This document shows positions 1-64,000 of a DNA stretch of 64,000 bases, in pieces. The notes below the pieces were generated by a model that saw nothing but the letters and a program-made list of their open reading frames with translations, had not been told where the DNA came from and ran no database searches. Position numbers and translations under genes: made by a program. The stretch is from Candidatus Poribacteria bacterium (GTDB lineage: Bacteria; Poribacteria; WGA-4E; WGA-3G), in the NCBI GenBank assembly GCA_963663765.2, contig CAXXUA010000005.1, positions 1,536,001-1,600,000 of the forward strand, in the 5' to 3' direction. How positions within the stretch are numbered: the first letter of the stretch is position 1; each line of letters starts with the position of its first letter.

Positions 1-42
1 GGCAAACTCAACAGCGTTCTGAAACAAGCAGGACTCAAGTAA
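1..42 (+). CDS. hicA: HicA-family toxin, C-terminal end (gene starts before the window)
   Basis: Frame 1 reads GKLNSVLKQAGLK*, the typical HicA C-terminus, directly upstream of a HicB-like ORF. Confidence 0.7.
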   Translation, partial: GKLNSVLKQAGLK

Positions 43-123
43 TGAGTTGGAATAGCACGGTTCGCGGTCGTGTTATCTGAAAGCCCTGAAACAAGCAGGT
101 ATTGAGCAATAAGGGATAAACGA

Positions 124-1527
124 ATGGATTATGTTGTAATTTATGAAAAGGGCGATAGCAGTTATGGTGCTTATGTTCCCGATCTCCCAGGATGTATAGC
201 TGTAGGAGAGACACTGGAAGAAGTCCAGACATTAATTGATGAAGCTATTGAATTTCATATTGAAGGATTACAAGAAGACGGTGACGATGTTCCGCAACCT
301 TCTTTAAACATCCCTATTCAGTATGATATTCCATACCTTGGCATACACAAAGTCGTCGAAAACTATGTACATAACGACGATCCTGCTCTCTTTTCATGTC
401 AAGACTTTGCAAGCCATCTTTACCTTGTTACCGCTGGTGAAAACGAACAACATAAAACCTGGCTCCGTGTTGAAATTTCTAAAGAACGTTTTAAGCTCAT
501 CCGCTCTGGTGGAATAGACCTTCGGAATGCATTTACCGATGCTGAAAATGGCATCCTGTTCCAAGTAAAACTTCCACAAGGTGATTCAACAGACCCATCG
601 CTGAAAGTCATCCATCCCAATCAAATCGCCGAGGAAATGCTCCCGCTGCAGGGTGAACGTCTCGGACTAAAAACCAATACACTTCCACCACTCCGTAGTC
701 CACAAGAAATAGCATCATCTTCTGTTAGAGAATTTATTGAAATTGCTTTCAACTATCCTGGGGTTTTCAGAACTGAAGCACCTATTGAATCTTTAGGCAA
801 AATACTAACCGGATTACAACAAGTAATCAACAGAATCGGTGCGAAATGTGTTAATTCAACATCTAAGAAGAAACCCGAAGACATCAGAAGCAATATGGGA
901 ATCTCACTCTTAGAAGTTGGTGAAGGCTCATTTGAAATACAGCTTGCATCGACAGAGTATGTCGATTTAGTCAAAGATTCTGATCTTGGAAATGCAATGA
1001 ATGAATTTGTGAAAATTCTTATTTCTGGATGTAATCAAGACCAATTGAAAACACTCATGGAACAATTAGGACCAAAGGTTGCTAAGGGTTATGCTAATTT
1101 CCTCAAACCACTCAGTAAATCTGTATTAGATACTAAATTTACGTGGACATCGCCAAATCCAGACCGCGGTGGTACTGCACAACTTTCCCAATCACAAATG
1201 ATAAAGGTTATTGATATTCTTGAGAAAATTCAAGAAGAAACATTAAAAACAATCAAAATCTCTGGAACATTAGTCGGTATCTCTCTCATATCCAAATTAT
1301 TTGAGATAGAAACGTCCGATGATAACTATTATGAAAAAAACTATTTTAAAGGAAAGATCACGGATGAAGCTTTTGAGACTGAAATCGTAAAGAACGCTAC
1401 AGTAAGCCAGCCATATACTGCAGAAATACAAGGATTCGCTGAAATTGGTGAGACCAAAGATGAATCCAAAATTAAGTTCCGACTACTCAGCCTTAGTCAG
1501 AAATCATTACCCGATGCAGCCAAATAA
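124..1527 (+). CDS. HicB-like antitoxin domain fused to a DUF6575-like domain and an uncharacterised C-terminal domain (467 aa)
   Basis: First ~60 aa (YVVIYEKGDSSYGAYVPDLPGCIAVGETLEEV...EAIEFHIEGL...VPQP) are canonical HicB. The next segment (YVHNDDPALFSCQD...TWLRVEISKERFKLIRSGGIDLRNAF) resembles DUF6575 from recall. Confidence 0.7.
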   Translation: MDYVVIYEKGDSSYGAYVPDLPGCIAVGETLEEVQTLIDEAIEFHIEGLQEDGDDVPQPSLNIPIQYDIPYLGIHKVVENYVHNDDPALFSCQDFASHLYLVTAGENEQHKTWLRVEISKERFKLIRSGGIDLRNAFTDAENGILFQVKLPQGDSTDPSLKVIHPNQIAEEMLPLQGERLGLKTNTLPPLRSPQEIASSSVREFIEIAFNYPGVFRTEAPIESLGKILTGLQQVINRIGAKCVNSTSKKKPEDIRSNMGISLLEVGEGSFEIQLASTEYVDLVKDSDLGNAMNEFVKILISGCNQDQLKTLMEQLGPKVAKGYANFLKPLSKSVLDTKFTWTSPNPDRGGTAQLSQSQMIKVIDILEKIQEETLKTIKISGTLVGISLISKLFEIETSDDNYYEKNYFKGKITDEAFETEIVKNATVSQPYTAEIQGFAEIGETKDESKIKFRLLSLSQKSLPDAAK

Positions 1528-1795
1528 AAAAACGCAAAAACACGTCACATTCCTTATTCTACTTGACATCAGCACGTCACTGTGACGTGCAAAACGTCCT
1601 ACTAAAACACGATACCGAATAATGTCTTTAAGGTTGGATAAACCTAATTCGCAACTAAAGGCAAAAAAGTTACCACACGGTAACTTTTGAAAATCTCAGG
1701 TTGATTTGAACAAACGCAAACTAAAATCCGCGTCATCTGTGAAATCCGCCTAATCAGCGATTCAGATAACCAATGTAAAAAAACCTCATTTTTCC

Positions 1796-1824
1796 TTGAC
1801 AACCCAAAATAATAATGTTATAAT
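1796..1824 (+). promoter_or_regulatory. Consensus sigma70 promoter
   Basis: TTGACA (1796-1801), 17-nt spacer, TATAAT (1819-1824) with TG extended -10 motif, upstream of the ORF at 1955. Confidence 0.75.
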
Positions 1825-1954
1825 TAATATTACATAGTGAGCATAGAGACGTGTTATAAATTCCGAATCATAGGAGCTGAATGTGAATAGGAAGTAACAC
1901 CTATCCAATATAAGTCTCAGCCATCATAGTATGTTTTTATTAAGGAGAACAGAA

Positions 1955-2605
1955 ATGCCAGAAAAGACAACGAAGACAACGAAGACGAAAAAAGAGGAAC
2001 TCACCGTTGAAACACTACAGAAAATGCCCTCGGGTATGAGAGAATATGTGGCGTATGCTTGCGGCATTGGAATTAAAATAGGCGATGTCATCGACACTAT
2101 ACTCGACTATTATAAGGAGACATATAAGTACACTAAAGACCTGAACGAAAAGGAAGCCAAATCTATTTTACGTGAATCCATCCGCACGTGCAATCCAAAT
2201 GATAAAAAGTTTTGCTACAAAAAGTACGGTGCTACGTATCGTGAAGGACGTCTATCTTATGTACGTTCTATGGGGGATGATTTACTCAAAGCATTTGAAA
2301 GGCATATAGGCAATTTGAACTTCGCTCTTGAAAAAACAGGTTTCAATTTCCACGAAGGACTAACGATTAAAGAATACGCATCTATCACAAAAGACATTGC
2401 AGAGGCGGTTTCGTTGTATCAGTCCTTAGCAGAAGCACATCAACCCGACACCGAAGCCACGTTTGATATTTTGCCCGCACTTGATAGCCAGTTGATCCTT
2501 GCACAAATAGAAGCAGCAGATAATCAAACACAAAAAGCATTACCTACAACATCGGAGGCACCAAAAGCATTACCGGATACTTCCAAAAGCAACGACTCGG
2601 AATAA
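1955..2605 (+). CDS. Hypothetical protein (216 aa), weak DUF2280-like pattern
   Basis: AGGAG RBS at 1943-1947 and ATG at 1955; consensus promoter upstream; low-complexity termini. Confidence 0.7.
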   Translation: MPEKTTKTTKTKKEELTVETLQKMPSGMREYVAYACGIGIKIGDVIDTILDYYKETYKYTKDLNEKEAKSILRESIRTCNPNDKKFCYKKYGATYREGRLSYVRSMGDDLLKAFERHIGNLNFALEKTGFNFHEGLTIKEYASITKDIAEAVSLYQSLAEAHQPDTEATFDILPALDSQLILAQIEAADNQTQKALPTTSEAPKALPDTSKSNDSE

Positions 2606-2681
2606 AATTATAACGAGTTGTGCTAAATAACTATTTGTCCAACATTATGGTAAATTATGGAGTTAATTATACACTTTCACA

Positions 2682-3255
2682 GGTAGGAGCGACCTCCTGG
2701 TCGCGACCGTCCCCTGCGTGGGTAGGAACAACCTCCTGGTCGCGACCGTCCCCTGCGTGGGTAGGAACAACCTCCTGGTCGCGACCGTCCCCTGCGTGGG
2801 TAGGAGCGACTCCTGGTCGCGACCGTCCCCTGCGTGGGTAGGAACAACCTCCTGGTCGCGACCGTCCCCTGCGTGGGTAGGAACAACCTCCTGGTCGCGA
2901 CCGTCCCCTGCGTGGGTAGGAACAACCTCCTGGTCGCGACCGTCCCCTGCGTGGGTAGGAACAACCTCCTGGTCGCGACCGTCCCCTGCGTGGGTAGGAG
3001 CGACCTCCTGGTCGCGACCGTCCCCTGCGTGGGTAGGAACAACCTCCTGGTCGCGACCGTCCCCTGCGTGGGTAGGAACAACCTCCTGGTCGCGACCGTC
3101 CCCTGCGTGGGTAGGAACAACCTACTGGTCGCGACCGTCCCCTGCGTGGGTAGGAACAACCTACTGGTCGCGACCGTCCCCTGCGTGGGTAGGAACAACC
3201 TACTGGTCGCGACCGTCCCCTGCGTGGGTAGGAGCGACCTCCTGGTCGCGACCGT
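2682..3255 (+). repeat. Tandem array of ~15 x 39-bp REP-containing units (GGTAGGARCRACCTCCTGGTCGCGACCGTCCCCTGCGTG)
   Basis: 39-bp periodicity read directly; an inverted REP copy follows at ~3279-3303; preceded by a family-A terminal repeat at 2646. Confidence 0.95.
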
Positions 3256-5945
3256 ATGGAGACCATGTATCAATACGGTCACGAACAGGAGGTCGCTCCT
3301 ACCAAAAAAAGAATAGGTTAATTACATGACAAATGACAACCAATATAGTAAATTGTAGAAATGTAAACTTATTTTCAAATTCCACCATAATTGGTAAAAT
3401 TGGTAATTTTTTGTTCGGGAAAACCCTGTCATAGACAAGATTCGTGTACAGAAAAAATTACCAATTTCTCAAAAGTGTCAACACTATATCACTCTAATTG
3501 ATATTCGGAAACGATTATGTCTGAACGTTCCGCGGTCCAAGAGCCAATGCTCAAATATGCCAATGAAATCGGGTGGCAGCGAATTTCGCCATCAGATGCC
3601 ATGTGCATGCGTGATGGTGATACCGCCGCGTTATATTTTACGGATGTACTAAAAGCACAACTCTTAAAACTCAATAAAGGTGATGTAGACGAATCCAACT
3701 ACGATGACGTTATACGACAACTCAATTTGCTTAAATCCACACTTGAGGGAAATCAAAACGCGCTTTCATGGATGCACGGTAGAGAGTCAGTTTTTGTTCA
3801 CACTGAAAAACGCCAACGCAACGTTACCCTGATAGATTTTGAGAACCTTGATAATAACCTGTTTCATGTTACCGATGAATGGGAACAGAAAGGAGTTGTC
3901 CACACCAACCGCGCGGATGTGGTCTTTTTAATAAACGGTATACCGATCGCAGTAGTGGAGACGAAATCCGCTCATAAGCAGGACGGATTGTCACAAGGAA
4001 TGGATCAAATTCGCCGCTACCATCGTGAAACACCCGAGATGTTCACGACTGCACAAATCTTCGGTGTTACGCAACTGATGGATTTTTTCTATGGGGTAAC
4101 GTGGAACACCAACCGCAAAAATATATTCAATTGGAAAACAGACGTACCCAAGAACTATGAGCAGAAGGTTAAAACTTTTTTCAACCAAGAACGTATGCTA
4201 CAAGAATTGCATCGGTCTGTTATCTTCCAGAACAGAGACGACCAACTCTCTAAAGTCGTGTTGCGTCAACACCAAACGCGCGCAATAGAAAAAGTGATTG
4301 ATCGGGTTAACGATCAGAACAAACGGCGCGGACTTGTCTGGCATACACAGGGCAGCGGTAAAACTCTCACTATGATTTCAATTGCATCACGACTCCTACG
4401 CGGTGGAGAGCAGTCTGAAAAACCTACCTTGCTAATGATTGTTGACCGCAATGAATTAGAAAGCCAACTCTTTAGAAACATCACCGCTTATGGTATCAGT
4501 ACACATAGAGTTGCACAAAGCAAGGATGATTTGGAAGAAATTTTATCATCCGATTATCGCGGTTTGATTGTGTCCATGATTCACAAATTTGATAAGAAAC
4601 CAGCAGACCTCAATACTCGCGAGAGTGTAATTGTCCTAATTGACGAAGCACACAGAACCACAGGTGGGAACTTTGGGAATTATCTGATGGCTGCTGTACC
4701 GAATGCAACCTATATCGGATTTACTGGTACACCGATTGATAACCTATTTAAAGGTGAAGGCACTTTCAAAGTATTCGGCAAAGATGACGAACAGGGATAT
4801 CTTGATAAATATGGAATCGCTGAATCTATTGAAGATGGCACAACATTAAAGTTAAACTACGCACTCGCACCATCTGGATTACGGGTGGATCCAGAGATAT
4901 TAGATCAGGAATTTCTAAGCCTTGCAGAAGCGGAAGGCGTTAGCGACCCCGATGAACTCAACGTAATCCTCGACCGTGCTGTCAATTTAAAAGCAATAAT
5001 GAAAGCACCCAACAGGATAGAAAAAATCGCTAAATTTGTAGCTAAAGACTTCCAAGAAAGAATTGAACCGATGGGATTCAAGGCGTTTCTGGTCGGTGTA
5101 GACAGAGAGGCGTGTGCATTATACAAACAGGCATTGGATAAGCAACTACCATCAGAATATTCGGAGGTCGTCTATTCCAAAAATAATCAAGATAACGAGT
5201 TGATGAAAAGACATCATCATTCAGATGAGCAGGAAAAGGAAATACGCAAGAATTTCATTGACAAAAAATCGCAACCGAAAATCCTGATTGTAACCCAAAA
5301 ATTATTGACAGGTTTTGATGCACCGATCCTTTACTGCATGTACCTTGATAAACCGATGCGTGACCATGTGTTATTACAGGCAATTGCTCGTGTTAACAGA
5401 CCTTATGAAGATGATGATGGGTTGCTAAAACCTGCAGGGTTTGTCCTTGATTTTGTCGGTATCTTTGAAAACATGAAAAAGGCACTCGTCTTTGATTCTG
5501 ACGAAGTGGAAAGCGTCATTCAGAACATTGATGTTCTTAAAGAAAGGTTTGCAGAGATGATGCACGAACGCGCACAACAATACCTACCCTTTACCGAAGA
5601 CTCAGACGATAAAGCAATAGAACGTGCAATTGAACACTTTGCGGATAAGGATGACCGAGAGACATTTTTCACGTTCTTCAAACAGGCACAGAATCTCTAT
5701 AACATCATTTCACCTGATCCCTTCTTACACCCATTTTTAGAGGACTACCAAGCTTTAGCATCGCTATATAGATTAATTCGTAACGCAAATTCTGACAATA
5801 TTTCCATTGATAACGAGTTAACTGCTAAGACACAAGAACTGCTACAAACCTACACAGAAGGCAATAGGTTAGAATTACCTGATGAAGTCTATGAATTGAA
5901 CGAAACCACTTTGCAAGAATTAAATCAAAGCGATGTCCCTGATAC

Positions 5946-7403
5946 GGGTGTGTAAAGTTTTTGTCACAAGAATGTACTGAATACAGATCTTGCTTAGTAT
6001 TAGGTTAAATGGTATCCTTCTAAAAAACACTTTTTTATCAGAGAGGATACCAATGTTTAGTATATCATTAGCAAGTTGTGAAGTCGAAGAGTTTAGAGAA
6101 GATGCAATCCATTTTGTAGAAAAGATCAATAATGTTTTACACACCCTTAGTTCAGACAGTCTTTATGTAGACGCTATGGAGATAATAGCCTTAGAGACGA
6201 TGCGTTCGTTAGGTCAAATGATGTTAGAAATGGGTGTTCTCAAACATTCCGTTGAACAAGTTTCTGGATCTGTTGAATGTCCACAATGTCAACAAGCGTG
6301 TCGTCCGTATCGTAAAAGAGAACGCCGTATTACGACGCTATGTGGTGTTATTCGTGTTGACCGTTGGGTGTATCGTTGTGCTTCGGGTCATTATCATTTT
6401 CCGTGGGATACGAAAGAAAAGTTGAAAGGTCAATACACACATCGTGTAGCTGAAGTGATGTGTCGTATGTCTGCGCGTCTTGACTTCAGGGAGGCAGCAG
6501 AGGAGTTGTTTCGTCAAGGGATAGAAGTCAGTCATACGACCCTCAATCAAAATGTGCGTGAATGGTCAAAAGCGTTGCGGGATTCACAACAAGTGGAAAC
6601 ACAAAAACTTGAGGCAAATCAGCGTTGGTATGTGAGTTGTGATGGATGCCACACCAACTCACAAGAGGGGTGGAAAGAAACCAAAGTTGGTTGTATTTAT
6701 AGAGATTATCCACAACCTCCAAATAGTTCTGGTGCGACACCGAGTGCGAGAACACCAAGCATTCGTTATGTTGCGGAGCGTGAGAATGCTGCTCATTTCG
6801 GTAAAGCGTTGTATAAGTTAGCAACGCAGAGCGGCATCTATCAAGAAGATATAGGCACGCAAGAGGTCGTGTTTATCGGAGATGGAGCGGCGTGGATATG
6901 GAACTTAGCGGCTGAATACTTCCCGAATGCTGTAGAGATTGTGGATTACATGCATGCCAAATCACATCTTTATGATGTGGCTAAAGTTGCCTTTGGTGAG
7001 ACAGAAACAGAAGACGTAGAAACTTGGGTCACAGAGACAGAACCCTTTCTTTTTGATGGCAACATTCCAGAAGTTGTCTCACGTATCCGTGCTTTAGCCA
7101 CACAGCACCCAGACGTTTGTGAGATTTTAGTAAGAGAAACAGGTTATTTTGAAAAACACGCGAAACGGATGCAATATAAAACGTTTAGAGATAAGGGGTA
7201 TCAGGTTGGGAGTGGTGTGATTGAGAGTGCGTGTAAACATGTTGTGGGACAAAGGTGTAAACAAGCTTCTATGAGATGGGAGAAACCGGGTATTAATGCT
7301 GTTCTAAGTTGGAGATGTCTGTTGAAGAATAATGCCTGGGACAGATATTGGTATCCAGACACAAAAGCCGCATAACACTTAGTGACAAAAACTTTACACA
7401 CCC
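5946..7403 (+). mobile_element. Intact IS, ISKra4/ISLre2-type (UPF0236-like DDE)
   Basis: TIRs GGGTGTGTAAAGTTTTTGTCAC / GTGACAAAAACTTTACACACCC; 9-bp TSD CCCTGATAC at 5937-5945 and 7404-7412. Confidence 0.93.
6053..7375 (+). CDS. ISKra4-family transposase
   Basis: CPQC zinc finger, CDG, IGDGAAWIW, VDYMHAKSHL, GSGVIESACKHVVGQRCKQASMRW; GAGAGG RBS before ATG 6053. Confidence 0.9.
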   Translation: MFSISLASCEVEEFREDAIHFVEKINNVLHTLSSDSLYVDAMEIIALETMRSLGQMMLEMGVLKHSVEQVSGSVECPQCQQACRPYRKRERRITTLCGVIRVDRWVYRCASGHYHFPWDTKEKLKGQYTHRVAEVMCRMSARLDFREAAEELFRQGIEVSHTTLNQNVREWSKALRDSQQVETQKLEANQRWYVSCDGCHTNSQEGWKETKVGCIYRDYPQPPNSSGATPSARTPSIRYVAERENAAHFGKALYKLATQSGIYQEDIGTQEVVFIGDGAAWIWNLAAEYFPNAVEIVDYMHAKSHLYDVAKVAFGETETEDVETWVTETEPFLFDGNIPEVVSRIRALATQHPDVCEILVRETGYFEKHAKRMQYKTFRDKGYQVGSGVIESACKHVVGQRCKQASMRWEKPGINAVLSWRCLLKNNAWDRYWYPDTKAA

Positions 7404-7853
7404 CCCTGATACCGTTAAAATGTTGAATTTGCGAAAAGCAATACGTCAAAAGGTAATAAATGAAGGTGAATCAAAACCATTTCTGATTTCTATTGGGGAA
7501 CGCGCAGAAGCTGCCATAGAAGCTTATGAAAATCGTCAGTCTGGGACACAAGAAACTTTAGCTGAGTTTATGAAATTTGCAAAAGAATATGCAAGTGCTG
7601 CAAGAGAAAGCAATCAGATGGGATTGGACAACAACACTTTTGCTATTTATAGAGAACTAAAAAACTATATAGATGATGTTACACCAGTGCAAGCACAGTC
7701 TGTCAATCAAATCTTTGAAAAATATCCTGACCATCAGTGGGATGATCACCAAGGGAAAGAATTACGCAGTATGCTCTATAAAACATTAAGCCCAACAGTT
7801 GCGACAAATGATCTTATTGAAACAACAAACAAATTGCTAAAGTTGAAACGGGT

Positions 7854-8177
7854 ATGAAAACCGAAAAAGTATGGGATAACCCAATGGATTTGAAAGGTGC
7901 AGTGCAACAGTGGGCAGATCGCATCGGAGTTCAGGTGCGGGAGATCCATTTGCGTGAAATGCGACAAAAGTGGGCATCTATATCAACCAATGGAAGATTG
8001 ACACTCAACACCGACCTGCTTAACTTACCAAAAACGTTGGGTGAATTCGTAATTGTGCATGAATTGGTGCATTTACTCGTACCTAATCATGGAAAACTGT
8101 TTAAAGGTTATATGTCTGCGTATCTGCCTGATTGGGATGAACGACAGAAGCGTTTAAAATTACTACAACTAACGTGA
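7854..8177 (+). CDS. M48/YgjP-like (DUF45) metallopeptidase
   Basis: MRQKWAS...RLTLN...VIVHELVHL..NHGKLF; usual position downstream of hsdR; its stop codon lies inside the following terminal repeat. Confidence 0.85.
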   Translation: MKTEKVWDNPMDLKGAVQQWADRIGVQVREIHLREMRQKWASISTNGRLTLNTDLLNLPKTLGEFVIVHELVHLLVPNHGKLFKGYMSAYLPDWDERQKRLKLLQLT

Positions 8178-10193
8178 GTTTGATAATTATATTGGACTTA
8201 CGCATTCCCCCTTAAATGAAGATTAATTTATTAGATTAATTTATTAATTGGGTAATAAATATATCTCCAACGGTAGGCGGGGAATGCCTTTTGGCATTCA
8301 TACCCGGGGAATGCCAAAAGGCATTCATACCGTTGATTTCTTGATTTGGTGCTTTGTAAGCGCGCTCCATACTCCCAAAAACTGCAGGCGTGCTTTGGAA
8401 GCGCGCTCCATACTCCCAAAAACTGCAGGCGTGCTTTGGAAGCGCGCTCCATACTCCCAAAAACTGCAGGCGTGCTTTGGAAGCGCGCTCCATACTCCCA
8501 AAAACTGCAGGCGTGCTTTGGAAGCGCGCCATCCCCGCCATCACCTGCTGGCATACCCCACGGCAGACGTGCTTTGTAAGCGCGCTCCATACTCCCAAAA
8601 ACTGCAGGCGTGCTTTGTAAGCGCGCCATCCCCGACCTCAACTGCTGGCATACCCCCACGGCAGGCGTGCTTTGGAAGCGCGCCATCCCCGACCTCAACT
8701 GCTGGCATACCCCCACGGCAGGCGTGCTTTGGAAGCGCGCCATCCCCGACCTCAACTGCTGGCATACCCCCACGGCAGGCGTGCTTTGGAAGCGCGCTCC
8801 ATACCCCCAAAAACTGCAGGCGTGCTTTGTAAGCGCGCACCCCAACTGCAGGCGTGCTTTGTAAGCGCGCTCCATACTCCCAAAAACTGCAGGCGTGCTT
8901 GTAAGCGCGCCATCCCCGACCTCACCTGCTGGCATACCCCCACTGCAGGCGTGCTTTGTAAGCGCGCTCCATACTCCCAAAAACTGCAGGCGTGCTTTGT
9001 AAGCGCGTTCCATACTCCCAAAAACTGCAGGCGTGCTTTGTAAGCGCGCCATCCCCGCCCTCACCTGCTGGCATACCCCACGGCAGGCGGGCTTTGTAAG
9101 CGCGCCATCCCCGACCTCACCTGCTGGCATACCCCCACTGCAGGCGTGCTTTGTAGGCGCGCTCCATACTCCCAAAAACTGCAGGCGTGCTTTGGAAGCG
9201 CGCCACCCAACTGCACTCCCCTGCAGGCGTGCTTTGTAAGCGCGCCATCCCCGCCCTCACCTGCTGGCATACCCCACGGCAGGCGTGCTTTGGAAGCGCG
9301 CCATCCCCGACCTCACCTGCTGGCATACCCCCCTGCAGGCGGGCTTTGTAAGCGCGCTCCCCAACTGCAGGCGTGCTTTGTAAGCGCACACCCCAACTGC
9401 ACTCCCCTGCAGGCGTGCTTTGTAAGCGCGCTCCATACTCCCAAAAACTGCAGGCGTGCTTTGGAAGCGCGCCATCCCCGCCCTCACCTGCTGGCATACC
9501 CCACAGCAGGCGTGCTTTGTAAGCGCGCCATCCCCGCCCTCACCTGCTGGCATACCCCACTGCAGGCGTGCTTTGTAAGCGCGCTCCATACTCCCAAAAA
9601 CTGCAGGCGTGCTTTGGAAGCGCGCTCCATACTCCCAAAAACTGCAGGCGGGCTTTGTAAGCGCGCTCCATACTCCCAAAAACTGCAGGCGGGCTTTGTA
9701 AGCGCGCCATCCCCGACCTCACCTGCTGGCATACCCCCACTGCAGGCGTGCTTTGTAAGCGCACTCCATACTCCCAAAAACTGCAGGCGGGCTTTGTAAG
9801 CGCGCCATCCCCGACCTCACCTGCTGGCATACCCCCACTGCAGGCGTGCTTTGTAAGCGCACTCCATACTCCCAAAAACTGCAGGCGGGCTTTGTAAGCG
9901 CGCCATCCCCGACCTCACCTGCTGGCATACCCCACGGCAGGCGTGCTTTGGAAGCGCGCTCCATACTCCCAAAAACTGCAGGCGGGCTTTGTAAGCGCGC
10001 TCCATACTCCCAAAAACTGCAGGCGGGCTTTGTAAGCGCGCTCCATACTCCCAAAAACTGCAGGCGGGCTTTGTAAGCGCGCCACCCAACTGCACTCCCC
10101 TGCAGGCGTGCTTTGTAAGCGCGCACCCAATAGTAGGCGTGCTTTGTAAGCGCGCACCGGTGGAAGTCATAACTATTTATCAAACTCACGTTA
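8170..10193. mobile_element. Non-autonomous element (family E) enclosing the 1.8-kb REP array
   Basis: Perfect inverted ends TAACGTGAGTTTGATAA (8170-8186) and TTATCAAACTCACGTTA (10177-10193), TA-bounded; a short relative is at 20308-20435. Confidence 0.75.
8349..10156 (+). repeat. Mosaic array of ~40 hairpin cores GCAGGCGTGCTTTG(T/G)AAGCGCGC with four recurring spacer types
   Basis: Units of 41, 56-57, 42 and ~32 bp counted by eye; spacers recur rather than being unique. Confidence 0.95.
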
Positions 10194-10240
10194 TAACTAT
10201 CTTTAGACTGTTCATGATAATAAGGTTCTAACGTTTTTTC

Positions 10241-10270
10241 TTGACATTCTTGTAAAGATTTATGTATACT
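10241..10270 (+). promoter_or_regulatory. Putative sigma70 promoter of the efflux locus
   Basis: TTGACA, 18-nt spacer, TATACT. Confidence 0.45.
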
Positions 10271-10344
10271 TGATATATAGTAAATAACTTGTATAACATT
10301 TCTGTTGCTTAATGTAATAGTCTCTGGACGATTTGTGTGGAAAT

Positions 10345-10791
10345 ATGATGGATGCTCTTTCCTTCCGAACAAACAGCGCGATTTTACCATTGATTTGCTT
10401 ATTCATATATGCTGCTGTCATACCAATGCAGTTGTCCAATTATGTCCTATGTATAGGTGAGGATGGACATATTGAATTTGAATTTGCGGGTCATGGGTGT
10501 TGCATAGATGTCCATTCACATGATCACCATCACACTGAGACAGGTCATGCAGGAGATGATGACCACTGCGGCGAATGTTTAGACCTTCCTATTTTTGCAT
10601 CAATCAACAGTTGTTTATACTTGGTATCTTGTGAAGAAAATCTGGTAGTTGAGAATGACATTGCATCAGCGATGCAGATGACTCATAGGGTCACTGTTCC
10701 TTCAGATGCATCAATATCCCCCTATTCAGTCATTCCGCCATTGATTGATCCTGTACTTATTTCACTTCGTACTGTCACGCTCCTCCTTTGA
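10345..10791 (+). CDS. Small His/Cys-rich membrane or exported protein upstream of the metal efflux operon
   Basis: Hydrophobic N-terminus, LCIGEDGH, CC, HSHDHHH, CGEC, C-terminal LRTVTLLL. Confidence 0.75.
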   Translation: MMDALSFRTNSAILPLICLFIYAAVIPMQLSNYVLCIGEDGHIEFEFAGHGCCIDVHSHDHHHTETGHAGDDDHCGECLDLPIFASINSCLYLVSCEENLVVENDIASAMQMTHRVTVPSDASISPYSVIPPLIDPVLISLRTVTLLL

Positions 10792-10984
10792 TCCCTCCTT
10801 TGTACTATTGCAGTACTTTTCTTGTCCTTAATTCTCCAATAAATATCCATAATGTAGGATGGCATACATGTCGTCTGTGTCTATAATCGTTTAACATGTC
10901 TTATGCGGTTACCCGTGGACGTTCCATATTTATTGACACTTTACAAGAACGTATGTGCCATCTAACTTGTGAGGAGTACGATGT

Positions 10985-12229
10985 ATGAAAAACAGAATGA
11001 GTCTTACCTATGCATTCATAGGAATATGTCTTTTTACCTTTTTGGTATTACCGTTAACCGTTTCCGATGCTCAAAATGAGAAAGTATCGCTTGAAGTTGC
11101 AATTCAGGCTGCATTGCGCGATAATCCTGCACTCAAAGCGATCCATGAAGAAGTTAAGGTTGCCCAAGCACTACTTGACGGCATTCCGCTGCTAAGTAAT
11201 CCAGAATTGGAATCCGAATATGTCAGCGGTCTTCACGCAGAGCAGATTTTTGAGTTAAGCAAAACCTTTGAACTGGGTGGTCAACGCGCTTATCGAATAC
11301 AGATAGCAAAGGCAAATCTTGAAAAAGTCAATCTTGAATTAACTGATAAATCTCGATTGCTTACCAAAGCAGTGAAACTTGCTTTTTATCAACTTGTTCT
11401 CATCCAAGAAAAGCTGAAATTGGCTAAAGAGATAATCAAACACAATCAAGAGATGTATGAAATGGCACAGTTTCAGTTTGAAACAGGTGATATATCTGTT
11501 ACACAGGTAGGGTTAGCAAATATCCAGTTGCAATCTGCACGTCGAGAATTTTCTACCTTAGAAAGTGATTTACAGTTGGCGCAGCTTGAACTAAACGGTC
11601 TTATGGGAACAAAACTTGATGGAACGCCGGCTGCAATTGGTGGATTTCCAAAGAAACCAACAAAGAAGATGAATATCAATATTTTGAAAACGCATGCCCT
11701 TGCACATCGTGCTGATCTGAAGTCGTTGAGAATAAATACAAAACTGACAGAAAGCGGTTATCGTCTTGCAAAAGCATCAAACATTCCGGATCTCAATATC
11801 GGTGGGATTGCAGAACGTAGTTCAGGTGAGCTGGGATTCGGTGTGAAGTTCTCATTACCTTTACCACTGTTTGACAGAAATCGCTCTGAAATACAATCAG
11901 CAAAGGCACAAAAGCAAGTTGATACCATACGGGTTAGCAATACAGAGAGGCAAATTACACGTGAAGTGATAAGTGCATTTGTTGCTCTGAATGCTACCGA
12001 GAAAAACCTTAGTTTTTATGATGATAACTTGTTGAAACTACTCAACGATAATCTAACCCTGACCCTTACTGCCTACGACTTGGGGGAAGCAGAACTATTA
12101 GAGGTCATCTTGCTTCAGAGTGAATTTGTAAAGACGCGCTTTGCTTATCTTGATGCACTTGCAGCATATCGTAAAGCAATCGTAGAACTTGAAGCAGCAA
12201 TCGGTACGTCTATTGAATTAGTGCAGTAG
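10985..12229 (+). CDS. TolC-family outer membrane efflux protein (CzcC-like)
   Basis: Signal peptide, NPELE, FELGGQR, LPLPLFDRN, LEAAIG; GAGGAG RBS. Confidence 0.92.
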   Translation: MKNRMSLTYAFIGICLFTFLVLPLTVSDAQNEKVSLEVAIQAALRDNPALKAIHEEVKVAQALLDGIPLLSNPELESEYVSGLHAEQIFELSKTFELGGQRAYRIQIAKANLEKVNLELTDKSRLLTKAVKLAFYQLVLIQEKLKLAKEIIKHNQEMYEMAQFQFETGDISVTQVGLANIQLQSARREFSTLESDLQLAQLELNGLMGTKLDGTPAAIGGFPKKPTKKMNINILKTHALAHRADLKSLRINTKLTESGYRLAKASNIPDLNIGGIAERSSGELGFGVKFSLPLPLFDRNRSEIQSAKAQKQVDTIRVSNTERQITREVISAFVALNATEKNLSFYDDNLLKLLNDNLTLTLTAYDLGEAELLEVILLQSEFVKTRFAYLDALAAYRKAIVELEAAIGTSIELVQ

Positions 12230-12282
12230 GTTTTATTTATGATCCATGCAATGTGTACTGAATATCTATAAGGAGAAAGAAA

Positions 12283-14154
12283 ATGCGACGTTACTTACAT
12301 TTGACTTTACTATATCTGGCAATATTTGTTCTTGCGAATGGTGGTTTGTTTTTGTCAAATACCTATCACACATTAACTTGGGCTGAAGAAGAGGATGATC
12401 ATTCACATGAAGTTGATAACGCTGTTGTTCTCAGCGATAAAGCAAAAGTGAATATTGGTTTGAAAACATCTGAAGCAGACTTACGGACCATTGAAAAGAT
12501 TGTTCAGGTTACAGGTAACATCATTGCCCATCCGGGAAAACAAGCGGTTGTGACACCAAGGATTAGCGGTATTGTGAAACGCATCCATTCTAATCTCGGT
12601 GATTCGGTTAAAAAAGGTGATGTACTGCTTGAATTAGAGAGTATAGACTTACAATTTGCTGAGATCGATCTGATTGAAGCTGTACATCAACAGAAATCTT
12701 TAGATACCAAGTTGGAAAAACAGAAATCGGTTTTTGCTAAGCAGATACAGCAGGAACTACAGACGCTCCAGATAGACTATCTGGAGTCGCATGCGGAGTT
12801 GCAAGAGCAAAAAAATACCTATCAGAATCATAAGTCGATTGCGATTGCTAAAACAATTTCTGCATTGGAGCAGCTGCGTGTTGATCTTGTCAAAACCGAT
12901 GTTGAACGTAGACTACTTGCGGACACACTTGCACGCATTGAAGCATTGACTGAAAAACGGATTTCTGCACAGAAGGAATTGATTTCCCAGAGAGCTGCAT
13001 ATACACAAGCAACCAACGCATTTAGAGGTACGAAACGGAAATTTCAACTTCTCGGAGTTAGTAAAGAGACAATTCAAAGCATCCTTGAGGATGAAGGAAC
13101 GACACCGATTTTGGCTCTGTTGAATACAGATACCAAACCCAAGAGTAAACCTCAACTAACAGAGAATGTAGATGCCTTGAAGTATGTTTCAATCGTTGAG
13201 GAAGCAACGACATTGATAGATGCTGAATCCGCTTACAAAACCGCTGCTATCAAGGCAAAAGCAAATAGATTACGTGTCTTAGCTGCAGGTATGACAGCAG
13301 AGCAATTGGAGCAAATTTCCACATCAGGTTTGATTATACCGTTCAATGATTTATCGGTAGATAAACTGATAGAAAATTATGCTCCCTTCATGACGAGTTC
13401 AGAGACGTTGGAAGCATTACTGCAGACAGAAGAAGCGCAGCGGAATGTTACTATCATGTTTACAAAGGCACGACGGAAACTTGAGGTGTTCGGTATGACT
13501 GCAGATAAGATAGACAAACTTATTGAAAATGAGAAATCAGATTCTCGCTTTTATGTCACTGCGCCGACCGCAGGACAAATTATCAGTCAAAACGTGAAGT
13601 TAGGTGCAACAGTTGAGAAAAGTGATGCTTTGTATTCCATATTAGATTCTAATGTGGTGTGGGTTGAAGGAGAGGTTTATGAAGATATACTTGCGCTGAT
13701 TCATGACAAGTGGGAGGTCGGCAGTGAAGTTCGGGTTCGTGTTCCTGCATTTCCCGAAAATGTTTTCGTTGGTAAGGTCTCGCAAATATCTTCAGTCGTA
13801 GATTCGGAGAAACGGACGGTGCATTTTTGGACACTGGTTGACAATCCTGATCATAAACTGAAGCCGGGGATGTTTGCTGAACAGACGCTTGTTATTGAAA
13901 AACTGGACGATGTCTTGAGTGTGCCCCTGGATGCTGTTCTTAAAGATGGTGCGTCTCAAGTTGTTTTTGTTGAGTCTGGCAACACATATATGAAGCATGA
14001 AGTTGTGATTGGTGCAAAGGATGACCGGTATATTGAAATTAAAGATGGGTTATATGCTGGTGAACTTGTTGTCGTGCAAGGGACACATCAACTCCTAAGT
14101 GCATCGGCAGGAACAGCGACAGTTGTAGACCCTCATGCTGGACATTCACATTAG
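12283..14154 (+). CDS. RND periplasmic adaptor (CzcB/CusB-like) with an expanded helical region
   Basis: VTPRISGIVKRI...GDSVKKGDVL, VTAPTAGQI, LKPGMF, His-rich termini. Confidence 0.9.
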   Translation: MRRYLHLTLLYLAIFVLANGGLFLSNTYHTLTWAEEEDDHSHEVDNAVVLSDKAKVNIGLKTSEADLRTIEKIVQVTGNIIAHPGKQAVVTPRISGIVKRIHSNLGDSVKKGDVLLELESIDLQFAEIDLIEAVHQQKSLDTKLEKQKSVFAKQIQQELQTLQIDYLESHAELQEQKNTYQNHKSIAIAKTISALEQLRVDLVKTDVERRLLADTLARIEALTEKRISAQKELISQRAAYTQATNAFRGTKRKFQLLGVSKETIQSILEDEGTTPILALLNTDTKPKSKPQLTENVDALKYVSIVEEATTLIDAESAYKTAAIKAKANRLRVLAAGMTAEQLEQISTSGLIIPFNDLSVDKLIENYAPFMTSSETLEALLQTEEAQRNVTIMFTKARRKLEVFGMTADKIDKLIENEKSDSRFYVTAPTAGQIISQNVKLGATVEKSDALYSILDSNVVWVEGEVYEDILALIHDKWEVGSEVRVRVPAFPENVFVGKVSQISSVVDSEKRTVHFWTLVDNPDHKLKPGMFAEQTLVIEKLDDVLSVPLDAVLKDGASQVVFVESGNTYMKHEVVIGAKDDRYIEIKDGLYAGELVVVQGTHQLLSASAGTATVVDPHAGHSH

Positions 14155-14177
14155 GAATTCGTTTCAAGGAGAATACA

Positions 14178-17100
14178 ATGTGGTCAAAAATTACCGAAAG
14201 TGCACTCAGGAATAAACTGCTTGTTATTTGCGGTCTCATTGCTGCAATTATTATCGGTATCAGGATGTTCCAGAGAGCACCCATTGACGTTTATCCGGAT
14301 ATCAATCCACCTCGGATTACTGTCTTGACAGAAGCACATGGTTGGTCACCAGAAGAGATGGAGATGCTGGTGACGTTACCAATTGAAAGTGCAATGAACG
14401 GTGCGCCAGATGTAACACTGGTTCGTTCATCGTCAGCAATAGGTTTATCGCTTGTTTTCGTTGAATTTGAATGGGGTATGGATATATTTCTTGCGCGGCA
14501 GATGGTTAACGAACGGTTGCAGCTTGTTGCCCCAAATTTACCAGAGGGTGTTGATGCGCCAATCATCTTGCCGACCTCGTCCCTTCTGGGTGAAGTAATG
14601 GAATATGCACTTGTTGATGAGTCCGAAGAGAAGTTGGATCCGATGGAGATGCGCGACATCGCGGATTGGGAGATTCGGTTCCGGTTGCAATCACAGGGTG
14701 GTATTGCAAATGTCATTAATATTGGTGGGTATATCAAGCAATATCAGGTATTTGTTGATCCTGATCGGTTGATAAGTTATGGTTTTTCACTTGAGGATGT
14801 CGCACATGCGCTTGAAAAAAGCAACGACAACGCATCTGGTGGGTTTCTGGTCAAGGACGCACGCGAGTTGATGATACGTGGTTTGGGACGGATTGCGACA
14901 GTGGCTGACATAGAGAATGTCGTGATTGATGTTCGGGAACATTACACACCTGTGCTTATTAAGGATGTTGCGACGGTCAAGATCGGATCGCTGCCTGAAA
15001 TACGTCGAGGTGCAGGAAGCCGTAACGGTGAAGAAACCGTGTTAGGTAAAGTCATCAAACAGCCCGGAGAGAATACACTCAATCTTAGTGAAAGAGTGAA
15101 AAAAGAATTGGAATCATTGGAGAACGCTTTACCTGAAGGAGTAAATGTAGAAGTTGAATACTCTCAAGCGGATCTGATTCAACGGGCGGTGGATACGGTG
15201 AAAGAGGCACTGCGCGATGGTGCGATTCTGGTTGTTGTGGTTCTCATCATCTTCCTCTTCAATATCCGTACTGCTTTTATAACTTTAACTGCTATCCCTT
15301 TGTCGTTGATAATTGCTGTTATAGTGTTGCTTTATCGAGGTGGAACGTTGAACATCATGACACTTGCGGGTTTGGCGATTGCTGTGGGTATGGTGGTTGA
15401 CGATGCGATTGTCTATGTAGAAAACATCTTTAGACGTTTACAAGAGTACTTTCATCAACGTGAAATGGGGAATGAAACAGACGAAACACCGACACAGGTT
15501 GTAACGCGTGCCAGCGACGAAATGCGAGTATCTATTGTATTTGCAACATTGATTATAATCCTTGTGTTTTTACCGTTGTTCAGTCTTAGTGGTATAGAGG
15601 GAAGGATGTTTCGTCCACTTGGTTGGGCGGTAGTAATTTCTATGGCGGCGTCCCTGCTTGTAGCGTTAACAGTCGTTCCAGTGTTAAGTGAACTAATGCT
15701 TGGACGAGTGCAAGCAATGTCATTGCACGAATATACGCCATCCCAACGACGCGGTCTGTTTACCTGGATTAAGCGGTTTTACAACGGTTTCCGAAATCTT
15801 GTGATACGTTGGCGGTTGTTTGTTGTTAGATTAGCACCGGATTCAGATGTTGAAGATGCCTTGACGCTTCAACCTGTTGTGATGTGGATAAAACGTGCAT
15901 ATCGTCCTATTTTGTCATTGGTGTTACGTTTGCGTTGGTTTGTGGTGTCGGTTGCATTGTTACTTGTTGTGATAACGGGTACATCTGTTACACGTTTAGG
16001 GACAGAGTTTTTGCCTGTGATGGACGAAGCTACGTTTACTATTAGTGTGTTTTCACCACCAGGAACTTCCCTCGGAGAATCAACACGTATTGGTCGTGAA
16101 ATGGAAAGACGTTTGTTGGATATAGATGAGGTGACAAGCGTCAGCAGTCGCACGGGACGTGCAGAAGCGGACGAACACGCGCACGATGTGAATACGCATG
16201 AAATTGTAGTAAATTTCATCCCACCTGATGAACGTGAAAAGACGCGCGAGGAACTTCTTACTGAAGTGCGTGACCTGCTCTCTGTTGAGAACTTTCCGGG
16301 AGTACAAGTATCAGTCGGGCAGCCGATTCAGCACCGTCTTGACCATCTGCTATCGGGTGTGAGTGCACAAGTTGCTTTGAAGTTGTTCGGTCCTGATCTT
16401 GAAACGTTGAGACATCAGGCTCATGAAATTGAAGATGTTATATCTGATATTGATGGTGTTGCGGACTTACAGGTTGAGCAACAGGTGATGGTTGAACAAC
16501 TCCAGATCAAAGTGAAACGTTTAGAAGCAGCACGGCATGGGTTAAGTGTACAAGACATAACACATTTCGCAGAAGGTGCATTCAAAGGTGAAACCGTTAG
16601 CCAGATCATTCAAGGGCAACGTCAGTATGATCTTGTTGTGCGGATTGACCCAACCATTGTGAATACTGTTGAATCTTTTGGTAACTTGAAACTCCGAACA
16701 CCTTCAGGTGCATTCATTCCATTGAAACAGGTTGCGGATGTGAACTTAGGTTTGGGACCTAATACAATCAATCATGAAAACGCCTCACGCCGTATTGTGA
16801 TTCAATGCAATGTACAGAATAGGGATCTTGGTAACTTTATTGCTGAAGTTCAGGAGGAGATTGAAGCTCATGTTGATTTACCTGAAGAATACTACCTTAC
16901 TTATGGTGGTCAGTTTGAAAGTCAACAGAGCGCGCAAAATCGTATCCTCATACAATCCGGTTTAGTTTTCATCGGTATTTTTATATTGTTGTATCTTGCC
17001 TTGGGATCACTTAAGCTTTCAGTGCTGGTTGTCCTGAATCTTCCCTTAGCGTTGATCGGTGGTATTATAAGTGTGTTTCTTACTGGTGGTGTGTTAAGCA

Positions 17101-17438
17101 TTCCGTCTTTAGTTGGTTTCATTCTGTTGTTCGGTATTGCAGTGCGAAACGGTATCATCTTGGTTACACATATCAATACGTTACGTTCAGAGGGTATGCC
17201 GTTATATGATGCGGTAGTGAAGGGGGCATCGGAACGAATTAGTCCGGTGTTGATGACAGCATTGACAACTGGATTGGGGATGTTACCGCTGGCGCTCGCA
17301 CACGGATCGGGTGCGGAACTCCAGAAACCGCTTGCCATTGTCATCAGTGGTGGTATGATTACAGCCACCTTTTTGACGCTACTCGTGTTGCCTGCTTTGT
17401 ATTATCTTGTTGAAAAACGTGGTGCGGATTCTGTGTAA
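14178..17438 (+). CDS. CusA/CzcA-family heavy-metal RND permease
   Basis: PIDVYPDINPP, GMVVDDAIVYVENI, GIAVRNGI, ERISPVLMTA, GAELQKPLA. Confidence 0.95.
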   Translation: MWSKITESALRNKLLVICGLIAAIIIGIRMFQRAPIDVYPDINPPRITVLTEAHGWSPEEMEMLVTLPIESAMNGAPDVTLVRSSSAIGLSLVFVEFEWGMDIFLARQMVNERLQLVAPNLPEGVDAPIILPTSSLLGEVMEYALVDESEEKLDPMEMRDIADWEIRFRLQSQGGIANVINIGGYIKQYQVFVDPDRLISYGFSLEDVAHALEKSNDNASGGFLVKDARELMIRGLGRIATVADIENVVIDVREHYTPVLIKDVATVKIGSLPEIRRGAGSRNGEETVLGKVIKQPGENTLNLSERVKKELESLENALPEGVNVEVEYSQADLIQRAVDTVKEALRDGAILVVVVLIIFLFNIRTAFITLTAIPLSLIIAVIVLLYRGGTLNIMTLAGLAIAVGMVVDDAIVYVENIFRRLQEYFHQREMGNETDETPTQVVTRASDEMRVSIVFATLIIILVFLPLFSLSGIEGRMFRPLGWAVVISMAASLLVALTVVPVLSELMLGRVQAMSLHEYTPSQRRGLFTWIKRFYNGFRNLVIRWRLFVVRLAPDSDVEDALTLQPVVMWIKRAYRPILSLVLRLRWFVVSVALLLVVITGTSVTRLGTEFLPVMDEATFTISVFSPPGTSLGESTRIGREMERRLLDIDEVTSVSSRTGRAEADEHAHDVNTHEIVVNFIPPDEREKTREELLTEVRDLLSVENFPGVQVSVGQPIQHRLDHLLSGVSAQVALKLFGPDLETLRHQAHEIEDVISDIDGVADLQVEQQVMVEQLQIKVKRLEAARHGLSVQDITHFAEGAFKGETVSQIIQGQRQYDLVVRIDPTIVNTVESFGNLKLRTPSGAFIPLKQVADVNLGLGPNTINHENASRRIVIQCNVQNRDLGNFIAEVQEEIEAHVDLPEEYYLTYGGQFESQQSAQNRILIQSGLVFIGIFILLYLALGSLKLSVLVVLNLPLALIGGIISVFLTGGVLSIPSLVGFILLFGIAVRNGIILVTHINTLRSEGMPLYDAVVKGASERISPVLMTALTTGLGMLPLALAHGSGAELQKPLAIVISGGMITATFLTLLVLPALYYLVEKRGADSV

Positions 17439-17516
17439 CACCAAATTAACGTGATCTGGATTGCTAAGTGGTTGACTCGTCAAGAATTTATGCTATAATT
17501 CTTCTATCTATTGAAT

Positions 17517-17653
17517 TATAGTGGATTTTAGAATTATTTTTACACTTTCAGGTGTAGGAGGGAACTCCGATTCCCGACTATCAAGGCGTTCAGTCGCGAT
17601 TCGGAGATCGCTCCTACAGAAAAAGTGTAAACTTAATTGTATATTTCACTATA
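17517..17653. mobile_element. Family-A MITE carrying an inverted REP doublet
   Basis: TA-TAGTGGATTTTAGAATTA ... TAATTGTATATTTCACTA-TA enclosing GTAGGAGGGAACTCCGATTCCCGA and TCGCGATTCGGAGATCGCTCCTAC. Confidence 0.8.
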
Positions 17654-17673
17654 AAATGGAGAGGAGAAATGAG

Positions 17674-17945
17674 ATGGGAAAACGGATACATCATATTCGT
17701 GAGGTTAATGAAGAAGAAAACACTGAATTGAGGAGACTTGCGAGTTCACGCATGCACCCCTTTCGGAAGGTGCAGCGTGCGAAGTTGATTGTCAGCATGC
17801 TTGATGACGCGACGCTCACAGCGAGCCAAGATGCGAAAGAGGTGGGTTTCAAATCAAGCAACTCCGGCACGTGTTGGGTCAAATGGTTCAATGAAGATGG
17901 TATCCAAGGGCTTTCCGATAAACCGAAAAGTGGCAAACCCCTTAA
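17674..17945 (+). pseudogene. IS630-family transposase N-terminal (HTH) remnant
   Basis: ELRRLASSR...VQRAKLIV...WVKWFNEDGIQGLSDKPKSGKP, truncated before the DDE domain; GAGGAG RBS. Confidence 0.8.
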
Positions 17946-17971
17946 ACTCCTTATTTTAACAGGTATGGAAA

Positions 17972-20251
17972 TTATTCAACATCCAACTCTCGTATTATAG
18001 ATGTTAGATCCCATAATAGTAAGGTATCATCAAAGCCAAAACTGGCAAGTGTTTTCCCATCATCACTAAAAGATAAACCTGTAATTTTTCTTGAATGTCC
18101 AGCAAGCGTTTTTATAATTTCTCCAGTACGTAAATCCCATAGGTTTATAATCTCATTATCGTATCTCGAATTCATCCCAGGGCTTTCAGTTGCCAATGGT
18201 AAACCGTTAGGGTAAAATTTAACATACCAGAAAAAATGTTTATCGCCAGAAATTGATTGTACTTGTTGTCCGGTATCTATATCCCATAAACGGACCGTTC
18301 CATCCTTGCCTGTACTCGCAAGAGAACGTCCGTCATAACTAAAACAGATACTTGTAACAGCATCCGCGTGTCCTGTGAGAGGTTTCTCTATTTGCCATGT
18401 AGAAGCATTCCATAGATCTATAATCCCATTCTCATAACCCACAGCAAGCATACTTCCATCGTGATTGAATGATAAGACCAGATCAGGATCACGTCCCATT
18501 TTAACTGACGGTTTTTGTCTTGTACCTATATTCTTATATTTACCAGTAGTAACATCCCATATATACAATACATACTCATGATCACCTGCGACAAGAATTT
18601 TACCATCTGGGCTGAAGGTGGCATCTTGGATTAAATTCGTATATCCTTGAAACGTTCGTTTATGTCTGCCGGTAGAAACATCCCACAAACGAATCGCCTT
18701 ATCTTTGTTGACACCCCAACTCACAAGGGTACTGCTATCCGGACTAAATACAACTCGGTTAATCCGTCCTTTATGGCCTTTTATTGTTCGCTTGTGTTCA
18801 CCTGTGGTGGCATTCCAAAAACGAATTAACCCATCCTTACTTGCATTCCAACTCGCTATTGTTTCTCCATTTGGACTCACCAGAACATCATGTGGCCAGC
18901 TGCCTTTAGAGCTATTCGTCTTCCCAATAAGTGTATGCAACCGTTTCGTAGCGGCATCCCACAGAGATAAAGTTGCGTTCGATTCTGAAATGATGGCTTT
19001 TTCTCTATTAGGAGTGATAGCAATATAATAGGTATCATACTGTATATGATCAGAATTATCTCTTGGATTAAGGTTTGAAATAGTCCTCTTAAGTTTCCCT
19101 GTCGTAATATCCCATATACGAATACCACCTGGATAATCTACAGTTGCCAGCGTCTTTCCATCAGGACTAAAGGATGCATTCGTAAGGTAACCGGTATAAC
19201 CCTTGAAACGTCTACGTTTACCTGATGCAATATCCCACATTCGAATTTCGTAACCGTTAACCAAACTAAGAATCAATTTTCCATCAGGACTAAACAGAAT
19301 ATTTTCTACCCCACTTACATAACTTGTCTCCTTGTTGTCTTCATTTTTATCGGAAAAAGTCTGTTTAAGTTTACCAGTCGTTGAATCCCACAGGTGGATC
19401 GTTCTGGATTCGCCTGCGGTAATGAGTATACTTTGATCCGAACTGAAAATCGTCCTTTTTATCTTTTCTTTTGTTTTTATTTTATCGGATATAACACCTT
19501 GAATCGCAAATGGTAGTTTTAGTTCCCCTGAGGTAATATCCCAAAAATTAATCGTCATATCCCTGCTTACACTAATTAGTGTGCTTCCATCCGGATTGAA
19601 TGATAAGAAAGTAATATCATCCTGGTGACCTGTTAGCGTTCGTATGTGTTTGCCTGTTTTAACATCCCACAAACGGACTGTCTGATCATGACTCCCACTT
19701 GCTATGATTTTGTCATCTGGACTATATGCCAAACAGGATATATAGTCTTCATGTCCTTTGAGTATATGTTTGGAAGTATTCGTCTTTGAATCCCGTATAT
19801 GAATTTCCTTGAAACTTATAGTTGCAAAAGTGTTTCTGTCTGATTTGTATGTCGCATTGCGAGGGAAATCATGCTTCTTTTTTGACGGTTTTTTGATTTT
19901 CGATAGAGTAACATCCCAATAGGTGATTTTATGACTGAACCTTTCCATACCTGCAAGAACTGTCCCATCATGATTAAAATACACTTTCTCCATTTCCTGA
20001 TGACTTCGAGTAAACAGTTTCCGTTCCTGATATGTCTCAGTGTCATATACCCAAATACCAATGGTAGTCGCAACTGCAAGTATAGATCCATCAGGGGAAT
20101 ATTGCATATCATTGATCCGTCCCTTTCCAAAACGGGCGATTGCATCATCAGGTAACTCCCATTGTGTGTAGCCTTGAGCATATATATTGGGTATGCCGAT
20201 TTGAAGAAGAAGGAGTAACAAGCTAATTATAGATAGTACTGTTTTTATCAT
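17972..20251 (-). CDS. Secreted WD40-repeat protein (759 aa)
   Basis: Signal peptide; many GH...FSPDG...LWD repeats. Confidence 0.93.
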   Translation of the reverse strand: MIKTVLSIISLLLLLLQIGIPNIYAQGYTQWELPDDAIARFGKGRINDMQYSPDGSILAVATTIGIWVYDTETYQERKLFTRSHQEMEKVYFNHDGTVLAGMERFSHKITYWDVTLSKIKKPSKKKHDFPRNATYKSDRNTFATISFKEIHIRDSKTNTSKHILKGHEDYISCLAYSPDDKIIASGSHDQTVRLWDVKTGKHIRTLTGHQDDITFLSFNPDGSTLISVSRDMTINFWDITSGELKLPFAIQGVISDKIKTKEKIKRTIFSSDQSILITAGESRTIHLWDSTTGKLKQTFSDKNEDNKETSYVSGVENILFSPDGKLILSLVNGYEIRMWDIASGKRRRFKGYTGYLTNASFSPDGKTLATVDYPGGIRIWDITTGKLKRTISNLNPRDNSDHIQYDTYYIAITPNREKAIISESNATLSLWDAATKRLHTLIGKTNSSKGSWPHDVLVSPNGETIASWNASKDGLIRFWNATTGEHKRTIKGHKGRINRVVFSPDSSTLVSWGVNKDKAIRLWDVSTGRHKRTFQGYTNLIQDATFSPDGKILVAGDHEYVLYIWDVTTGKYKNIGTRQKPSVKMGRDPDLVLSFNHDGSMLAVGYENGIIDLWNASTWQIEKPLTGHADAVTSICFSYDGRSLASTGKDGTVRLWDIDTGQQVQSISGDKHFFWYVKFYPNGLPLATESPGMNSRYDNEIINLWDLRTGEIIKTLAGHSRKITGLSFSDDGKTLASFGFDDTLLLWDLTSIIRELDVE

Positions 20252-20307
20252 TTGTAAGACCTCCTATTACATTCTCACCATAACGATATGTTCCGACTAT
20301 GTTATTT

Positions 20308-20435
20308 TAACGTGAGTTTGATAAATGCCCATTGTAGCGCAAACTGGAAAGTTTGTGCTACAAGAACCGCAAGGTGAGCCTTCGGAGAAAAAACCTGTTA
20401 TTGAGCTGATGTCATTTATTATCAAACTGGCGTTA
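20308..20435. mobile_element. Family-E MITE (128 bp) with a REP-like hairpin
   Basis: TAACGTGAGTTTGATAA ... TTATCAAACTGGCGTTA; internal GTAGCGCAAACT-GGAA-AGTTTGTGCTAC. Confidence 0.7.
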
Positions 20436-20437
20436 TT

Positions 20438-22537
20438 TTAGTTTACCATCTCCGTGTTCTCGTCATTGTTCCTCTGAGATAACACTGTCAAATCCCATAA
20501 GAGTGTTGTGCCATCAACACCAGAACTAACAAGAGTCTGTCCATCAGGACTGAATTTTAGGTAAGTAACATAACCAACATGCCCCGTAAAAGTCTTAATT
20601 CGTTTCCCTGTAGTAACATCCCATACATTGATCACACCATCAACACGTCCGCCTACAAGGATTGTGCCATCAGGACTAAACGACAACTGAACGATCTGCC
20701 TTTTGTTGTCTTTACCATATCCACCGATTATATACTGATTCTTAAGGATACTTATTTCCTCTCCAGTATCAACATTCCACAAATAGATACTTCCATCTAT
20801 ATCTGTCTTCACCAACATTTTATATTCTGAATTTAAAGCTAAAAAACTAAACACACTTGGTTTTTCAGGAATTATCTTTTTCTGTTTGCTTATAGTGTCC
20901 CACACAACAATTTCTGAATCAGTACAATATGCAAGCATACTCCCATCAGAACTGATTGGTATATTAGCAGGAAATAGACTTGTGTCTTTAACCCGTTTAG
21001 ATAATGTTGTATGTGATCCTGTCTCTAAATCCCACAGATAAAGGGAGTATGGTTGATCTTTCTTATAATTCCTCGATAATGCGAAATTTCCATCTGGACT
21101 GAACACTATTTGATAACTTTGTACATCCACTTTAAAGTTATGTTTTTGTCTTCCATTTCTAACATCCCATAGACGAATCATCCTGTCCTGACCGAAACTG
21201 ATAAGTGTTGCATCATCCTTCAACATAATCTGTGAAACTTGATCAGAATGTCCTCTTAATGTCTTTTTATGTTCCCCTGTGGCAACTGTCCAGAGCCGAA
21301 TAGTCTTATCCAAACCTCCACTTGCCAGAGTCTTTCCATCTGAACTGAAGGATAGACTATTCACCCGTTTCTTATGACCCGTGAGTATAGTCTGCACTTC
21401 CTGTGTGTTTACATCATAGAGAATTATGTTATTGCTTCCATAAGTGGTTGCAGCTGTAATTTTATCTTTACTGAACACTATATTCTTTGAGGCAAAACCG
21501 TCACCATGTCCAACAATAGTATTCTTATGTTTCCCTGTATTTAGATCCCACTGATGGATAATTCCATCCATACTTGAACTTGCCAAAGTTTTTCCGTTTG
21601 GACTTAAGACGATTCTATGCAGATATTTAGAATTTGTTTTGAAAGTGTGCTTACGTCTTCCAGTGGCAACATGCCATACACGTATTGTTTTGTCTTCACT
21701 TATGCTTGCAATGCTACTACCATCACGACTGAAGTTTAAACTTCGAATAGGTTTCCTATGTCCTTTTAAGGTCTTATGTAATGTTTCTGTTGCAGCATTC
21801 CACAAACGGACCGTCTTATCCCTACTTCCAGAGGCAATCATCTTCCCATCAGGACTGAATGAGACACAGGTGATACTCTCCTTATGTGCATCATTTATTT
21901 TCTTCTTTGTTTCAGTTCCAAAATCAAAGTATCGGATTGTCTTGTAATTTCCATTAACCACCGATATTCTATCTTTGTGAAATGTTATATCAGATTGGCG
22001 TTCTAATTGCATATTCCAATACTGTTTATACACACTTTTTTCTACATCCCAAATATGCAAACCATAATCACTCCAACAAGTTAATGTTGACCCATCCAGA
22101 CTGAAATTTACACCTATGATATCTCTCCTATGTCCCATAAATGTATGCATGAGTTTACGGGTTTCAACATTCCATAGTCGAACCAATTTATTTCCACATG
22201 CAGTGGCAAGTGTTTTTCCGTCATGACTGAATCCTATAGAATTCACACCTTCTCTGTTCTTTGTAAGGAGTGCAAGTTCATTACCACTATTCGAATCATA
22301 AAGCCAAGTTCCTGTTGAACTGGCAACAGCGAGTATAGTACTGTCTGGAGAATACGCCAAGTCTTTTACAGTACCCTTTCCGATACGTGCTTTCACTCCA
22401 TCTGGTAAATACCATTGCGGAGTATTTAATTGTGCCGTATTCACATCAAGTAGATCCGGTGTTGAAGGATAACGAAATAGCCAAATAGCTACAACTATGA
22501 CGATAACCAAAAATATGATAACTAATGCATTTTTCAT
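20438..22537 (-). CDS. Membrane-anchored WD40-repeat protein (~699 aa)
   Basis: Start MKNALVIIFLVIVIVVAIWLF (ATG at 22537); WD40 repeats. The longer ORF-track start runs into a MITE. Confidence 0.92.
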   Translation of the reverse strand: MKNALVIIFLVIVIVVAIWLFRYPSTPDLLDVNTAQLNTPQWYLPDGVKARIGKGTVKDLAYSPDSTILAVASSTGTWLYDSNSGNELALLTKNREGVNSIGFSHDGKTLATACGNKLVRLWNVETRKLMHTFMGHRRDIIGVNFSLDGSTLTCWSDYGLHIWDVEKSVYKQYWNMQLERQSDITFHKDRISVVNGNYKTIRYFDFGTETKKKINDAHKESITCVSFSPDGKMIASGSRDKTVRLWNAATETLHKTLKGHRKPIRSLNFSRDGSSIASISEDKTIRVWHVATGRRKHTFKTNSKYLHRIVLSPNGKTLASSSMDGIIHQWDLNTGKHKNTIVGHGDGFASKNIVFSKDKITAATTYGSNNIILYDVNTQEVQTILTGHKKRVNSLSFSSDGKTLASGGLDKTIRLWTVATGEHKKTLRGHSDQVSQIMLKDDATLISFGQDRMIRLWDVRNGRQKHNFKVDVQSYQIVFSPDGNFALSRNYKKDQPYSLYLWDLETGSHTTLSKRVKDTSLFPANIPISSDGSMLAYCTDSEIVVWDTISKQKKIIPEKPSVFSFLALNSEYKMLVKTDIDGSIYLWNVDTGEEISILKNQYIIGGYGKDNKRQIVQLSFSPDGTILVGGRVDGVINVWDVTTGKRIKTFTGHVGYVTYLKFSPDGQTLVSSGVDGTTLLWDLTVLSQRNNDENTEMVN

Positions 22538-22583
22538 CTCATTACATCCTTTACGAACCATACTTCTTAGTTCAATTATCTTG

Positions 22584-22612
22584 ATTATAGCAATATATCT
22601 ATCTTGTGTCAA
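22584..22612 (-). promoter_or_regulatory. Consensus sigma70 promoter of the WD40 gene
   Basis: Minus strand reads TTGACA, 17 nt, TATAAT with TG extended -10. Confidence 0.75.
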
Positions 22613-22849
22613 CCCATGGGTGTGTAAAGTTTTTGCACAAACATCCCACTCTCCATTGTAGGGTGAAATCAACGGTATGAATGCCATTTAGGCATTCCCC
22701 GGGTCTCTGTGCCCCGCCGCAACTGATTAAATGAGAGATTGCAGGAACAAGAACCATAGGTGTTGTCAACATAAGGAAATATTGTTAATATCAACCATAC
22801 TCTTCAGTCCCGTAGGGACGATATGTTTATAGAAAACTAATCCAGCCAC

Positions 22850-23524
22850 GGTAGGCGTGCTTTGTAAGCGCGCCCCCGACGGTAGGCGTGCTTTGTAAGC
22901 GCGCCCCCGATGGTAGACGTGCTTTGTAAGCGCGCCCCCGATGGTAGACGTGCTTTGTAAGCGCGCCCCCGATGGTAGACGTGCTTTGTAAGCGCGCCCC
23001 CGATGGTAGACGTGCTTTGTAAGCGCGCCCCCGATGGTAGACGTGCTTTGTAAGCGCGCCCCCGATGGTAGACGTGCTTTGTAAGCGCGCCCCCGATGGT
23101 AGACGTGCTTTGTAAGCGCGCCCCCGATGGTAGACGTGCTTTGTAAGCGCGCCCCCGATGGTAGACGTGCTTTGTAAGCGCGCCCCCGATGGTAGACGTG
23201 CTTTGTAAGCGCGCCCCCGATGGTAGACGTGCTTTGTAAGCGCGCCCCCGATGGTAGACGTGCTTTGTAAGCGCGCCCCCGATGGTAGACGTGCTTTGTA
23301 AGCGCGCCCCCGATGGTAGACGTGCTTTGTAAGCGCGCCCCCGACGGTAGACGTGCTTTGTAAGCGCGCCCCCGATGGTAGACGTGCTTTGTAAGCGCGC
23401 CCCCGATGGTAGACGTGCTTTGTAAGCGCGCCCCCGATGGTAGACGTGCTTTGTAAGCGCGCCCCCGATGGTAGACGTGCTTTGTAAGCGCGCCCCCGAT
23501 GGTAGACGTGCTTTGTAAGCGCGC
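22850..23524 (+). repeat. Tandem array of 22 x 31-bp units (GGTAGACGTGCTTTGTAAGCGCGCCCCCGAT)
   Basis: Near-perfect 31-bp periodicity; inverted REP partner at 23545-23568. Confidence 0.97.
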
Positions 23525-23593
23525 TGGCACATCAAGTCCCAACAGCGCGCTTACAAAGCACGCCTACCATTTGAGAAATATTTATTACCCTAT

Positions 23594-23718
23594 TAATAAA
23601 TTTTTCTTCATTCGGGACTAATAAATTTTTCTTCATTCGGGACTAATAAATTTTTCTTCATTCGGGACTAATAAATTTTTCTTCATTCGGGACTAATAAA
23701 TTAATCTTCATACGGGAC
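23594..23718 (+). repeat. 5 x 25-bp tandem repeat (TAATAAATTTTTCTTCATTCGGGAC)
   Basis: Copies at 23594, 23619, 23644, 23669 and a variant at 23694. Confidence 0.9.
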
Positions 23719-23773
23719 TAAAGAGAACAAAAGTTTGTACCTCTGTGCAAAAACTTTACACACCCCAACCCAT

Positions 23774-25089
23774 CAGTGTTATTTAGCCAGGGATATTCAG
23801 TTTTAAGAGTTTTCTGTTATTGAGATTTACTGAAAGTTAATACCCAGGTTCGGTTTCCTAACCGAAATTTATACATCAATTTTGGATTATTGAAACATGA
23901 ACATCGCTCTTTAGTCCCGTAGGGACGATATGTTTATAGAAAACGAATACCCTTCCAGTTCTTTAGTCCCGTAGGGACGATATGTTTATAGAAAACGAAT
24001 ACCCTTCCAGTTCTTTAGTCCCGTAGGGACGATATGTTTATAGAAAACGAATACCCTTCCAGTTCTTTAGTCCCGTAGGGACGATATGTTTATAGAAAAC
24101 GAATACCCTTCCAGTTCTTTAGTCCCGTAGGGACGATATGTTTATTCTTCTATGTCGTTCCTGCGGAACTCAATTGGGGTTGAAAACATTTTCTATAAAC
24201 ATTTCGTCCCTATGGGACTAAAGACATGGACAAGATGGTATCACATAAAATTAACGACATAGCACAATATTTTTGATATTTTTGGACTATTACGTTAATG
24301 TTATACCGTTTCTGATAATATAGTTCTCTTTTGAGCATCAAACTTTTAGTTTGTGCTGTCCTACACCACATTTCACAAAAGTCGGTAATGTGACATGATT
24401 TCTTAGAAATGGTATTATGGTAAACTTTGAAATTAAAGATGCATTTTTTGTAGGAGCGATCTCCGAATCGCGACGAAACTTACTGATAGTCGGGAATCGG
24501 AGTTCCCTCCTACACCTCAAAATGTCCTGTTAATTCTAAAGTTCACTATATATGGTAACCCCTTGTCCGTGTCTTTAGTCCCGTTAGGGACGATATGTTG
24601 ATAGAAAAAATGAACAACACGTCTTGAGTTCCGTAGGAACGATATGTTGGTCATAGTTGTTGTTATTATAAACATATCGTCCCTACGGGACTAAGAGAAG
24701 GGGACAACGTTTTTCTATAAACATTGCGTCCTTACGGGACTAAAGAGCATATCTCATTCTCAGAAAATCCTTAAATTAATGCCTATGGGTTCGCGTAAAC
24801 CTTACCTACCTACCTACACTACAACTCTAAGTAATATACATAAACTAAGAATTCTTAAAACTATGGTAGATTTTGGAATTAATTGGACACTCTGCCCCAG
24901 CGAGGTTAGGAAACCGCGCCTACCGAGGGACGCAAGTGTCTATTTATTTTATAATTCACCATAAATAACCCTGGTTATTTAGTTTTCGGTTTTTCTGCTA
25001 TATTTTTCACATTTCAATATAAACCACTTGTAGGTATAAACTATCAGTAACACTCATCAGCTGATAATTCTTAAAACTAAATAGCCCTG
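23774..25089. mobile_element. Nested family-C MITEs (CAGGGTTATTYAGTTTT ends) containing further elements
   Basis: Inner element 23788-24973 is flanked by a GTTATTTAG duplication inside the left end of an outer element; family-A elements at 24416-24550 and 24862-24963. Confidence 0.7.
23908..24144 (+). repeat. ~4.5 x 52-bp tandem repeat (TCTTTAGTCCCGTAGGGACGATATGTTTATAGAAAACGAATACCCTTCCAGT)
   Basis: Copies at 23908, 23960, 24012, 24064, 24116; inverted partner at ~24190-24225; same motif at 22801, 24573-24745 and ~40870-40980. Confidence 0.92.
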
Positions 25090-25476
25090 TTCAAAATGGC
25101 GAAGGTATTGACAAAGAAAACACCAACATTTTTTCTTAAATTGGCGCTTATAGGTTTCGCTTCGCACTACCCGACTCACGAACTTTATGTTTATTAGAGA
25201 CAAAAAAATATGGACAATTAAACCATAATAATGTTTAATACCTAACCAAGTAGGTAAACCCATGAGACACCTATCACTCAAGCACATTTTCAAAATGTTT
25301 GAGGGTGTTGTTGTATTCCTGATAAGACAGAATGAGTATATACAATGGATTATTGTAAATCTCAATGGGATACACTCTCAAATCACCAACTTTTTGACAT
25401 ATACGTCAAAAATGTATATATTCCAGATCCATAACTCTGGTATGTAGATAAGATTAAACGAAATGAGGTATTAATT

Positions 25477-27360
25477 TTGAAAGCACTACCTTTTACAGAT
25501 GTAACAATCAATGACCGTTTTTGGTCACCCCGACAAACAACAAACTCAGAGAAAACAATACCGCATGAACTTGAGCAATGCCGTACAACAGGTAGAATCA
25601 ATAACTTCGCAAAAGCAGCTGGATTGATGGAAGGTAATTTTGAAGGTATCTTTTTCAACGATTCGGATGTCCACAAATTAGTCGAAGCTGCCTCATATAC
25701 CTTGCAGACACATCCCAATCCCTCATGGGAAGCGGAACTTGACGAAGTAATCGACGCAATAGCCAAAAGTCAACAAGCAGATGGATACCTAAATTCATAT
25801 TTTACATTGGTTGAACCTGAAAAAAAGTGGCAAAACCTTGGCATGATGCACGAATTATACTGCGCAGGACATCTGTTTGAAGCTGCCGTTGCTCACTATC
25901 AAGCAACCAAAAAAGAAAAACTGATAAATGTTGCATGCCAATTCGCTGACCTGATTGACAACACATTCGGACCTGGGAAACGCGATGGTCTCCCAGGACA
26001 TCAAGGGATTGAACTTGCATTGGTGAAATTGGCACGTGTAACAGGTGAATCGCGTTATATGTCGTTAGCGGAGTATTTTGTCACGAAACGGGGACATAGA
26101 CCTTCAGTTTTTGAAAAAGAACTGGAAAATCCTGATCTTCCAGGTGGTCTCGGGGCATACAAACATCACTACACACGTGATGATAAATTTGAGGGAACAT
26201 ATTCACAGGCACATCTACCAATACAAGAACAGACAGAATGTGTAGGGCATGCTGTACGTGCAATGTACCTTTATGCTGGAGCTGCCGATATTGCACAAGA
26301 AAAAGGTGATACAGGTATAACAAACGCATTAGACGCACTTTGGGACAATGTCGGAAAACGCCTCTATATAACAGGTGGCGTAGGACCATCTGGACACAAT
26401 GAAGGATTCACACAGGACTATGAATTGCCGAATTTCTCTGCGTATGCGGAGACATGTGCTTCCATTGGACTCATATTTTGGGCACATCGGATGTTCCTAC
26501 TGAAGGGTGAGTCACGATATATAGATGTGTTAGAGACCGCACTATATAACGGTGCACTTTCTGGTATCTCACTTGATGGTAAAGATTTCTTTTATCAGAA
26601 TCCTTTGGCGAGTCGGGGTGGCAGACACAGGCATGCATGGTTCGGGTGTGCATGTTGTCCCCCAAACATTGCACGTCTACTCGGTTCTCTTGGGCAATAT
26701 ATCTATGCACAATCAGAAAATGACTTGTGGATTAATCTCTATGTTGGTGGAACAGCATCTGCTACGGTTAGGGACGATATTTCACTGAAAATCACGCAGG
26801 AAACTGAATATCCGTGGATGGGTGATGTGAAAATAACAGTTTCACCTGAAAAAACAACGAAGTTTGCACTGAACCTTAGAATACCTGATTGGTGTAATCA
26901 TTTTGATGTCAGTATCAACGGGGAAACCTACAATGCGACTACAGGTACGAATGGTTATATTTCAATAGACAGACAGTGGAAACCTAACGAAACAGTTGCA
27001 TTGTCTTTAGACATGCCTGTAGAACGTATCTACGCACATCCTAATGTACGGGATAACCTTGGAAGGTCTGCATTGCGACGCGGTCCTCTGGTCTACTGTT
27101 TTGAGGATGTTGACAATCCTGACGGTGCTTTTGAGACGTTATCACTTGTTGATGATGTAGCAGTTGAAGCTGTCTATGACAGTGACCTTCTGGGTGGTAT
27201 TACGTTCCTACGTGGCACTGGCACGGCATTTGATGTTGCTGATTGGGAAAGCAACTTATATCTTACGAGAACGAGTCCAAAGCGGATGGAGTACACTGCA
27301 GTTCCCTATTATGCTTGGTGCAATCGTGGTGCTGGACAGATGGCGGTTTGGGTATTTTAA
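25477..27360 (+). CDS. Glycoside hydrolase family 127 (beta-L-arabinofuranosidase-like, DUF1680)
   Basis: FNDSDVHK, HELYCAGH, GHAVRAMY, YAETCASIG, CACCPPN, VPYYAWCNRG. Confidence 0.95.
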   Translation: MKALPFTDVTINDRFWSPRQTTNSEKTIPHELEQCRTTGRINNFAKAAGLMEGNFEGIFFNDSDVHKLVEAASYTLQTHPNPSWEAELDEVIDAIAKSQQADGYLNSYFTLVEPEKKWQNLGMMHELYCAGHLFEAAVAHYQATKKEKLINVACQFADLIDNTFGPGKRDGLPGHQGIELALVKLARVTGESRYMSLAEYFVTKRGHRPSVFEKELENPDLPGGLGAYKHHYTRDDKFEGTYSQAHLPIQEQTECVGHAVRAMYLYAGAADIAQEKGDTGITNALDALWDNVGKRLYITGGVGPSGHNEGFTQDYELPNFSAYAETCASIGLIFWAHRMFLLKGESRYIDVLETALYNGALSGISLDGKDFFYQNPLASRGGRHRHAWFGCACCPPNIARLLGSLGQYIYAQSENDLWINLYVGGTASATVRDDISLKITQETEYPWMGDVKITVSPEKTTKFALNLRIPDWCNHFDVSINGETYNATTGTNGYISIDRQWKPNETVALSLDMPVERIYAHPNVRDNLGRSALRRGPLVYCFEDVDNPDGAFETLSLVDDVAVEAVYDSDLLGGITFLRGTGTAFDVADWESNLYLTRTSPKRMEYTAVPYYAWCNRGAGQMAVWVF

Positions 27361-27446
27361 TTTTTTTATCTACATTATACCAATTCAAATAAATCTTGTC
27401 TCAATAAGGAAGTCTAATGTTGACTGCCAGAGGGTTACTCTCTTCG

Positions 27447-28686
27447 GTAGGAGGGAACTCCGATTCCCGACTATCAAGACGTTCAGTCGCGATTCGGAGA
27501 TCGCTCCTACAGAAAAAGTGTAAACTTAATTGTATATTTCACTATAATAGTGTCCCAGGACTGCACCCCATAGGTGTCAATTTAAGCAATTTGACCTCTT
27601 GTAGGAGGGGTTTTCAACCCCGATTTTATGGACATTTGCTCTCAAATCGGGGTTGAAAACCCCTCCCACAAGAGAAATACCAACACTTTTTTCTTATACT
27701 GGATTTTAGAATTATTTTTACACTTTCAGGTGTAGGAGGGAACTCCGATTCCCGACTATCAAGACGTTCAGTCGCGATTCGGAGATCGCTCCTACAGAAA
27801 AAGTGTAAACTTAATTGTATATTTCACTATAATAGTGTCCCAGGACTGCACCCCAAAGGCGTCAATTTAAGCAATTTGACCTCTTGTAGGAGGGGTTTTC
27901 AACCCCGATTTTATGGACATTTGCTCTCAAATCGGGGTTGAAAACCCCTCCCACAAGAGAAATACCAACACTTTTTTCTTATACTGGATTTTAGAATTAT
28001 TTTTACACTTTCAGGTGTAGGAGCGACCTCCGATTCCCGACTATCAAGACGTTCAGTCGCGATTCGGAGATCGCTCCTACAGAAAAAGTGTAAACTTAAT
28101 TGTATATTTCACTATAATAGTGTCCCAGGACTGCACCCCAAAGGCGTCAATTTAAGCAATTTGACCTCTTGTGGGAAGGGTTTTCAACCCCGATTTTATG
28201 GACATTTGCTCTCAAATCGGGGTTGAAAACCCCTCCCACAAGAGAAATACCAACACTTTTTTCTTATACTGGATTTTAGAATTATTTTTACACTTTCAGG
28301 TGTAGGAGGGAACTCCGATTCCCGACTATCAAGACGTTCAGTCGCGATTCGGAGATCGCTCCTACAGAAAAAGTGTAAACTTAATTGTATATTTCACTAT
28401 AATAGTGTCCCAGGACTGCACCCCAAAGGCGTCAATTTAAGGAATTTGACCTCTTGTAGGAGGGGTTTTCAACCCCGATTTTATGGACATTTGCTCTCAA
28501 ATCGGGGTTGAAAACCCCTCCCACAAGAGAAATACCAACACTTTTTTCTTATACTGGATTTTAGAATTATTTTTACACTTTCAGGTGTAGGAGGGAACTC
28601 CGATTCCCGACTATCAAAGCGTTCAGTCGCGATTCGGAGATCGCTCCTACAGAAAAAGTGTAAACTTAATTGTATATTTCACTATA
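27447..28686 (+). repeat. 285-bp composite unit (family-A plus family-B MITE parts) repeated ~4.3 times in tandem
   Basis: GTAG REP starts at 27447, 27732, 28017, 28302 and 28587. Confidence 0.95.
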
Positions 28687-28730
28687 AATTGACGTATATG
28701 AGTGTCTCAGAACTGCACCCTAACCTACAA

Positions 28731-31490
28731 CTAACGAATCGGCCATAATAGAATTGTACCATCATCACTCCCACTGGCAATAGTGGTACCATCTGGGGAA
28801 AACGCTACAAAAACGGAATCATTGTTCCTATGTCCAGTGAGTATAGTTACATCTTTCCATGTATCCGTTTGCCACAATCGTACTGTTCCGTCTCTACTTC
28901 CAATAGCGAGTATGGTTCCTTCAGGCGAAAACGCAATGGAAGTGACAGTCCTATCAGTTGGGAGTTGTACTATTTGCTTTGCTGTGCGTGTATTCCATAA
29001 GATCACAGAATTACCAGCACCTCCGCTGGCAATTATATTGCTATCCGGGGAAAACGCAACTGAATAAATACCCCTAATATGTCCTTGATATGTGGCAACG
29101 TGTTCTTGTGAGTGGACATCCCACAACCGGACAGTCCCATCATAACTCCCGCTTGCAAGTGTATTTCCGTCTGGAGAGAACGTTACAGCCTTGATAATTC
29201 GTGTATGTCCGGTAATTGTTGCTATCTGTTCTCTTGTGGGAATGTGCCACAATCGTAATGTTTTGTCCCAACTCCCGCTTGCAAGGATGTTTCCGTCCGG
29301 AGAAAACACTGCAGAAGAAACCCTTTCGGTATGACCTGAGAGTGTGTTTATGTATTTTTCGGTTTGTGCATCCCATAAACGTATCGTCTTGTCTGCACTT
29401 GTAGTAGCAATAGTTCTTCCATCCGGAGAATATGTGACGAATTCAACACCGGATGAATGCCCTTTCAGTACGGTTTTGAGTTGTCTGGCATGAACGTCCC
29501 ATACGTATCCCATCTTGTCCCAATTAGTGGTAGCGAGAATTTTTCCATCCGGTGAATATGCTACAGAAGTGATAAGTGATGCGTGTCCTTTAATTGTAGT
29601 CCTGAGTTTACCCGTTTGTGTGTTCCACAATTTCACTGTATTGTCCCAACCTGTGGTAGCGAGAGTTTTTCCATCTGGAGAAAACGCTACAGAAGTAACA
29701 GTGAAAATGTGATTACTGAGTGTAGCTTTTTGTTCTCCAGTATGTGCATTCCACAACCGCATAACGTCATTACTTCCAGTAGCAATAGTCTTTCCATCTG
29801 GAGAAAACGCTAACGAATAGATACCTGCATTAGTCTCTTTGATTTTAGTTATGAGTTCCCCCGATTGTGCATCCCACAATCGCAAGCTATTATCCAAACA
29901 TCCAGTAGCGATGTTTTTTCCATCAGGTGAATACGCGATAGAAGATACTGTTGATAAGTGACTTTTGAGCTTAGATGGTCCTGTGAGTGTTGCTAAATGC
30001 TGCCCTGTATGTGCGTTCCATAGGCGCGCTGTCTTGTCTGCACTTCCGGTAGCAATTGTCATACCATCCGGAGAAAAGGCGACGCAATAGATACTTTGGG
30101 TATGTCCTTTAAGTACCGTTATGAGTTTTCCTGTCCGTTTATTCCACACCCGTACTTCTGATTCTATACCTTCTTTTTCTGTTCTTCGCCATCTCACAAC
30201 CCCATCGCCTGTCGCCAGTGTGTTGCCATCCGGAGAAAATGCTACTGCAGTTATTTCCCGTTGATGTCCCACGAGTGTAGCTAAATGTGTTGCTGTCCGT
30301 GCATCCCATAAGCGGATAGATGCATCACGACTTCCACTGGCGAGAGTGATACCATCCGGAGAAAATGCTATTGCAGTCACATCGTACGGATGTCCTGTTA
30401 TTAGGTTAAGCTCTTTTACTTTGCCAGGACGGGCATCGTAAATCCATATCCCGATGGCACTTGCAACCGCAAGACGAGTACCATCAGGCGAAAAAGAGAT
30501 ATTTCCTGTTACTGCCCCTTTACCGAGTCTTGCTTTTGCACCTTTAGGTAACTCCCATTGTGTATAGTCTCCAGGTTCCGTAAGAACCTGATTCGATTCC
30601 TGTTCCGCACCATTGCTTGTGCCGGAAATATCAGAACTGTTTCCCTGCGGATTTCTTACATCATGTTTTGTATCAACATTCTGAACTATAGGCGAATCAA
30701 TGAGTTCTACTGTCATCTCTGACTCCATGTCTAAACTATAGGGTTGTTGGAAACGTGCTAACTGTTGGCTGCCCAATCCAAGAATCAACACAATCAAAAT
30801 AGCACCAGATGCAGCCAGCATCCACGGTATGGAAGGATGACTACCGGAAGACACAACAGGTTGAAGGTTAGCAATTTCTTTCATTATGTTCTCAGTTAAG
30901 TTTGCGGAAATTTGAAAATTACTGAGTGCTTCTGTAATCATGGGTTCCTCCTTTTTGAGTCGTTGTCTGGCACGACTAAGTCTACTCTTTATCGCACTTG
31001 GGGATACACCTAAAAAACGACTAATCTCTGAACAAGTCATGTCCCCGAAGTAGTGGAGTACCATCACCGTGCGTTCACTCTCTTTGAGTTTTGCAAGCAA
31101 CTTTTTAACGACCTTGCGTTGCGCATCTGCATTTACTTTTGCTTGTTCTGCAGCAACATATTGAGAATAAGCGGTTTCTACTATCATATCAGTTTCCATT
31201 TCTTCCAGGGATTCAGTGTCAATGGATTTCTTGCGGAGATATGCAAGACATTGCCGCGTTGCAATAACATATAGCCATCCTGAAAACTGATTAGGGTTCC
31301 TCAAGGTTGGTAGTTTCTGATAGACTTTTAAAAAGGTATCCTGTGTAATTTCTTCAGCAATATGGAAATCTCCTATTTTCCGCCAAGCAAGTGCGTGCAC
31401 TTGCTTTTGGTACTTTCTTACCAAATCTGCAAAAGCGGAATCATTACCTGCAAGGATCCTATTTATCAGTTCAACATCACTGTTTTTCAT
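28731..31490 (-). CDS. ECF sigma-70 factor fused via a TM helix to a WD40 beta-propeller
   Basis: Region 2 (AEEITQDTFLKVY...FSGWLYVIA), region 4 (EISRFLGVSPSAIKSRLSRARQRL), hydrophobic segment, then WD40 repeats; GAGGAG RBS before 31490. Confidence 0.93.
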   Translation of the reverse strand: MKNSDVELINRILAGNDSAFADLVRKYQKQVHALAWRKIGDFHIAEEITQDTFLKVYQKLPTLRNPNQFSGWLYVIATRQCLAYLRKKSIDTESLEEMETDMIVETAYSQYVAAEQAKVNADAQRKVVKKLLAKLKESERTVMVLHYFGDMTCSEISRFLGVSPSAIKSRLSRARQRLKKEEPMITEALSNFQISANLTENIMKEIANLQPVVSSGSHPSIPWMLAASGAILIVLILGLGSQQLARFQQPYSLDMESEMTVELIDSPIVQNVDTKHDVRNPQGNSSDISGTSNGAEQESNQVLTEPGDYTQWELPKGAKARLGKGAVTGNISFSPDGTRLAVASAIGIWIYDARPGKVKELNLITGHPYDVTAIAFSPDGITLASGSRDASIRLWDARTATHLATLVGHQREITAVAFSPDGNTLATGDGVVRWRRTEKEGIESEVRVWNKRTGKLITVLKGHTQSIYCVAFSPDGMTIATGSADKTARLWNAHTGQHLATLTGPSKLKSHLSTVSSIAYSPDGKNIATGCLDNSLRLWDAQSGELITKIKETNAGIYSLAFSPDGKTIATGSNDVMRLWNAHTGEQKATLSNHIFTVTSVAFSPDGKTLATTGWDNTVKLWNTQTGKLRTTIKGHASLITSVAYSPDGKILATTNWDKMGYVWDVHARQLKTVLKGHSSGVEFVTYSPDGRTIATTSADKTIRLWDAQTEKYINTLSGHTERVSSAVFSPDGNILASGSWDKTLRLWHIPTREQIATITGHTRIIKAVTFSPDGNTLASGSYDGTVRLWDVHSQEHVATYQGHIRGIYSVAFSPDSNIIASGGAGNSVILWNTRTAKQIVQLPTDRTVTSIAFSPEGTILAIGSRDGTVRLWQTDTWKDVTILTGHRNNDSVFVAFSPDGTTIASGSDDGTILLWPIR

Positions 31491-31538
31491 CAGACTCCTC
31501 AAAAGAAGATATAATCACATTTCAACATAAACCTACAT

Positions 31539-34313
31539 CTAACGAATCGTCCATAATAGAATTGTACCATCATCACTCCCACTGGCAATAGTGGTACCAT
31601 CTGGGGAAAATATGACAGAAGTTACCTCTCGCGTATGTCCTTTGAGTGTGGCAATGTGTCTTCCTGTGGATGTATTCCATAGACGCACAGTTTCATCAGC
31701 ACTACCAGTAACTATAATGGTACTATCAGGAGAATAGGTTACAGAATTAATCCTATTTTTGTGTCCTTTGAGGGTGGTAATGTGTTTTCCAGTATTTGCG
31801 TCCCACAACCGTACCGTTGAGTCCATACTTGCGCTGGCGAGAGTATTATTATCAGGCGCGAACATTATAGAATTAACAGTTTTCGTATGTCCCGTAAGTG
31901 TTGTTATGTGTTTTCCTGTACCCATATCCCATAACCGTACAGTCTTATCCCAACCACCACTCGCGAGTTTAGTCCCATCAGCGGAAAATGCTACGGAATT
32001 TATCCAGCCAGTATGTCCTGTAAGTGTTGTTTTGTGTTCTCCCGTTGATAAATGCCACAACTGCACTTCCATATCTGCCCCTGCAGTTGCAATCATCCTA
32101 CCGTCTGGTGAAAAGGTAACTGCAGCAATATATTCTTTGTTTGCTTTTTCGATTGTTACACTGTTTTTTTGAGTGAGTGTGTCCCAAACTCGGACTTTGT
32201 TGTCTCTACCTCCGGTAGCAATAGTGTTTCCATCTGGTGAATACGTTACGGACGTGGTTCCCCATGTATGATCTTTGAATTTGGCTATGTGTTTTCTGTT
32301 ATTTACATCCCATAAATAGACAGAATCACCACTGCCAGCGACGATAGTCTCACCATCTGGTGAATACGCCAAAGAAGAGATCCTACCAGAATATCCTGCA
32401 AATTTGGTAATACATTGTCTTGTGCGTACATCCCATAGTCGCACTGTACGATCTAAACTCATACTTGCAATCATATTGCTATCTGGTGAAAACGCTAAGA
32501 AATTAACCCAGCTTGTATGCCCTTTAAATGTAGCAATGTATTTTCTGGTCTGAGTGTCCAACAAACTCAATGATTTATCACTACCACTGATAGCAAGCGT
32601 ATTTCCATCTGGCGAATACCTCACGCAATGAATCGAGACCATCGTGTTACTTATCGGTGTGCATATCAGTATTGCATCGCGTATGTCCCACAACCATAAA
32701 TTATAGTCAGTACCTTTTGTAGCCGTTGCGATTGAATTTCCATCAGGAGCAAACGCGACTGACATGACATGACTTGCTTCTTCAGTGGCAACTACGCCGT
32801 GATCAAGATCAGTTTTGTGTTCACCTGTATGTGCATCTAACAATCGAACTGTAGTATCCATATCCATCGTACAAGCGATTGTGTTCCCATCCGGAGAAAA
32901 CACAACTGATGTTACATAATTCTCTTTATCTATAGATATGGTTTTATGCTCTCCTGAGGTGATGTTCCAGAACTTCAACGTTCCGCCTCCATTAGTAGCA
33001 GCGATTCTACTACCGTCTGGAGAATACACTACTGAATAGGCAGCACCTTGTGTTTTAAGAGTGGTTTTATTTTGTCCTGTCCCAAGATCCCATAGTCGCA
33101 CTGTCCTATCCGCGCCGCCACTTACGAGTGTTGTGCCATCAGGAGAAAATGCTACAGAATACACTTCTTCCGTATGTCCTACAAGCAGGTCAAGTTCTTT
33201 TTCTTTCCCGGAACGCACATCGTAGATCCAAATACCTATATCACCCGCAACCGCAAGTCTGGTACCATCTTGAGAAAAAGCAATATTGCTGGTAGAATGC
33301 TTATACCCAGTGTTCGGAAAGTACGGTCGGACTATATTTCCTTTACCAAGCCGTGCTTTTGCTCCTTCAGGGACATTCCATTGTGTATAGTCTATTGAAT
33401 CTAATAAACCCTGATCTGATTCCTGACCAGTGCCATCCCCTTTGTCAAAAGTATTGGTACTATTTCCCTGCGGATTTCTTACATCACGTTTTGCATCAAC
33501 ATTCTGAACAATAGGCGAATCAATGAGTTCTACTGTCATCTCTGACTCCATGTCTAAACTATAGGGTTGTTGGAAACGAGCTAATTGTTGACTACCTAAA
33601 CCAAGAAGCATGACAATCAAAACAAGACCAGATGCAGCCAACATCCAAGGAAAGAGAGGATTACCACCAGAAGGTGCAACAGGATTTAAATTTTCAACTT
33701 TTTTCATGATGTTATCAGTTAAGTTCGCAGATATTTGAAAATTGCTGAGTGTTTCGAGAATCATCGGTTCTTCTTTTCTTAGACGTTGTCTGGCACGGCT
33801 AAGTCTACTCTTTATCGCACTTGGGGATACACCTAAAAAACGACTAATCTCTGAACAAGTCATGTCCCCGAAGTAGTGGAGTATGATCACAGTGCGTTCA
33901 CTCTCTTTGAGTTTTGCAAGCAGCTTTTGAACAACCTCGCGTTGCGCATCTACATTTGCTTTTGCTTGTTCTGCAGCAATATATTGAGAATAAGCGGTTT
34001 CTTCTATCATATCAGTACCCATTTCTTCCAGGGATTCAGCAACAATGCGTTTCTTGCGGAGATATGCAAGACATTGCCGCGTTGCAATAACATATAGCCA
34101 TCCAGAAAACTGATTAGGATTCCTCAAGGTTGGTAGTTTCTGATAGACTTTTAAAAAGGCATCCTGTGTAATTTCTTCAGCAATATGGAAATCTCCTATT
34201 TTCCGCCAAACAAGTGCGTGTACTTGCTTTTGGTACTTTCTTACCAAATCTGCAAAAGCAGAATCATTACCTGCAAGGATCCTATTTATCAGTTCAACAT
34301 CACTGTGATTCAT
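31539..34313 (-). CDS. ECF sigma-70 factor-TM-WD40 fusion (tandem paralog)
   Basis: Same architecture as the downstream gene. Confidence 0.93.
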   Translation of the reverse strand: MNHSDVELINRILAGNDSAFADLVRKYQKQVHALVWRKIGDFHIAEEITQDAFLKVYQKLPTLRNPNQFSGWLYVIATRQCLAYLRKKRIVAESLEEMGTDMIEETAYSQYIAAEQAKANVDAQREVVQKLLAKLKESERTVIILHYFGDMTCSEISRFLGVSPSAIKSRLSRARQRLRKEEPMILETLSNFQISANLTDNIMKKVENLNPVAPSGGNPLFPWMLAASGLVLIVMLLGLGSQQLARFQQPYSLDMESEMTVELIDSPIVQNVDAKRDVRNPQGNSTNTFDKGDGTGQESDQGLLDSIDYTQWNVPEGAKARLGKGNIVRPYFPNTGYKHSTSNIAFSQDGTRLAVAGDIGIWIYDVRSGKEKELDLLVGHTEEVYSVAFSPDGTTLVSGGADRTVRLWDLGTGQNKTTLKTQGAAYSVVYSPDGSRIAATNGGGTLKFWNITSGEHKTISIDKENYVTSVVFSPDGNTIACTMDMDTTVRLLDAHTGEHKTDLDHGVVATEEASHVMSVAFAPDGNSIATATKGTDYNLWLWDIRDAILICTPISNTMVSIHCVRYSPDGNTLAISGSDKSLSLLDTQTRKYIATFKGHTSWVNFLAFSPDSNMIASMSLDRTVRLWDVRTRQCITKFAGYSGRISSLAYSPDGETIVAGSGDSVYLWDVNNRKHIAKFKDHTWGTTSVTYSPDGNTIATGGRDNKVRVWDTLTQKNSVTIEKANKEYIAAVTFSPDGRMIATAGADMEVQLWHLSTGEHKTTLTGHTGWINSVAFSADGTKLASGGWDKTVRLWDMGTGKHITTLTGHTKTVNSIMFAPDNNTLASASMDSTVRLWDANTGKHITTLKGHKNRINSVTYSPDSTIIVTGSADETVRLWNTSTGRHIATLKGHTREVTSVIFSPDGTTIASGSDDGTILLWTIR

Positions 34314-34407
34314 CTGATACTCCGGTTTGAGATCAATTGTTGTTCTTTCTAACTATTAAGACGCGGAATAGAGGTAAAACGGTCGCAAAATTCTGCAGAG
34401 AGTATGT

Positions 34408-34545
34408 TATACCAATTCAAATAAATCTTGTCTCATTAAGGAATTCTACTGTTTACTGGCAGGGGGTTACTCTCTTCGGTAGGAGCGACCTCCCGGTCGC
34501 GATTTTCTCAAGAACAGCTAAAATGCCTAAAACTGAATAACCCTG
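34408..34545. mobile_element. Chimeric MITE: family-D left end, single REP, family-C right end
   Basis: 34408-34502 nearly matches 60919-61013; the element ends in AAAACTGAATAACCCTG. Confidence 0.7.
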
Positions 34546-34584
34546 ATAGTCAGTATTGTGAAATTGATTTGTATGATGGCAGAA

Positions 34585-37137
34585 TTAGAATTCAAACGTC
34601 AGTCCAAGATAGATTATTAGAGGAAATTGTGATAGCTCTTCAGATTCCCATTCATCAATTTCAATTTCTTCACCTTGAATTTCAAGTGTTGCTTCCTTAA
34701 AATAGAATCTTATCTTATTTTTTCTGTTGTAAACATTCAGAATATCAAGAAACCCACCTATCTTCATGCCTCGAACATTCCATTTACGACTGATTCTGAA
34801 ATCTAACTTGTGATATTGGGTTAACTCGGCATGTAATTCTTCGTCAGCACTTGCTATTAGCGGGTTCAACCCGCTTGTAACAGGATCTTGAATTAGGACG
34901 AGAGAACTAATCGGAACTTCAGACGTGCCATTTAGATATTGCCATTTTACACCTATCTCAAAATTTGACGTGAAGTTATAGTTTGCGACTATGCTAACAA
35001 TGTGTGTTTTATCAAAAAGGTACGGTAGATAACTTGCATCCGGATTCTCACGCCGTTCAGCATGCGTGTATGCATAAGATATCCAACCGAAGAATTTATT
35101 TGATATGCGGTGGCGTAGGAACGCTTCCACACCACCAACGTACGCTGCTCCTTGATTGAGATAGTTTGTAACCTCATTTTCTGTTGCTAATCTCTCTCCC
35201 TCAGAAGCAGCAAATTCCAACTCAGACGTTGTTGAAACCTTTTCTTTTGTTACCAAGTTCTGTTCGTCTTTGTAATATGTAGCAAACTTGAATTCCGTTT
35301 GAGAGGTAAGATCATGTTCTATCTCCATGATATAGTGGCGTGCAAGGCTGGATTTCAAATCTGGGTTTCCATTCTCAGATAGTATCTGATAAGGTTTCGG
35401 GCTCTGTTCATAATGTCCATACGCAAAACGGATATTGAAATCACTTGGAAGTTTGAAGTTTACACTGCCTCTCGGTTGCACTGATAGTTGTTCTGTCAAA
35501 TCGAGGTAATCAAATCGTGTGCCAAGTGCGATTGAAACAGAAGGTAACGGGTCATATCGTGCTTGTAGATAACCTTCGGTGCGGTAAAAATCGTGTCCAA
35601 ATTCGCTGTGTGTCTTGTCCAAATTTGTGACTTCGTAACGTCCTACTCTGGATCTTCTGGTTACTTCTACCTGTTCTCCACCTTCTGTAGTAATTGATGT
35701 TCTATAAGTCAGTGGAGCAATTGATTCATACTCATAAAAAATGCTGTCTTCAAAGCTATTGGCTGGACTAAACGACAAAAGGAAACCCTGTTCAAGCTGA
35801 AGCATGGGAGTCAACTTGTAAGAGATATCTTCGCGGAGTGTCCACACCGGAACCTTGACGTTTACTTCATAGCTATTGGTAAGGATTTCTTCAGCTACCA
35901 ATCTACCGTCCTCCAGTTTAAAATCACCGTCTTCTTGCTCATAATTCAGGACAAAGGAGTCTACAAAATTAATATTGAGAAAATTGAAGGTGCGAGTAAA
36001 TGAAAAATGAGATGTTAAATCTTCGGTATAGTTTGAATGGAGATGGATGCCTTGTCCGCTAAAACCGTTTTTAAAATAGAAAGTTCCACTTTCAAGGTGT
36101 GCGTCTTCAAGATGTCCGTTTATAGACATTTCTATGTCTCCTTCATTTATCTCAAAATGGTCTGTTGCAGCAAATGCATTGAGTGTTAGGCGATGTTTTT
36201 CTGTTATCGGATAAGCAAATTTGAACTGATAATCAGAAAAATATGGGAATTGCTGCTCTGATCCTGTTTCCCTTTCAATAATCGGTCCAAGGATGAGATC
36301 AAAATAACTTCTCCTCCCGGATACAGAGAGATACCCTTTTTCGCCTATCCGTCCTTCAAGCAAACCTTCAGAATAGAGTAGATTTAGGTTGAACTTCCCG
36401 TCTAATGGATCTTCAATTGTATCACGTGCGTGGATATCAAGTACTGCTTGTGAATCTAATCCGAATTCTGCGCCGTATCCACCTGCGTAAATATCTATTT
36501 TTTCAATAGTCTCTGAACTGATAGTTGATAGCAACCCACCCCAATGGAATGGATATCCGAGTTGTGTTCTGTCAAGATAATAAAGATTTGCACCGGGTTC
36601 ACTACCCCGAATATATAGGACGCCAAAGTAGTCATTTGGGATACCGATACTGGGGAGTGTGGTCAATCCCTTAAGGGCATCATTCATTACCCCGGGGATG
36701 CGGAGGAGTTCGCTGCCGCGAATTTCCTTTTTGCTTACCGTGGGTGGAACGCGCTCCCCTTCAACAACGACTGTTTCTAACTCAAATACTTCACCAAGAT
36801 ACATGTTCGCTTGTGTTGTATGTCCTGCGGTTACTTCAACTGAGGTTTTTGTAGGGGTAGTAAAAGAGGGATGCGTGATTGTGAGGGTGTATGTGCCATC
36901 TGGGACATCTGTGAACCAGACTTTTCCCTCTGCATCACTTTTTTGACGTTCGTCTGTTTCATGGATGTGGACTTCTGCGCCTGCAAGTGGTTTTCCCGTG
37001 GTTTTGTCATAGACAGTGCCTTCAATAGTACCTGTTTGTGCAAACACAGATGTTGGAAGTATAAGAACGAGAAAAAATAAGAAATAGGGGGTTTTCAATT
37101 TTATTTTTTTATCGAGGGATAGTAGGAGAATGTACAA
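34585..37137 (-). CDS. TonB-dependent receptor with an N-terminal carboxypeptidase-regulatory-like domain
   Basis: AQTGTIEGTVYD...PLAGA, ETVVVEG TonB-box-like motif, plug motif YIRGS..GANLYYLD, NPDLK, C-terminal LGLTFEF. Confidence 0.92.
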   Translation of the reverse strand: MYILLLSLDKKIKLKTPYFLFFLVLILPTSVFAQTGTIEGTVYDKTTGKPLAGAEVHIHETDERQKSDAEGKVWFTDVPDGTYTLTITHPSFTTPTKTSVEVTAGHTTQANMYLGEVFELETVVVEGERVPPTVSKKEIRGSELLRIPGVMNDALKGLTTLPSIGIPNDYFGVLYIRGSEPGANLYYLDRTQLGYPFHWGGLLSTISSETIEKIDIYAGGYGAEFGLDSQAVLDIHARDTIEDPLDGKFNLNLLYSEGLLEGRIGEKGYLSVSGRRSYFDLILGPIIERETGSEQQFPYFSDYQFKFAYPITEKHRLTLNAFAATDHFEINEGDIEMSINGHLEDAHLESGTFYFKNGFSGQGIHLHSNYTEDLTSHFSFTRTFNFLNINFVDSFVLNYEQEDGDFKLEDGRLVAEEILTNSYEVNVKVPVWTLREDISYKLTPMLQLEQGFLLSFSPANSFEDSIFYEYESIAPLTYRTSITTEGGEQVEVTRRSRVGRYEVTNLDKTHSEFGHDFYRTEGYLQARYDPLPSVSIALGTRFDYLDLTEQLSVQPRGSVNFKLPSDFNIRFAYGHYEQSPKPYQILSENGNPDLKSSLARHYIMEIEHDLTSQTEFKFATYYKDEQNLVTKEKVSTTSELEFAASEGERLATENEVTNYLNQGAAYVGGVEAFLRHRISNKFFGWISYAYTHAERRENPDASYLPYLFDKTHIVSIVANYNFTSNFEIGVKWQYLNGTSEVPISSLVLIQDPVTSGLNPLIASADEELHAELTQYHKLDFRISRKWNVRGMKIGGFLDILNVYNRKNKIRFYFKEATLEIQGEEIEIDEWESEELSQFPLIIYLGLTFEF

Positions 37138-37252
37138 TTAATTCTACAACATTTTAACCCAAGTTTGCCAAACAAAATTCACAGAACACTAAGGGTGAAT
37201 TAAAAAGTATATGTCGTTCTTTCAATACCTTCGCCAATAATAGACATTCTGT

Positions 37253-37348
37253 CAGATTGTGCGGTCAGTTGTAGCACATTCTTCCAGATTGTGCGGTCAG
37301 TTGTAGCACATTCTTCCAGATTGTGCGGTCAGTTGTAGCACAATCTTC
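37253..37348 (+). repeat. 3 x 32-bp tandem repeat containing a GTAG-led hairpin
   Basis: CAGATTGTGCGGTCAGTTGTAGCACATTCTTC at 37253, 37285 and 37317. Confidence 0.85.
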
Positions 37349-37391
37349 ATGAAGATTAATTTATTTATTAGGTATCCATATATTTTCCCAC

Positions 37392-38009
37392 GGTAGGCGT
37401 GCTTTGTAAGCGCGCCACCCACCTGCAGGCGTGCTTTGTAAGCGCACCATCCTCACCCCCCACCTGCAGACGTGCTTTGTAAGCGCGCCATCCTCACCCC
37501 CCACCTGCAGACGTGCTTTGTAAGCGCGCCATCCTCACCCCCCACCTGCAGACGTGCTTTGTAAGCGCGCCATCCTCACCCCCCACCTGCAGACGTGCTT
37601 TGTAAGCGCGCCATCCTCGCCCCCCACCTGCAGGCGTGCTTTGTAAGCGCGCCATCCTCACCCCCCACCTGCAGGCGTGCTTTGTAAGCGCGCCATCCTC
37701 GCCCCCCTCCTGCAGGCGTGCTTTGTAAGCGCACCCCTCTTATCCCTCTTGCAGGCGTGCTTTGTAAGCGCGCCATCCTCGCCCCCCACCTGCAGGCGTG
37801 CTTTGTAAGCGCGCCATCCTCACCCCCCACCTGCAGGCGTGCTTTGTAAGCGCGCCATCCTCACCCCCCACCTGCAGGCGTGCTTTGTAAGCGCACCCCT
37901 CTTATCCCTCTTGCAGGCGTGCTTTGTAAGCGCACCATCCTCGCCCCCCTCCTGCAGGCGTGCTTTGTAAGCGCACCCCCGATGGTAGACGTGCTTTGTA
38001 AGCGCACCC
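37392..38009 (+). repeat. Array of 16 REP cores (mostly 41-bp units, two 39-bp and two 31-bp units)
   Basis: Same core as the 8.3-kb and 22.9-kb arrays with C-rich spacers. Confidence 0.93.
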
Positions 38010-38151
38010 CATAAGCGTCAATTTAAGGATTTTCACCTCTTGTGGGAGGGGTTTTCAACCCCGATTTTACGCGCTTTTCCTCTCAAATCGGGGTTGAAAA
38101 CCCCTCCCACAAGAGAAACACCAACACTTTTTTCTTAAATTGACGCCTATG
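38010..38151. mobile_element. Family-B MITE with an internal long inverted repeat
   Basis: CATAAGCGTCAATTTAAG ... CTTAAATTGACGCCTATG; internal GTGGGAGGGGTTTTCAACCCCGATTT doublet. Confidence 0.85.
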
Positions 38152-38327
38152 GGGCGTGGAGACCACGCCCCTACGAATACCCAACTTGAACGTCAAAACT
38201 CATTAGGTTGTAGGTTCTGAACTTTTGGGTATATCTCCAGGAAGAACATTATCAATTGTATCATAACAGCTGCCTATGTCAATCAATACCAGATGCAGAT
38301 TAAGTTAGCGAGCTACTTTTCTCTATC

Positions 38328-38682
38328 CATAGGCGTCAATTTAAGTAAGAAGTTCCCTATTCTTGTGTAAGTGAAACCTTGGATGTTCTAATTCCTTCAG
38401 ATGGCACCTTTATTGTAGGGGCGGGGTTTCCCCGCCCGATTGGAAGTTCGTTTACACGGCCGAGGAGACCTCGCCCCATAGGCGTCAATTTAAGAATTTA
38501 TTGTTGTCATTTTTCTTGTGGGAGGGGTTTTCAACCCCGATTTGAGCGGAAATGCACTAAAAAATCGGGGTTGAAAACCCCTCCCACAAGAGGTGAAAAT
38601 CCTTAAATTGACGCCTATGGGGCGAGGAGACCTCGCCCCTACGATGTGTGCGAGGATTAGCTGCCTTAAATTGACGCCTATG
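38328..38682. mobile_element. Family-B MITE with a second family-B MITE nested at 38477-38619
   Basis: Both have CATAGGCGTCAATTTAAG TIRs; flanking direct repeats of 20 bp (16/20 identical) and 19 bp (18/19). Confidence 0.88.
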
Positions 38683-38687
38683 GTGTA

Positions 38688-40124
38688 CTATTTTTCTCTA
38701 TCAGACACAAGCAGATCATAGGAATTGCTTTGCCAACCACCTTCCATCACAATATTATCTCTGGTATCACGTAGCCGTTTTACCATACGGTCTTTCATAC
38801 GACGAAGGACATGTTTATATCCAAGATGCGTAGCAAGATTATGTAGTTCATGTGGGTCGCTTTGCATGTCGTAGAGTTCATCCTGACTGTATGGATTATA
38901 TACGTATTTCCACTTATCAGTACGCACCATCCGAACAGTTGCAAGGGTTGCTTCATATCCATGAAATTCAGCAAAAACATCGTCGTACCAATCATCAACT
39001 TTTTCACCGTTGAGCAGTGGCACAATTGACCTGCCGTCAAGATTGTTAGGTACTGTTGCGTCACCGAATTCCAAAAAAGTAGGCATAAGATCAACGAGAT
39101 TTACAAACTCATTACAAGTTGCACCAGGTGAAGTAACACCTTGCCATCGGATAAGAAGCGGAATGTGGTGTGTTTCTTCATACATGTGAAAACCTTTGTT
39201 GAACAGCCGATGACTTCCGAGCATATCTCCGTGATCAGTAGAAAAGATGACAATCGTGTTCTCTGCTAAACCGTTCTCATCAAGTGTTTGTAAAATTCGT
39301 TGAATTTGGTGATCGATGAAGGTACAGAATCCCCAATATGCAGCGATAACTTTCTGCCAATCTTTCCATGTCAGATGACTGGAATTCCATCGCAGCATCT
39401 CTTTCTGTTGAATTAGCGGTTTGTTGATGAATTGCTCATCAAAATTACCCCAACGTTCAACAGTATCAGGATCGTATAGCGTATCATAGGGTTCAGGTAC
39501 AGCGTAAGGAAAGTGCGGTCCAAAGAAATTTGCCGCGATCATAAATGGTTTATCAGAACCAGAATATCCGTCAATTAATTCAATCGTTTTGTCTGCAGTC
39601 CACGCTTCCATTGTCCGTTCAGCAGGGAGAGGCAGTCTTCCATAAAATGGTGCATCTCCACCCCACTCAAATGGTTGGACAGCATCGCGGTCTATCCTAA
39701 AGTCAATCCCATCGTCGCGTAACCATTGGTGCCACTCATTATAGGGATGCCATTTGTCATAACCCCAAAACCCGGTGTCTCCCTGTTTTGCTAAATGCCA
39801 CTTACCAATTGAAGAAACGTTATATCCAGCAGCATTCAGCAGTTGTGGATATGCTGGCTTATTGAGTATCTGTTCCCCAAAAACACCATTGAAGTTACCC
39901 ATATTTGAAAGCTGCCCGTGGTTATGTGGGTAAAGTCCGGTAAGGAGTGAACCACGCGCTGGGGAACATAGGGCTATGGGAGTATAGGCTTTTGTAAAAC
40001 GCATTCCGGTCGCAGCGAGATTGTCTAATGCTGGCGTTTGGCAAACTGGTGCCCCATTGCAACCGAGTGAATCATATCGTTGCTGATCTGTCAGCAGAAA
40101 AAGTATATTTGGTGACTGTGCCAT
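38688..40124 (-). CDS. Sulfatase (Cys-type, formylglycine-dependent)
   Basis: PNILFLLTDQQR, CSPARGSLLTG, GKWHL, STDHGDMLG, ELYD...DPHE. Confidence 0.95.
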   Translation of the reverse strand: MAQSPNILFLLTDQQRYDSLGCNGAPVCQTPALDNLAATGMRFTKAYTPIALCSPARGSLLTGLYPHNHGQLSNMGNFNGVFGEQILNKPAYPQLLNAAGYNVSSIGKWHLAKQGDTGFWGYDKWHPYNEWHQWLRDDGIDFRIDRDAVQPFEWGGDAPFYGRLPLPAERTMEAWTADKTIELIDGYSGSDKPFMIAANFFGPHFPYAVPEPYDTLYDPDTVERWGNFDEQFINKPLIQQKEMLRWNSSHLTWKDWQKVIAAYWGFCTFIDHQIQRILQTLDENGLAENTIVIFSTDHGDMLGSHRLFNKGFHMYEETHHIPLLIRWQGVTSPGATCNEFVNLVDLMPTFLEFGDATVPNNLDGRSIVPLLNGEKVDDWYDDVFAEFHGYEATLATVRMVRTDKWKYVYNPYSQDELYDMQSDPHELHNLATHLGYKHVLRRMKDRMVKRLRDTRDNIVMEGGWQSNSYDLLVSDREK

Positions 40125-40163
40125 AATTACTCCTTTTTAGTATATAGATTGATGTTCGGTATC

Positions 40164-40739
40164 TCATTTTCTAATGAATTGATTTTGTATATAATTCGCT
40201 ATGGATTCCCAGTACCTATCTTCATCGTCGATACGCAAAACATGCGTGTTCTTAGGTGAGTCATTTGCCCCTAAACCCTTCTCAATAATCTGTGTTGCTG
40301 TGTTCTGTTCAAGGTATTTTGCGATTGTGGATTCTAAACGTATAGGAGAACGAATTGCAATGATATTGATTATTTCTGCAGTTACTAAATCGAGCATATA
40401 ATCAATATTCCAGAATAGTTTTTTACTGCTTTTGGGTAGTGGGTTTTTTGGTCCTAATTCACAGGCTTGAAATTGGAAAATCATAACGTCTCTAATGAGG
40501 TGTGGTGGTTTATCCCCACTACGCGTTGCATGGCGAACAAGTCGTCGGGCAAGGGAAGTGGATCCCTTTTCCGATAGTGCTGAACCAACATAGGTGTAAT
40601 CTCCAGCGGGGAGTAAGATGAGCTTGCTTTTCCTAAAACGTCCAAATTGTAATTTGGCATCCTCAGAAAGCCGAACCCGTAATACATAAGTTCCTGCTTG
40701 CGATTCTTCACCCATGATATAAACTTCTTGAATTCTCAT
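40164..40739 (-). CDS. DUF123 / GIY-YIG (Uri-superfamily) nuclease-like protein
   Basis: GTYVL...FGRF...GDYTYVGSA...RRLVRH...KLFWNIDY...GAND; alternative start at 40715. Confidence 0.78.
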   Translation of the reverse strand: MRIQEVYIMGEESQAGTYVLRVRLSEDAKLQFGRFRKSKLILLPAGDYTYVGSALSEKGSTSLARRLVRHATRSGDKPPHLIRDVMIFQFQACELGPKNPLPKSSKKLFWNIDYMLDLVTAEIINIIAIRSPIRLESTIAKYLEQNTATQIIEKGLGANDSPKNTHVLRIDDEDRYWESIANYIQNQFIRK

Positions 40740-40781
40740 CTGATTACCAACGATTCCTCATTTGATTCTGAGTTGTATAGG

Positions 40782-41045
40782 TAACGAGTTGTGCTAAATA
40801 ACTATGTGTTAATCAGTGTTTCACATAAACATGACGTTTTGCAGGTGTACTTCATAGTTTGAAACGATCTTCAGTCCCGACAAATGCCATACGCGCATTT
40901 GGCGTTGATTTGGTAGGGACGATATGTTTATAGAAAAACGTCATAGTACATCATATTTAGTCCCGTAGGGACGATATGTGTGCATTATAAACCTAATATA
41001 TGTGATAACTTTGAAAACAATTGGTTAACTGGCACAAGTCGTATA
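40782..41045. mobile_element. MITE-like element (TAACGAGTTGTGCTAAATAAC ends) with AGTCCCGTAGGGACG repeats
   Basis: Left end identical to 2611-2633; degenerate inverted right end GTTAACTGGCACAAGTCGTATA. Confidence 0.55.
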
Positions 41046-41099
41046 GGTAGTAGTATTGTACCTGACTTGCGCCTTTTCTACAAGTGGTACAATTTTTCG

Positions 41100-41800
41100 C
41101 AGGGTTATTCAGTTTTAAGAACCTATCGTTATACCAGTTAACTTTGGGTTAAGATTAGTGAATATATATAGGAATTTTTGTGGTATTCTTGTTTATTGTC
41201 TGAACCAGGATTCTCAGGATTAGTAGATTTTCAGGATTTACCTCATCAAGGGTTTTGATAACTGTTTTTGGTCTCTTTTGGAATAGGATTTGATGAAACA
41301 AATCTTGATAATCTACTAATCCTGAAAATCCTGGTTCAGACAAAGAATGAGTTAACTCCCAAAAATAAGAAAACTTAAAAATTACTATAGTTTGTACAAT
41401 TCTCAGTTTGTAGAAGTTGAGTATTCAATAGAACGTCTATTTTTCTACGAGTTTCGTATATGTTTCGTATATTATGAAACTGGAGAAAATACCGCACTCC
41501 AGCGGAGTGCTATGTTTATAGAAAACGGTATACCCACAATCTTGCACTCCATCGGAGTGCTATGTGTTGGAAATCACATACCGCTCCGCTGGAGCGGAGT
41601 TGTTAGTTGACAATGTGGCTATAAACATATTGCTCCGATGGACCACAGAGGGTTTGCGTTTTGTTCGTTGTGTATTGATTTGGTAACATAAGCAGTGAAT
41701 AAATTTCTTATCAACTCATGTTTGGAAATTGCCCAAACTATAATAAAATTTAACAACTGTGATAGAATTTACTCAATAAAATGAAAACTGAATAACCCTG
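41100..41800. mobile_element. Family-C MITE containing two other palindromic repeat families
   Basis: CAGGGTTATTCAGTTTT ... AAAACTGAATAACCCTG; internal TTGTCTGAACCAGGATT inverted repeat (41196-41343) and GCACTCCAGCGGAGTGC repeats (~41495-41645). Confidence 0.7.
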
Positions 41801-41904
41801 GTCATTCGCAACATAATTTGCGCGAGATAAGTTTTTATGCTATTCTCTAAAGTAAGCAAGTCATTTGTAAAATGAGAATCTAATGATGAAGTAAAGGGTA
41901 AGCA

Positions 41905-43521
41905 ATGCAAGAAAAACAACAAATTGGTTGGAAAGCCGAGAGTAGAACGGGTGTCGTTGCTGCAGGTGATGCAAAATCAGTCGCTGCAGGGATTGAGATT
42001 TTGGAAGCAGGTGGCAATGCTGCAGACTCAGCAGCAGCAACCATCCTTGCGCTAAATGTTACAGACCATGGACAGTGTTCAATCGGTGGAGAGGTACCGC
42101 TCCTCATTTATGACGTAGAAAAGCAGGAAGTTAAATCACTTTCTGGACAAGGACGTGCCCCGCTATCTCAAGATGCGATTGATTGGTATATGGAAAATGG
42201 AATTCCAAACTATGATGTCAAAATGGCACCAGTGCCATCAGTTGTTGACCTATGTACAACTACGCTCATACAGTATGGAACAATGACTTATGAGGATATT
42301 GTCGCACCCACATTGGCATTGCTTGATGCGGGTAATGCCGAATGGCATCCGAAATTAGCAATAACCCTTAGAAAAATGGTTGAGGAGGAACGGAAAACAT
42401 CTGGTAGTCGTAAAGAAAAAGTACAAGCAGCAAGCAATAGATTCTACGGACGGAACGATATTTGTAGCGATATTGCCGATGAATTAGAAGCGTTTTACAT
42501 TGAGAATGACGGGTTTCTTCGTAAGAATGATCTTGCTGCACATTTCACCCCTATTGAAGATCCTGTGACTATTGAGTATCAAGGATATACGGTCTGCAAG
42601 TGTGGTCCGTGGACTCAAGGACCTTATCTATGTCAAGCATTGCGTCTATTGGAAGGCTTTGATCTCAAAGCGATGGGACAATTCTCAGTAGAATATGTAC
42701 ATGTTGTTACTGAAGCACTCAAGTTAGCAATGGCTGACAGGGATGAATACTACGCGGATCCTGATTTTGTAGATGTTCCAATGGATGCGTTGCTTTCCGA
42801 TCCGTATACTGAGATTCGTCGTCCGTTGATTGATATGAATAATGCATCGCTTAAAGCGCAACCGGGTGATGTAGAAAATATGAAACCACTAAAAGCAGAA
42901 GGAGTGTTTCGACCCAGTATTGGTGGTACAACAACTTGTGTCGTGGCAGACAGATGGGGAAATGTCGTCGCTGCTACACCGAGTGCAAATGTCTATCATG
43001 CAGGTGGTACTGGCACAACAGGTGTCAGCTATGGTAATCGTTTGCGTAGCCTTAATACAACTCCCGGACATCCAAACTGCATTGAACCCGGCAAACGTCC
43101 GAGAATAACACTGACACCCACACTGGTTCTTAAGGACGGTGCTCCCATATTAGCAATAAGCGTTGCTGGTGGAGACTTACAGGACCAAGTGACAATGAAC
43201 TTACTGCTCAATTTCGTTGAGTTTGGAATGCAGCCTGAAGCTGCAGTCACCGCACCACGTTTTGCTACTGCACATCACCAAGACTCATTTGACCCAAATC
43301 CATTCCGAGAACAAGCGTTTAAGGAAGCAGGTTCATTGACAATAAATGATAGTATCAGTCCTGAAACTCAGAAGGAACTTGTTAAGCGTGGACATAAGGT
43401 TCATGCACAATCCAATCCAATTGGAGTCCCTGTAATGCTATCCATTGACCAAGACAGTGGTAAGTTTTATGCTGCTGGCGATCCCGCTGCTGGTAGGCAT
43501 GCTGCAGGTTTAGATGCATAA
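41905..43521 (+). CDS. ggt: Gamma-glutamyltransferase family protein
   Basis: GGNAADSA, LAMADRDEY, autocatalytic TTTCVVADRWGN, PGKRPRITLTP, AGGDLQDQ. Confidence 0.92.
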   Translation: MQEKQQIGWKAESRTGVVAAGDAKSVAAGIEILEAGGNAADSAAATILALNVTDHGQCSIGGEVPLLIYDVEKQEVKSLSGQGRAPLSQDAIDWYMENGIPNYDVKMAPVPSVVDLCTTTLIQYGTMTYEDIVAPTLALLDAGNAEWHPKLAITLRKMVEEERKTSGSRKEKVQAASNRFYGRNDICSDIADELEAFYIENDGFLRKNDLAAHFTPIEDPVTIEYQGYTVCKCGPWTQGPYLCQALRLLEGFDLKAMGQFSVEYVHVVTEALKLAMADRDEYYADPDFVDVPMDALLSDPYTEIRRPLIDMNNASLKAQPGDVENMKPLKAEGVFRPSIGGTTTCVVADRWGNVVAATPSANVYHAGGTGTTGVSYGNRLRSLNTTPGHPNCIEPGKRPRITLTPTLVLKDGAPILAISVAGGDLQDQVTMNLLLNFVEFGMQPEAAVTAPRFATAHHQDSFDPNPFREQAFKEAGSLTINDSISPETQKELVKRGHKVHAQSNPIGVPVMLSIDQDSGKFYAAGDPAAGRHAAGLDA

Positions 43522-43532
43522 TACTGAATTAA

Positions 43533-43808
43533 TCATCCCACAAAATAATGTATTTTTTTTCCAATAGCGTTTGCATATTTTGCCAATGTAGAAAGAGTAA
43601 CTTTTTCTGCTTGGTTTTCTATTCTTGAAATAGCAGATTTTTTGGTATTTAACTTTCGTGCCATTTCTTCTTGGGTCAAACCTGCTTCTTCCCTTGCATG
43701 TTTGAGAAGAACACCGAGTTTAAATTCCATGTACCCCTTTTCGTAATTCTCAGCAAACTCAGGATCTCTCGCTTTACGCTTTTCTATGTAATGTTTTAAA
43801 TCACTCAA
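43533..43808 (-). CDS. XRE-family HTH antitoxin (HigA-like)
   Basis: [27 protein letters not shown]; overlaps the toxin stop codon. Confidence 0.88.
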
Positions 43809-44164
43809 TGTATTTTCCTCCGAAAATAATCACGTTTTCTTTTTTCTGCTAACTGAATATCGGACTTTGGAATTTTCCGTGTTTGCTTAGAAAAAGCATG
43901 ATTTAGAACAACTAAATTCGGTCCATCAAAAAAAGAAAGAATTCTGAAACTATCCCTACCAATTTTAACTCTTATCTCCCATATATCATCGGTATCAACG
44001 AGTTTTTTGAAGTACTGCTTAGGAACTACGTCTAATTCTTCAATCAAACCTAATGTCCAAGTAATTTTTGCACTTTGTCTTGCAGTTAGGGAATCCAAGA
44101 ATTGCTCAATTGGACAATTTCCTGATGCAGTTCTATAAAAAGTAACTTCTCTCATATTTGACAA
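43805..44164 (-). CDS. RelE/ParE-family (HigB / Gp49-like) toxin
   Basis: [18 protein letters not shown]...IWEIRV...RILSFF...[11 protein letters not shown]. Confidence 0.88.
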
Positions 44165-44270
44165 CTAACATAATTTTACATGAAATGTATTGCTATACCA
44201 ATGTTAATAAACAAAGAAGTCTTTATAGGTCTGCGGCCCATCTAACTGTTTGCCGAATAAGTAATCTGCT

Positions 44271-44603
44271 TTAATAATCAACTTGCTTCCAATCTTCATC
44301 TGGAGGATAAATAACAGAACTTCCACTGCCAGCACCTTTATATTCGTTTTCATCAAACCAATCTTTAACGGTATCTCTCCACTTTATGAAGTGCGGTGTT
44401 TTCAGATGAGCTTTGAATGCATCTTCGTCCACATAGACCTCATATAGCCATATCCGATTCTCATCAGAACCGTCCTGAATTACATCAAATCTCAAACAAC
44501 CGGGTTCATCGCGGACTGAACCTATTGCATCATCTATCATCGCTTCAATAAAATCTTCTCTATGTCCCTCTTTAATTTGAATAGGTGCAATAATTACGTA
44601 CAT
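44271..44603 (-). CDS. Antibiotic biosynthesis monooxygenase domain protein (LsrG-like)
   Basis: SVRDEPGCLRFDVIQD...LYEVY..EDAFKAHLKTPHF. Confidence 0.88.
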   Translation of the reverse strand: MYVIIAPIQIKEGHREDFIEAMIDDAIGSVRDEPGCLRFDVIQDGSDENRIWLYEVYVDEDAFKAHLKTPHFIKWRDTVKDWFDENEYKGAGSGSSVIYPPDEDWKQVDY

Positions 44604-44727
44604 CTCATAGTCTCCTTATAAAATATATTGTGACAAAATTCTTTCGCTGTGGTCCGTTTAAAATCATAAGTAGTATAAGGGGTAATCTAACATATTCTAT
44701 TATAGATGTCAACAATACAATTGACGG

Positions 44728-46044
44728 TTAATCCCCCCTTACTCTAAATAGATGCTTTGGTGCTAACACCGTTAACAGAAAGCCACGGGCAATTAAAAGC
44801 AAAGTAAATGCAGCCCAAAGTCCGTGATTACCATACGGATTCAATATAGAGACTAAACCTAAGAAGAGCATCATTGCCACAATCATGGAATTCCGTAAAG
44901 GTTTTGTTGCAGTAGCTCCAAGATAAATACCATCCCAAATATATGCTGCGATATTTACAACGGGCGCGATAATTATCCAAAAAAGATATGGTTTTGTTTC
45001 TTCAATAAGGTTGGGTTTATTAGTAAAAAGACGTAACAACTGATTTCCACATAAAGCGAAAAGTAACATAATTGTGAGACCAAATAGAAATGACCAAAAG
45101 AATATTTGACGAGTCGTTCGCTTAATATTTTTAATATCATTTGCACCTTTATATTTACCAATTAGACTTTCTGCTGCAAATGCAAAGCCATCTATCGCAT
45201 AAGACATTAGGTTGATATACTGGAGCAGGATGGTGTTAATTGCCAAAATTGTATCGCTCATCAAGGCTGATTTTGCTGTAAAATATGCGAAACTAAACAC
45301 AAGACAAAGTGTGCGAATGAAAATGTCACCGCTAATACTCAAAAATAGTTTCAGTTTAGACAACACAAAGATTACGCGAAAATTCCATGTCGTTAGTAGA
45401 TAGCGGTAACGCAAAAGGAATAGTATGCTCGCTACTATCAGACCAATATATTGGGCAATTACAGTTGCAATCGCAACCCCATCCACATTCATACCCAATT
45501 TATTTACAAATATGATATTCAGTATGATGTTGATTAGGTTAACAATAATTGTCAACAGCATCGGGTATTTGGCGTTCTGTAAACCCAGAAAAACGCCATG
45601 GAACGCATGAAGACAGAGCGTAGCAGGTGCAGCATAGATTCGGATATGAAAATATGTGCGTGCAAGGTGTACAACTTCAGAACTTGTCTCAATGAGTAAA
45701 AAACTAACATCAGCAATTACCCACTGAAAAATCAATAGAAGAAAACTGCAAATGACACCGACAGATAAACTTCGTTGTAGCAAGAGTCCACATTCTACGG
45801 AATCGTTTTTACCATAAGCTTGTGCAGCTAATCCGGTTGTCGCCATTCTAATAAAACCGAATCCCCAATAGATAAAACTAAAGATGATACCTCCGATTCC
45901 TACAGCACCAAGATAGTGTTCAGTTTCTAACCGTCCCATCAATGCAGTATCCACCGCGCCAAGAAGTGGGATAGAGAAATTGCTTACAATGTTTGGTATT
46001 GCAAGTCGTATTATCTGTCTATTGATGTTTTGATGTTCTTGCAT
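44728..46044 (-). CDS. MATE-family efflux transporter (DinF-like)
   Basis: LAIPNIVSNFSIPLLGAVDTA, RMATTGLAAQA, GDIFIRT, DGFAFAAE. Confidence 0.93.
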   Translation of the reverse strand: MQEHQNINRQIIRLAIPNIVSNFSIPLLGAVDTALMGRLETEHYLGAVGIGGIIFSFIYWGFGFIRMATTGLAAQAYGKNDSVECGLLLQRSLSVGVICSFLLLIFQWVIADVSFLLIETSSEVVHLARTYFHIRIYAAPATLCLHAFHGVFLGLQNAKYPMLLTIIVNLINIILNIIFVNKLGMNVDGVAIATVIAQYIGLIVASILFLLRYRYLLTTWNFRVIFVLSKLKLFLSISGDIFIRTLCLVFSFAYFTAKSALMSDTILAINTILLQYINLMSYAIDGFAFAAESLIGKYKGANDIKNIKRTTRQIFFWSFLFGLTIMLLFALCGNQLLRLFTNKPNLIEETKPYLFWIIIAPVVNIAAYIWDGIYLGATATKPLRNSMIVAMMLFLGLVSILNPYGNHGLWAAFTLLLIARGFLLTVLAPKHLFRVRGD

Positions 46045-46265
46045 AAATTTGTATTTCATTGATACATAAAGTCTATCCAATAATTTGTTGAAAAGCAAAT
46101 GATGTTAATTATATTTTTTCTATGAATTCTAATAAATGCATAAAATATAAAAGAAAAATCCTTAGTAACGCAACATAAATATATTCTGTTAATGTGTAAT
46201 CCAATTGGGTTAACCAATTATTTTTCTTTGTAATTTTGCACTTAATTTGGTATACTATATTTCTA

Positions 46266-47138
46266 ATGAAAGATTGGTGTTATGGAATTACAGCCAAACT
46301 GACAGGATACTGCATTTCGTTGCTTCCACATTCATTTTCATTGATTCTCGGTGGATGGTTGGGGTTTATTGCATATACGTTTGCAACAACACAAAGACGA
46401 TTTGCCTGTAAACACCTAAGAGAACGATTGGATATTCCTGATGACCGTGAAGTCAAAGCGATTGCGAAAAAATGTTTTGAAAATTTAGGAAAAACCGTTG
46501 TGGAATTTATGCGTTTACCACGTATGATTCCAAAACATATCCATAAGTATGTCAGTATTGAGGGGAGTCACCATATAGAGCAATCCATAGCACAGGGAAA
46601 AGGCACAATCCTAATAACTGGTCATTTTGGTAATTGGGAACTATTAGCAGCATGTATAAGTGCAAAGGTTGCCCCTGTGACACCTATTGTTCGTAAATTA
46701 CGTTCTCCACGTTTAGATGCTATTGTTAGTAGTAATCGGGCAAAAGTTGGATATGCAACTATTGATAGAGATACTGGTGTTAGGAATGCACTCAAATGTC
46801 TAAAAAGAAATGAAGTCCTTGGAATAGTTGCTGATGTAGATACGACAGTGAAAGGTGTCTTTGTTGACTTTTTCGGAATTCCAGCTTACACACCTTACAG
46901 TCCTGTCGCTTTTGCACTTAGAACTGGTGCTAACATACTACCAACTTTTATTATACGGCAACCCGATGGTACACACCGGGTGATAATTGAACCGCCTTTG
47001 GAATTAGAACATTGTGATGATAAAGAACAAGAACTTGTTATCAATACACAAAAATTTACCAAAATCATTGAAGATTATATACGAAAATATCCGGAACAGT
47101 GGATTTGGATGCATGAAAGGTGGAAAACACGTCCTTAA
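46266..47138 (+). CDS. Lipid A late acyltransferase (LpxL/HtrB family)
   Basis: TGHFGNWEL, VADVD, FVDFFG, PEQWIWMHERWK. Confidence 0.9.
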   Translation: MKDWCYGITAKLTGYCISLLPHSFSLILGGWLGFIAYTFATTQRRFACKHLRERLDIPDDREVKAIAKKCFENLGKTVVEFMRLPRMIPKHIHKYVSIEGSHHIEQSIAQGKGTILITGHFGNWELLAACISAKVAPVTPIVRKLRSPRLDAIVSSNRAKVGYATIDRDTGVRNALKCLKRNEVLGIVADVDTTVKGVFVDFFGIPAYTPYSPVAFALRTGANILPTFIIRQPDGTHRVIIEPPLELEHCDDKEQELVINTQKFTKIIEDYIRKYPEQWIWMHERWKTRP

Positions 47139-47661
47139 AATTGTAGTATTCGGTTGGATTAGTTTGAGTCTTATTACGGGTTGTGAGCGCGAGGATGAAA
47201 AAGAAGCGAAAGATCCCCTACCTGCACAGCAGCTTGAGACTTTTTCAATGCAACACACTGAGGCGGGTGTAAAAAGATGGTATCTTAGTGGAGAATCATC
47301 AGAAATTAGAAAAGATAAGGTAATAGTAAAAAACCCTAAAGTTCAAATATTTGAGGAAGGCAAAATTTCTATCACATTGACAGGAGATAAAGGAGAGTTT
47401 TTCCCAACTGGTAAACAAAAAGATAATTTGTATTTTTATGGTGGAGTGGTTGGTGTCAACGAAAGCGGAACACTGTTCACAGAAGAACTCCATTGGTTAA
47501 ACAAAGAGGGTAACCTCTATTCACCCACTGAAGTTAAGCTCGTGCGAGGAGATTCGACTTGGCATGGTATTGAAATGGTAGCAAATCCTGACCTTGAAAC
47601 CGTAAAAATGTCAAATAATAGATTTAAACTTTATCCAAAAGATGAGGAAACAAATGAATAG
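47113..47661 (+). CDS. lptC: LPS export protein LptC
   Basis: Lipobox-like LITGC, W-L motif, LFTEELHW, position upstream of lptA/lptB. Confidence 0.8.
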   Translation: MKGGKHVLKIVVFGWISLSLITGCEREDEKEAKDPLPAQQLETFSMQHTEAGVKRWYLSGESSEIRKDKVIVKNPKVQIFEEGKISITLTGDKGEFFPTGKQKDNLYFYGGVVGVNESGTLFTEELHWLNKEGNLYSPTEVKLVRGDSTWHGIEMVANPDLETVKMSNNRFKLYPKDEETNE

Positions 47662-48685
47662 TATGAAAATCATCTGTAAGTTGAATGCTGAAATGCATCG
47701 AAAATTACCATACTTCGTTGTGACAATGTTTATATTTCTTAGTACGACCCTCTGTTTAACAGTTCTCCCTGTCTGTGGAGAGGACGCACCTGACTCAGAA
47801 CAAAAAGATGGTGAAACTGTAACGCAAACAGAGGAAAATTCAGAAACAGAGGTTGAAGTAACCGACGACGAAAAAACAACGAAAAGACCGGACAATGAAA
47901 ACACACAAACCGAACCAACCAGAGAAGTTATTATCGGCGACTCAGATTTAATGGATAGAGATCAGAAAAAAGGTATTACGATTTTCACAGGAAATGTAAA
48001 GATAATTAGAAAAAATGAGCAGGAAGAAGAAATCGGATTTCTCAACGCAGATAAAGTAACCCTCAAGAGTGATACGAAAACTGGTGAAACAATTGAAATT
48101 ATAGCCGAAGGTAATGTGGAAATACGAGATCAAGATATATTCGCAACTAGTGACCATGCAACAATGAACAATAAAACGAATATCATTGTTTTGAAAGATA
48201 ACGTCGTGGTTAAACAGAAAGAAGATCATCTTGAAACAAAACTCTTTACCTTCAATAGAACAACCGGTAAACAGACTGGTGTCGGTAACGTTAAATTCAA
48301 GGTTACCGTGACACAAGCAACACCAACTGAGACAGCAGAGGAAGCAGAGGAACCTAGTACAGAAGATACAGAGGATTCTTCAAGTACAAGTGATAAGGAA
48401 TCAGATTCTCCAGATTCAGAAAAAGAAACTGAGAAAAAGCCTAATAGCGAAACTGATGATGGGGATAAAGAAGAAAAATCTAATCCTACGGATGCAGAAA
48501 AAGACGAGAAAGAGTCTGAAAAAGAACAAGATACTGAATCTGCTAAAACAGAGGATGAAACTGAGGTAACTGATACAGAAGAAGAGGATGAGACAACTGA
48601 ACCTGCTGATACTGAAGAAGAAACCGAGACTACTGATACAGAAGAAGAGAGTGAAGACACAGAAAAACCAGAGGAAAAGGAGTAG
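47642..48685 (+). CDS. lptA: LptA/OstA-family protein with long acidic extensions
   Basis: IFTGNVKI, IIAEGNVEI, IVLKDNVVV beta-jellyroll; synteny. Confidence 0.82.
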   Translation: MRKQMNSMKIICKLNAEMHRKLPYFVVTMFIFLSTTLCLTVLPVCGEDAPDSEQKDGETVTQTEENSETEVEVTDDEKTTKRPDNENTQTEPTREVIIGDSDLMDRDQKKGITIFTGNVKIIRKNEQEEEIGFLNADKVTLKSDTKTGETIEIIAEGNVEIRDQDIFATSDHATMNNKTNIIVLKDNVVVKQKEDHLETKLFTFNRTTGKQTGVGNVKFKVTVTQATPTETAEEAEEPSTEDTEDSSSTSDKESDSPDSEKETEKKPNSETDDGDKEEKSNPTDAEKDEKESEKEQDTESAKTEDETEVTDTEEEDETTEPADTEEETETTDTEEESEDTEKPEEKE

Positions 48686-48791
48686 TTTGGGCAGCAGAAA
48701 TGTTTTATCACGATTGATATAGCAGTATTGTACTGTTCTAAATAATCTTCGTTATCAATCAGTTTTTTGGCAAATATCCAGACAAAATCAA

Positions 48792-49586
48792 ATGGAGAAC
48801 AACAGCAGTAACAACGTGGCAACTGAACTACAAGCACATAATCTCGTGAAAAGATATACACGGCGGGGTCCAATCGTCGTCAATGAAGTAAGTTTATCTG
48901 TTCAACAAGGGGAAATCGTCGGTTTATTGGGACCAAACGGTGCCGGTAAATCCACAACATTCTACATAATGGTTGGATTAATACGTCCAAATTCCGGTAG
49001 GATCGTATATGGCGAAAGCGATATAACCTTTCTACCAATGTACAAAAGGGCGCGTATGGGTATTGGTTATCTTTCTCAGGAATCTTCCATTTTTAGAAAA
49101 CTGACGGTGAAACAGAATATTGAAGCAATTTTAGAAGCACGTGGGATGCCAAAAGATGAGCGTGAGACACGTATCGTTGAATATACAGATGAACTTGGTA
49201 TATCACATCTACTGGATCGCAAAGCGTATACACTATCAGGAGGGGAGTGTCGACGGGCTGAAATTGCCAGAGCATTGGCAGCACAACCTGAATTCATTTT
49301 ATTAGATGAACCACTATCAGGAATTGATCCTATTGCTGTAGCAGACATTAAACAACTCATTTTACATTTACGAAGTAGGAATCTTGGTATCCTCATAACA
49401 GACCATAATGCTGTTGAAACACTTAATATCGTTGATCGTGCTTACCTTATAGCTGATGGTAAAATTACATTAGATGGAACACCAGAAGAACTTATAAACA
49501 GTGAAGTGGCAAGGGAACTTTATTTCGGAAAAAACTTTCATTATGTAAAAGTAGGAGAGCAACCGCAAACTAACCCTTCACCATAA
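48792..49586 (+). CDS. lptB: LPS export ABC transporter ATP-binding protein
   Basis: GPNGAGKST, LPMYKRAR.GIGYL.QE.SIFRKL, LSGGE, ITDHN. Confidence 0.95.
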   Translation: MENNSSNNVATELQAHNLVKRYTRRGPIVVNEVSLSVQQGEIVGLLGPNGAGKSTTFYIMVGLIRPNSGRIVYGESDITFLPMYKRARMGIGYLSQESSIFRKLTVKQNIEAILEARGMPKDERETRIVEYTDELGISHLLDRKAYTLSGGECRRAEIARALAAQPEFILLDEPLSGIDPIAVADIKQLILHLRSRNLGILITDHNAVETLNIVDRAYLIADGKITLDGTPEELINSEVARELYFGKNFHYVKVGEQPQTNPSP

Positions 49587-49667
49587 TATTGCTTGAACCT
49601 CAGAAAAATGGTGTATTTCACGCATACACCCTAATGTTCAAATTGCGATGTATTGGAGTGCCGCGTG

Positions 49668-51491
49668 ATGAAGATCCAACCGAGACTTTCACAAACTCAG
49701 TTACAACAACAGAAAATTGTCATGACACCGAAGTTGCAACAAGCGATTAAGGTGCTGATGATGCCGCAACTTGAACTAAGGCAGTTTATTGAACAAGAGC
49801 TAAACCAGAACCCACTTTTGGATATTAACGAAGAGAATGAAACTGCTTTATCTATGGAAGAATATGATCCAAGATTTGAATGTAACCAGCCTGAGGAGAA
49901 TATTGATAGGGAAGATACCGCTGTTGATATTGATTGGAATTCAGTTATTGACGATATGCGGGTACCGACTTCAAAAGAACTTGTTCAAACCGATGATAGT
50001 GATGCTCCCGAACCTGATGTTGCTGAAGCACAATCGTTACAAAGTTATTTATTTCAACAACTTCAGTTAGCACCTTTTACAGAAATAGAACGTTCTATCG
50101 GTGAACAAATTATTGGGAACCTAAATGATGATGGTCAGCTTCAATTAAAACTGTTTTCACTACCGCTAAAATTCGTTTCTGATTTTGAAACGGGTCATTT
50201 ATCTGAAGAATTACAAACAAGTCTATCAAAGAAATTATGTAAGATAGAGAATGATAGCAAATCATCAAAAACAGACAAAGAAAACCGTTGTTTTGAGATT
50301 GTTCAAATAGAATCTTCTCAAAAGGCTATAGTTTCTAATTCTGGTGCGAAAATTTGGTATATCGTTGACAAAACAGACAAAGAAGACCTTGACAATAAAA
50401 ACAAGAAAATATATACAGTTGTTTGTGAAGATAACGATTTATCCTTATTCGAACTTACCATAGAAGACATTGCGATTAGCCAAAATTGTTCGGTTGCAGA
50501 AGTAGAAAAAGTACTGCAAACAATACAAGATACTTTTGAACCAACTGGTATTGCTTACCGTGATCTAAAGGAAACACTCAGCATTCAGATTCGAAACCAA
50601 AGATTTCAGCAATTTCAACAAAACGGTACATCCTTAAATGGAAGTGAAGCACCATTGGCATTAGCAAAACGTATTATTGATGACCATTTAGATGACCTAC
50701 TAAATAGTAGAATTTCAACGTTGTCCGAAGACCTTGAAGTAGACAAGGACGAGATTATAAAGGCATCGCAATGGATAGGGACACTTTCACCATATCCTGG
50801 TCGTTATTTCTCTGATCCTACCGTGAAAGATTTAGTCAAATCACCTGAAACTATACAAGGAATCGTACCAGATATTCAAATTATGGAGATTGACGGTGAA
50901 TATCAGATCGTTCCGATGGACAATTATATTCCACGTTTACGCATGAACCCAGAATATATAAACTTAATGCGAGATAATAGTAATTTAGACCATGACGCAA
51001 AAATGTGGATTCAACAGAAATATAACGATGCTATGGATGTTCTGAACAGTATTGTTCAACGTGGACGTACTATTGAACGGGTCACAGAAGCAATATTTAA
51101 AGTACAATCCGATTTTCTAAAACACGGTACACAAAGTATAAAACCATTGACACTGAAAACTATTGCAGATATGGCAGGTGTTCATGAATCGACGGTGAGT
51201 CGCGTAACAAGTAAAAAGTATGTTCAAACACCGAACGGTACATACCCACTGAAATTCTTTTTTAGTAATCAATTAGCAACAACACATGGCAATTCAGTGT
51301 CTTCTGAACATGTGAAATCTGAAATAAGAGATATGATTAGAAAAGAAGACCGAGCAAAACCATTAAGCGATCAAACCATAAGTACATCATTGAAAAAACA
51401 AGGTGTCATAGTTGCCAGACGGACTGTTCAAAAATATCGGGAAGAACTTGGCATACTATCTTCACGGCAAAGAAAAAACCTTGAAAAGTAA
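49668..51491 (+). CDS. rpoN: RNA polymerase sigma-54 factor with an internal insertion
   Basis: MTPKLQQAIK, NPLL, HESTVSR, RpoN box ARRTVQKYRE. Confidence 0.95.
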   Translation: MKIQPRLSQTQLQQQKIVMTPKLQQAIKVLMMPQLELRQFIEQELNQNPLLDINEENETALSMEEYDPRFECNQPEENIDREDTAVDIDWNSVIDDMRVPTSKELVQTDDSDAPEPDVAEAQSLQSYLFQQLQLAPFTEIERSIGEQIIGNLNDDGQLQLKLFSLPLKFVSDFETGHLSEELQTSLSKKLCKIENDSKSSKTDKENRCFEIVQIESSQKAIVSNSGAKIWYIVDKTDKEDLDNKNKKIYTVVCEDNDLSLFELTIEDIAISQNCSVAEVEKVLQTIQDTFEPTGIAYRDLKETLSIQIRNQRFQQFQQNGTSLNGSEAPLALAKRIIDDHLDDLLNSRISTLSEDLEVDKDEIIKASQWIGTLSPYPGRYFSDPTVKDLVKSPETIQGIVPDIQIMEIDGEYQIVPMDNYIPRLRMNPEYINLMRDNSNLDHDAKMWIQQKYNDAMDVLNSIVQRGRTIERVTEAIFKVQSDFLKHGTQSIKPLTLKTIADMAGVHESTVSRVTSKKYVQTPNGTYPLKFFFSNQLATTHGNSVSSEHVKSEIRDMIRKEDRAKPLSDQTISTSLKKQGVIVARRTVQKYREELGILSSRQRKNLEK

Positions 51492-51494
51492 TAC

Positions 51495-51761
51495 TATGGT
51501 AAATTATGGAATTAATTACACACTTGCACAGGTAGGAGCGACCACTGAGTCGCGATCGTCCCCTGCGTGGGTAGGAGCGACCTCCTGGTCGCGACTGTCC
51601 CCTGCGTGGGTAGGAAGGGGCGACCTCCTGGTCGCGACTGTCCCCTGCGTGGGTAGGAGCGACCTCTTGGTCGCGACTGTTTTGATACATGGTCTCCATA
51701 CGGTCGTGACCAGGAGGTCGCTCCTACCTGTTGTGTATAATTATCTTCAAACTTCACCATA
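51495..51761. mobile_element. Family-A MITE with 4 x ~39-bp REP units and an inverted REP
   Basis: TA-TGGTAAATTATGGAATTAATT ... AATTATCTTCAAACTTCACCA-TA; same unit as 2682-3255. Confidence 0.85.
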
Positions 51762-51845
51762 GTCAATGTCATTTTGCTTTTTGATTGCAATAATTTCCGT
51801 TGAAAACTTTCAATCTTTATACATATATCTTCTGGAGGGAATACT

Positions 51846-52403
51846 ATGAAAATTACATATTCAGGTCAACATCTCAAAATTACAGATGATATTCACGACT
51901 ATATCCTTAAACGTGCAGAGAAGATAGAATCTCGGTTTGGAGATATGCAAGAGTTTAATGTTATTCTGAAATCGGAAAAGCATCGTTTTGAAGCAGAGGT
52001 AAAAGTTACAGCACCACGAGTTTCATTTTATGCAAAGAACGAGACTCATGATCTGATGAGTGCGTTAGATGGAGCTGCCGACAAAGTCATCAAACAGATT
52101 CGTCGATACAAAGAACGCGTCAAAGACAGACGTCATAATGCACCGCATCGTGAAGTTGTAGCACAATTAAACCCAGAAATGTTAGAAACTCCAGTAGAAA
52201 CGGATACGTCTGATGCACCGATGATAGTACCTGCATCCGAGAAATTTGCCGCAAAACCATTGACGGTAGGTGAAGCTGCGACTGAACTTCATTCCTCTGG
52301 TGAATCATTATTGATGTTTCTTAACTCTGAAACGCGACAGGTCAACTTACTTTACCAATCAGACAATGGTGCTTTTGGATGGGTTGAACCCTCATTTACG
52401 TAA
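51846..52403 (+). CDS. hpf: Ribosome hibernation promoting factor (long HPF/RaiA)
   Basis: ITYSGQHLKITD...DLMSALDGAADK...IRRYKER; C-terminal KPLTVGEA...FLNSET..VNLLY; follows rpoN. Confidence 0.9.
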   Translation: MKITYSGQHLKITDDIHDYILKRAEKIESRFGDMQEFNVILKSEKHRFEAEVKVTAPRVSFYAKNETHDLMSALDGAADKVIKQIRRYKERVKDRRHNAPHREVVAQLNPEMLETPVETDTSDAPMIVPASEKFAAKPLTVGEAATELHSSGESLLMFLNSETRQVNLLYQSDNGAFGWVEPSFT

Positions 52404-52580
52404 AGTTATTTTGTGAATTATTCATACAATTAGATGTCTCATTTGTAGGAGCGATCTCCGATTTACTGCAAAATACTGCAATAGCCAGGAATCGGAGTTC
52501 CCTCCTACATTACAAAGATCTATAATTAATCCTATAATGCAACAAAACATTCAAATAACGAACAATTTTCTTTCACATTA

Positions 52581-52808
52581 GCAGGACTTACGCAACCAAT
52601 GGTAGGCGTGCTTTGTAAGCGCGCCGGAAACCTGAAAAGTGCTGAAAATTACATCGTTTTCGTCTTAATGCTTCATCAAATCATGAAAACTGCAGCAGGA
52701 CTTACGCAACCAATGGTAGGCGTGCTTTGTAAGCGCGCCGGAAACCTGAAAAGTGCTGAAAATTACATCGTTTTCGTCTTAATTCTTCATCAAATCATGA
52801 AAACTGCG
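52581..52808 (+). repeat. 2 x 114-bp direct repeat of a CAGGACTTACGCA-ended element with one REP core
   Basis: Copies start at 52581 and 52695; the inverted end TGCGTAAATTCTG follows. Confidence 0.85.
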
Positions 52809-52842
52809 TAAATTCTGATTTGATTTCCTATCAGGTAAGAAT

Positions 52843-55497
52843 ATGACAAGTCTACCGAAGATTTACGATCCTCAGGAGTTTGAGGACAAATGGTACCAAT
52901 TTTGGCAAAGTAATGGTTTTTTTCATGCCGAATCCACTTCTGACAAACCCGCCTATGCGATAGTTATTCCCCCACCAAACATAACTGGTAGTCTGCATAT
53001 TGGACATGCACTTGATAACACACTCCAAGATTGTCTGATTAGATGGCGGCGCATGCAAGGTTACAATACACTTTGGATGCCGGGAACAGACCATGCGGGT
53101 ATTGTTACTGAACTTATAATGGAAAAAAAACTTGCTGAAGAAGGTACCAGCCGAAACGAACTTGGCAGAGAGAAGTTCATTGAACGTATGTGGCAATGGA
53201 AAAAGGAATCCGCCGGATATATTGTCTCGCAGCTACAACAACTGGGTTGTTCTTGTGATTGGGAACGGGAAAGGTTTACACTTGATGATGGGTTATCACA
53301 AGCTGTCCGAACTGCTTTTGTAAAACTCTATAACCAAGGACTGATATATCGTGATACGTATATGGTAAACTGGTGTCCTGAATGTAATACCGCAGTCAGC
53401 AACCTTGAGGTAGAACCGGTTGAAATTGATGGGAATTTCTATCATATTCAATATCCTGTGATGGATAGTAAAGTTGTACTTGAAATTGCTACGACACGGC
53501 CAGAAACAATGTTAGGAGATACCGCAGTTGCTGTGCATCCTGATGATGACAGATACCAGAATTTGGTTGGAAAAAAGGTGCTTCTTCCACTTGTAAATAG
53601 AGAAATACCAATCATAGCAGATGCTTATGTTGATACCGAATTTGGAACAGGTGCATTAAAAGTCACCCCTGCTCATGATGTCAATGACTATGAAATCGGT
53701 CTAAGGCACGACCTTGAACAACGAAACATCTTTACACCAGATGGACACATGAACGAAGATGCGGGAGAAGGCTATGTTGGCTTGTCGAGATGGAACTGCA
53801 GAAAAAGCGTCGTTGAAGATCTGGAGAAGAAGGGATATCTTGTCAAAATTGTTCCTCACAGACACGCAGTTGGACATCACGATAGATGCAATGCAATCGT
53901 TGAACCTGCCATATCACTACAATGGTTTATGAATGTGCGTCCTCTTGCACAACGTGCTATAGAAGCAACAAAAAAAGGCGAAATCAAATTCATACCTGAA
54001 CGTGAAACATCACGCTTTTTTCACTGGATGGAGAATATTGAACCGTGGCCCATTTCACGACAAAGATGGTGGGGACACAGATTACCTATATGGTATTGTG
54101 ATGCATGTGAAAAAATCATTGCAGCAATGGATACACCGCAGCAGTGCGAGTGTGGGTCAACAACCTTTCAGCAAGATGAAGATGTATTGGATACCTGGTT
54201 TAGTTCCGGCTTGTGGCCCTTTTCAACTATGGGATGGCCACAAGAAACTGATGAGTTGAAAACCTTTTATCCCACATCCGTGCTTGTCACTGGTTGGGAT
54301 ATACTGTTCTTCTGGGTGGCAAGGATGATTATGTTAGGTCTGGGATGTATGGACGAAGTGCCATTCCGTACAGTGTACTTGCACGGGCTTGTTGCTGACG
54401 AAAAAGGTCAGAAGATGAGCAAATCAAAAGGAAACAGTATTGATCCGTTGCAGACAATTGAAACCTACGGTACGGATGCATTCCGATTTGCGCTTGCAAA
54501 TGTAAGTACACCAATACCTTACGTGCCACTTCCAGAATCCCAGATAGAAGCGGGAAAAAGGTTTGCTAACAAAATCTGGAACTCAGCAAGGTTTATTCTG
54601 ATGAATTTGGAAAAATATCCAGTTCCAACAGAGAAACAAAACCATAGGAAAGATGACCCATTAGAGGTTCAATGGATACAGAGCCGCCTTAGCAAAACGA
54701 TAGAGGCTACGACAGATGCACTTGAAAACTTCCGTTTTTACGAAGTTGCGCAGACACTCTACGCATTTCTGTGGCATGAATTCTGTGATTGGTATCTGGA
54801 ATTTGCTAAACAACAGCTTACAAAAAACAATCCAGAAGCATTATGGTATGCTGCTAATGTCTTGGAACAAGTAATGCGCCTCTTGCACCCGATCATGCCA
54901 TTTTTAACTGAGGAAATTTGGCAACTACTTCCGCACACTAAAATTTCTACGTCTTCTAATGAACCTACTTCAGTTGCTATAGCACCCTGGCCAGAACCAA
55001 CTACAGAGAACCCGACAGCCGAAGTTATCATGACAACAATCATGGAAGTTATTGATAATATTAGAAGTATTCGTGGTGAGTTGAATGTGCCAATTGGGGC
55101 AGCAGTGGAGATACATATCCAATCACCAAATGCTGAAGTACGTACTAGACTTGAAACCTATCTTGACCAATACCTACCGGCTTTCACAAAAGTAGAGTCA
55201 ATCACTATTGCCGAGACATTGGAGAAACCGTCTAACTCTGCTGAAGCTGTGATAGGTGAACTGACTATCTATATTCCATTGATTGGGATCATTGATCTTG
55301 AAGCGGAACATGCCCGACTAACAAAACGTCATCAGCAAACAAGTAAAGACGTACTTGCTGCTCAGAAAACTTTAGACAATCCGAACTTTATAGAACGTGC
55401 TCCGAAAAATGTGATTACACAAAAACGTGAATTACTTGAAAGGTTATTGCTCGAACAAAAGAAATTAGCACGTAGTCTTGCAATGCTTTCTAAGTGA
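52843..55497 (+). CDS. valS: Valine--tRNA ligase
   Basis: PPPNITGSLHIGHAL, ATTRPETMLGD, KMSKSKGN, C-terminal coiled coil. Confidence 0.98.
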   Translation: MTSLPKIYDPQEFEDKWYQFWQSNGFFHAESTSDKPAYAIVIPPPNITGSLHIGHALDNTLQDCLIRWRRMQGYNTLWMPGTDHAGIVTELIMEKKLAEEGTSRNELGREKFIERMWQWKKESAGYIVSQLQQLGCSCDWERERFTLDDGLSQAVRTAFVKLYNQGLIYRDTYMVNWCPECNTAVSNLEVEPVEIDGNFYHIQYPVMDSKVVLEIATTRPETMLGDTAVAVHPDDDRYQNLVGKKVLLPLVNREIPIIADAYVDTEFGTGALKVTPAHDVNDYEIGLRHDLEQRNIFTPDGHMNEDAGEGYVGLSRWNCRKSVVEDLEKKGYLVKIVPHRHAVGHHDRCNAIVEPAISLQWFMNVRPLAQRAIEATKKGEIKFIPERETSRFFHWMENIEPWPISRQRWWGHRLPIWYCDACEKIIAAMDTPQQCECGSTTFQQDEDVLDTWFSSGLWPFSTMGWPQETDELKTFYPTSVLVTGWDILFFWVARMIMLGLGCMDEVPFRTVYLHGLVADEKGQKMSKSKGNSIDPLQTIETYGTDAFRFALANVSTPIPYVPLPESQIEAGKRFANKIWNSARFILMNLEKYPVPTEKQNHRKDDPLEVQWIQSRLSKTIEATTDALENFRFYEVAQTLYAFLWHEFCDWYLEFAKQQLTKNNPEALWYAANVLEQVMRLLHPIMPFLTEEIWQLLPHTKISTSSNEPTSVAIAPWPEPTTENPTAEVIMTTIMEVIDNIRSIRGELNVPIGAAVEIHIQSPNAEVRTRLETYLDQYLPAFTKVESITIAETLEKPSNSAEAVIGELTIYIPLIGIIDLEAEHARLTKRHQQTSKDVLAAQKTLDNPNFIERAPKNVITQKRELLERLLLEQKKLARSLAMLSK

Positions 55498-55538
55498 AAA
55501 TCTACTTATAAATACCTACGCAACATAGTAATGAAAAT

Positions 55539-55970
55539 ATGGGAATTGAAAATAACAATCGCTGTTTTGTTTGCGGCAAGAAAAATCCGTATGGGTTGCA
55601 AGTGAACCCGGAAATCAGGAACGCTGGAGCCGAAGTTCACATAGAATGCACCCCTCCCGAACACATGCAAGGTTGGGCAAACATTCTACACGGTGGTATC
55701 ATAAGTACACTCTTAGATGAGGCTATCACCCACATTGGAATAGGCACTTATGACGGCCCTGCTGTTACAGCACAACTTGAAGTGCGTTTTCGTAAACCAG
55801 CACCAACAGGTGTGAAGCTCTTTGTTTTTGCAGAGCGTACAAAAGTTTCACGACGTTTAATTGAGGCAAAGGCAGAGGTAAAACTTGACGATCAAACACT
55901 TATCGCTACTGGTACAGGCAAAGTTGTACCTGTTGATGAGAGTTTCGCACCGACACCTTCAACGCAATAG
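55539..55970 (+). CDS. PaaI-family thioesterase
   Basis: CFVCG..NPYGL, HGGIISTLLDE, TAQLEVRFRKP. Confidence 0.9.
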   Translation: MGIENNNRCFVCGKKNPYGLQVNPEIRNAGAEVHIECTPPEHMQGWANILHGGIISTLLDEAITHIGIGTYDGPAVTAQLEVRFRKPAPTGVKLFVFAERTKVSRRLIEAKAEVKLDDQTLIATGTGKVVPVDESFAPTPSTQ

Positions 55971-56001
55971 ACGTAAATGCTGAAAGGTTTGCAGCATATT
56001 T

Positions 56002-57684
56002 ATGAATACAGAAACAGATTTTTCGCCAATGAATTCAGAAGCGGGTATAGATTGGTCTACAGATGTCTTAATAATTGGTAGTGGTGCTGCAGGATTAAGG
56101 GCTGCACTTGCTGCAAGTGAAAGTGCTGATGTCACATTAATCACAAAAACAACCCTTAAAGAGAGTAATACGCTCTACGCGCAAGGTGGTATAGCCGTTG
56201 CTATGAACGTTGATGACACTGTTGACCTGCATGTCAAGGATACATGCAGTGCTGGGTGTGGTTTATGCGATACTCGTGTCGTAGAAACAATGGTTGAAGA
56301 AGGTATCCCCAGGGTAAATGAATTGTTGGAATGGGGTGCTGACTTTGATTGGGAAGGAACACTTCCCCGTTTTACACAAGAAGCCGCACACAGTCGCAGA
56401 AGAATCGTCCATAAAGGGGATGCCACTGGTCGTGAAACAACGGATGTTCTTGTTCAACGAGTATTAAATACAGAACGTATACATGTCTTATCAGATGCCT
56501 TTGCTGTTGATCTTATTACAGATGCAGAGTTTTCTACTGATAATATTGGTACAGCATGTCATGGCGTATCTGCTATCGTAGGAGGTCAACTAAAACATCT
56601 TTATGCCAAAGCAACAATTCTTGCGACAGGTGGACTTGGTCGTCTCTATCCGTGTACATCTAACCCTGAGGTTGCCACTGGAGATGGTTTTGCTGCAGCT
56701 TGGCGGGCAGGTTGTCAGATGATAGATATGGAGTTCGTCCAGTTCCACCCGACAACACTTTTCCTCGATGGTGCTCCAAGTTTTCTCATCTCAGAAGCAG
56801 TCCGAGGCGAAGGTGGACGATTGATCAACATTCGTGGTGAACGTTTCATGGATAAATACCATGAGAAAGGTGAACTTGCACCGCGCGATGTCGTCAGCAG
56901 AGCCATCCAAAATGAAATGTTTCTGACAGACTTCCCTTGTGTATATCTTGATATAACACACAAACCCGCAGATTTCATTAAAGAACGCTTCCCTACAATA
57001 TCTGCTACAACAAAACGCTATGGACTTGATATCAATATAGACTTAATTCCTGTGAGGCCGGGAGCACACTTTATGATGGGAGGAATTCGCACCGACGTTG
57101 AAACGGAAACGAATTTGCACGGACTTTATGCATGTGGTGAGGTAGCTTGCACTGGAGTACACGGTGCCAACCGTTTGGCAAGTAACTCACTGTTAGAATG
57201 TCTTGTTTTTGGCGTTCGTGCCGGAAGAAATGCAGCATCTTATGCAGTATCGCTAACATGTGAATCACCAACAAGAATCCAAATTGAGAAAAGTGACATT
57301 AATGAAGACCCAATCGTGTTAGAGGATGAAGTAATACTTGAACTGAAGGATGCTATTCGGGAGACGCTCTGGGAGAACGTCGCGATTGAACGCGATCAAG
57401 AGGGATTAGAACTCACGCTATCCGATCTTGAAGAAATAGGTGCAGAACTCAATCTACATCCAAGTTCATCAATGCCTATACAGACAACGGATGTCGGTTT
57501 TTGTGAAACTATCAATATGTTGAATGTTGCATGGATGATTACGAAGGCAGCACTGACCAGAGATGAAAGCCGTGGGGCACACTACCGTGCAGATTTTCCT
57601 GATCAGGACGAATCTGGTTGGCAGAGACGTACTGTGATGGCACAAAACAAAGAACCTGAATTTGTCAAACTAAAGTCTAATTAG
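56002..57684 (+). CDS. nadB: L-aspartate oxidase
   Basis: GSGAAGL, YAQGGIA, EAAHSRRRIVH, QFHPT, GVHGANRLASNSLLE, ESRGAHYR. Confidence 0.95.
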   Translation: MNTETDFSPMNSEAGIDWSTDVLIIGSGAAGLRAALAASESADVTLITKTTLKESNTLYAQGGIAVAMNVDDTVDLHVKDTCSAGCGLCDTRVVETMVEEGIPRVNELLEWGADFDWEGTLPRFTQEAAHSRRRIVHKGDATGRETTDVLVQRVLNTERIHVLSDAFAVDLITDAEFSTDNIGTACHGVSAIVGGQLKHLYAKATILATGGLGRLYPCTSNPEVATGDGFAAAWRAGCQMIDMEFVQFHPTTLFLDGAPSFLISEAVRGEGGRLINIRGERFMDKYHEKGELAPRDVVSRAIQNEMFLTDFPCVYLDITHKPADFIKERFPTISATTKRYGLDINIDLIPVRPGAHFMMGGIRTDVETETNLHGLYACGEVACTGVHGANRLASNSLLECLVFGVRAGRNAASYAVSLTCESPTRIQIEKSDINEDPIVLEDEVILELKDAIRETLWENVAIERDQEGLELTLSDLEEIGAELNLHPSSSMPIQTTDVGFCETINMLNVAWMITKAALTRDESRGAHYRADFPDQDESGWQRRTVMAQNKEPEFVKLKSN

Positions 57685-57685
57685 C

Positions 57686-58050
57686 CAGGGTTATTTAGTT
57701 TTAAGAATTATCAGTTAATGGGTGTTACTTAAAGTTTATATCGTAGGTCGGGTAGAGCGTATGCGAAACCCATAGGTATCAACTTAAGAAAAAAATGTTG
57801 GCATATTCGCTTGTGGGAGGGGTTTGTAACCCCGATTTGAGTGGAAATGAACATAAAATCGGGGTTGCAAACCCCTCCCACAAGAGGTCAGAATCCTTAA
57901 GTTGACACCTATGGGTAGAGCGTATGCGAAACCCTACATGTATTGATTTTGTCTATCATGTCGGGTTTCGCTCACGCTCTACCCGACCTACGATATTAAA
58001 TCACGAATGTTATAAATATCTGCCAAAATATCTAAAACTGAATAACCCTG
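57686..58050. mobile_element. Family-C MITE with 9-bp TSD, containing a nested family-B MITE (57771-57913)
   Basis: TSD CTAATTAGC at 57677-57685 and 58051-58059; inner element flanked by a perfect 20-bp repeat GGTAGAGCGTATGCGAAACC. Confidence 0.9.
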
Positions 58051-58150
58051 CTAATTAGCAATCAAACTTGTCATATTCATACCCCGCAGAAGCGAAATCC
58101 GAATCGCGAACCGATATAGTCAGCAATCGGATTACCCTCCTACAAGATAT

Positions 58151-60409
58151 TTATTTGTCAGATGGAAGTTGTCCTATGATAGGATTTTCTAAAGGATTCT
58201 TTGAATCACCGAACGCAGAATTCACTGCTGGTGCTTCTGGCTGACCATAGATTTCCACATAATTGTCAAAACTATTGATGACCTTTTTGATGTGGAGTCG
58301 GGTTTCTCGGATTGTAATTTTTTCAACAAACTCATCAATATCCTTAATCTTCTTAGATTCTAACCACCGTTTCATTCTACCCGGTCCACCATTGTATGCA
58401 CCAGAAACTAACATTGCGTTACCGTCAAACATTGAATTGAGTTCACCGATATATTTTGTCCCCATCCGTATGTTTACTTCAGGAATCTTTAGCATAGATG
58501 AGTGGAATCTACGTATCTTGAGTTGGCGTGCAAGTTCTCTACCGGTTGACGGCATGATTTGCATTAGACCTATTGCACCAGCCCAACTAATTGCATCTCT
58601 TCGGTAACGACTTTCTTCTAAGATCATTGCATAAACTAAGGAAGCATCCACATCATACTGTTTAGAGTATTTCTCCACTAACTTTTCATAATGTAGAGGA
58701 TAAAGTTGTCTGCGGAGTTGTGCCAATTCGTTACTTGCCTGATTATCAAAAGTTGTGCTAACAAGTGCTTTTTCTGCTATTTCACGTGCCATGTCATATC
58801 TTGACAAACGTTCATAACAGGTTATCAAAGCGTAGTAACATTCCCTCGCCGCATCTGGTGTTTTGTCAATGTAACGAGACATCAGATAAATTGCGTCCTC
58901 ATAAAGTCTGAGTTTCATCATTGTCGGCAGTTGTTCAGGGCATCTTTCATTGAGAGGTAATTCTGAATCCGGTATGGCTTTGGGTTCCAATTCAGATGTT
59001 GTGACATTAAGGATTGCTTTTGCTCTGGCACTATAATACCAGTAACGTGCTTTTGCCACCTCTGCATATATTTTTCTTGCGAGTTCAGGTTTATTCTGTC
59101 GTTCGCGTATTTTTGCCATCCAGAAATGTGCGCCCATAGCATAACGATTGCCTGGAAAGTTTTCCTTTAGTCCTTCAAAAGCTTTATAACTTTCTTCATA
59201 TCGTTTTTCATCAAACCGCAACCAACCGATTTTCCATGCTGCCCAATCCGCATACTCACTACCAGGAGCAACGTCAATTAGTCTTGAATATGCGTCAAGT
59301 ACTAACTCAACTTTACCACGTTGGTCTTGGATCTGTGCAATGTCATAAAGTGCATTATCTACAAATTCACTCCATGGATATTTCTTGACAAAACTTTCAA
59401 GACGATTGACAGCGGTAGTTACACTTCCTTTATTTCGATATATTTGTGCGATTTGGTAGTGTGCGCGAGTTAGGAAGTCAGATTTTTTTCCAAGCGTGAT
59501 GACTGCATTGTAATTCTTCATAGCCGTATTATACCACCTTCTTGCTTGATTGCTCTGTCCCAGATGGTAAAACGCGCGACCTTTGAGTCTTGGATCTGAA
59601 CTTCTCGTTAGTGGCGTGAATTCATTTACTGCAGAATTCCATTTGTTTTGATGATAAAGAACTAACCCACAATTTAACTTATCTTCCACAGTGAGTTTTA
59701 GTGAACTGTGGTCACGAGCAAGCATTTTTAATTTGCCAAGTGCATTGTCAGCTATTTTATCCGACTGTTTTTGTCTAATGAGTTTCTGATGTATTTTAAA
59801 GGCTTCTAAGTAATTTGCCAATCCTTCTTCACAACGTCCTAATGCATAAATAGCCTCACGAGCATGCATGGGGTGGTCAATTATGCCAACTAAGTGTTCT
59901 TTTGCTTTTGCATAATGTCTATGTTTTAGGAGGAGTTCTGCTAAACTCCATTTGACATCACCGATATACACACTATTTTCATAATTTCTGACGAGATGTG
60001 TATACCATTGTATCGCCTTGGTATCATTGTTCATATCCTCATACAACTTAGCGAGACGATAGTTTGCGCTGTCTGCAAGTATATAATCCTTCGTAATTGC
60101 TTGAACATAATGCCCCACTGCTTTTGGTCGATTCCGAGATTTTTCATAAGCATAACCGAGTGCATGATGTATTTCTAAACTTTCTAATTTCGTCAATTTT
60201 GTCTTCAGAATATTCTCTAATTTTGGAATAGCTTTTTTGTAATCGCCATTATCTATTACTGCAAAAGCATCCTTCCAAGCAGGTTTGATGTCATCATCTG
60301 CGTTAAGAATCGTTCCGCTTAGCAATATCATACAGAAAAGCAAGAACGCACCGATTACAAACCTTATTTCATAAGTATTTTGTGTCTTTTTAGAAAACCC
60401 CATTTTCAC
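58151..60409 (-). CDS. TPR-containing soluble lytic transglycosylase (Slt-like)
   Basis: Signal peptide, TPR array, EESRY...SWAGAIGLMQIMPST, GAYNGGPG, ETRLHIKKV. Confidence 0.92.
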   Translation of the reverse strand: MKMGFSKKTQNTYEIRFVIGAFLLFCMILLSGTILNADDDIKPAWKDAFAVIDNGDYKKAIPKLENILKTKLTKLESLEIHHALGYAYEKSRNRPKAVGHYVQAITKDYILADSANYRLAKLYEDMNNDTKAIQWYTHLVRNYENSVYIGDVKWSLAELLLKHRHYAKAKEHLVGIIDHPMHAREAIYALGRCEEGLANYLEAFKIHQKLIRQKQSDKIADNALGKLKMLARDHSSLKLTVEDKLNCGLVLYHQNKWNSAVNEFTPLTRSSDPRLKGRAFYHLGQSNQARRWYNTAMKNYNAVITLGKKSDFLTRAHYQIAQIYRNKGSVTTAVNRLESFVKKYPWSEFVDNALYDIAQIQDQRGKVELVLDAYSRLIDVAPGSEYADWAAWKIGWLRFDEKRYEESYKAFEGLKENFPGNRYAMGAHFWMAKIRERQNKPELARKIYAEVAKARYWYYSARAKAILNVTTSELEPKAIPDSELPLNERCPEQLPTMMKLRLYEDAIYLMSRYIDKTPDAARECYYALITCYERLSRYDMAREIAEKALVSTTFDNQASNELAQLRRQLYPLHYEKLVEKYSKQYDVDASLVYAMILEESRYRRDAISWAGAIGLMQIMPSTGRELARQLKIRRFHSSMLKIPEVNIRMGTKYIGELNSMFDGNAMLVSGAYNGGPGRMKRWLESKKIKDIDEFVEKITIRETRLHIKKVINSFDNYVEIYGQPEAPAVNSAFGDSKNPLENPIIGQLPSDK

Positions 60410-60918
60410 TTTTAAGCGTGATTGTAACTACACGCTTTTCCTCCTCATACAAAGACTATGAACGACATATTAATGTAAAAAGCCAAATTATTTGTGTGGT
60501 GTGAAAGAACACTCCACACCAAATTATATATTTTAACGTAACTTATTAGCAAAAAGCAACAAAAATGTGAGAATTGTTAATTTCAAATGGAAATGATAAT
60601 TGTACTCTATTCCATCAATTCAAATAAATATTGTTTCATAATGGAATTCGATTATTATTGTTTTTTGCGCTACTTTCTTCTTTTGGAATGATCTCCGAAT
60701 CACGATTAAACACAAGAATAGTTGGAAATCGGAGTCCCCTGTTACAATGATGAAGATTAACATATTAATTCGGTAATAAATATTTCTCACTCGGTAGGCG
60801 GGGATGCCTAAAGAAGCATGCGCGTATGGCATGCTCCATGATTCATACTGTTGATTTGGCGCTTTGTAAACGCGCTGTTGGGACTTGATGTGCCAGCGCG
60901 CTTATATGAAGATTAAGT

Positions 60919-61077
60919 TATACCATTTCAAATAAATCTTGTCTCATTAAGGAATTCTACTGTTTACTGGCAGGGGGTTACTCTCTTCGGTAGGAGCGAC
61001 CTCCCGGTCGCGACCGGGAGGTCGCTCCTACCAGATTTCCGCTGCTAATGAGACATTATCACATGAAAATGGTATTA
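60919..61077. mobile_element. Family-D MITE with a perfect 44-bp REP palindrome
   Basis: TATACCATTTCAAATAAATCTTGTCTCATTA ... TAATGAGACATTATCACATGAAAATGGTAT; palindrome at 60989-61032. Confidence 0.75.
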
Positions 61078-61210
61078 GATTGAATTATCTAACTTATTTA
61101 TTTATCTTCATCATTGTAGACAATTCTTCTTGATTATACATCATATTTATAGAGAATGCTCGACAGTTGAATGACTCTGTATGTAGAAAAGTGTTAGCTT
61201 TTCACGCAAA

Positions 61211-63472
61211 TCATTTAGAAGGTACATCCCAGAGCAGAATAGTTCCGGTATTGTACCCTTGAATGTCACCACCTCCAATACTTGCAAGAGTTTTTCCATC
61301 AGGAGTGAATTCTAAACCGCTAATAAAAACTCCGTGTCCATTATATGTGGTAAGGAGTTGTCCAGTCGTTAAATCCCAAAGAGATATTTTCCCAGACGCA
61401 TCTCCACATGCGAGAAGTTTCCCATTTGGAGAAAATGCCAACCTACTCACTGTGGATTCATGCTTGAGGATGATATGCGGACGAACTTTCGGAATATCCC
61501 ACAGATACACTGCATTATCTTGTCCCGCAGCTGCGAGAGTTTTTCCATCGTGAGAAAACGTTAATGCATAAATACGGAATCTTTGTAATCTAAATGTTTC
61601 TAATAAAACGTTTTTAAGACCCCCTTCTATTTTGAGTTTTACCTGTTTTCCAGTTTGAGTATCCCACAGATTTATTGCATCTTCTAATCCAACAGCAAGA
61701 TTATTTCCATCAGCTGACAAAGCCGATACAGCAACACGTGTCCCAACTTTTGAAAACGTATTCATAAGTTTTTTGTTTTGAACATCCCACATCTCAATTC
61801 CCGGATTTGTTTCGATCGCCAACTTTTCACCATTTGGAGTCATCACGGATTTATTATGAAGGGTGATAACTGCTCCATCGCCAAATGAAGTGTAGGAATG
61901 ATCACGGAATACATCTTTGACAATAAATACATCTACCTGTTCTCCAGTAGCAAAATCCCATACTCTAATTTCACTCTCACTGTTACTCATTCTGCATTCC
62001 CCGATAAGATTGGCATTATCTTTGGTTATAGCTAAGCTGCTGATACTATCTGTTTCTATTGATTTCCACTTTTTGTGGTTGTTCGCATCCCATATTTGAA
62101 TCTTACCGCTGATATCTCCGCTTACAAAATACTTACCATCGTGCGAAACTACCACTGTCGTGAACGGATTGTTATAACCTTTAATAAGGGCGCGCAACTG
62201 CATAGTGTTTTGTGTACCCCGCAGAGCAACAACCCCGTTTCTATCAGTTGTGACAAGGATTGCACCGTCATGAGATAATAGAAGACGTTCTGGAGAATAC
62301 TCTACCCATTCTATGACTTGAGTATGTTTTGCAATTTCCTGTTGTGTGGAAATGTTCCATATTTTATAGCCATCATTGTCTATAATTATAAGTGTTTTTC
62401 CATCTCCAGAAAACTTTATTTTCCCTTCTTTTGGATACTCAGCGATTTTGCGTCGAGATGGGACATCCCAGAGTGCATAACCTTTGTCGTCAAGAATAGC
62501 CAAGGTCTTACCATCACCTGAAAATGTCACCTCTATTCCCCATTGAAGCACAGCAAGTTGTTTCCCCGTGCTAACATCCCATATTTCTGTTGGACCTCCC
62601 TGACCTTCTGAACCACTCCTAAGTGCGCGTCTATAGTTTGCTGTACTCACAAGGGTTTTGCCATCGGGGGCAAAATTTAGAGAGTTCACCCATTTCATAT
62701 AAGATCCTCCATCCTTTACATCCGGATCGTGAAAATATGGACGTGACGATTTAATAGGTAAAGATTCACTATCATACGTTTGAGATATAAGTTTCCTTAT
62801 TTCATCATTATTCTTGACGTTTCGGATGCTGATGGAACCATCCTTGTTACCAGCACCAATAATATAATCACCCGTTTCATCAACATAGACATCAGCTGCA
62901 CGTTGCCATGTTCTATATGTTTTAGAATCGAGTTTGGGTAAATTAGGGTTGAAGGTGGTTATCTGTTCTCCGTTAGAAACATTCCATAGCCAAATGACAC
63001 CAGACCAATTCTGGCTTATGAGAACTTTATTATCAGGTGAGAATTTCAAAGATGTGAAAGGTCCATCGGGTGTATCTATTTTCAACCTAAGTTCACCCGT
63101 ATCAATATTCCAAAAGTGTATCGTCTTATCATAACGGTTAATTGCAAGTATCCTGCTATCAGGAGAAAATGCTATCTGAGAAGCATACTGCGGATCAAAT
63201 TTTATCAGTGGGGTGTTTTGTGTGTTTGTACTTACATCATATAACCATACACCCGCATAACTGGAAATAGCCAACCGTTTATTATCTGGCGACAGTTGCA
63301 CATCAATGATTGTCCCTTTTCCAATGCGCGCTTTAGCACCATCAGGTAAATGCATTTGCTTATAATCTTGTGCGGATAGGTTTGGTAAATTAAATATAAA
63401 CAGAACCAACAAGATCAATATATTGAAAAAGTAATTTATCTTCATTGCATAAATTCCTCTAATGTTGAACAA
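61211..63472 (-). CDS. Secreted WD40-repeat protein (~750 aa)
   Basis: Signal peptide, LPDGAKARIGKG, WD40 repeats ending TILLWD; alternative start at 63445. Confidence 0.92.
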   Translation of the reverse strand: MFNIRGIYAMKINYFFNILILLVLFIFNLPNLSAQDYKQMHLPDGAKARIGKGTIIDVQLSPDNKRLAISSYAGVWLYDVSTNTQNTPLIKFDPQYASQIAFSPDSRILAINRYDKTIHFWNIDTGELRLKIDTPDGPFTSLKFSPDNKVLISQNWSGVIWLWNVSNGEQITTFNPNLPKLDSKTYRTWQRAADVYVDETGDYIIGAGNKDGSISIRNVKNNDEIRKLISQTYDSESLPIKSSRPYFHDPDVKDGGSYMKWVNSLNFAPDGKTLVSTANYRRALRSGSEGQGGPTEIWDVSTGKQLAVLQWGIEVTFSGDGKTLAILDDKGYALWDVPSRRKIAEYPKEGKIKFSGDGKTLIIIDNDGYKIWNISTQQEIAKHTQVIEWVEYSPERLLLSHDGAILVTTDRNGVVALRGTQNTMQLRALIKGYNNPFTTVVVSHDGKYFVSGDISGKIQIWDANNHKKWKSIETDSISSLAITKDNANLIGECRMSNSESEIRVWDFATGEQVDVFIVKDVFRDHSYTSFGDGAVITLHNKSVMTPNGEKLAIETNPGIEMWDVQNKKLMNTFSKVGTRVAVSALSADGNNLAVGLEDAINLWDTQTGKQVKLKIEGGLKNVLLETFRLQRFRIYALTFSHDGKTLAAAGQDNAVYLWDIPKVRPHIILKHESTVSRLAFSPNGKLLACGDASGKISLWDLTTGQLLTTYNGHGVFISGLEFTPDGKTLASIGGGDIQGYNTGTILLWDVPSK

Positions 63473-63484
63473 AAAATGTAATCA

Positions 63485-64000
63485 CTAACCTGTTCTTGGC
63501 TTTCCTTTAAAAATCGCATATAAGTACCAAAACGCTGGTGTAATAAATATGCCGCCAACACCGATTATGACTAAAACTGGTCGTAACACAGATGTAGGAG
63601 CAGCTGCGTTAGAAAAGGTAAGATTAGGAGTGACAATATAGGGATACTGGGCAAATCCCCAACCTAATATTATCAAAACTACTTGTAATGGAACAAGGAT
63701 ACGTGCCAGTCGGTAATGTCGCATCCAAATCGTGCATATTGCACTGATTGCTACGACACCAGTCAAGATATGAAACGGTATTGACCAAACGCTATTCCCC
63801 AAACCACTTCGTATGTGAGGTGCACCATTTGCGGACAATAGAAAGCTTATACCTGCCATTACACCCACACCTACAGCAGCAACAAGTGCACGTATTCGAA
63901 AATCTTCTTGTAATTCAGAATTGTCAGTTTCCTGTGTTAGATAAACAGCAGCGAGTAGCGCACAGAGTGTCAGCGTGAAAAAACCGATAGTAAATGGAAA
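63485..64000 (-). CDS. cydB: Cytochrome bd ubiquinol oxidase subunit II, C-terminal part
   Basis: Frame is open to the window edge: FPFTIGFFTL..ALLAAVYLT..EDFRIRAL...GWGFAQYPYIV.P.LT..AAAP...WYLYAIFKG. Confidence 0.85.
   Translation of the reverse strand, partial: FPFTIGFFTLTLCALLAAVYLTQETDNSELQEDFRIRALVAAVGVGVMAGISFLLSANGAPHIRSGLGNSVWSIPFHILTGVVAISAICTIWMRHYRLARILVPLQVVLIILGWGFAQYPYIVTPNLTFSNAAAPTSVLRPVLVIIGVGGIFITPAFWYLYAIFKGKPRTG

Follow-up and report, generated by a model that had tools for sequence, protein, structure and literature searches.

Miniature elements flanked by 19–20 bp target duplications in a Candidatus Poribacteria genome and their probable origin from an IS231-related insertion sequence

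Target duplications in the IS4/Tn5 group of transposable elements are held to be about one helical turn in length (PMC2266710, in part). In the 64-kb stretch of Candidatus Poribacteria DNA analyzed here (referred to as the window), a family of small elements is bordered by direct repeats of about 19–20 bp, some of which are whole REP palindromes, and the locus raises the question of whether these repeats are genuine target duplications, which enzyme makes them and how its targets are chosen. The explanation that we favor, and to which we assign a probability of roughly 80%, is that the elements are MITEs derived from an insertion sequence (IS) of 1.45–1.49 kb, whose DDE transposase has a Tn5-like fold and is a relative of the IS4 group's IS231/ISH8 branch, and that this transposase acts upon its targets with a stagger of about 19–20 bp, at half-sites and not at hairpins. 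This explanation is read from resting copies of the elements.

Elements in the window and in the whole genome

The end motif of the family, CATAGGYGTCAAYTTAAG, is matched 15 times in the window when up to three mismatches are allowed, versus 0.18 expected from shuffled sequences. An earlier, sequence-only reading of this DNA had reported long flanking repeats for four out of five elements, and when the window coordinates were rechecked all four pairs were found where it had placed them, each directly adjoining the ends of its element (Table 1). It had also placed the fifth element between different REP halves, which agrees with the flanks of the MITE at 38010–38151; this MITE is probably a recombinant between copies. 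Element 1 is enlarged by a tandem array (27447–28687; period 285, 4.4 copies, 98% matches). A further element in the window (57686–58050) has an ordinary 9-bp duplication, CTAATTAGC, and provides an internal control.

Table 1. Elements of the family and their flanking repeats in the window
Feature	Position	Strand	Basis or remark
Element 1, left target duplication (AGTGTCCCAGGACTGCACCC)	27549..27568		18/20 vs 28701–28720; abuts left end
Element 1, MITE; left end intact, right end degenerate (28683–28700)	27569..28700	+	Sequence, end motif
Element 1, right target duplication	28701..28720		18/20 vs left copy
142-bp MITE without duplication, two different REP-like flanks	38010..38151	+	End motif, flank comparison
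Outer element, left target duplication	38308..38327		16/20 vs 38683–38702
Outer non-coding element with MITE-family ends and a different body, nested MITE inside	38328..38682	+	Paralogs elsewhere without the inner MITE
Nested MITE, left 19-bp duplication, a REP palindrome	38458..38476		18/19 vs 38620–38638; single in paralogs
143-bp MITE nested in outer element	38477..38619	+	End motif, paralog comparison
Nested MITE, right 19-bp duplication	38620..38638		18/19; paralog comparison
Outer element, right target duplication	38683..38702		16/20 vs left copy
Perfect 20-bp duplication, left copy (GGTAGAGCGTATGCGAAACC), non-palindromic	57751..57770		20/20 vs 57914–57933
143-bp MITE, one end like the left and the other like the right end of the parent IS	57771..57913	+	End motif, end comparison
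Perfect 20-bp duplication, right copy	57914..57933		20/20
Uninterrupted inverted partner arm of the target family of 57751..57770; target single here	57960..57992	-	Read directly from sequence

The contigs of four public sequencing runs break at repeats in the window. A contig of run X9 joins position 57749 to 57913 and skips 163 bases, which is the length of the 143-bp MITE plus the 20-bp repeat. The shorter side of this junction fits 43 letters and its flank is itself repeated, hence the contig may derive from a paralog and it is not counted as evidence here.

In the whole genome, the end motif has 457 matches with up to two mismatches. Adjacent pairs of ends spanning less than 260 bp were taken as small elements, of which there are 144; the span is 140–149 bp in 121 end pairs. 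A flanking direct repeat was found in 106 of the 144 (19 bp in 60, 20 bp in 44 and 21 bp in two), the repeats being perfect in 62 elements and differing by one mismatch in 25, and 38 elements are without a flanking duplication. The sequence-only description of a MITE family with unusually long 19–20 bp duplications thus extends to the genome as a whole, where most copies do have the repeats, and the converse outcome that it had named as refuting, that copies genome-wide mostly lack them, was not observed. The elements are small, non-coding and numerous, with terminal inverted repeats and flanking duplications, as is expected of MITEs. Their ends are those of an autonomous IS in a genome of the same genus, which also marks them as MITEs, and 116 of the 144 combine one end resembling the left end of this IS with one resembling its right end.

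Target sites and REP hairpins

The targets have in common a pair of inverted half-sites, GTnG|GGK...MCC|CnAC, located at the two cut positions. The first duplicated base is G in 85% of cases on both sides, the base preceding the duplication is G in 65–79%, and T is found three bases before it in 46–65%. REP hairpins of the GTAG type fit this consensus. The pattern gtag|GGGCGGGG...CCCCGCCC|ctac is seen in several target families, for which there are 86–164 near copies; other targets are non-palindromic. Six Y1_Tnp matches, which may include RAYTs, are present in the window's genome. Of the 86 near-identical copies of one REP variant, 44 belong to 22 occupied sites. The earlier suggestion that these insertions multiply REPs is upheld by this observation, as REP-like hairpins are favored and duplicated whole, with one REP added per insertion.

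The most serious alternative to half-site recognition is that the transposase recognizes extruded DNA (a hairpin or a cruciform) and cleaves both sides of its base, so that the duplication is the hairpin itself. Many insertions indeed duplicate exactly one whole REP palindrome (e.g., GGGCGGGGTCTCCCCGCCC, GGGTTGGGTAACCCAACCC and GTGCGGTTTCCTAACCGCAC), eight of the 11 copies of a 1488-bp subfamily of the IS are located in one REP family, and in a cruciform the cut sites would be near enough to each other for active sites with ordinary spacing. Palindromic targets are also enriched: six of the 48 distinct targets are palindromic inside (at least five symmetric inner pairs) compared with 1% of control 19–20-mers, and such targets take many of the insertions. 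However, the remaining 42 targets are non-palindromic inside, and about 18 of the 48 have exactly two copies in the genome, one on either side of a single element; even so, all of them are 19–20 bp long (e.g., GGTATATAAACATTTCGTCC, GGTTTTAATTTTCCCATACC and GGCATCCCTCAAAAAACCC). The perfect duplication in the window is likewise non-palindromic, and some hairpins are cut asymmetrically, as in CGGCGGGGTACAGAGACCC, with its start lying 2 nt outside the stem and its end 3 nt within. These target sequences indicate that hairpin recognition is not required, and we regard the hairpin model as improbable. The sequence-only reading, which had called for target palindromicity to be tabulated genome-wide, was right as to the frequent duplication of whole REP hairpins, but its explanation of the length by a structure-specific enzyme cutting beside a hairpin is not supported by the non-palindromic, flank-only targets. 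Given the enrichment, DNA structure may nevertheless contribute to target choice.

Origin of the flanking repeats

A different and much less likely explanation is that the repeats existed before insertion, an element having landed between tandem REP copies, or carrying one copy itself and homing to matches. Adjacent like copies are conceivable, since abundant repeat families supply many of the targets, and an equal score was reached by 128 of 2880 pairs in which the right flank had been taken from another element; these matches arise because elements have target families in common. The paralogs of the outer element, however, contradict this explanation. In four of them (one at C11, two on C5 and one at C7), which lack the MITE, the sequence GGGCGAGG.GACCTCGCCC is present once and uninterrupted, while in the outer element of the window it is found on either side of the inserted MITE; in a fifth paralog (C4) it lies within a short tandem run. 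Where a target is known solely from either side of a single element, neither a prior pair nor a carried copy is possible, and a single element family has 48 different target sequences. Further, immediate tandem duplicates are rare in this genome (five of 19 bp and one of 20 bp) and none of them is target-like; hence, there is also no sign of excision leaving REP doublets behind. Paralogous empty sites were used in place of cross-species ones, as the intergenic DNA of related species could not be aligned, the nearest genomes being only 88–89% identical in a neighboring gene. The paralogous uninterrupted copies confirm that the flanking repeats are true target duplications.

The parent insertion sequence, its transposase and its relatives

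The autonomous IS with MITE ends, which the sequence-only reading had proposed to look for, was detected in Candidatus Poribacteria genomes of the same genus. It is 1.45–1.49 kb long, its ends are of the MITE type, and its single ORF encodes one DDE transposase of 442 aa; a 1470-bp copy with ends of the MITE type (G008:C11:33884–35353) is flanked by GTGCGGTTTCCTAACCGCAC, matching at 20/20 positions. The MITEs thus appear to be internally deleted, non-coding derivatives of this IS. The IS was not found in the window's own genome, where a tblastn search with the cognate transposase gave a best E value of 0.43, the 79 matches to DDE_Tnp_1 included no IS type with MITE ends, and large pairs of MITE ends proved to be MITEs enlarged by tandem repeats or by an inserted Tn5-like IS. 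One such Tn5-like IS, whose 470-aa transposase gene lies between two MITE ends with a 19/19 repeat around the whole (C4:1180654–1182460), is a most implausible source of the MITE-moving enzyme, since within the MITE body it terminates in inverted ends of a different kind (CTTwCTTTTACCCATAAGTTT) and is flanked by a separate 8-bp duplication, CTTGTGGG. Its three other copies are not enclosed between two MITE ends, any matches close by lying on one side only, and this IS is thus identified as a nested insertion.

The 442-aa transposase matches the Pfam family DDE_Tnp_1 (PF01609) at 6e-24 and the NCBIfam IS4 model NF033592 with 201 bits (cut-off 115). Among 86 sequences, D121 is conserved in 85, D193 in all 86 and E327 in 85, and the spacers between these residues, of 71 and 133, fall within the D(60–110)D(100–150)E spacing of the IS4 family. 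Of the Y(2)R(3)E(6)K motif of this family, R323, E327 and K334 are conserved in 86, 85 and 86 of the 86 sequences, and the Y position (320) has Y in only 18 of the 86, including two of the 11 from Poribacteria, so that the complete motif is lacking. A homologue search and cluster look-up gave no name for the protein. After two Chloroflexota records, its nearest annotated relatives are IS231-type transposases of Bacillus, with 27–28% identity over 93% of the protein. In its AlphaFold model (pLDDT 94.8), the transposase is predicted to have a Tn5-like fold, the best solved match being the Tn5 transposase (4dm0_A; E 6.5e-9, TM 0.52). Tn5/IS50 (PDB 4dm0, 1muh) has DDE chemistry in common with it and probably also a cut-and-paste pathway through end hairpins. 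Tn5 duplicates 9 bp, whereas the duplications here are 17–22 bp; moreover, a sequence profile search of the PDB with the 442-aa transposase gave nothing at E values up to 1, and Pfam did not detect the Tn5 dimerisation domain in it. The structure-targeted transposase proposed earlier gives way here to a DDE enzyme with this predicted fold, for which the conserved feature of the targets is the inverted half-sites.

Duplications were found in 54 of 71 full IS copies in Poribacteria, with lengths of 17 (two copies), 18 (eight), 19 (20) and 20 bp (24). Each IS subfamily has its typical length, constant to within one base, and in the 1488-bp subfamily it is 20 bp in 11 of 11 copies. The 17 full copies without a clean duplication, like the 38 small elements noted above, are attributed to putative recombination between copies; hybrid flanks of REP-targeting ISs have been explained in the same manner (PMC1525189, in part). 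Among more distant relatives, located on Chloroflexota plasmids, a Herpetosiphon copy has a 21/21 and a Chlorohelix copy a 20/20 duplication. Of the 53 evaluable metagenome loci, 12 have duplications of 18–22 bp, none has one of 9–12 bp, and the 41 without duplication are attributed to putative chimeric short contigs. Every clear duplication in MITEs, IS copies and relatives is therefore 17–22 bp long, which is outside the 7–13 bp, or about one helix turn, given for the IS4 family in the portions of PMC2266710 used here. Four Bacillus/Clostridium copies considered as a control for IS231 had one end missing or non-matching flanks, and the values for IS231 were taken from the literature (10–12 bp, PMC2266710; 11 bp, PMC2577343; both in part).

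The motif CATAGGYGTCAAYTTAAG fits the IS231 end consensus CAT-------AA--TAA--- (PMC2266710, from its Table 1) at positions 1–3, 11–12 and 15–17; IS231-type Bacillus copies have the ends CATGCCCATCAACTCAAGAG and CATACCCATCAACTTAAGAA, in which TCAAYTTAAG is common with these MITEs; and IS231A of Bacillus thuringiensis, like the parent IS, has a single-ORF DDE transposase. The IS231A target motif, GGGNNNNNCCC, is duplicated over 11 bp and bounded by G-rich and C-rich inverted ends (PMC2577343, from its Table 1); the present targets have the same end pattern as its GGG(N)5CCC, set 8–9 bp further apart. The MIC231 cassettes of IS231 are, similarly, non-autonomous derivatives moved in trans (PMC6199540, in part). 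In the IS231 subgroup, however, many transposase pairs are more than 50% identical and duplications are 10–12 bp (PMC2266710, same portions), whereas the identity here is 27–28%, the duplications are longer, the Y of the YREK motif is unconserved, and the hosts are Poribacteria, Chloroflexota and environmental bacteria instead of Bacillus. The eventuality foreseen in the sequence-only reading, that the cognate IS is an already described long-duplication family, is realized only in that a described group is concerned: this IS4/IS231-related group is described with 7–13 bp (PMC2266710, in part).

The IS1202 group, also of bacterial ISs, has long duplications of 16–28 bp, but its transposase is TnsB/Tn7-like, from an enzyme family without relation to this one, and its ends are TGT...ACA, in contrast to the DDE_Tnp_1/IS4 model and CAT ends observed here; the part of PMC10132070 that describes it reports no target preference for its long-duplication members. 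IS1634/IS1549 are IS4-related with atypically long direct repeats, of 8 to 514 bp (PMC2266710, in part), which vary among copies of one element, unlike the tight lengths of each subfamily here. REP-selective ISs include ISRm22 (IS4), ISPpu9, ISPpu10, ISPa11 and ISRm19 (IS110) and ISPsy8 (IS3); in these, insertion interrupts the REP at one constant internal position and the direct repeats are 0–6 bp long (PMC1525189, in part), whereas in the present family the whole REP is duplicated and remains intact on both sides. A lead concerning the Nezha MITE and ISNpu3 was dropped, as the direct repeat of Nezha is 10 bp (PMC6042816, in part) and the host here belongs to Poribacteria.

Our literature search, with ISfinder outside its scope, found no IS4-type element or clade with duplications of about 20 bp. 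It is possible, although we consider it rather doubtful, that these elements represent an undescribed, family-level IS4-related lineage, widespread in the environment and characterized by IS231-like ends, a degenerate YREK motif, duplications of 17–22 bp, attack at points nearly two turns apart and copying of whole REPs without a RAYT. If so, the lineage would provide a RAYT-independent route for REP multiplication in REP-rich genomes, with transposition producing intact copies of REP hairpins as a side effect. Duplication length mirrors the geometry of the transposase complex and is one criterion by which IS families are sorted; Tn5-fold enzymes that form a large natural clade and have about double the stagger would pose a structural puzzle, namely how the active sites reach positions 19–20 bp apart, and would supply natural variants of an enzyme class in wide laboratory use. 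Annotation pipelines that assume duplications shorter than 15 bp will misplace the boundaries of such elements.

Under the IS-derived MITE explanation favored here, the transposase complex would attach the two ends of the element at target phosphates separated by about 19–20 bp, i.e., with a stagger of nearly two helical turns rather than one, which might be achieved by active sites set wider apart or by strong bending of the target, and gap repair would then duplicate the whole interval. As GTAG-tagged REP hairpins offer both half-sites at the right spacing, they would be entered frequently and duplicated whole, and each duplicated REP would constitute a fresh target. The MITEs in the window's genome would now be without their transposase. 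Relative to the 11 bp of IS231A the shift is 8–9 bp, which is short of a full turn of 10.5 bp. Within a single IS subfamily the duplication is 19 or 20 bp according to the target variant, which indicates that the half-sites, and not a fixed measuring distance, determine where the target is cut.

Target duplications of the MITE family

The end motif of the MITE family occurs 15 times in the window, compared with 0.18 occurrences expected by chance. The four pairs of long direct repeats recognized in the sequence-only reading were confirmed in their positions, directly abutting the element ends with identities of 18/20, 16/20, 18/19, and 20/20, and the fifth element indeed lies between two differing sequences that resemble REPs (short palindromic hairpin repeats). 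Diverged single family ends (2–3 mismatches) with no recognisable partner are also present in the window (see table). The length of the duplication was tabulated throughout the 6.35-Mb genome, where the end motif has 457 matches with at most 2 mismatches and 121 end pairs form elements of 140–149 bp. Of the 144 adjacent end pairs of <260 bp, 106 carried a flanking direct repeat, which was of exactly 19 bp (n = 60), 20 bp (n = 44), or 21 bp (n = 2), and 38 were without it; the repeat was perfect in 62 pairs and contained one mismatch in 25. Longer end pairs also possessed such repeats (16/24). In a shuffled-partner control, 128 of 2880 pairs equaled the score of the real pairs, only because different elements occupy common target families.

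The 19–20 bp flanking repeats are true target duplications. The host of the nested MITE is a larger element with paralogs elsewhere in the genome, four of which (on contigs C11 and C7, and two on C5) read ...cgtttacacGGGCGAGG.GACCTCGCCCctacgatgtg..., with the 19-mer single and uninterrupted, while a fifth (on C4) contains it inside a short tandem run; in the window copy of this outer element, the 19-mer is found on either side of the nested MITE. Furthermore, the 120 duplication-bearing elements represent 48 distinct target sequences and about 18 of these are present exactly twice in the genome, as the only two flanks of one element, hence they are neither pre-existing repeat pairs nor part of the mobile unit. 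An internal control is provided by the MITE at 57771–57913, which together with its hairpin target is located inside another non-coding repeat element, thus giving three nested repeat layers. The latter element shares its ends (CAGGGTTATTTAGTTTTA...) with a 1315-bp IS from the same genome and is flanked by an ordinary, perfect 9-bp duplication, CTAATTAGC.

In 24 of the 38 duplication-free MITEs, C still closes the left flank and G still opens the right flank, and the two flanks are often from two different target families. Such mixed flanks would be the expected product of recombination between copies, as has been argued likewise for the flanks of ISRm22 (PMC1525189), and the window's fifth element probably belongs to this class.

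Positions of the elements and other features in the window and in its genome (G000; C-numbers are contigs; the window is C5:1536001–1600000)
Feature	Position	Remarks
MITE-family element	window 27569–28700	repeats 27549–27568, 28701–28720
MITE-family element, fifth	window 38010–38151	
MITE-family element, outer	window 38328–38682	repeats 38308–38327, 38683–38702
MITE, nested	window 38477–38619	repeats 38458–38476, 38620–38638
MITE	window 57771–57913	repeats 57751–57770, 57914–57933
Non-coding host element	window 57686–58050	flanks 57677–57685, 58051–58059
Diverged single ends	window 22101–22118, 24770–24787, 25135–25152	minus strand
Array of 285-bp unit	window 27447–28687	4.4 units, 98% identity
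Tn5-like IS in MITE	L001 255–2061 = G000:C4:1180654–1182460	8-bp duplication, frameshift near codon 60
Tn5-like IS, other three copies	near C6:430133–431359, C6:355626–356852, C5:1130470–1131696	intact, proteins identical
Tandem-repeat elements	L002, G000:C2:50379–51526; L003, G000:C4:650664–651783	
~300-bp repeat	G000:C5:396178–396485; window 24770–24787	~15 other places
Y1 transposase matches 1–3	G000:C5:688634–688987, C3:287718–288071, C5:550867–551220	
Y1 transposase matches 4–6	G000:C5:353059–353373, C4:621661–621987, C10:25146–25277	

The parent IS and its transposase clade

The autonomous IS with family ends, anticipated from the window sequence, was located in a same-genus genome as a 1470-bp element that carries one 442-aa ORF, with GTGCGGTTTCCTAACCGCAC on both flanks (20/20). 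The transposase matches Pfam DDE_Tnp_1 (6e-24) and the NCBIfam IS4 model NF033592 (201 bits vs. a cut-off of 115), and its AlphaFold model is confident (pLDDT 94.8), the nearest solved structure being that of Tn5 transposase (4dm0_A, E 6.5e-9), followed by piggyBac. Candidatus Poribacteria are sponge symbionts. A search of 20 relatives for the exact end motif found it in 10 of the 12 genomes that share the genus and in none of the 8 from other families of the order. Relatives of the transposase (47–100% identity) were identified in 24 of the 39 other genomes of the genus. None was detected in the window's own genome (best tblastn E 0.43), and none of the IS types among its 79 DDE_Tnp_1 matches has MITE ends; the ~150–200 MITEs of this genome are therefore orphaned, unless assembly gaps conceal the IS. 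[quoted passage not shown] Only one transposase gene of this genome was encountered between MITE ends; it belongs to a Tn5-like IS (470 aa, Pfam Dimer_Tnp_Tn5) that has inserted into a MITE, has terminal sequences of its own with an 8-bp duplication, and is not the parent.

The long duplication is a property of the transposase clade and not of this genome. Both ends were present in 71 of 80 poribacterial IS loci, of which 54 showed duplications of 17 bp (2), 18 bp (8), 19 bp (20), or 20 bp (24), and 17 had none or a poor one. The length tracks the IS subfamily, viz. 20 bp for the 1488-bp elements (11/11 copies), 19 bp for those of 1466 bp and 18 bp for those of 1446 bp, and two copies of 1448–1451 bp have a 17-bp duplication. 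In one subfamily it is either 19 or 20 bp, matching a target variant that is one base shorter or longer, so the cuts follow the end motifs of the target. Chloroflexota supply the two closest annotated relatives from the plasmid collection, a copy in Herpetosiphon aurantiacus pHAU01 (34.6% identity, duplication 21/21) and one in a Chlorohelix plasmid (31% identity, duplication 20/20). Among 77 diverse metagenome loci, 53 could be evaluated; 12 of them had a duplication of 18 bp (1), 20 bp (8), 21 bp (2), or 22 bp (1), 41 had no duplication, and one of 9–12 bp was seen in none of the 53. Most of the 41 are flanked by two different, complete GGGCG...CGCCC palindromes, which may reflect chimeric assembly across a repeated IS. 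A library of 1.84 billion proteins contained 1844 clusters (50% identity level) that a profile of the poribacterial proteins matched at E ≤1e-30, although these profile matches may exceed the long-duplication clade itself. In some Poribacteria IS copies (L100, L105, L136) the same REP is found on the opposite side as its reverse complement, i.e., with the loop inverted, and a metagenome copy (L247) lies between a non-palindromic 21-mer and the reverse complement of that 21-mer; such flanks may result from recombination between copies in oppositely oriented repeats.

The NCBI model assigns the 442-aa protein to the IS4 family transposases. The element ends match the end consensus of the IS231 subgroup (PMC2266710 Table 1), the ends of a B. 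thuringiensis IS copy being CATGCCCATCAACTCAAGAG and CATACCCATCAACTTAAGAA, and after two Chloroflexota records the next-nearest annotated proteins are Bacillus IS231-type transposases (27–28% identity). However, the clade departs from the IS4 criteria of PMC2266710 in two respects: R, E, and K of the YREK motif are conserved but only 18 of 86 members have the Y, and the duplication is of 17–22 bp, not ~10 bp. That 2008 review (PMC2266710) split off as families of their own those groups that have only part of YREK and duplications of unusual length; we accordingly refer to the clade as IS4-related and nearest to IS231/ISH8, rather than placing it in the IS231 subgroup. The unrelated IS1202 group also makes long duplications (16–28 bp; PMC10132070), and those of IS1634 and IS1549 are variable (8–514 bp; PMC2266710). 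Full-text literature searches turned up no description of an IS4-type element with ~20-bp duplications; ISfinder or the supplements of PMC2266710 could hold one.

Target consensus and the role of hairpins

A target consensus was built from one representative of each of the 48 distinct targets. G occupies the first duplicated position in 85% of them on both sides and the second in 75–79%, with G or T at the third; the base immediately outside the duplication is G in 65–79%, that three bases outside is T in 46–65% and that four bases outside is G in ~50%. These symmetric frequencies give the consensus GTnG/GGK ... MCC/CnAC (slashes mark the duplication borders), and REP hairpins with a GTAG tag, gtag/GGGCGGGG...CCCCGCCC/ctac, agree with it on both sides. 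The published target of IS231A, GGGNNNNNCCC, with an 11-bp duplication (PMC2577343 Table 1), has the same end pattern, which is here set 8–9 bp wider apart.

The analysis establishes a DDE transposase of Tn5-like fold and its cognate ends, together with fixed-length duplications and a symmetric target consensus. The two 3′-OH ends of the element would attack target phosphates 19–20 bp apart, and the gap repair afterwards would duplicate the whole interval between them. A duplication of about one helical turn (7–13 bp) is a hallmark of the IS4 group (PMC2266710), whereas the stagger here is nearly two turns, which suggests that the active sites are further apart or that the target is strongly bent. 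According to the sequence-only reading, the long duplication would be explained by cutting on either side of a hairpin. An extruded hairpin would place the two cut sites conveniently close to each other, and palindromic targets are enriched (at least 5 symmetric inner pairs in 6 of the 48 distinct targets vs. 1% of control 19–20-mers with the same end letters), yet they are not the rule. As many targets are non-palindromic, this explanation of the length was not supported, and hairpin structure may at most influence which targets are preferred.

Consequences for REPs and other repeats near the family

The proposal that insertion multiplies REPs was borne out, as an intact REP is left on each side of the element; in contrast, REP-targeting IS break the REP and produce repeats of 0–6 bp (PMC1525189). 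One REP variant has 86 near-identical copies, of which 44 belong to 22 occupied sites, and of the 43 copies of the 20-mer GGTAGAGCGATAGCGAAACC, 36 belong to 18 occupied sites. The duplicated target copy is also hit again. Exactly one 19–20-bp spacer separates the members of 24 adjacent MITE pairs, and in 9 of these the neighbors are only 55–90% identical, with 13 to 138 elements elsewhere being more similar, so these are independent insertions. In the other 15 pairs the neighbors are ≥98% identical, and this similarity indicates a local duplication of the MITE-plus-spacer unit. Excision footprints, in the form of target doublets with nothing between, were not found in the genome. Matches to the Y1 transposase family (IS200/RAYT type) number six in this genome, which is full of GTAG-tagged REPs.

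Each 285-bp unit of the array in the window combines the target copy with the left portion of the MITE and with another hairpin element, which also occurs immediately upstream; the array fits amplification by recombination between the two copies of that other element. The elements L002 and L003, of 0.5–1.1 kb, have family ends and 19–20 bp duplications, a variant right end (CATAGGTGTCAACTTAGC), and long arrays of short tandem repeats that are open in several frames. Lastly, the ~300-bp repeat has one variant end (CATAGGTGTCAATATAAG), which always follows the same 60 bases, and it holds repeated GTCCCGTAGGGAC hairpins.
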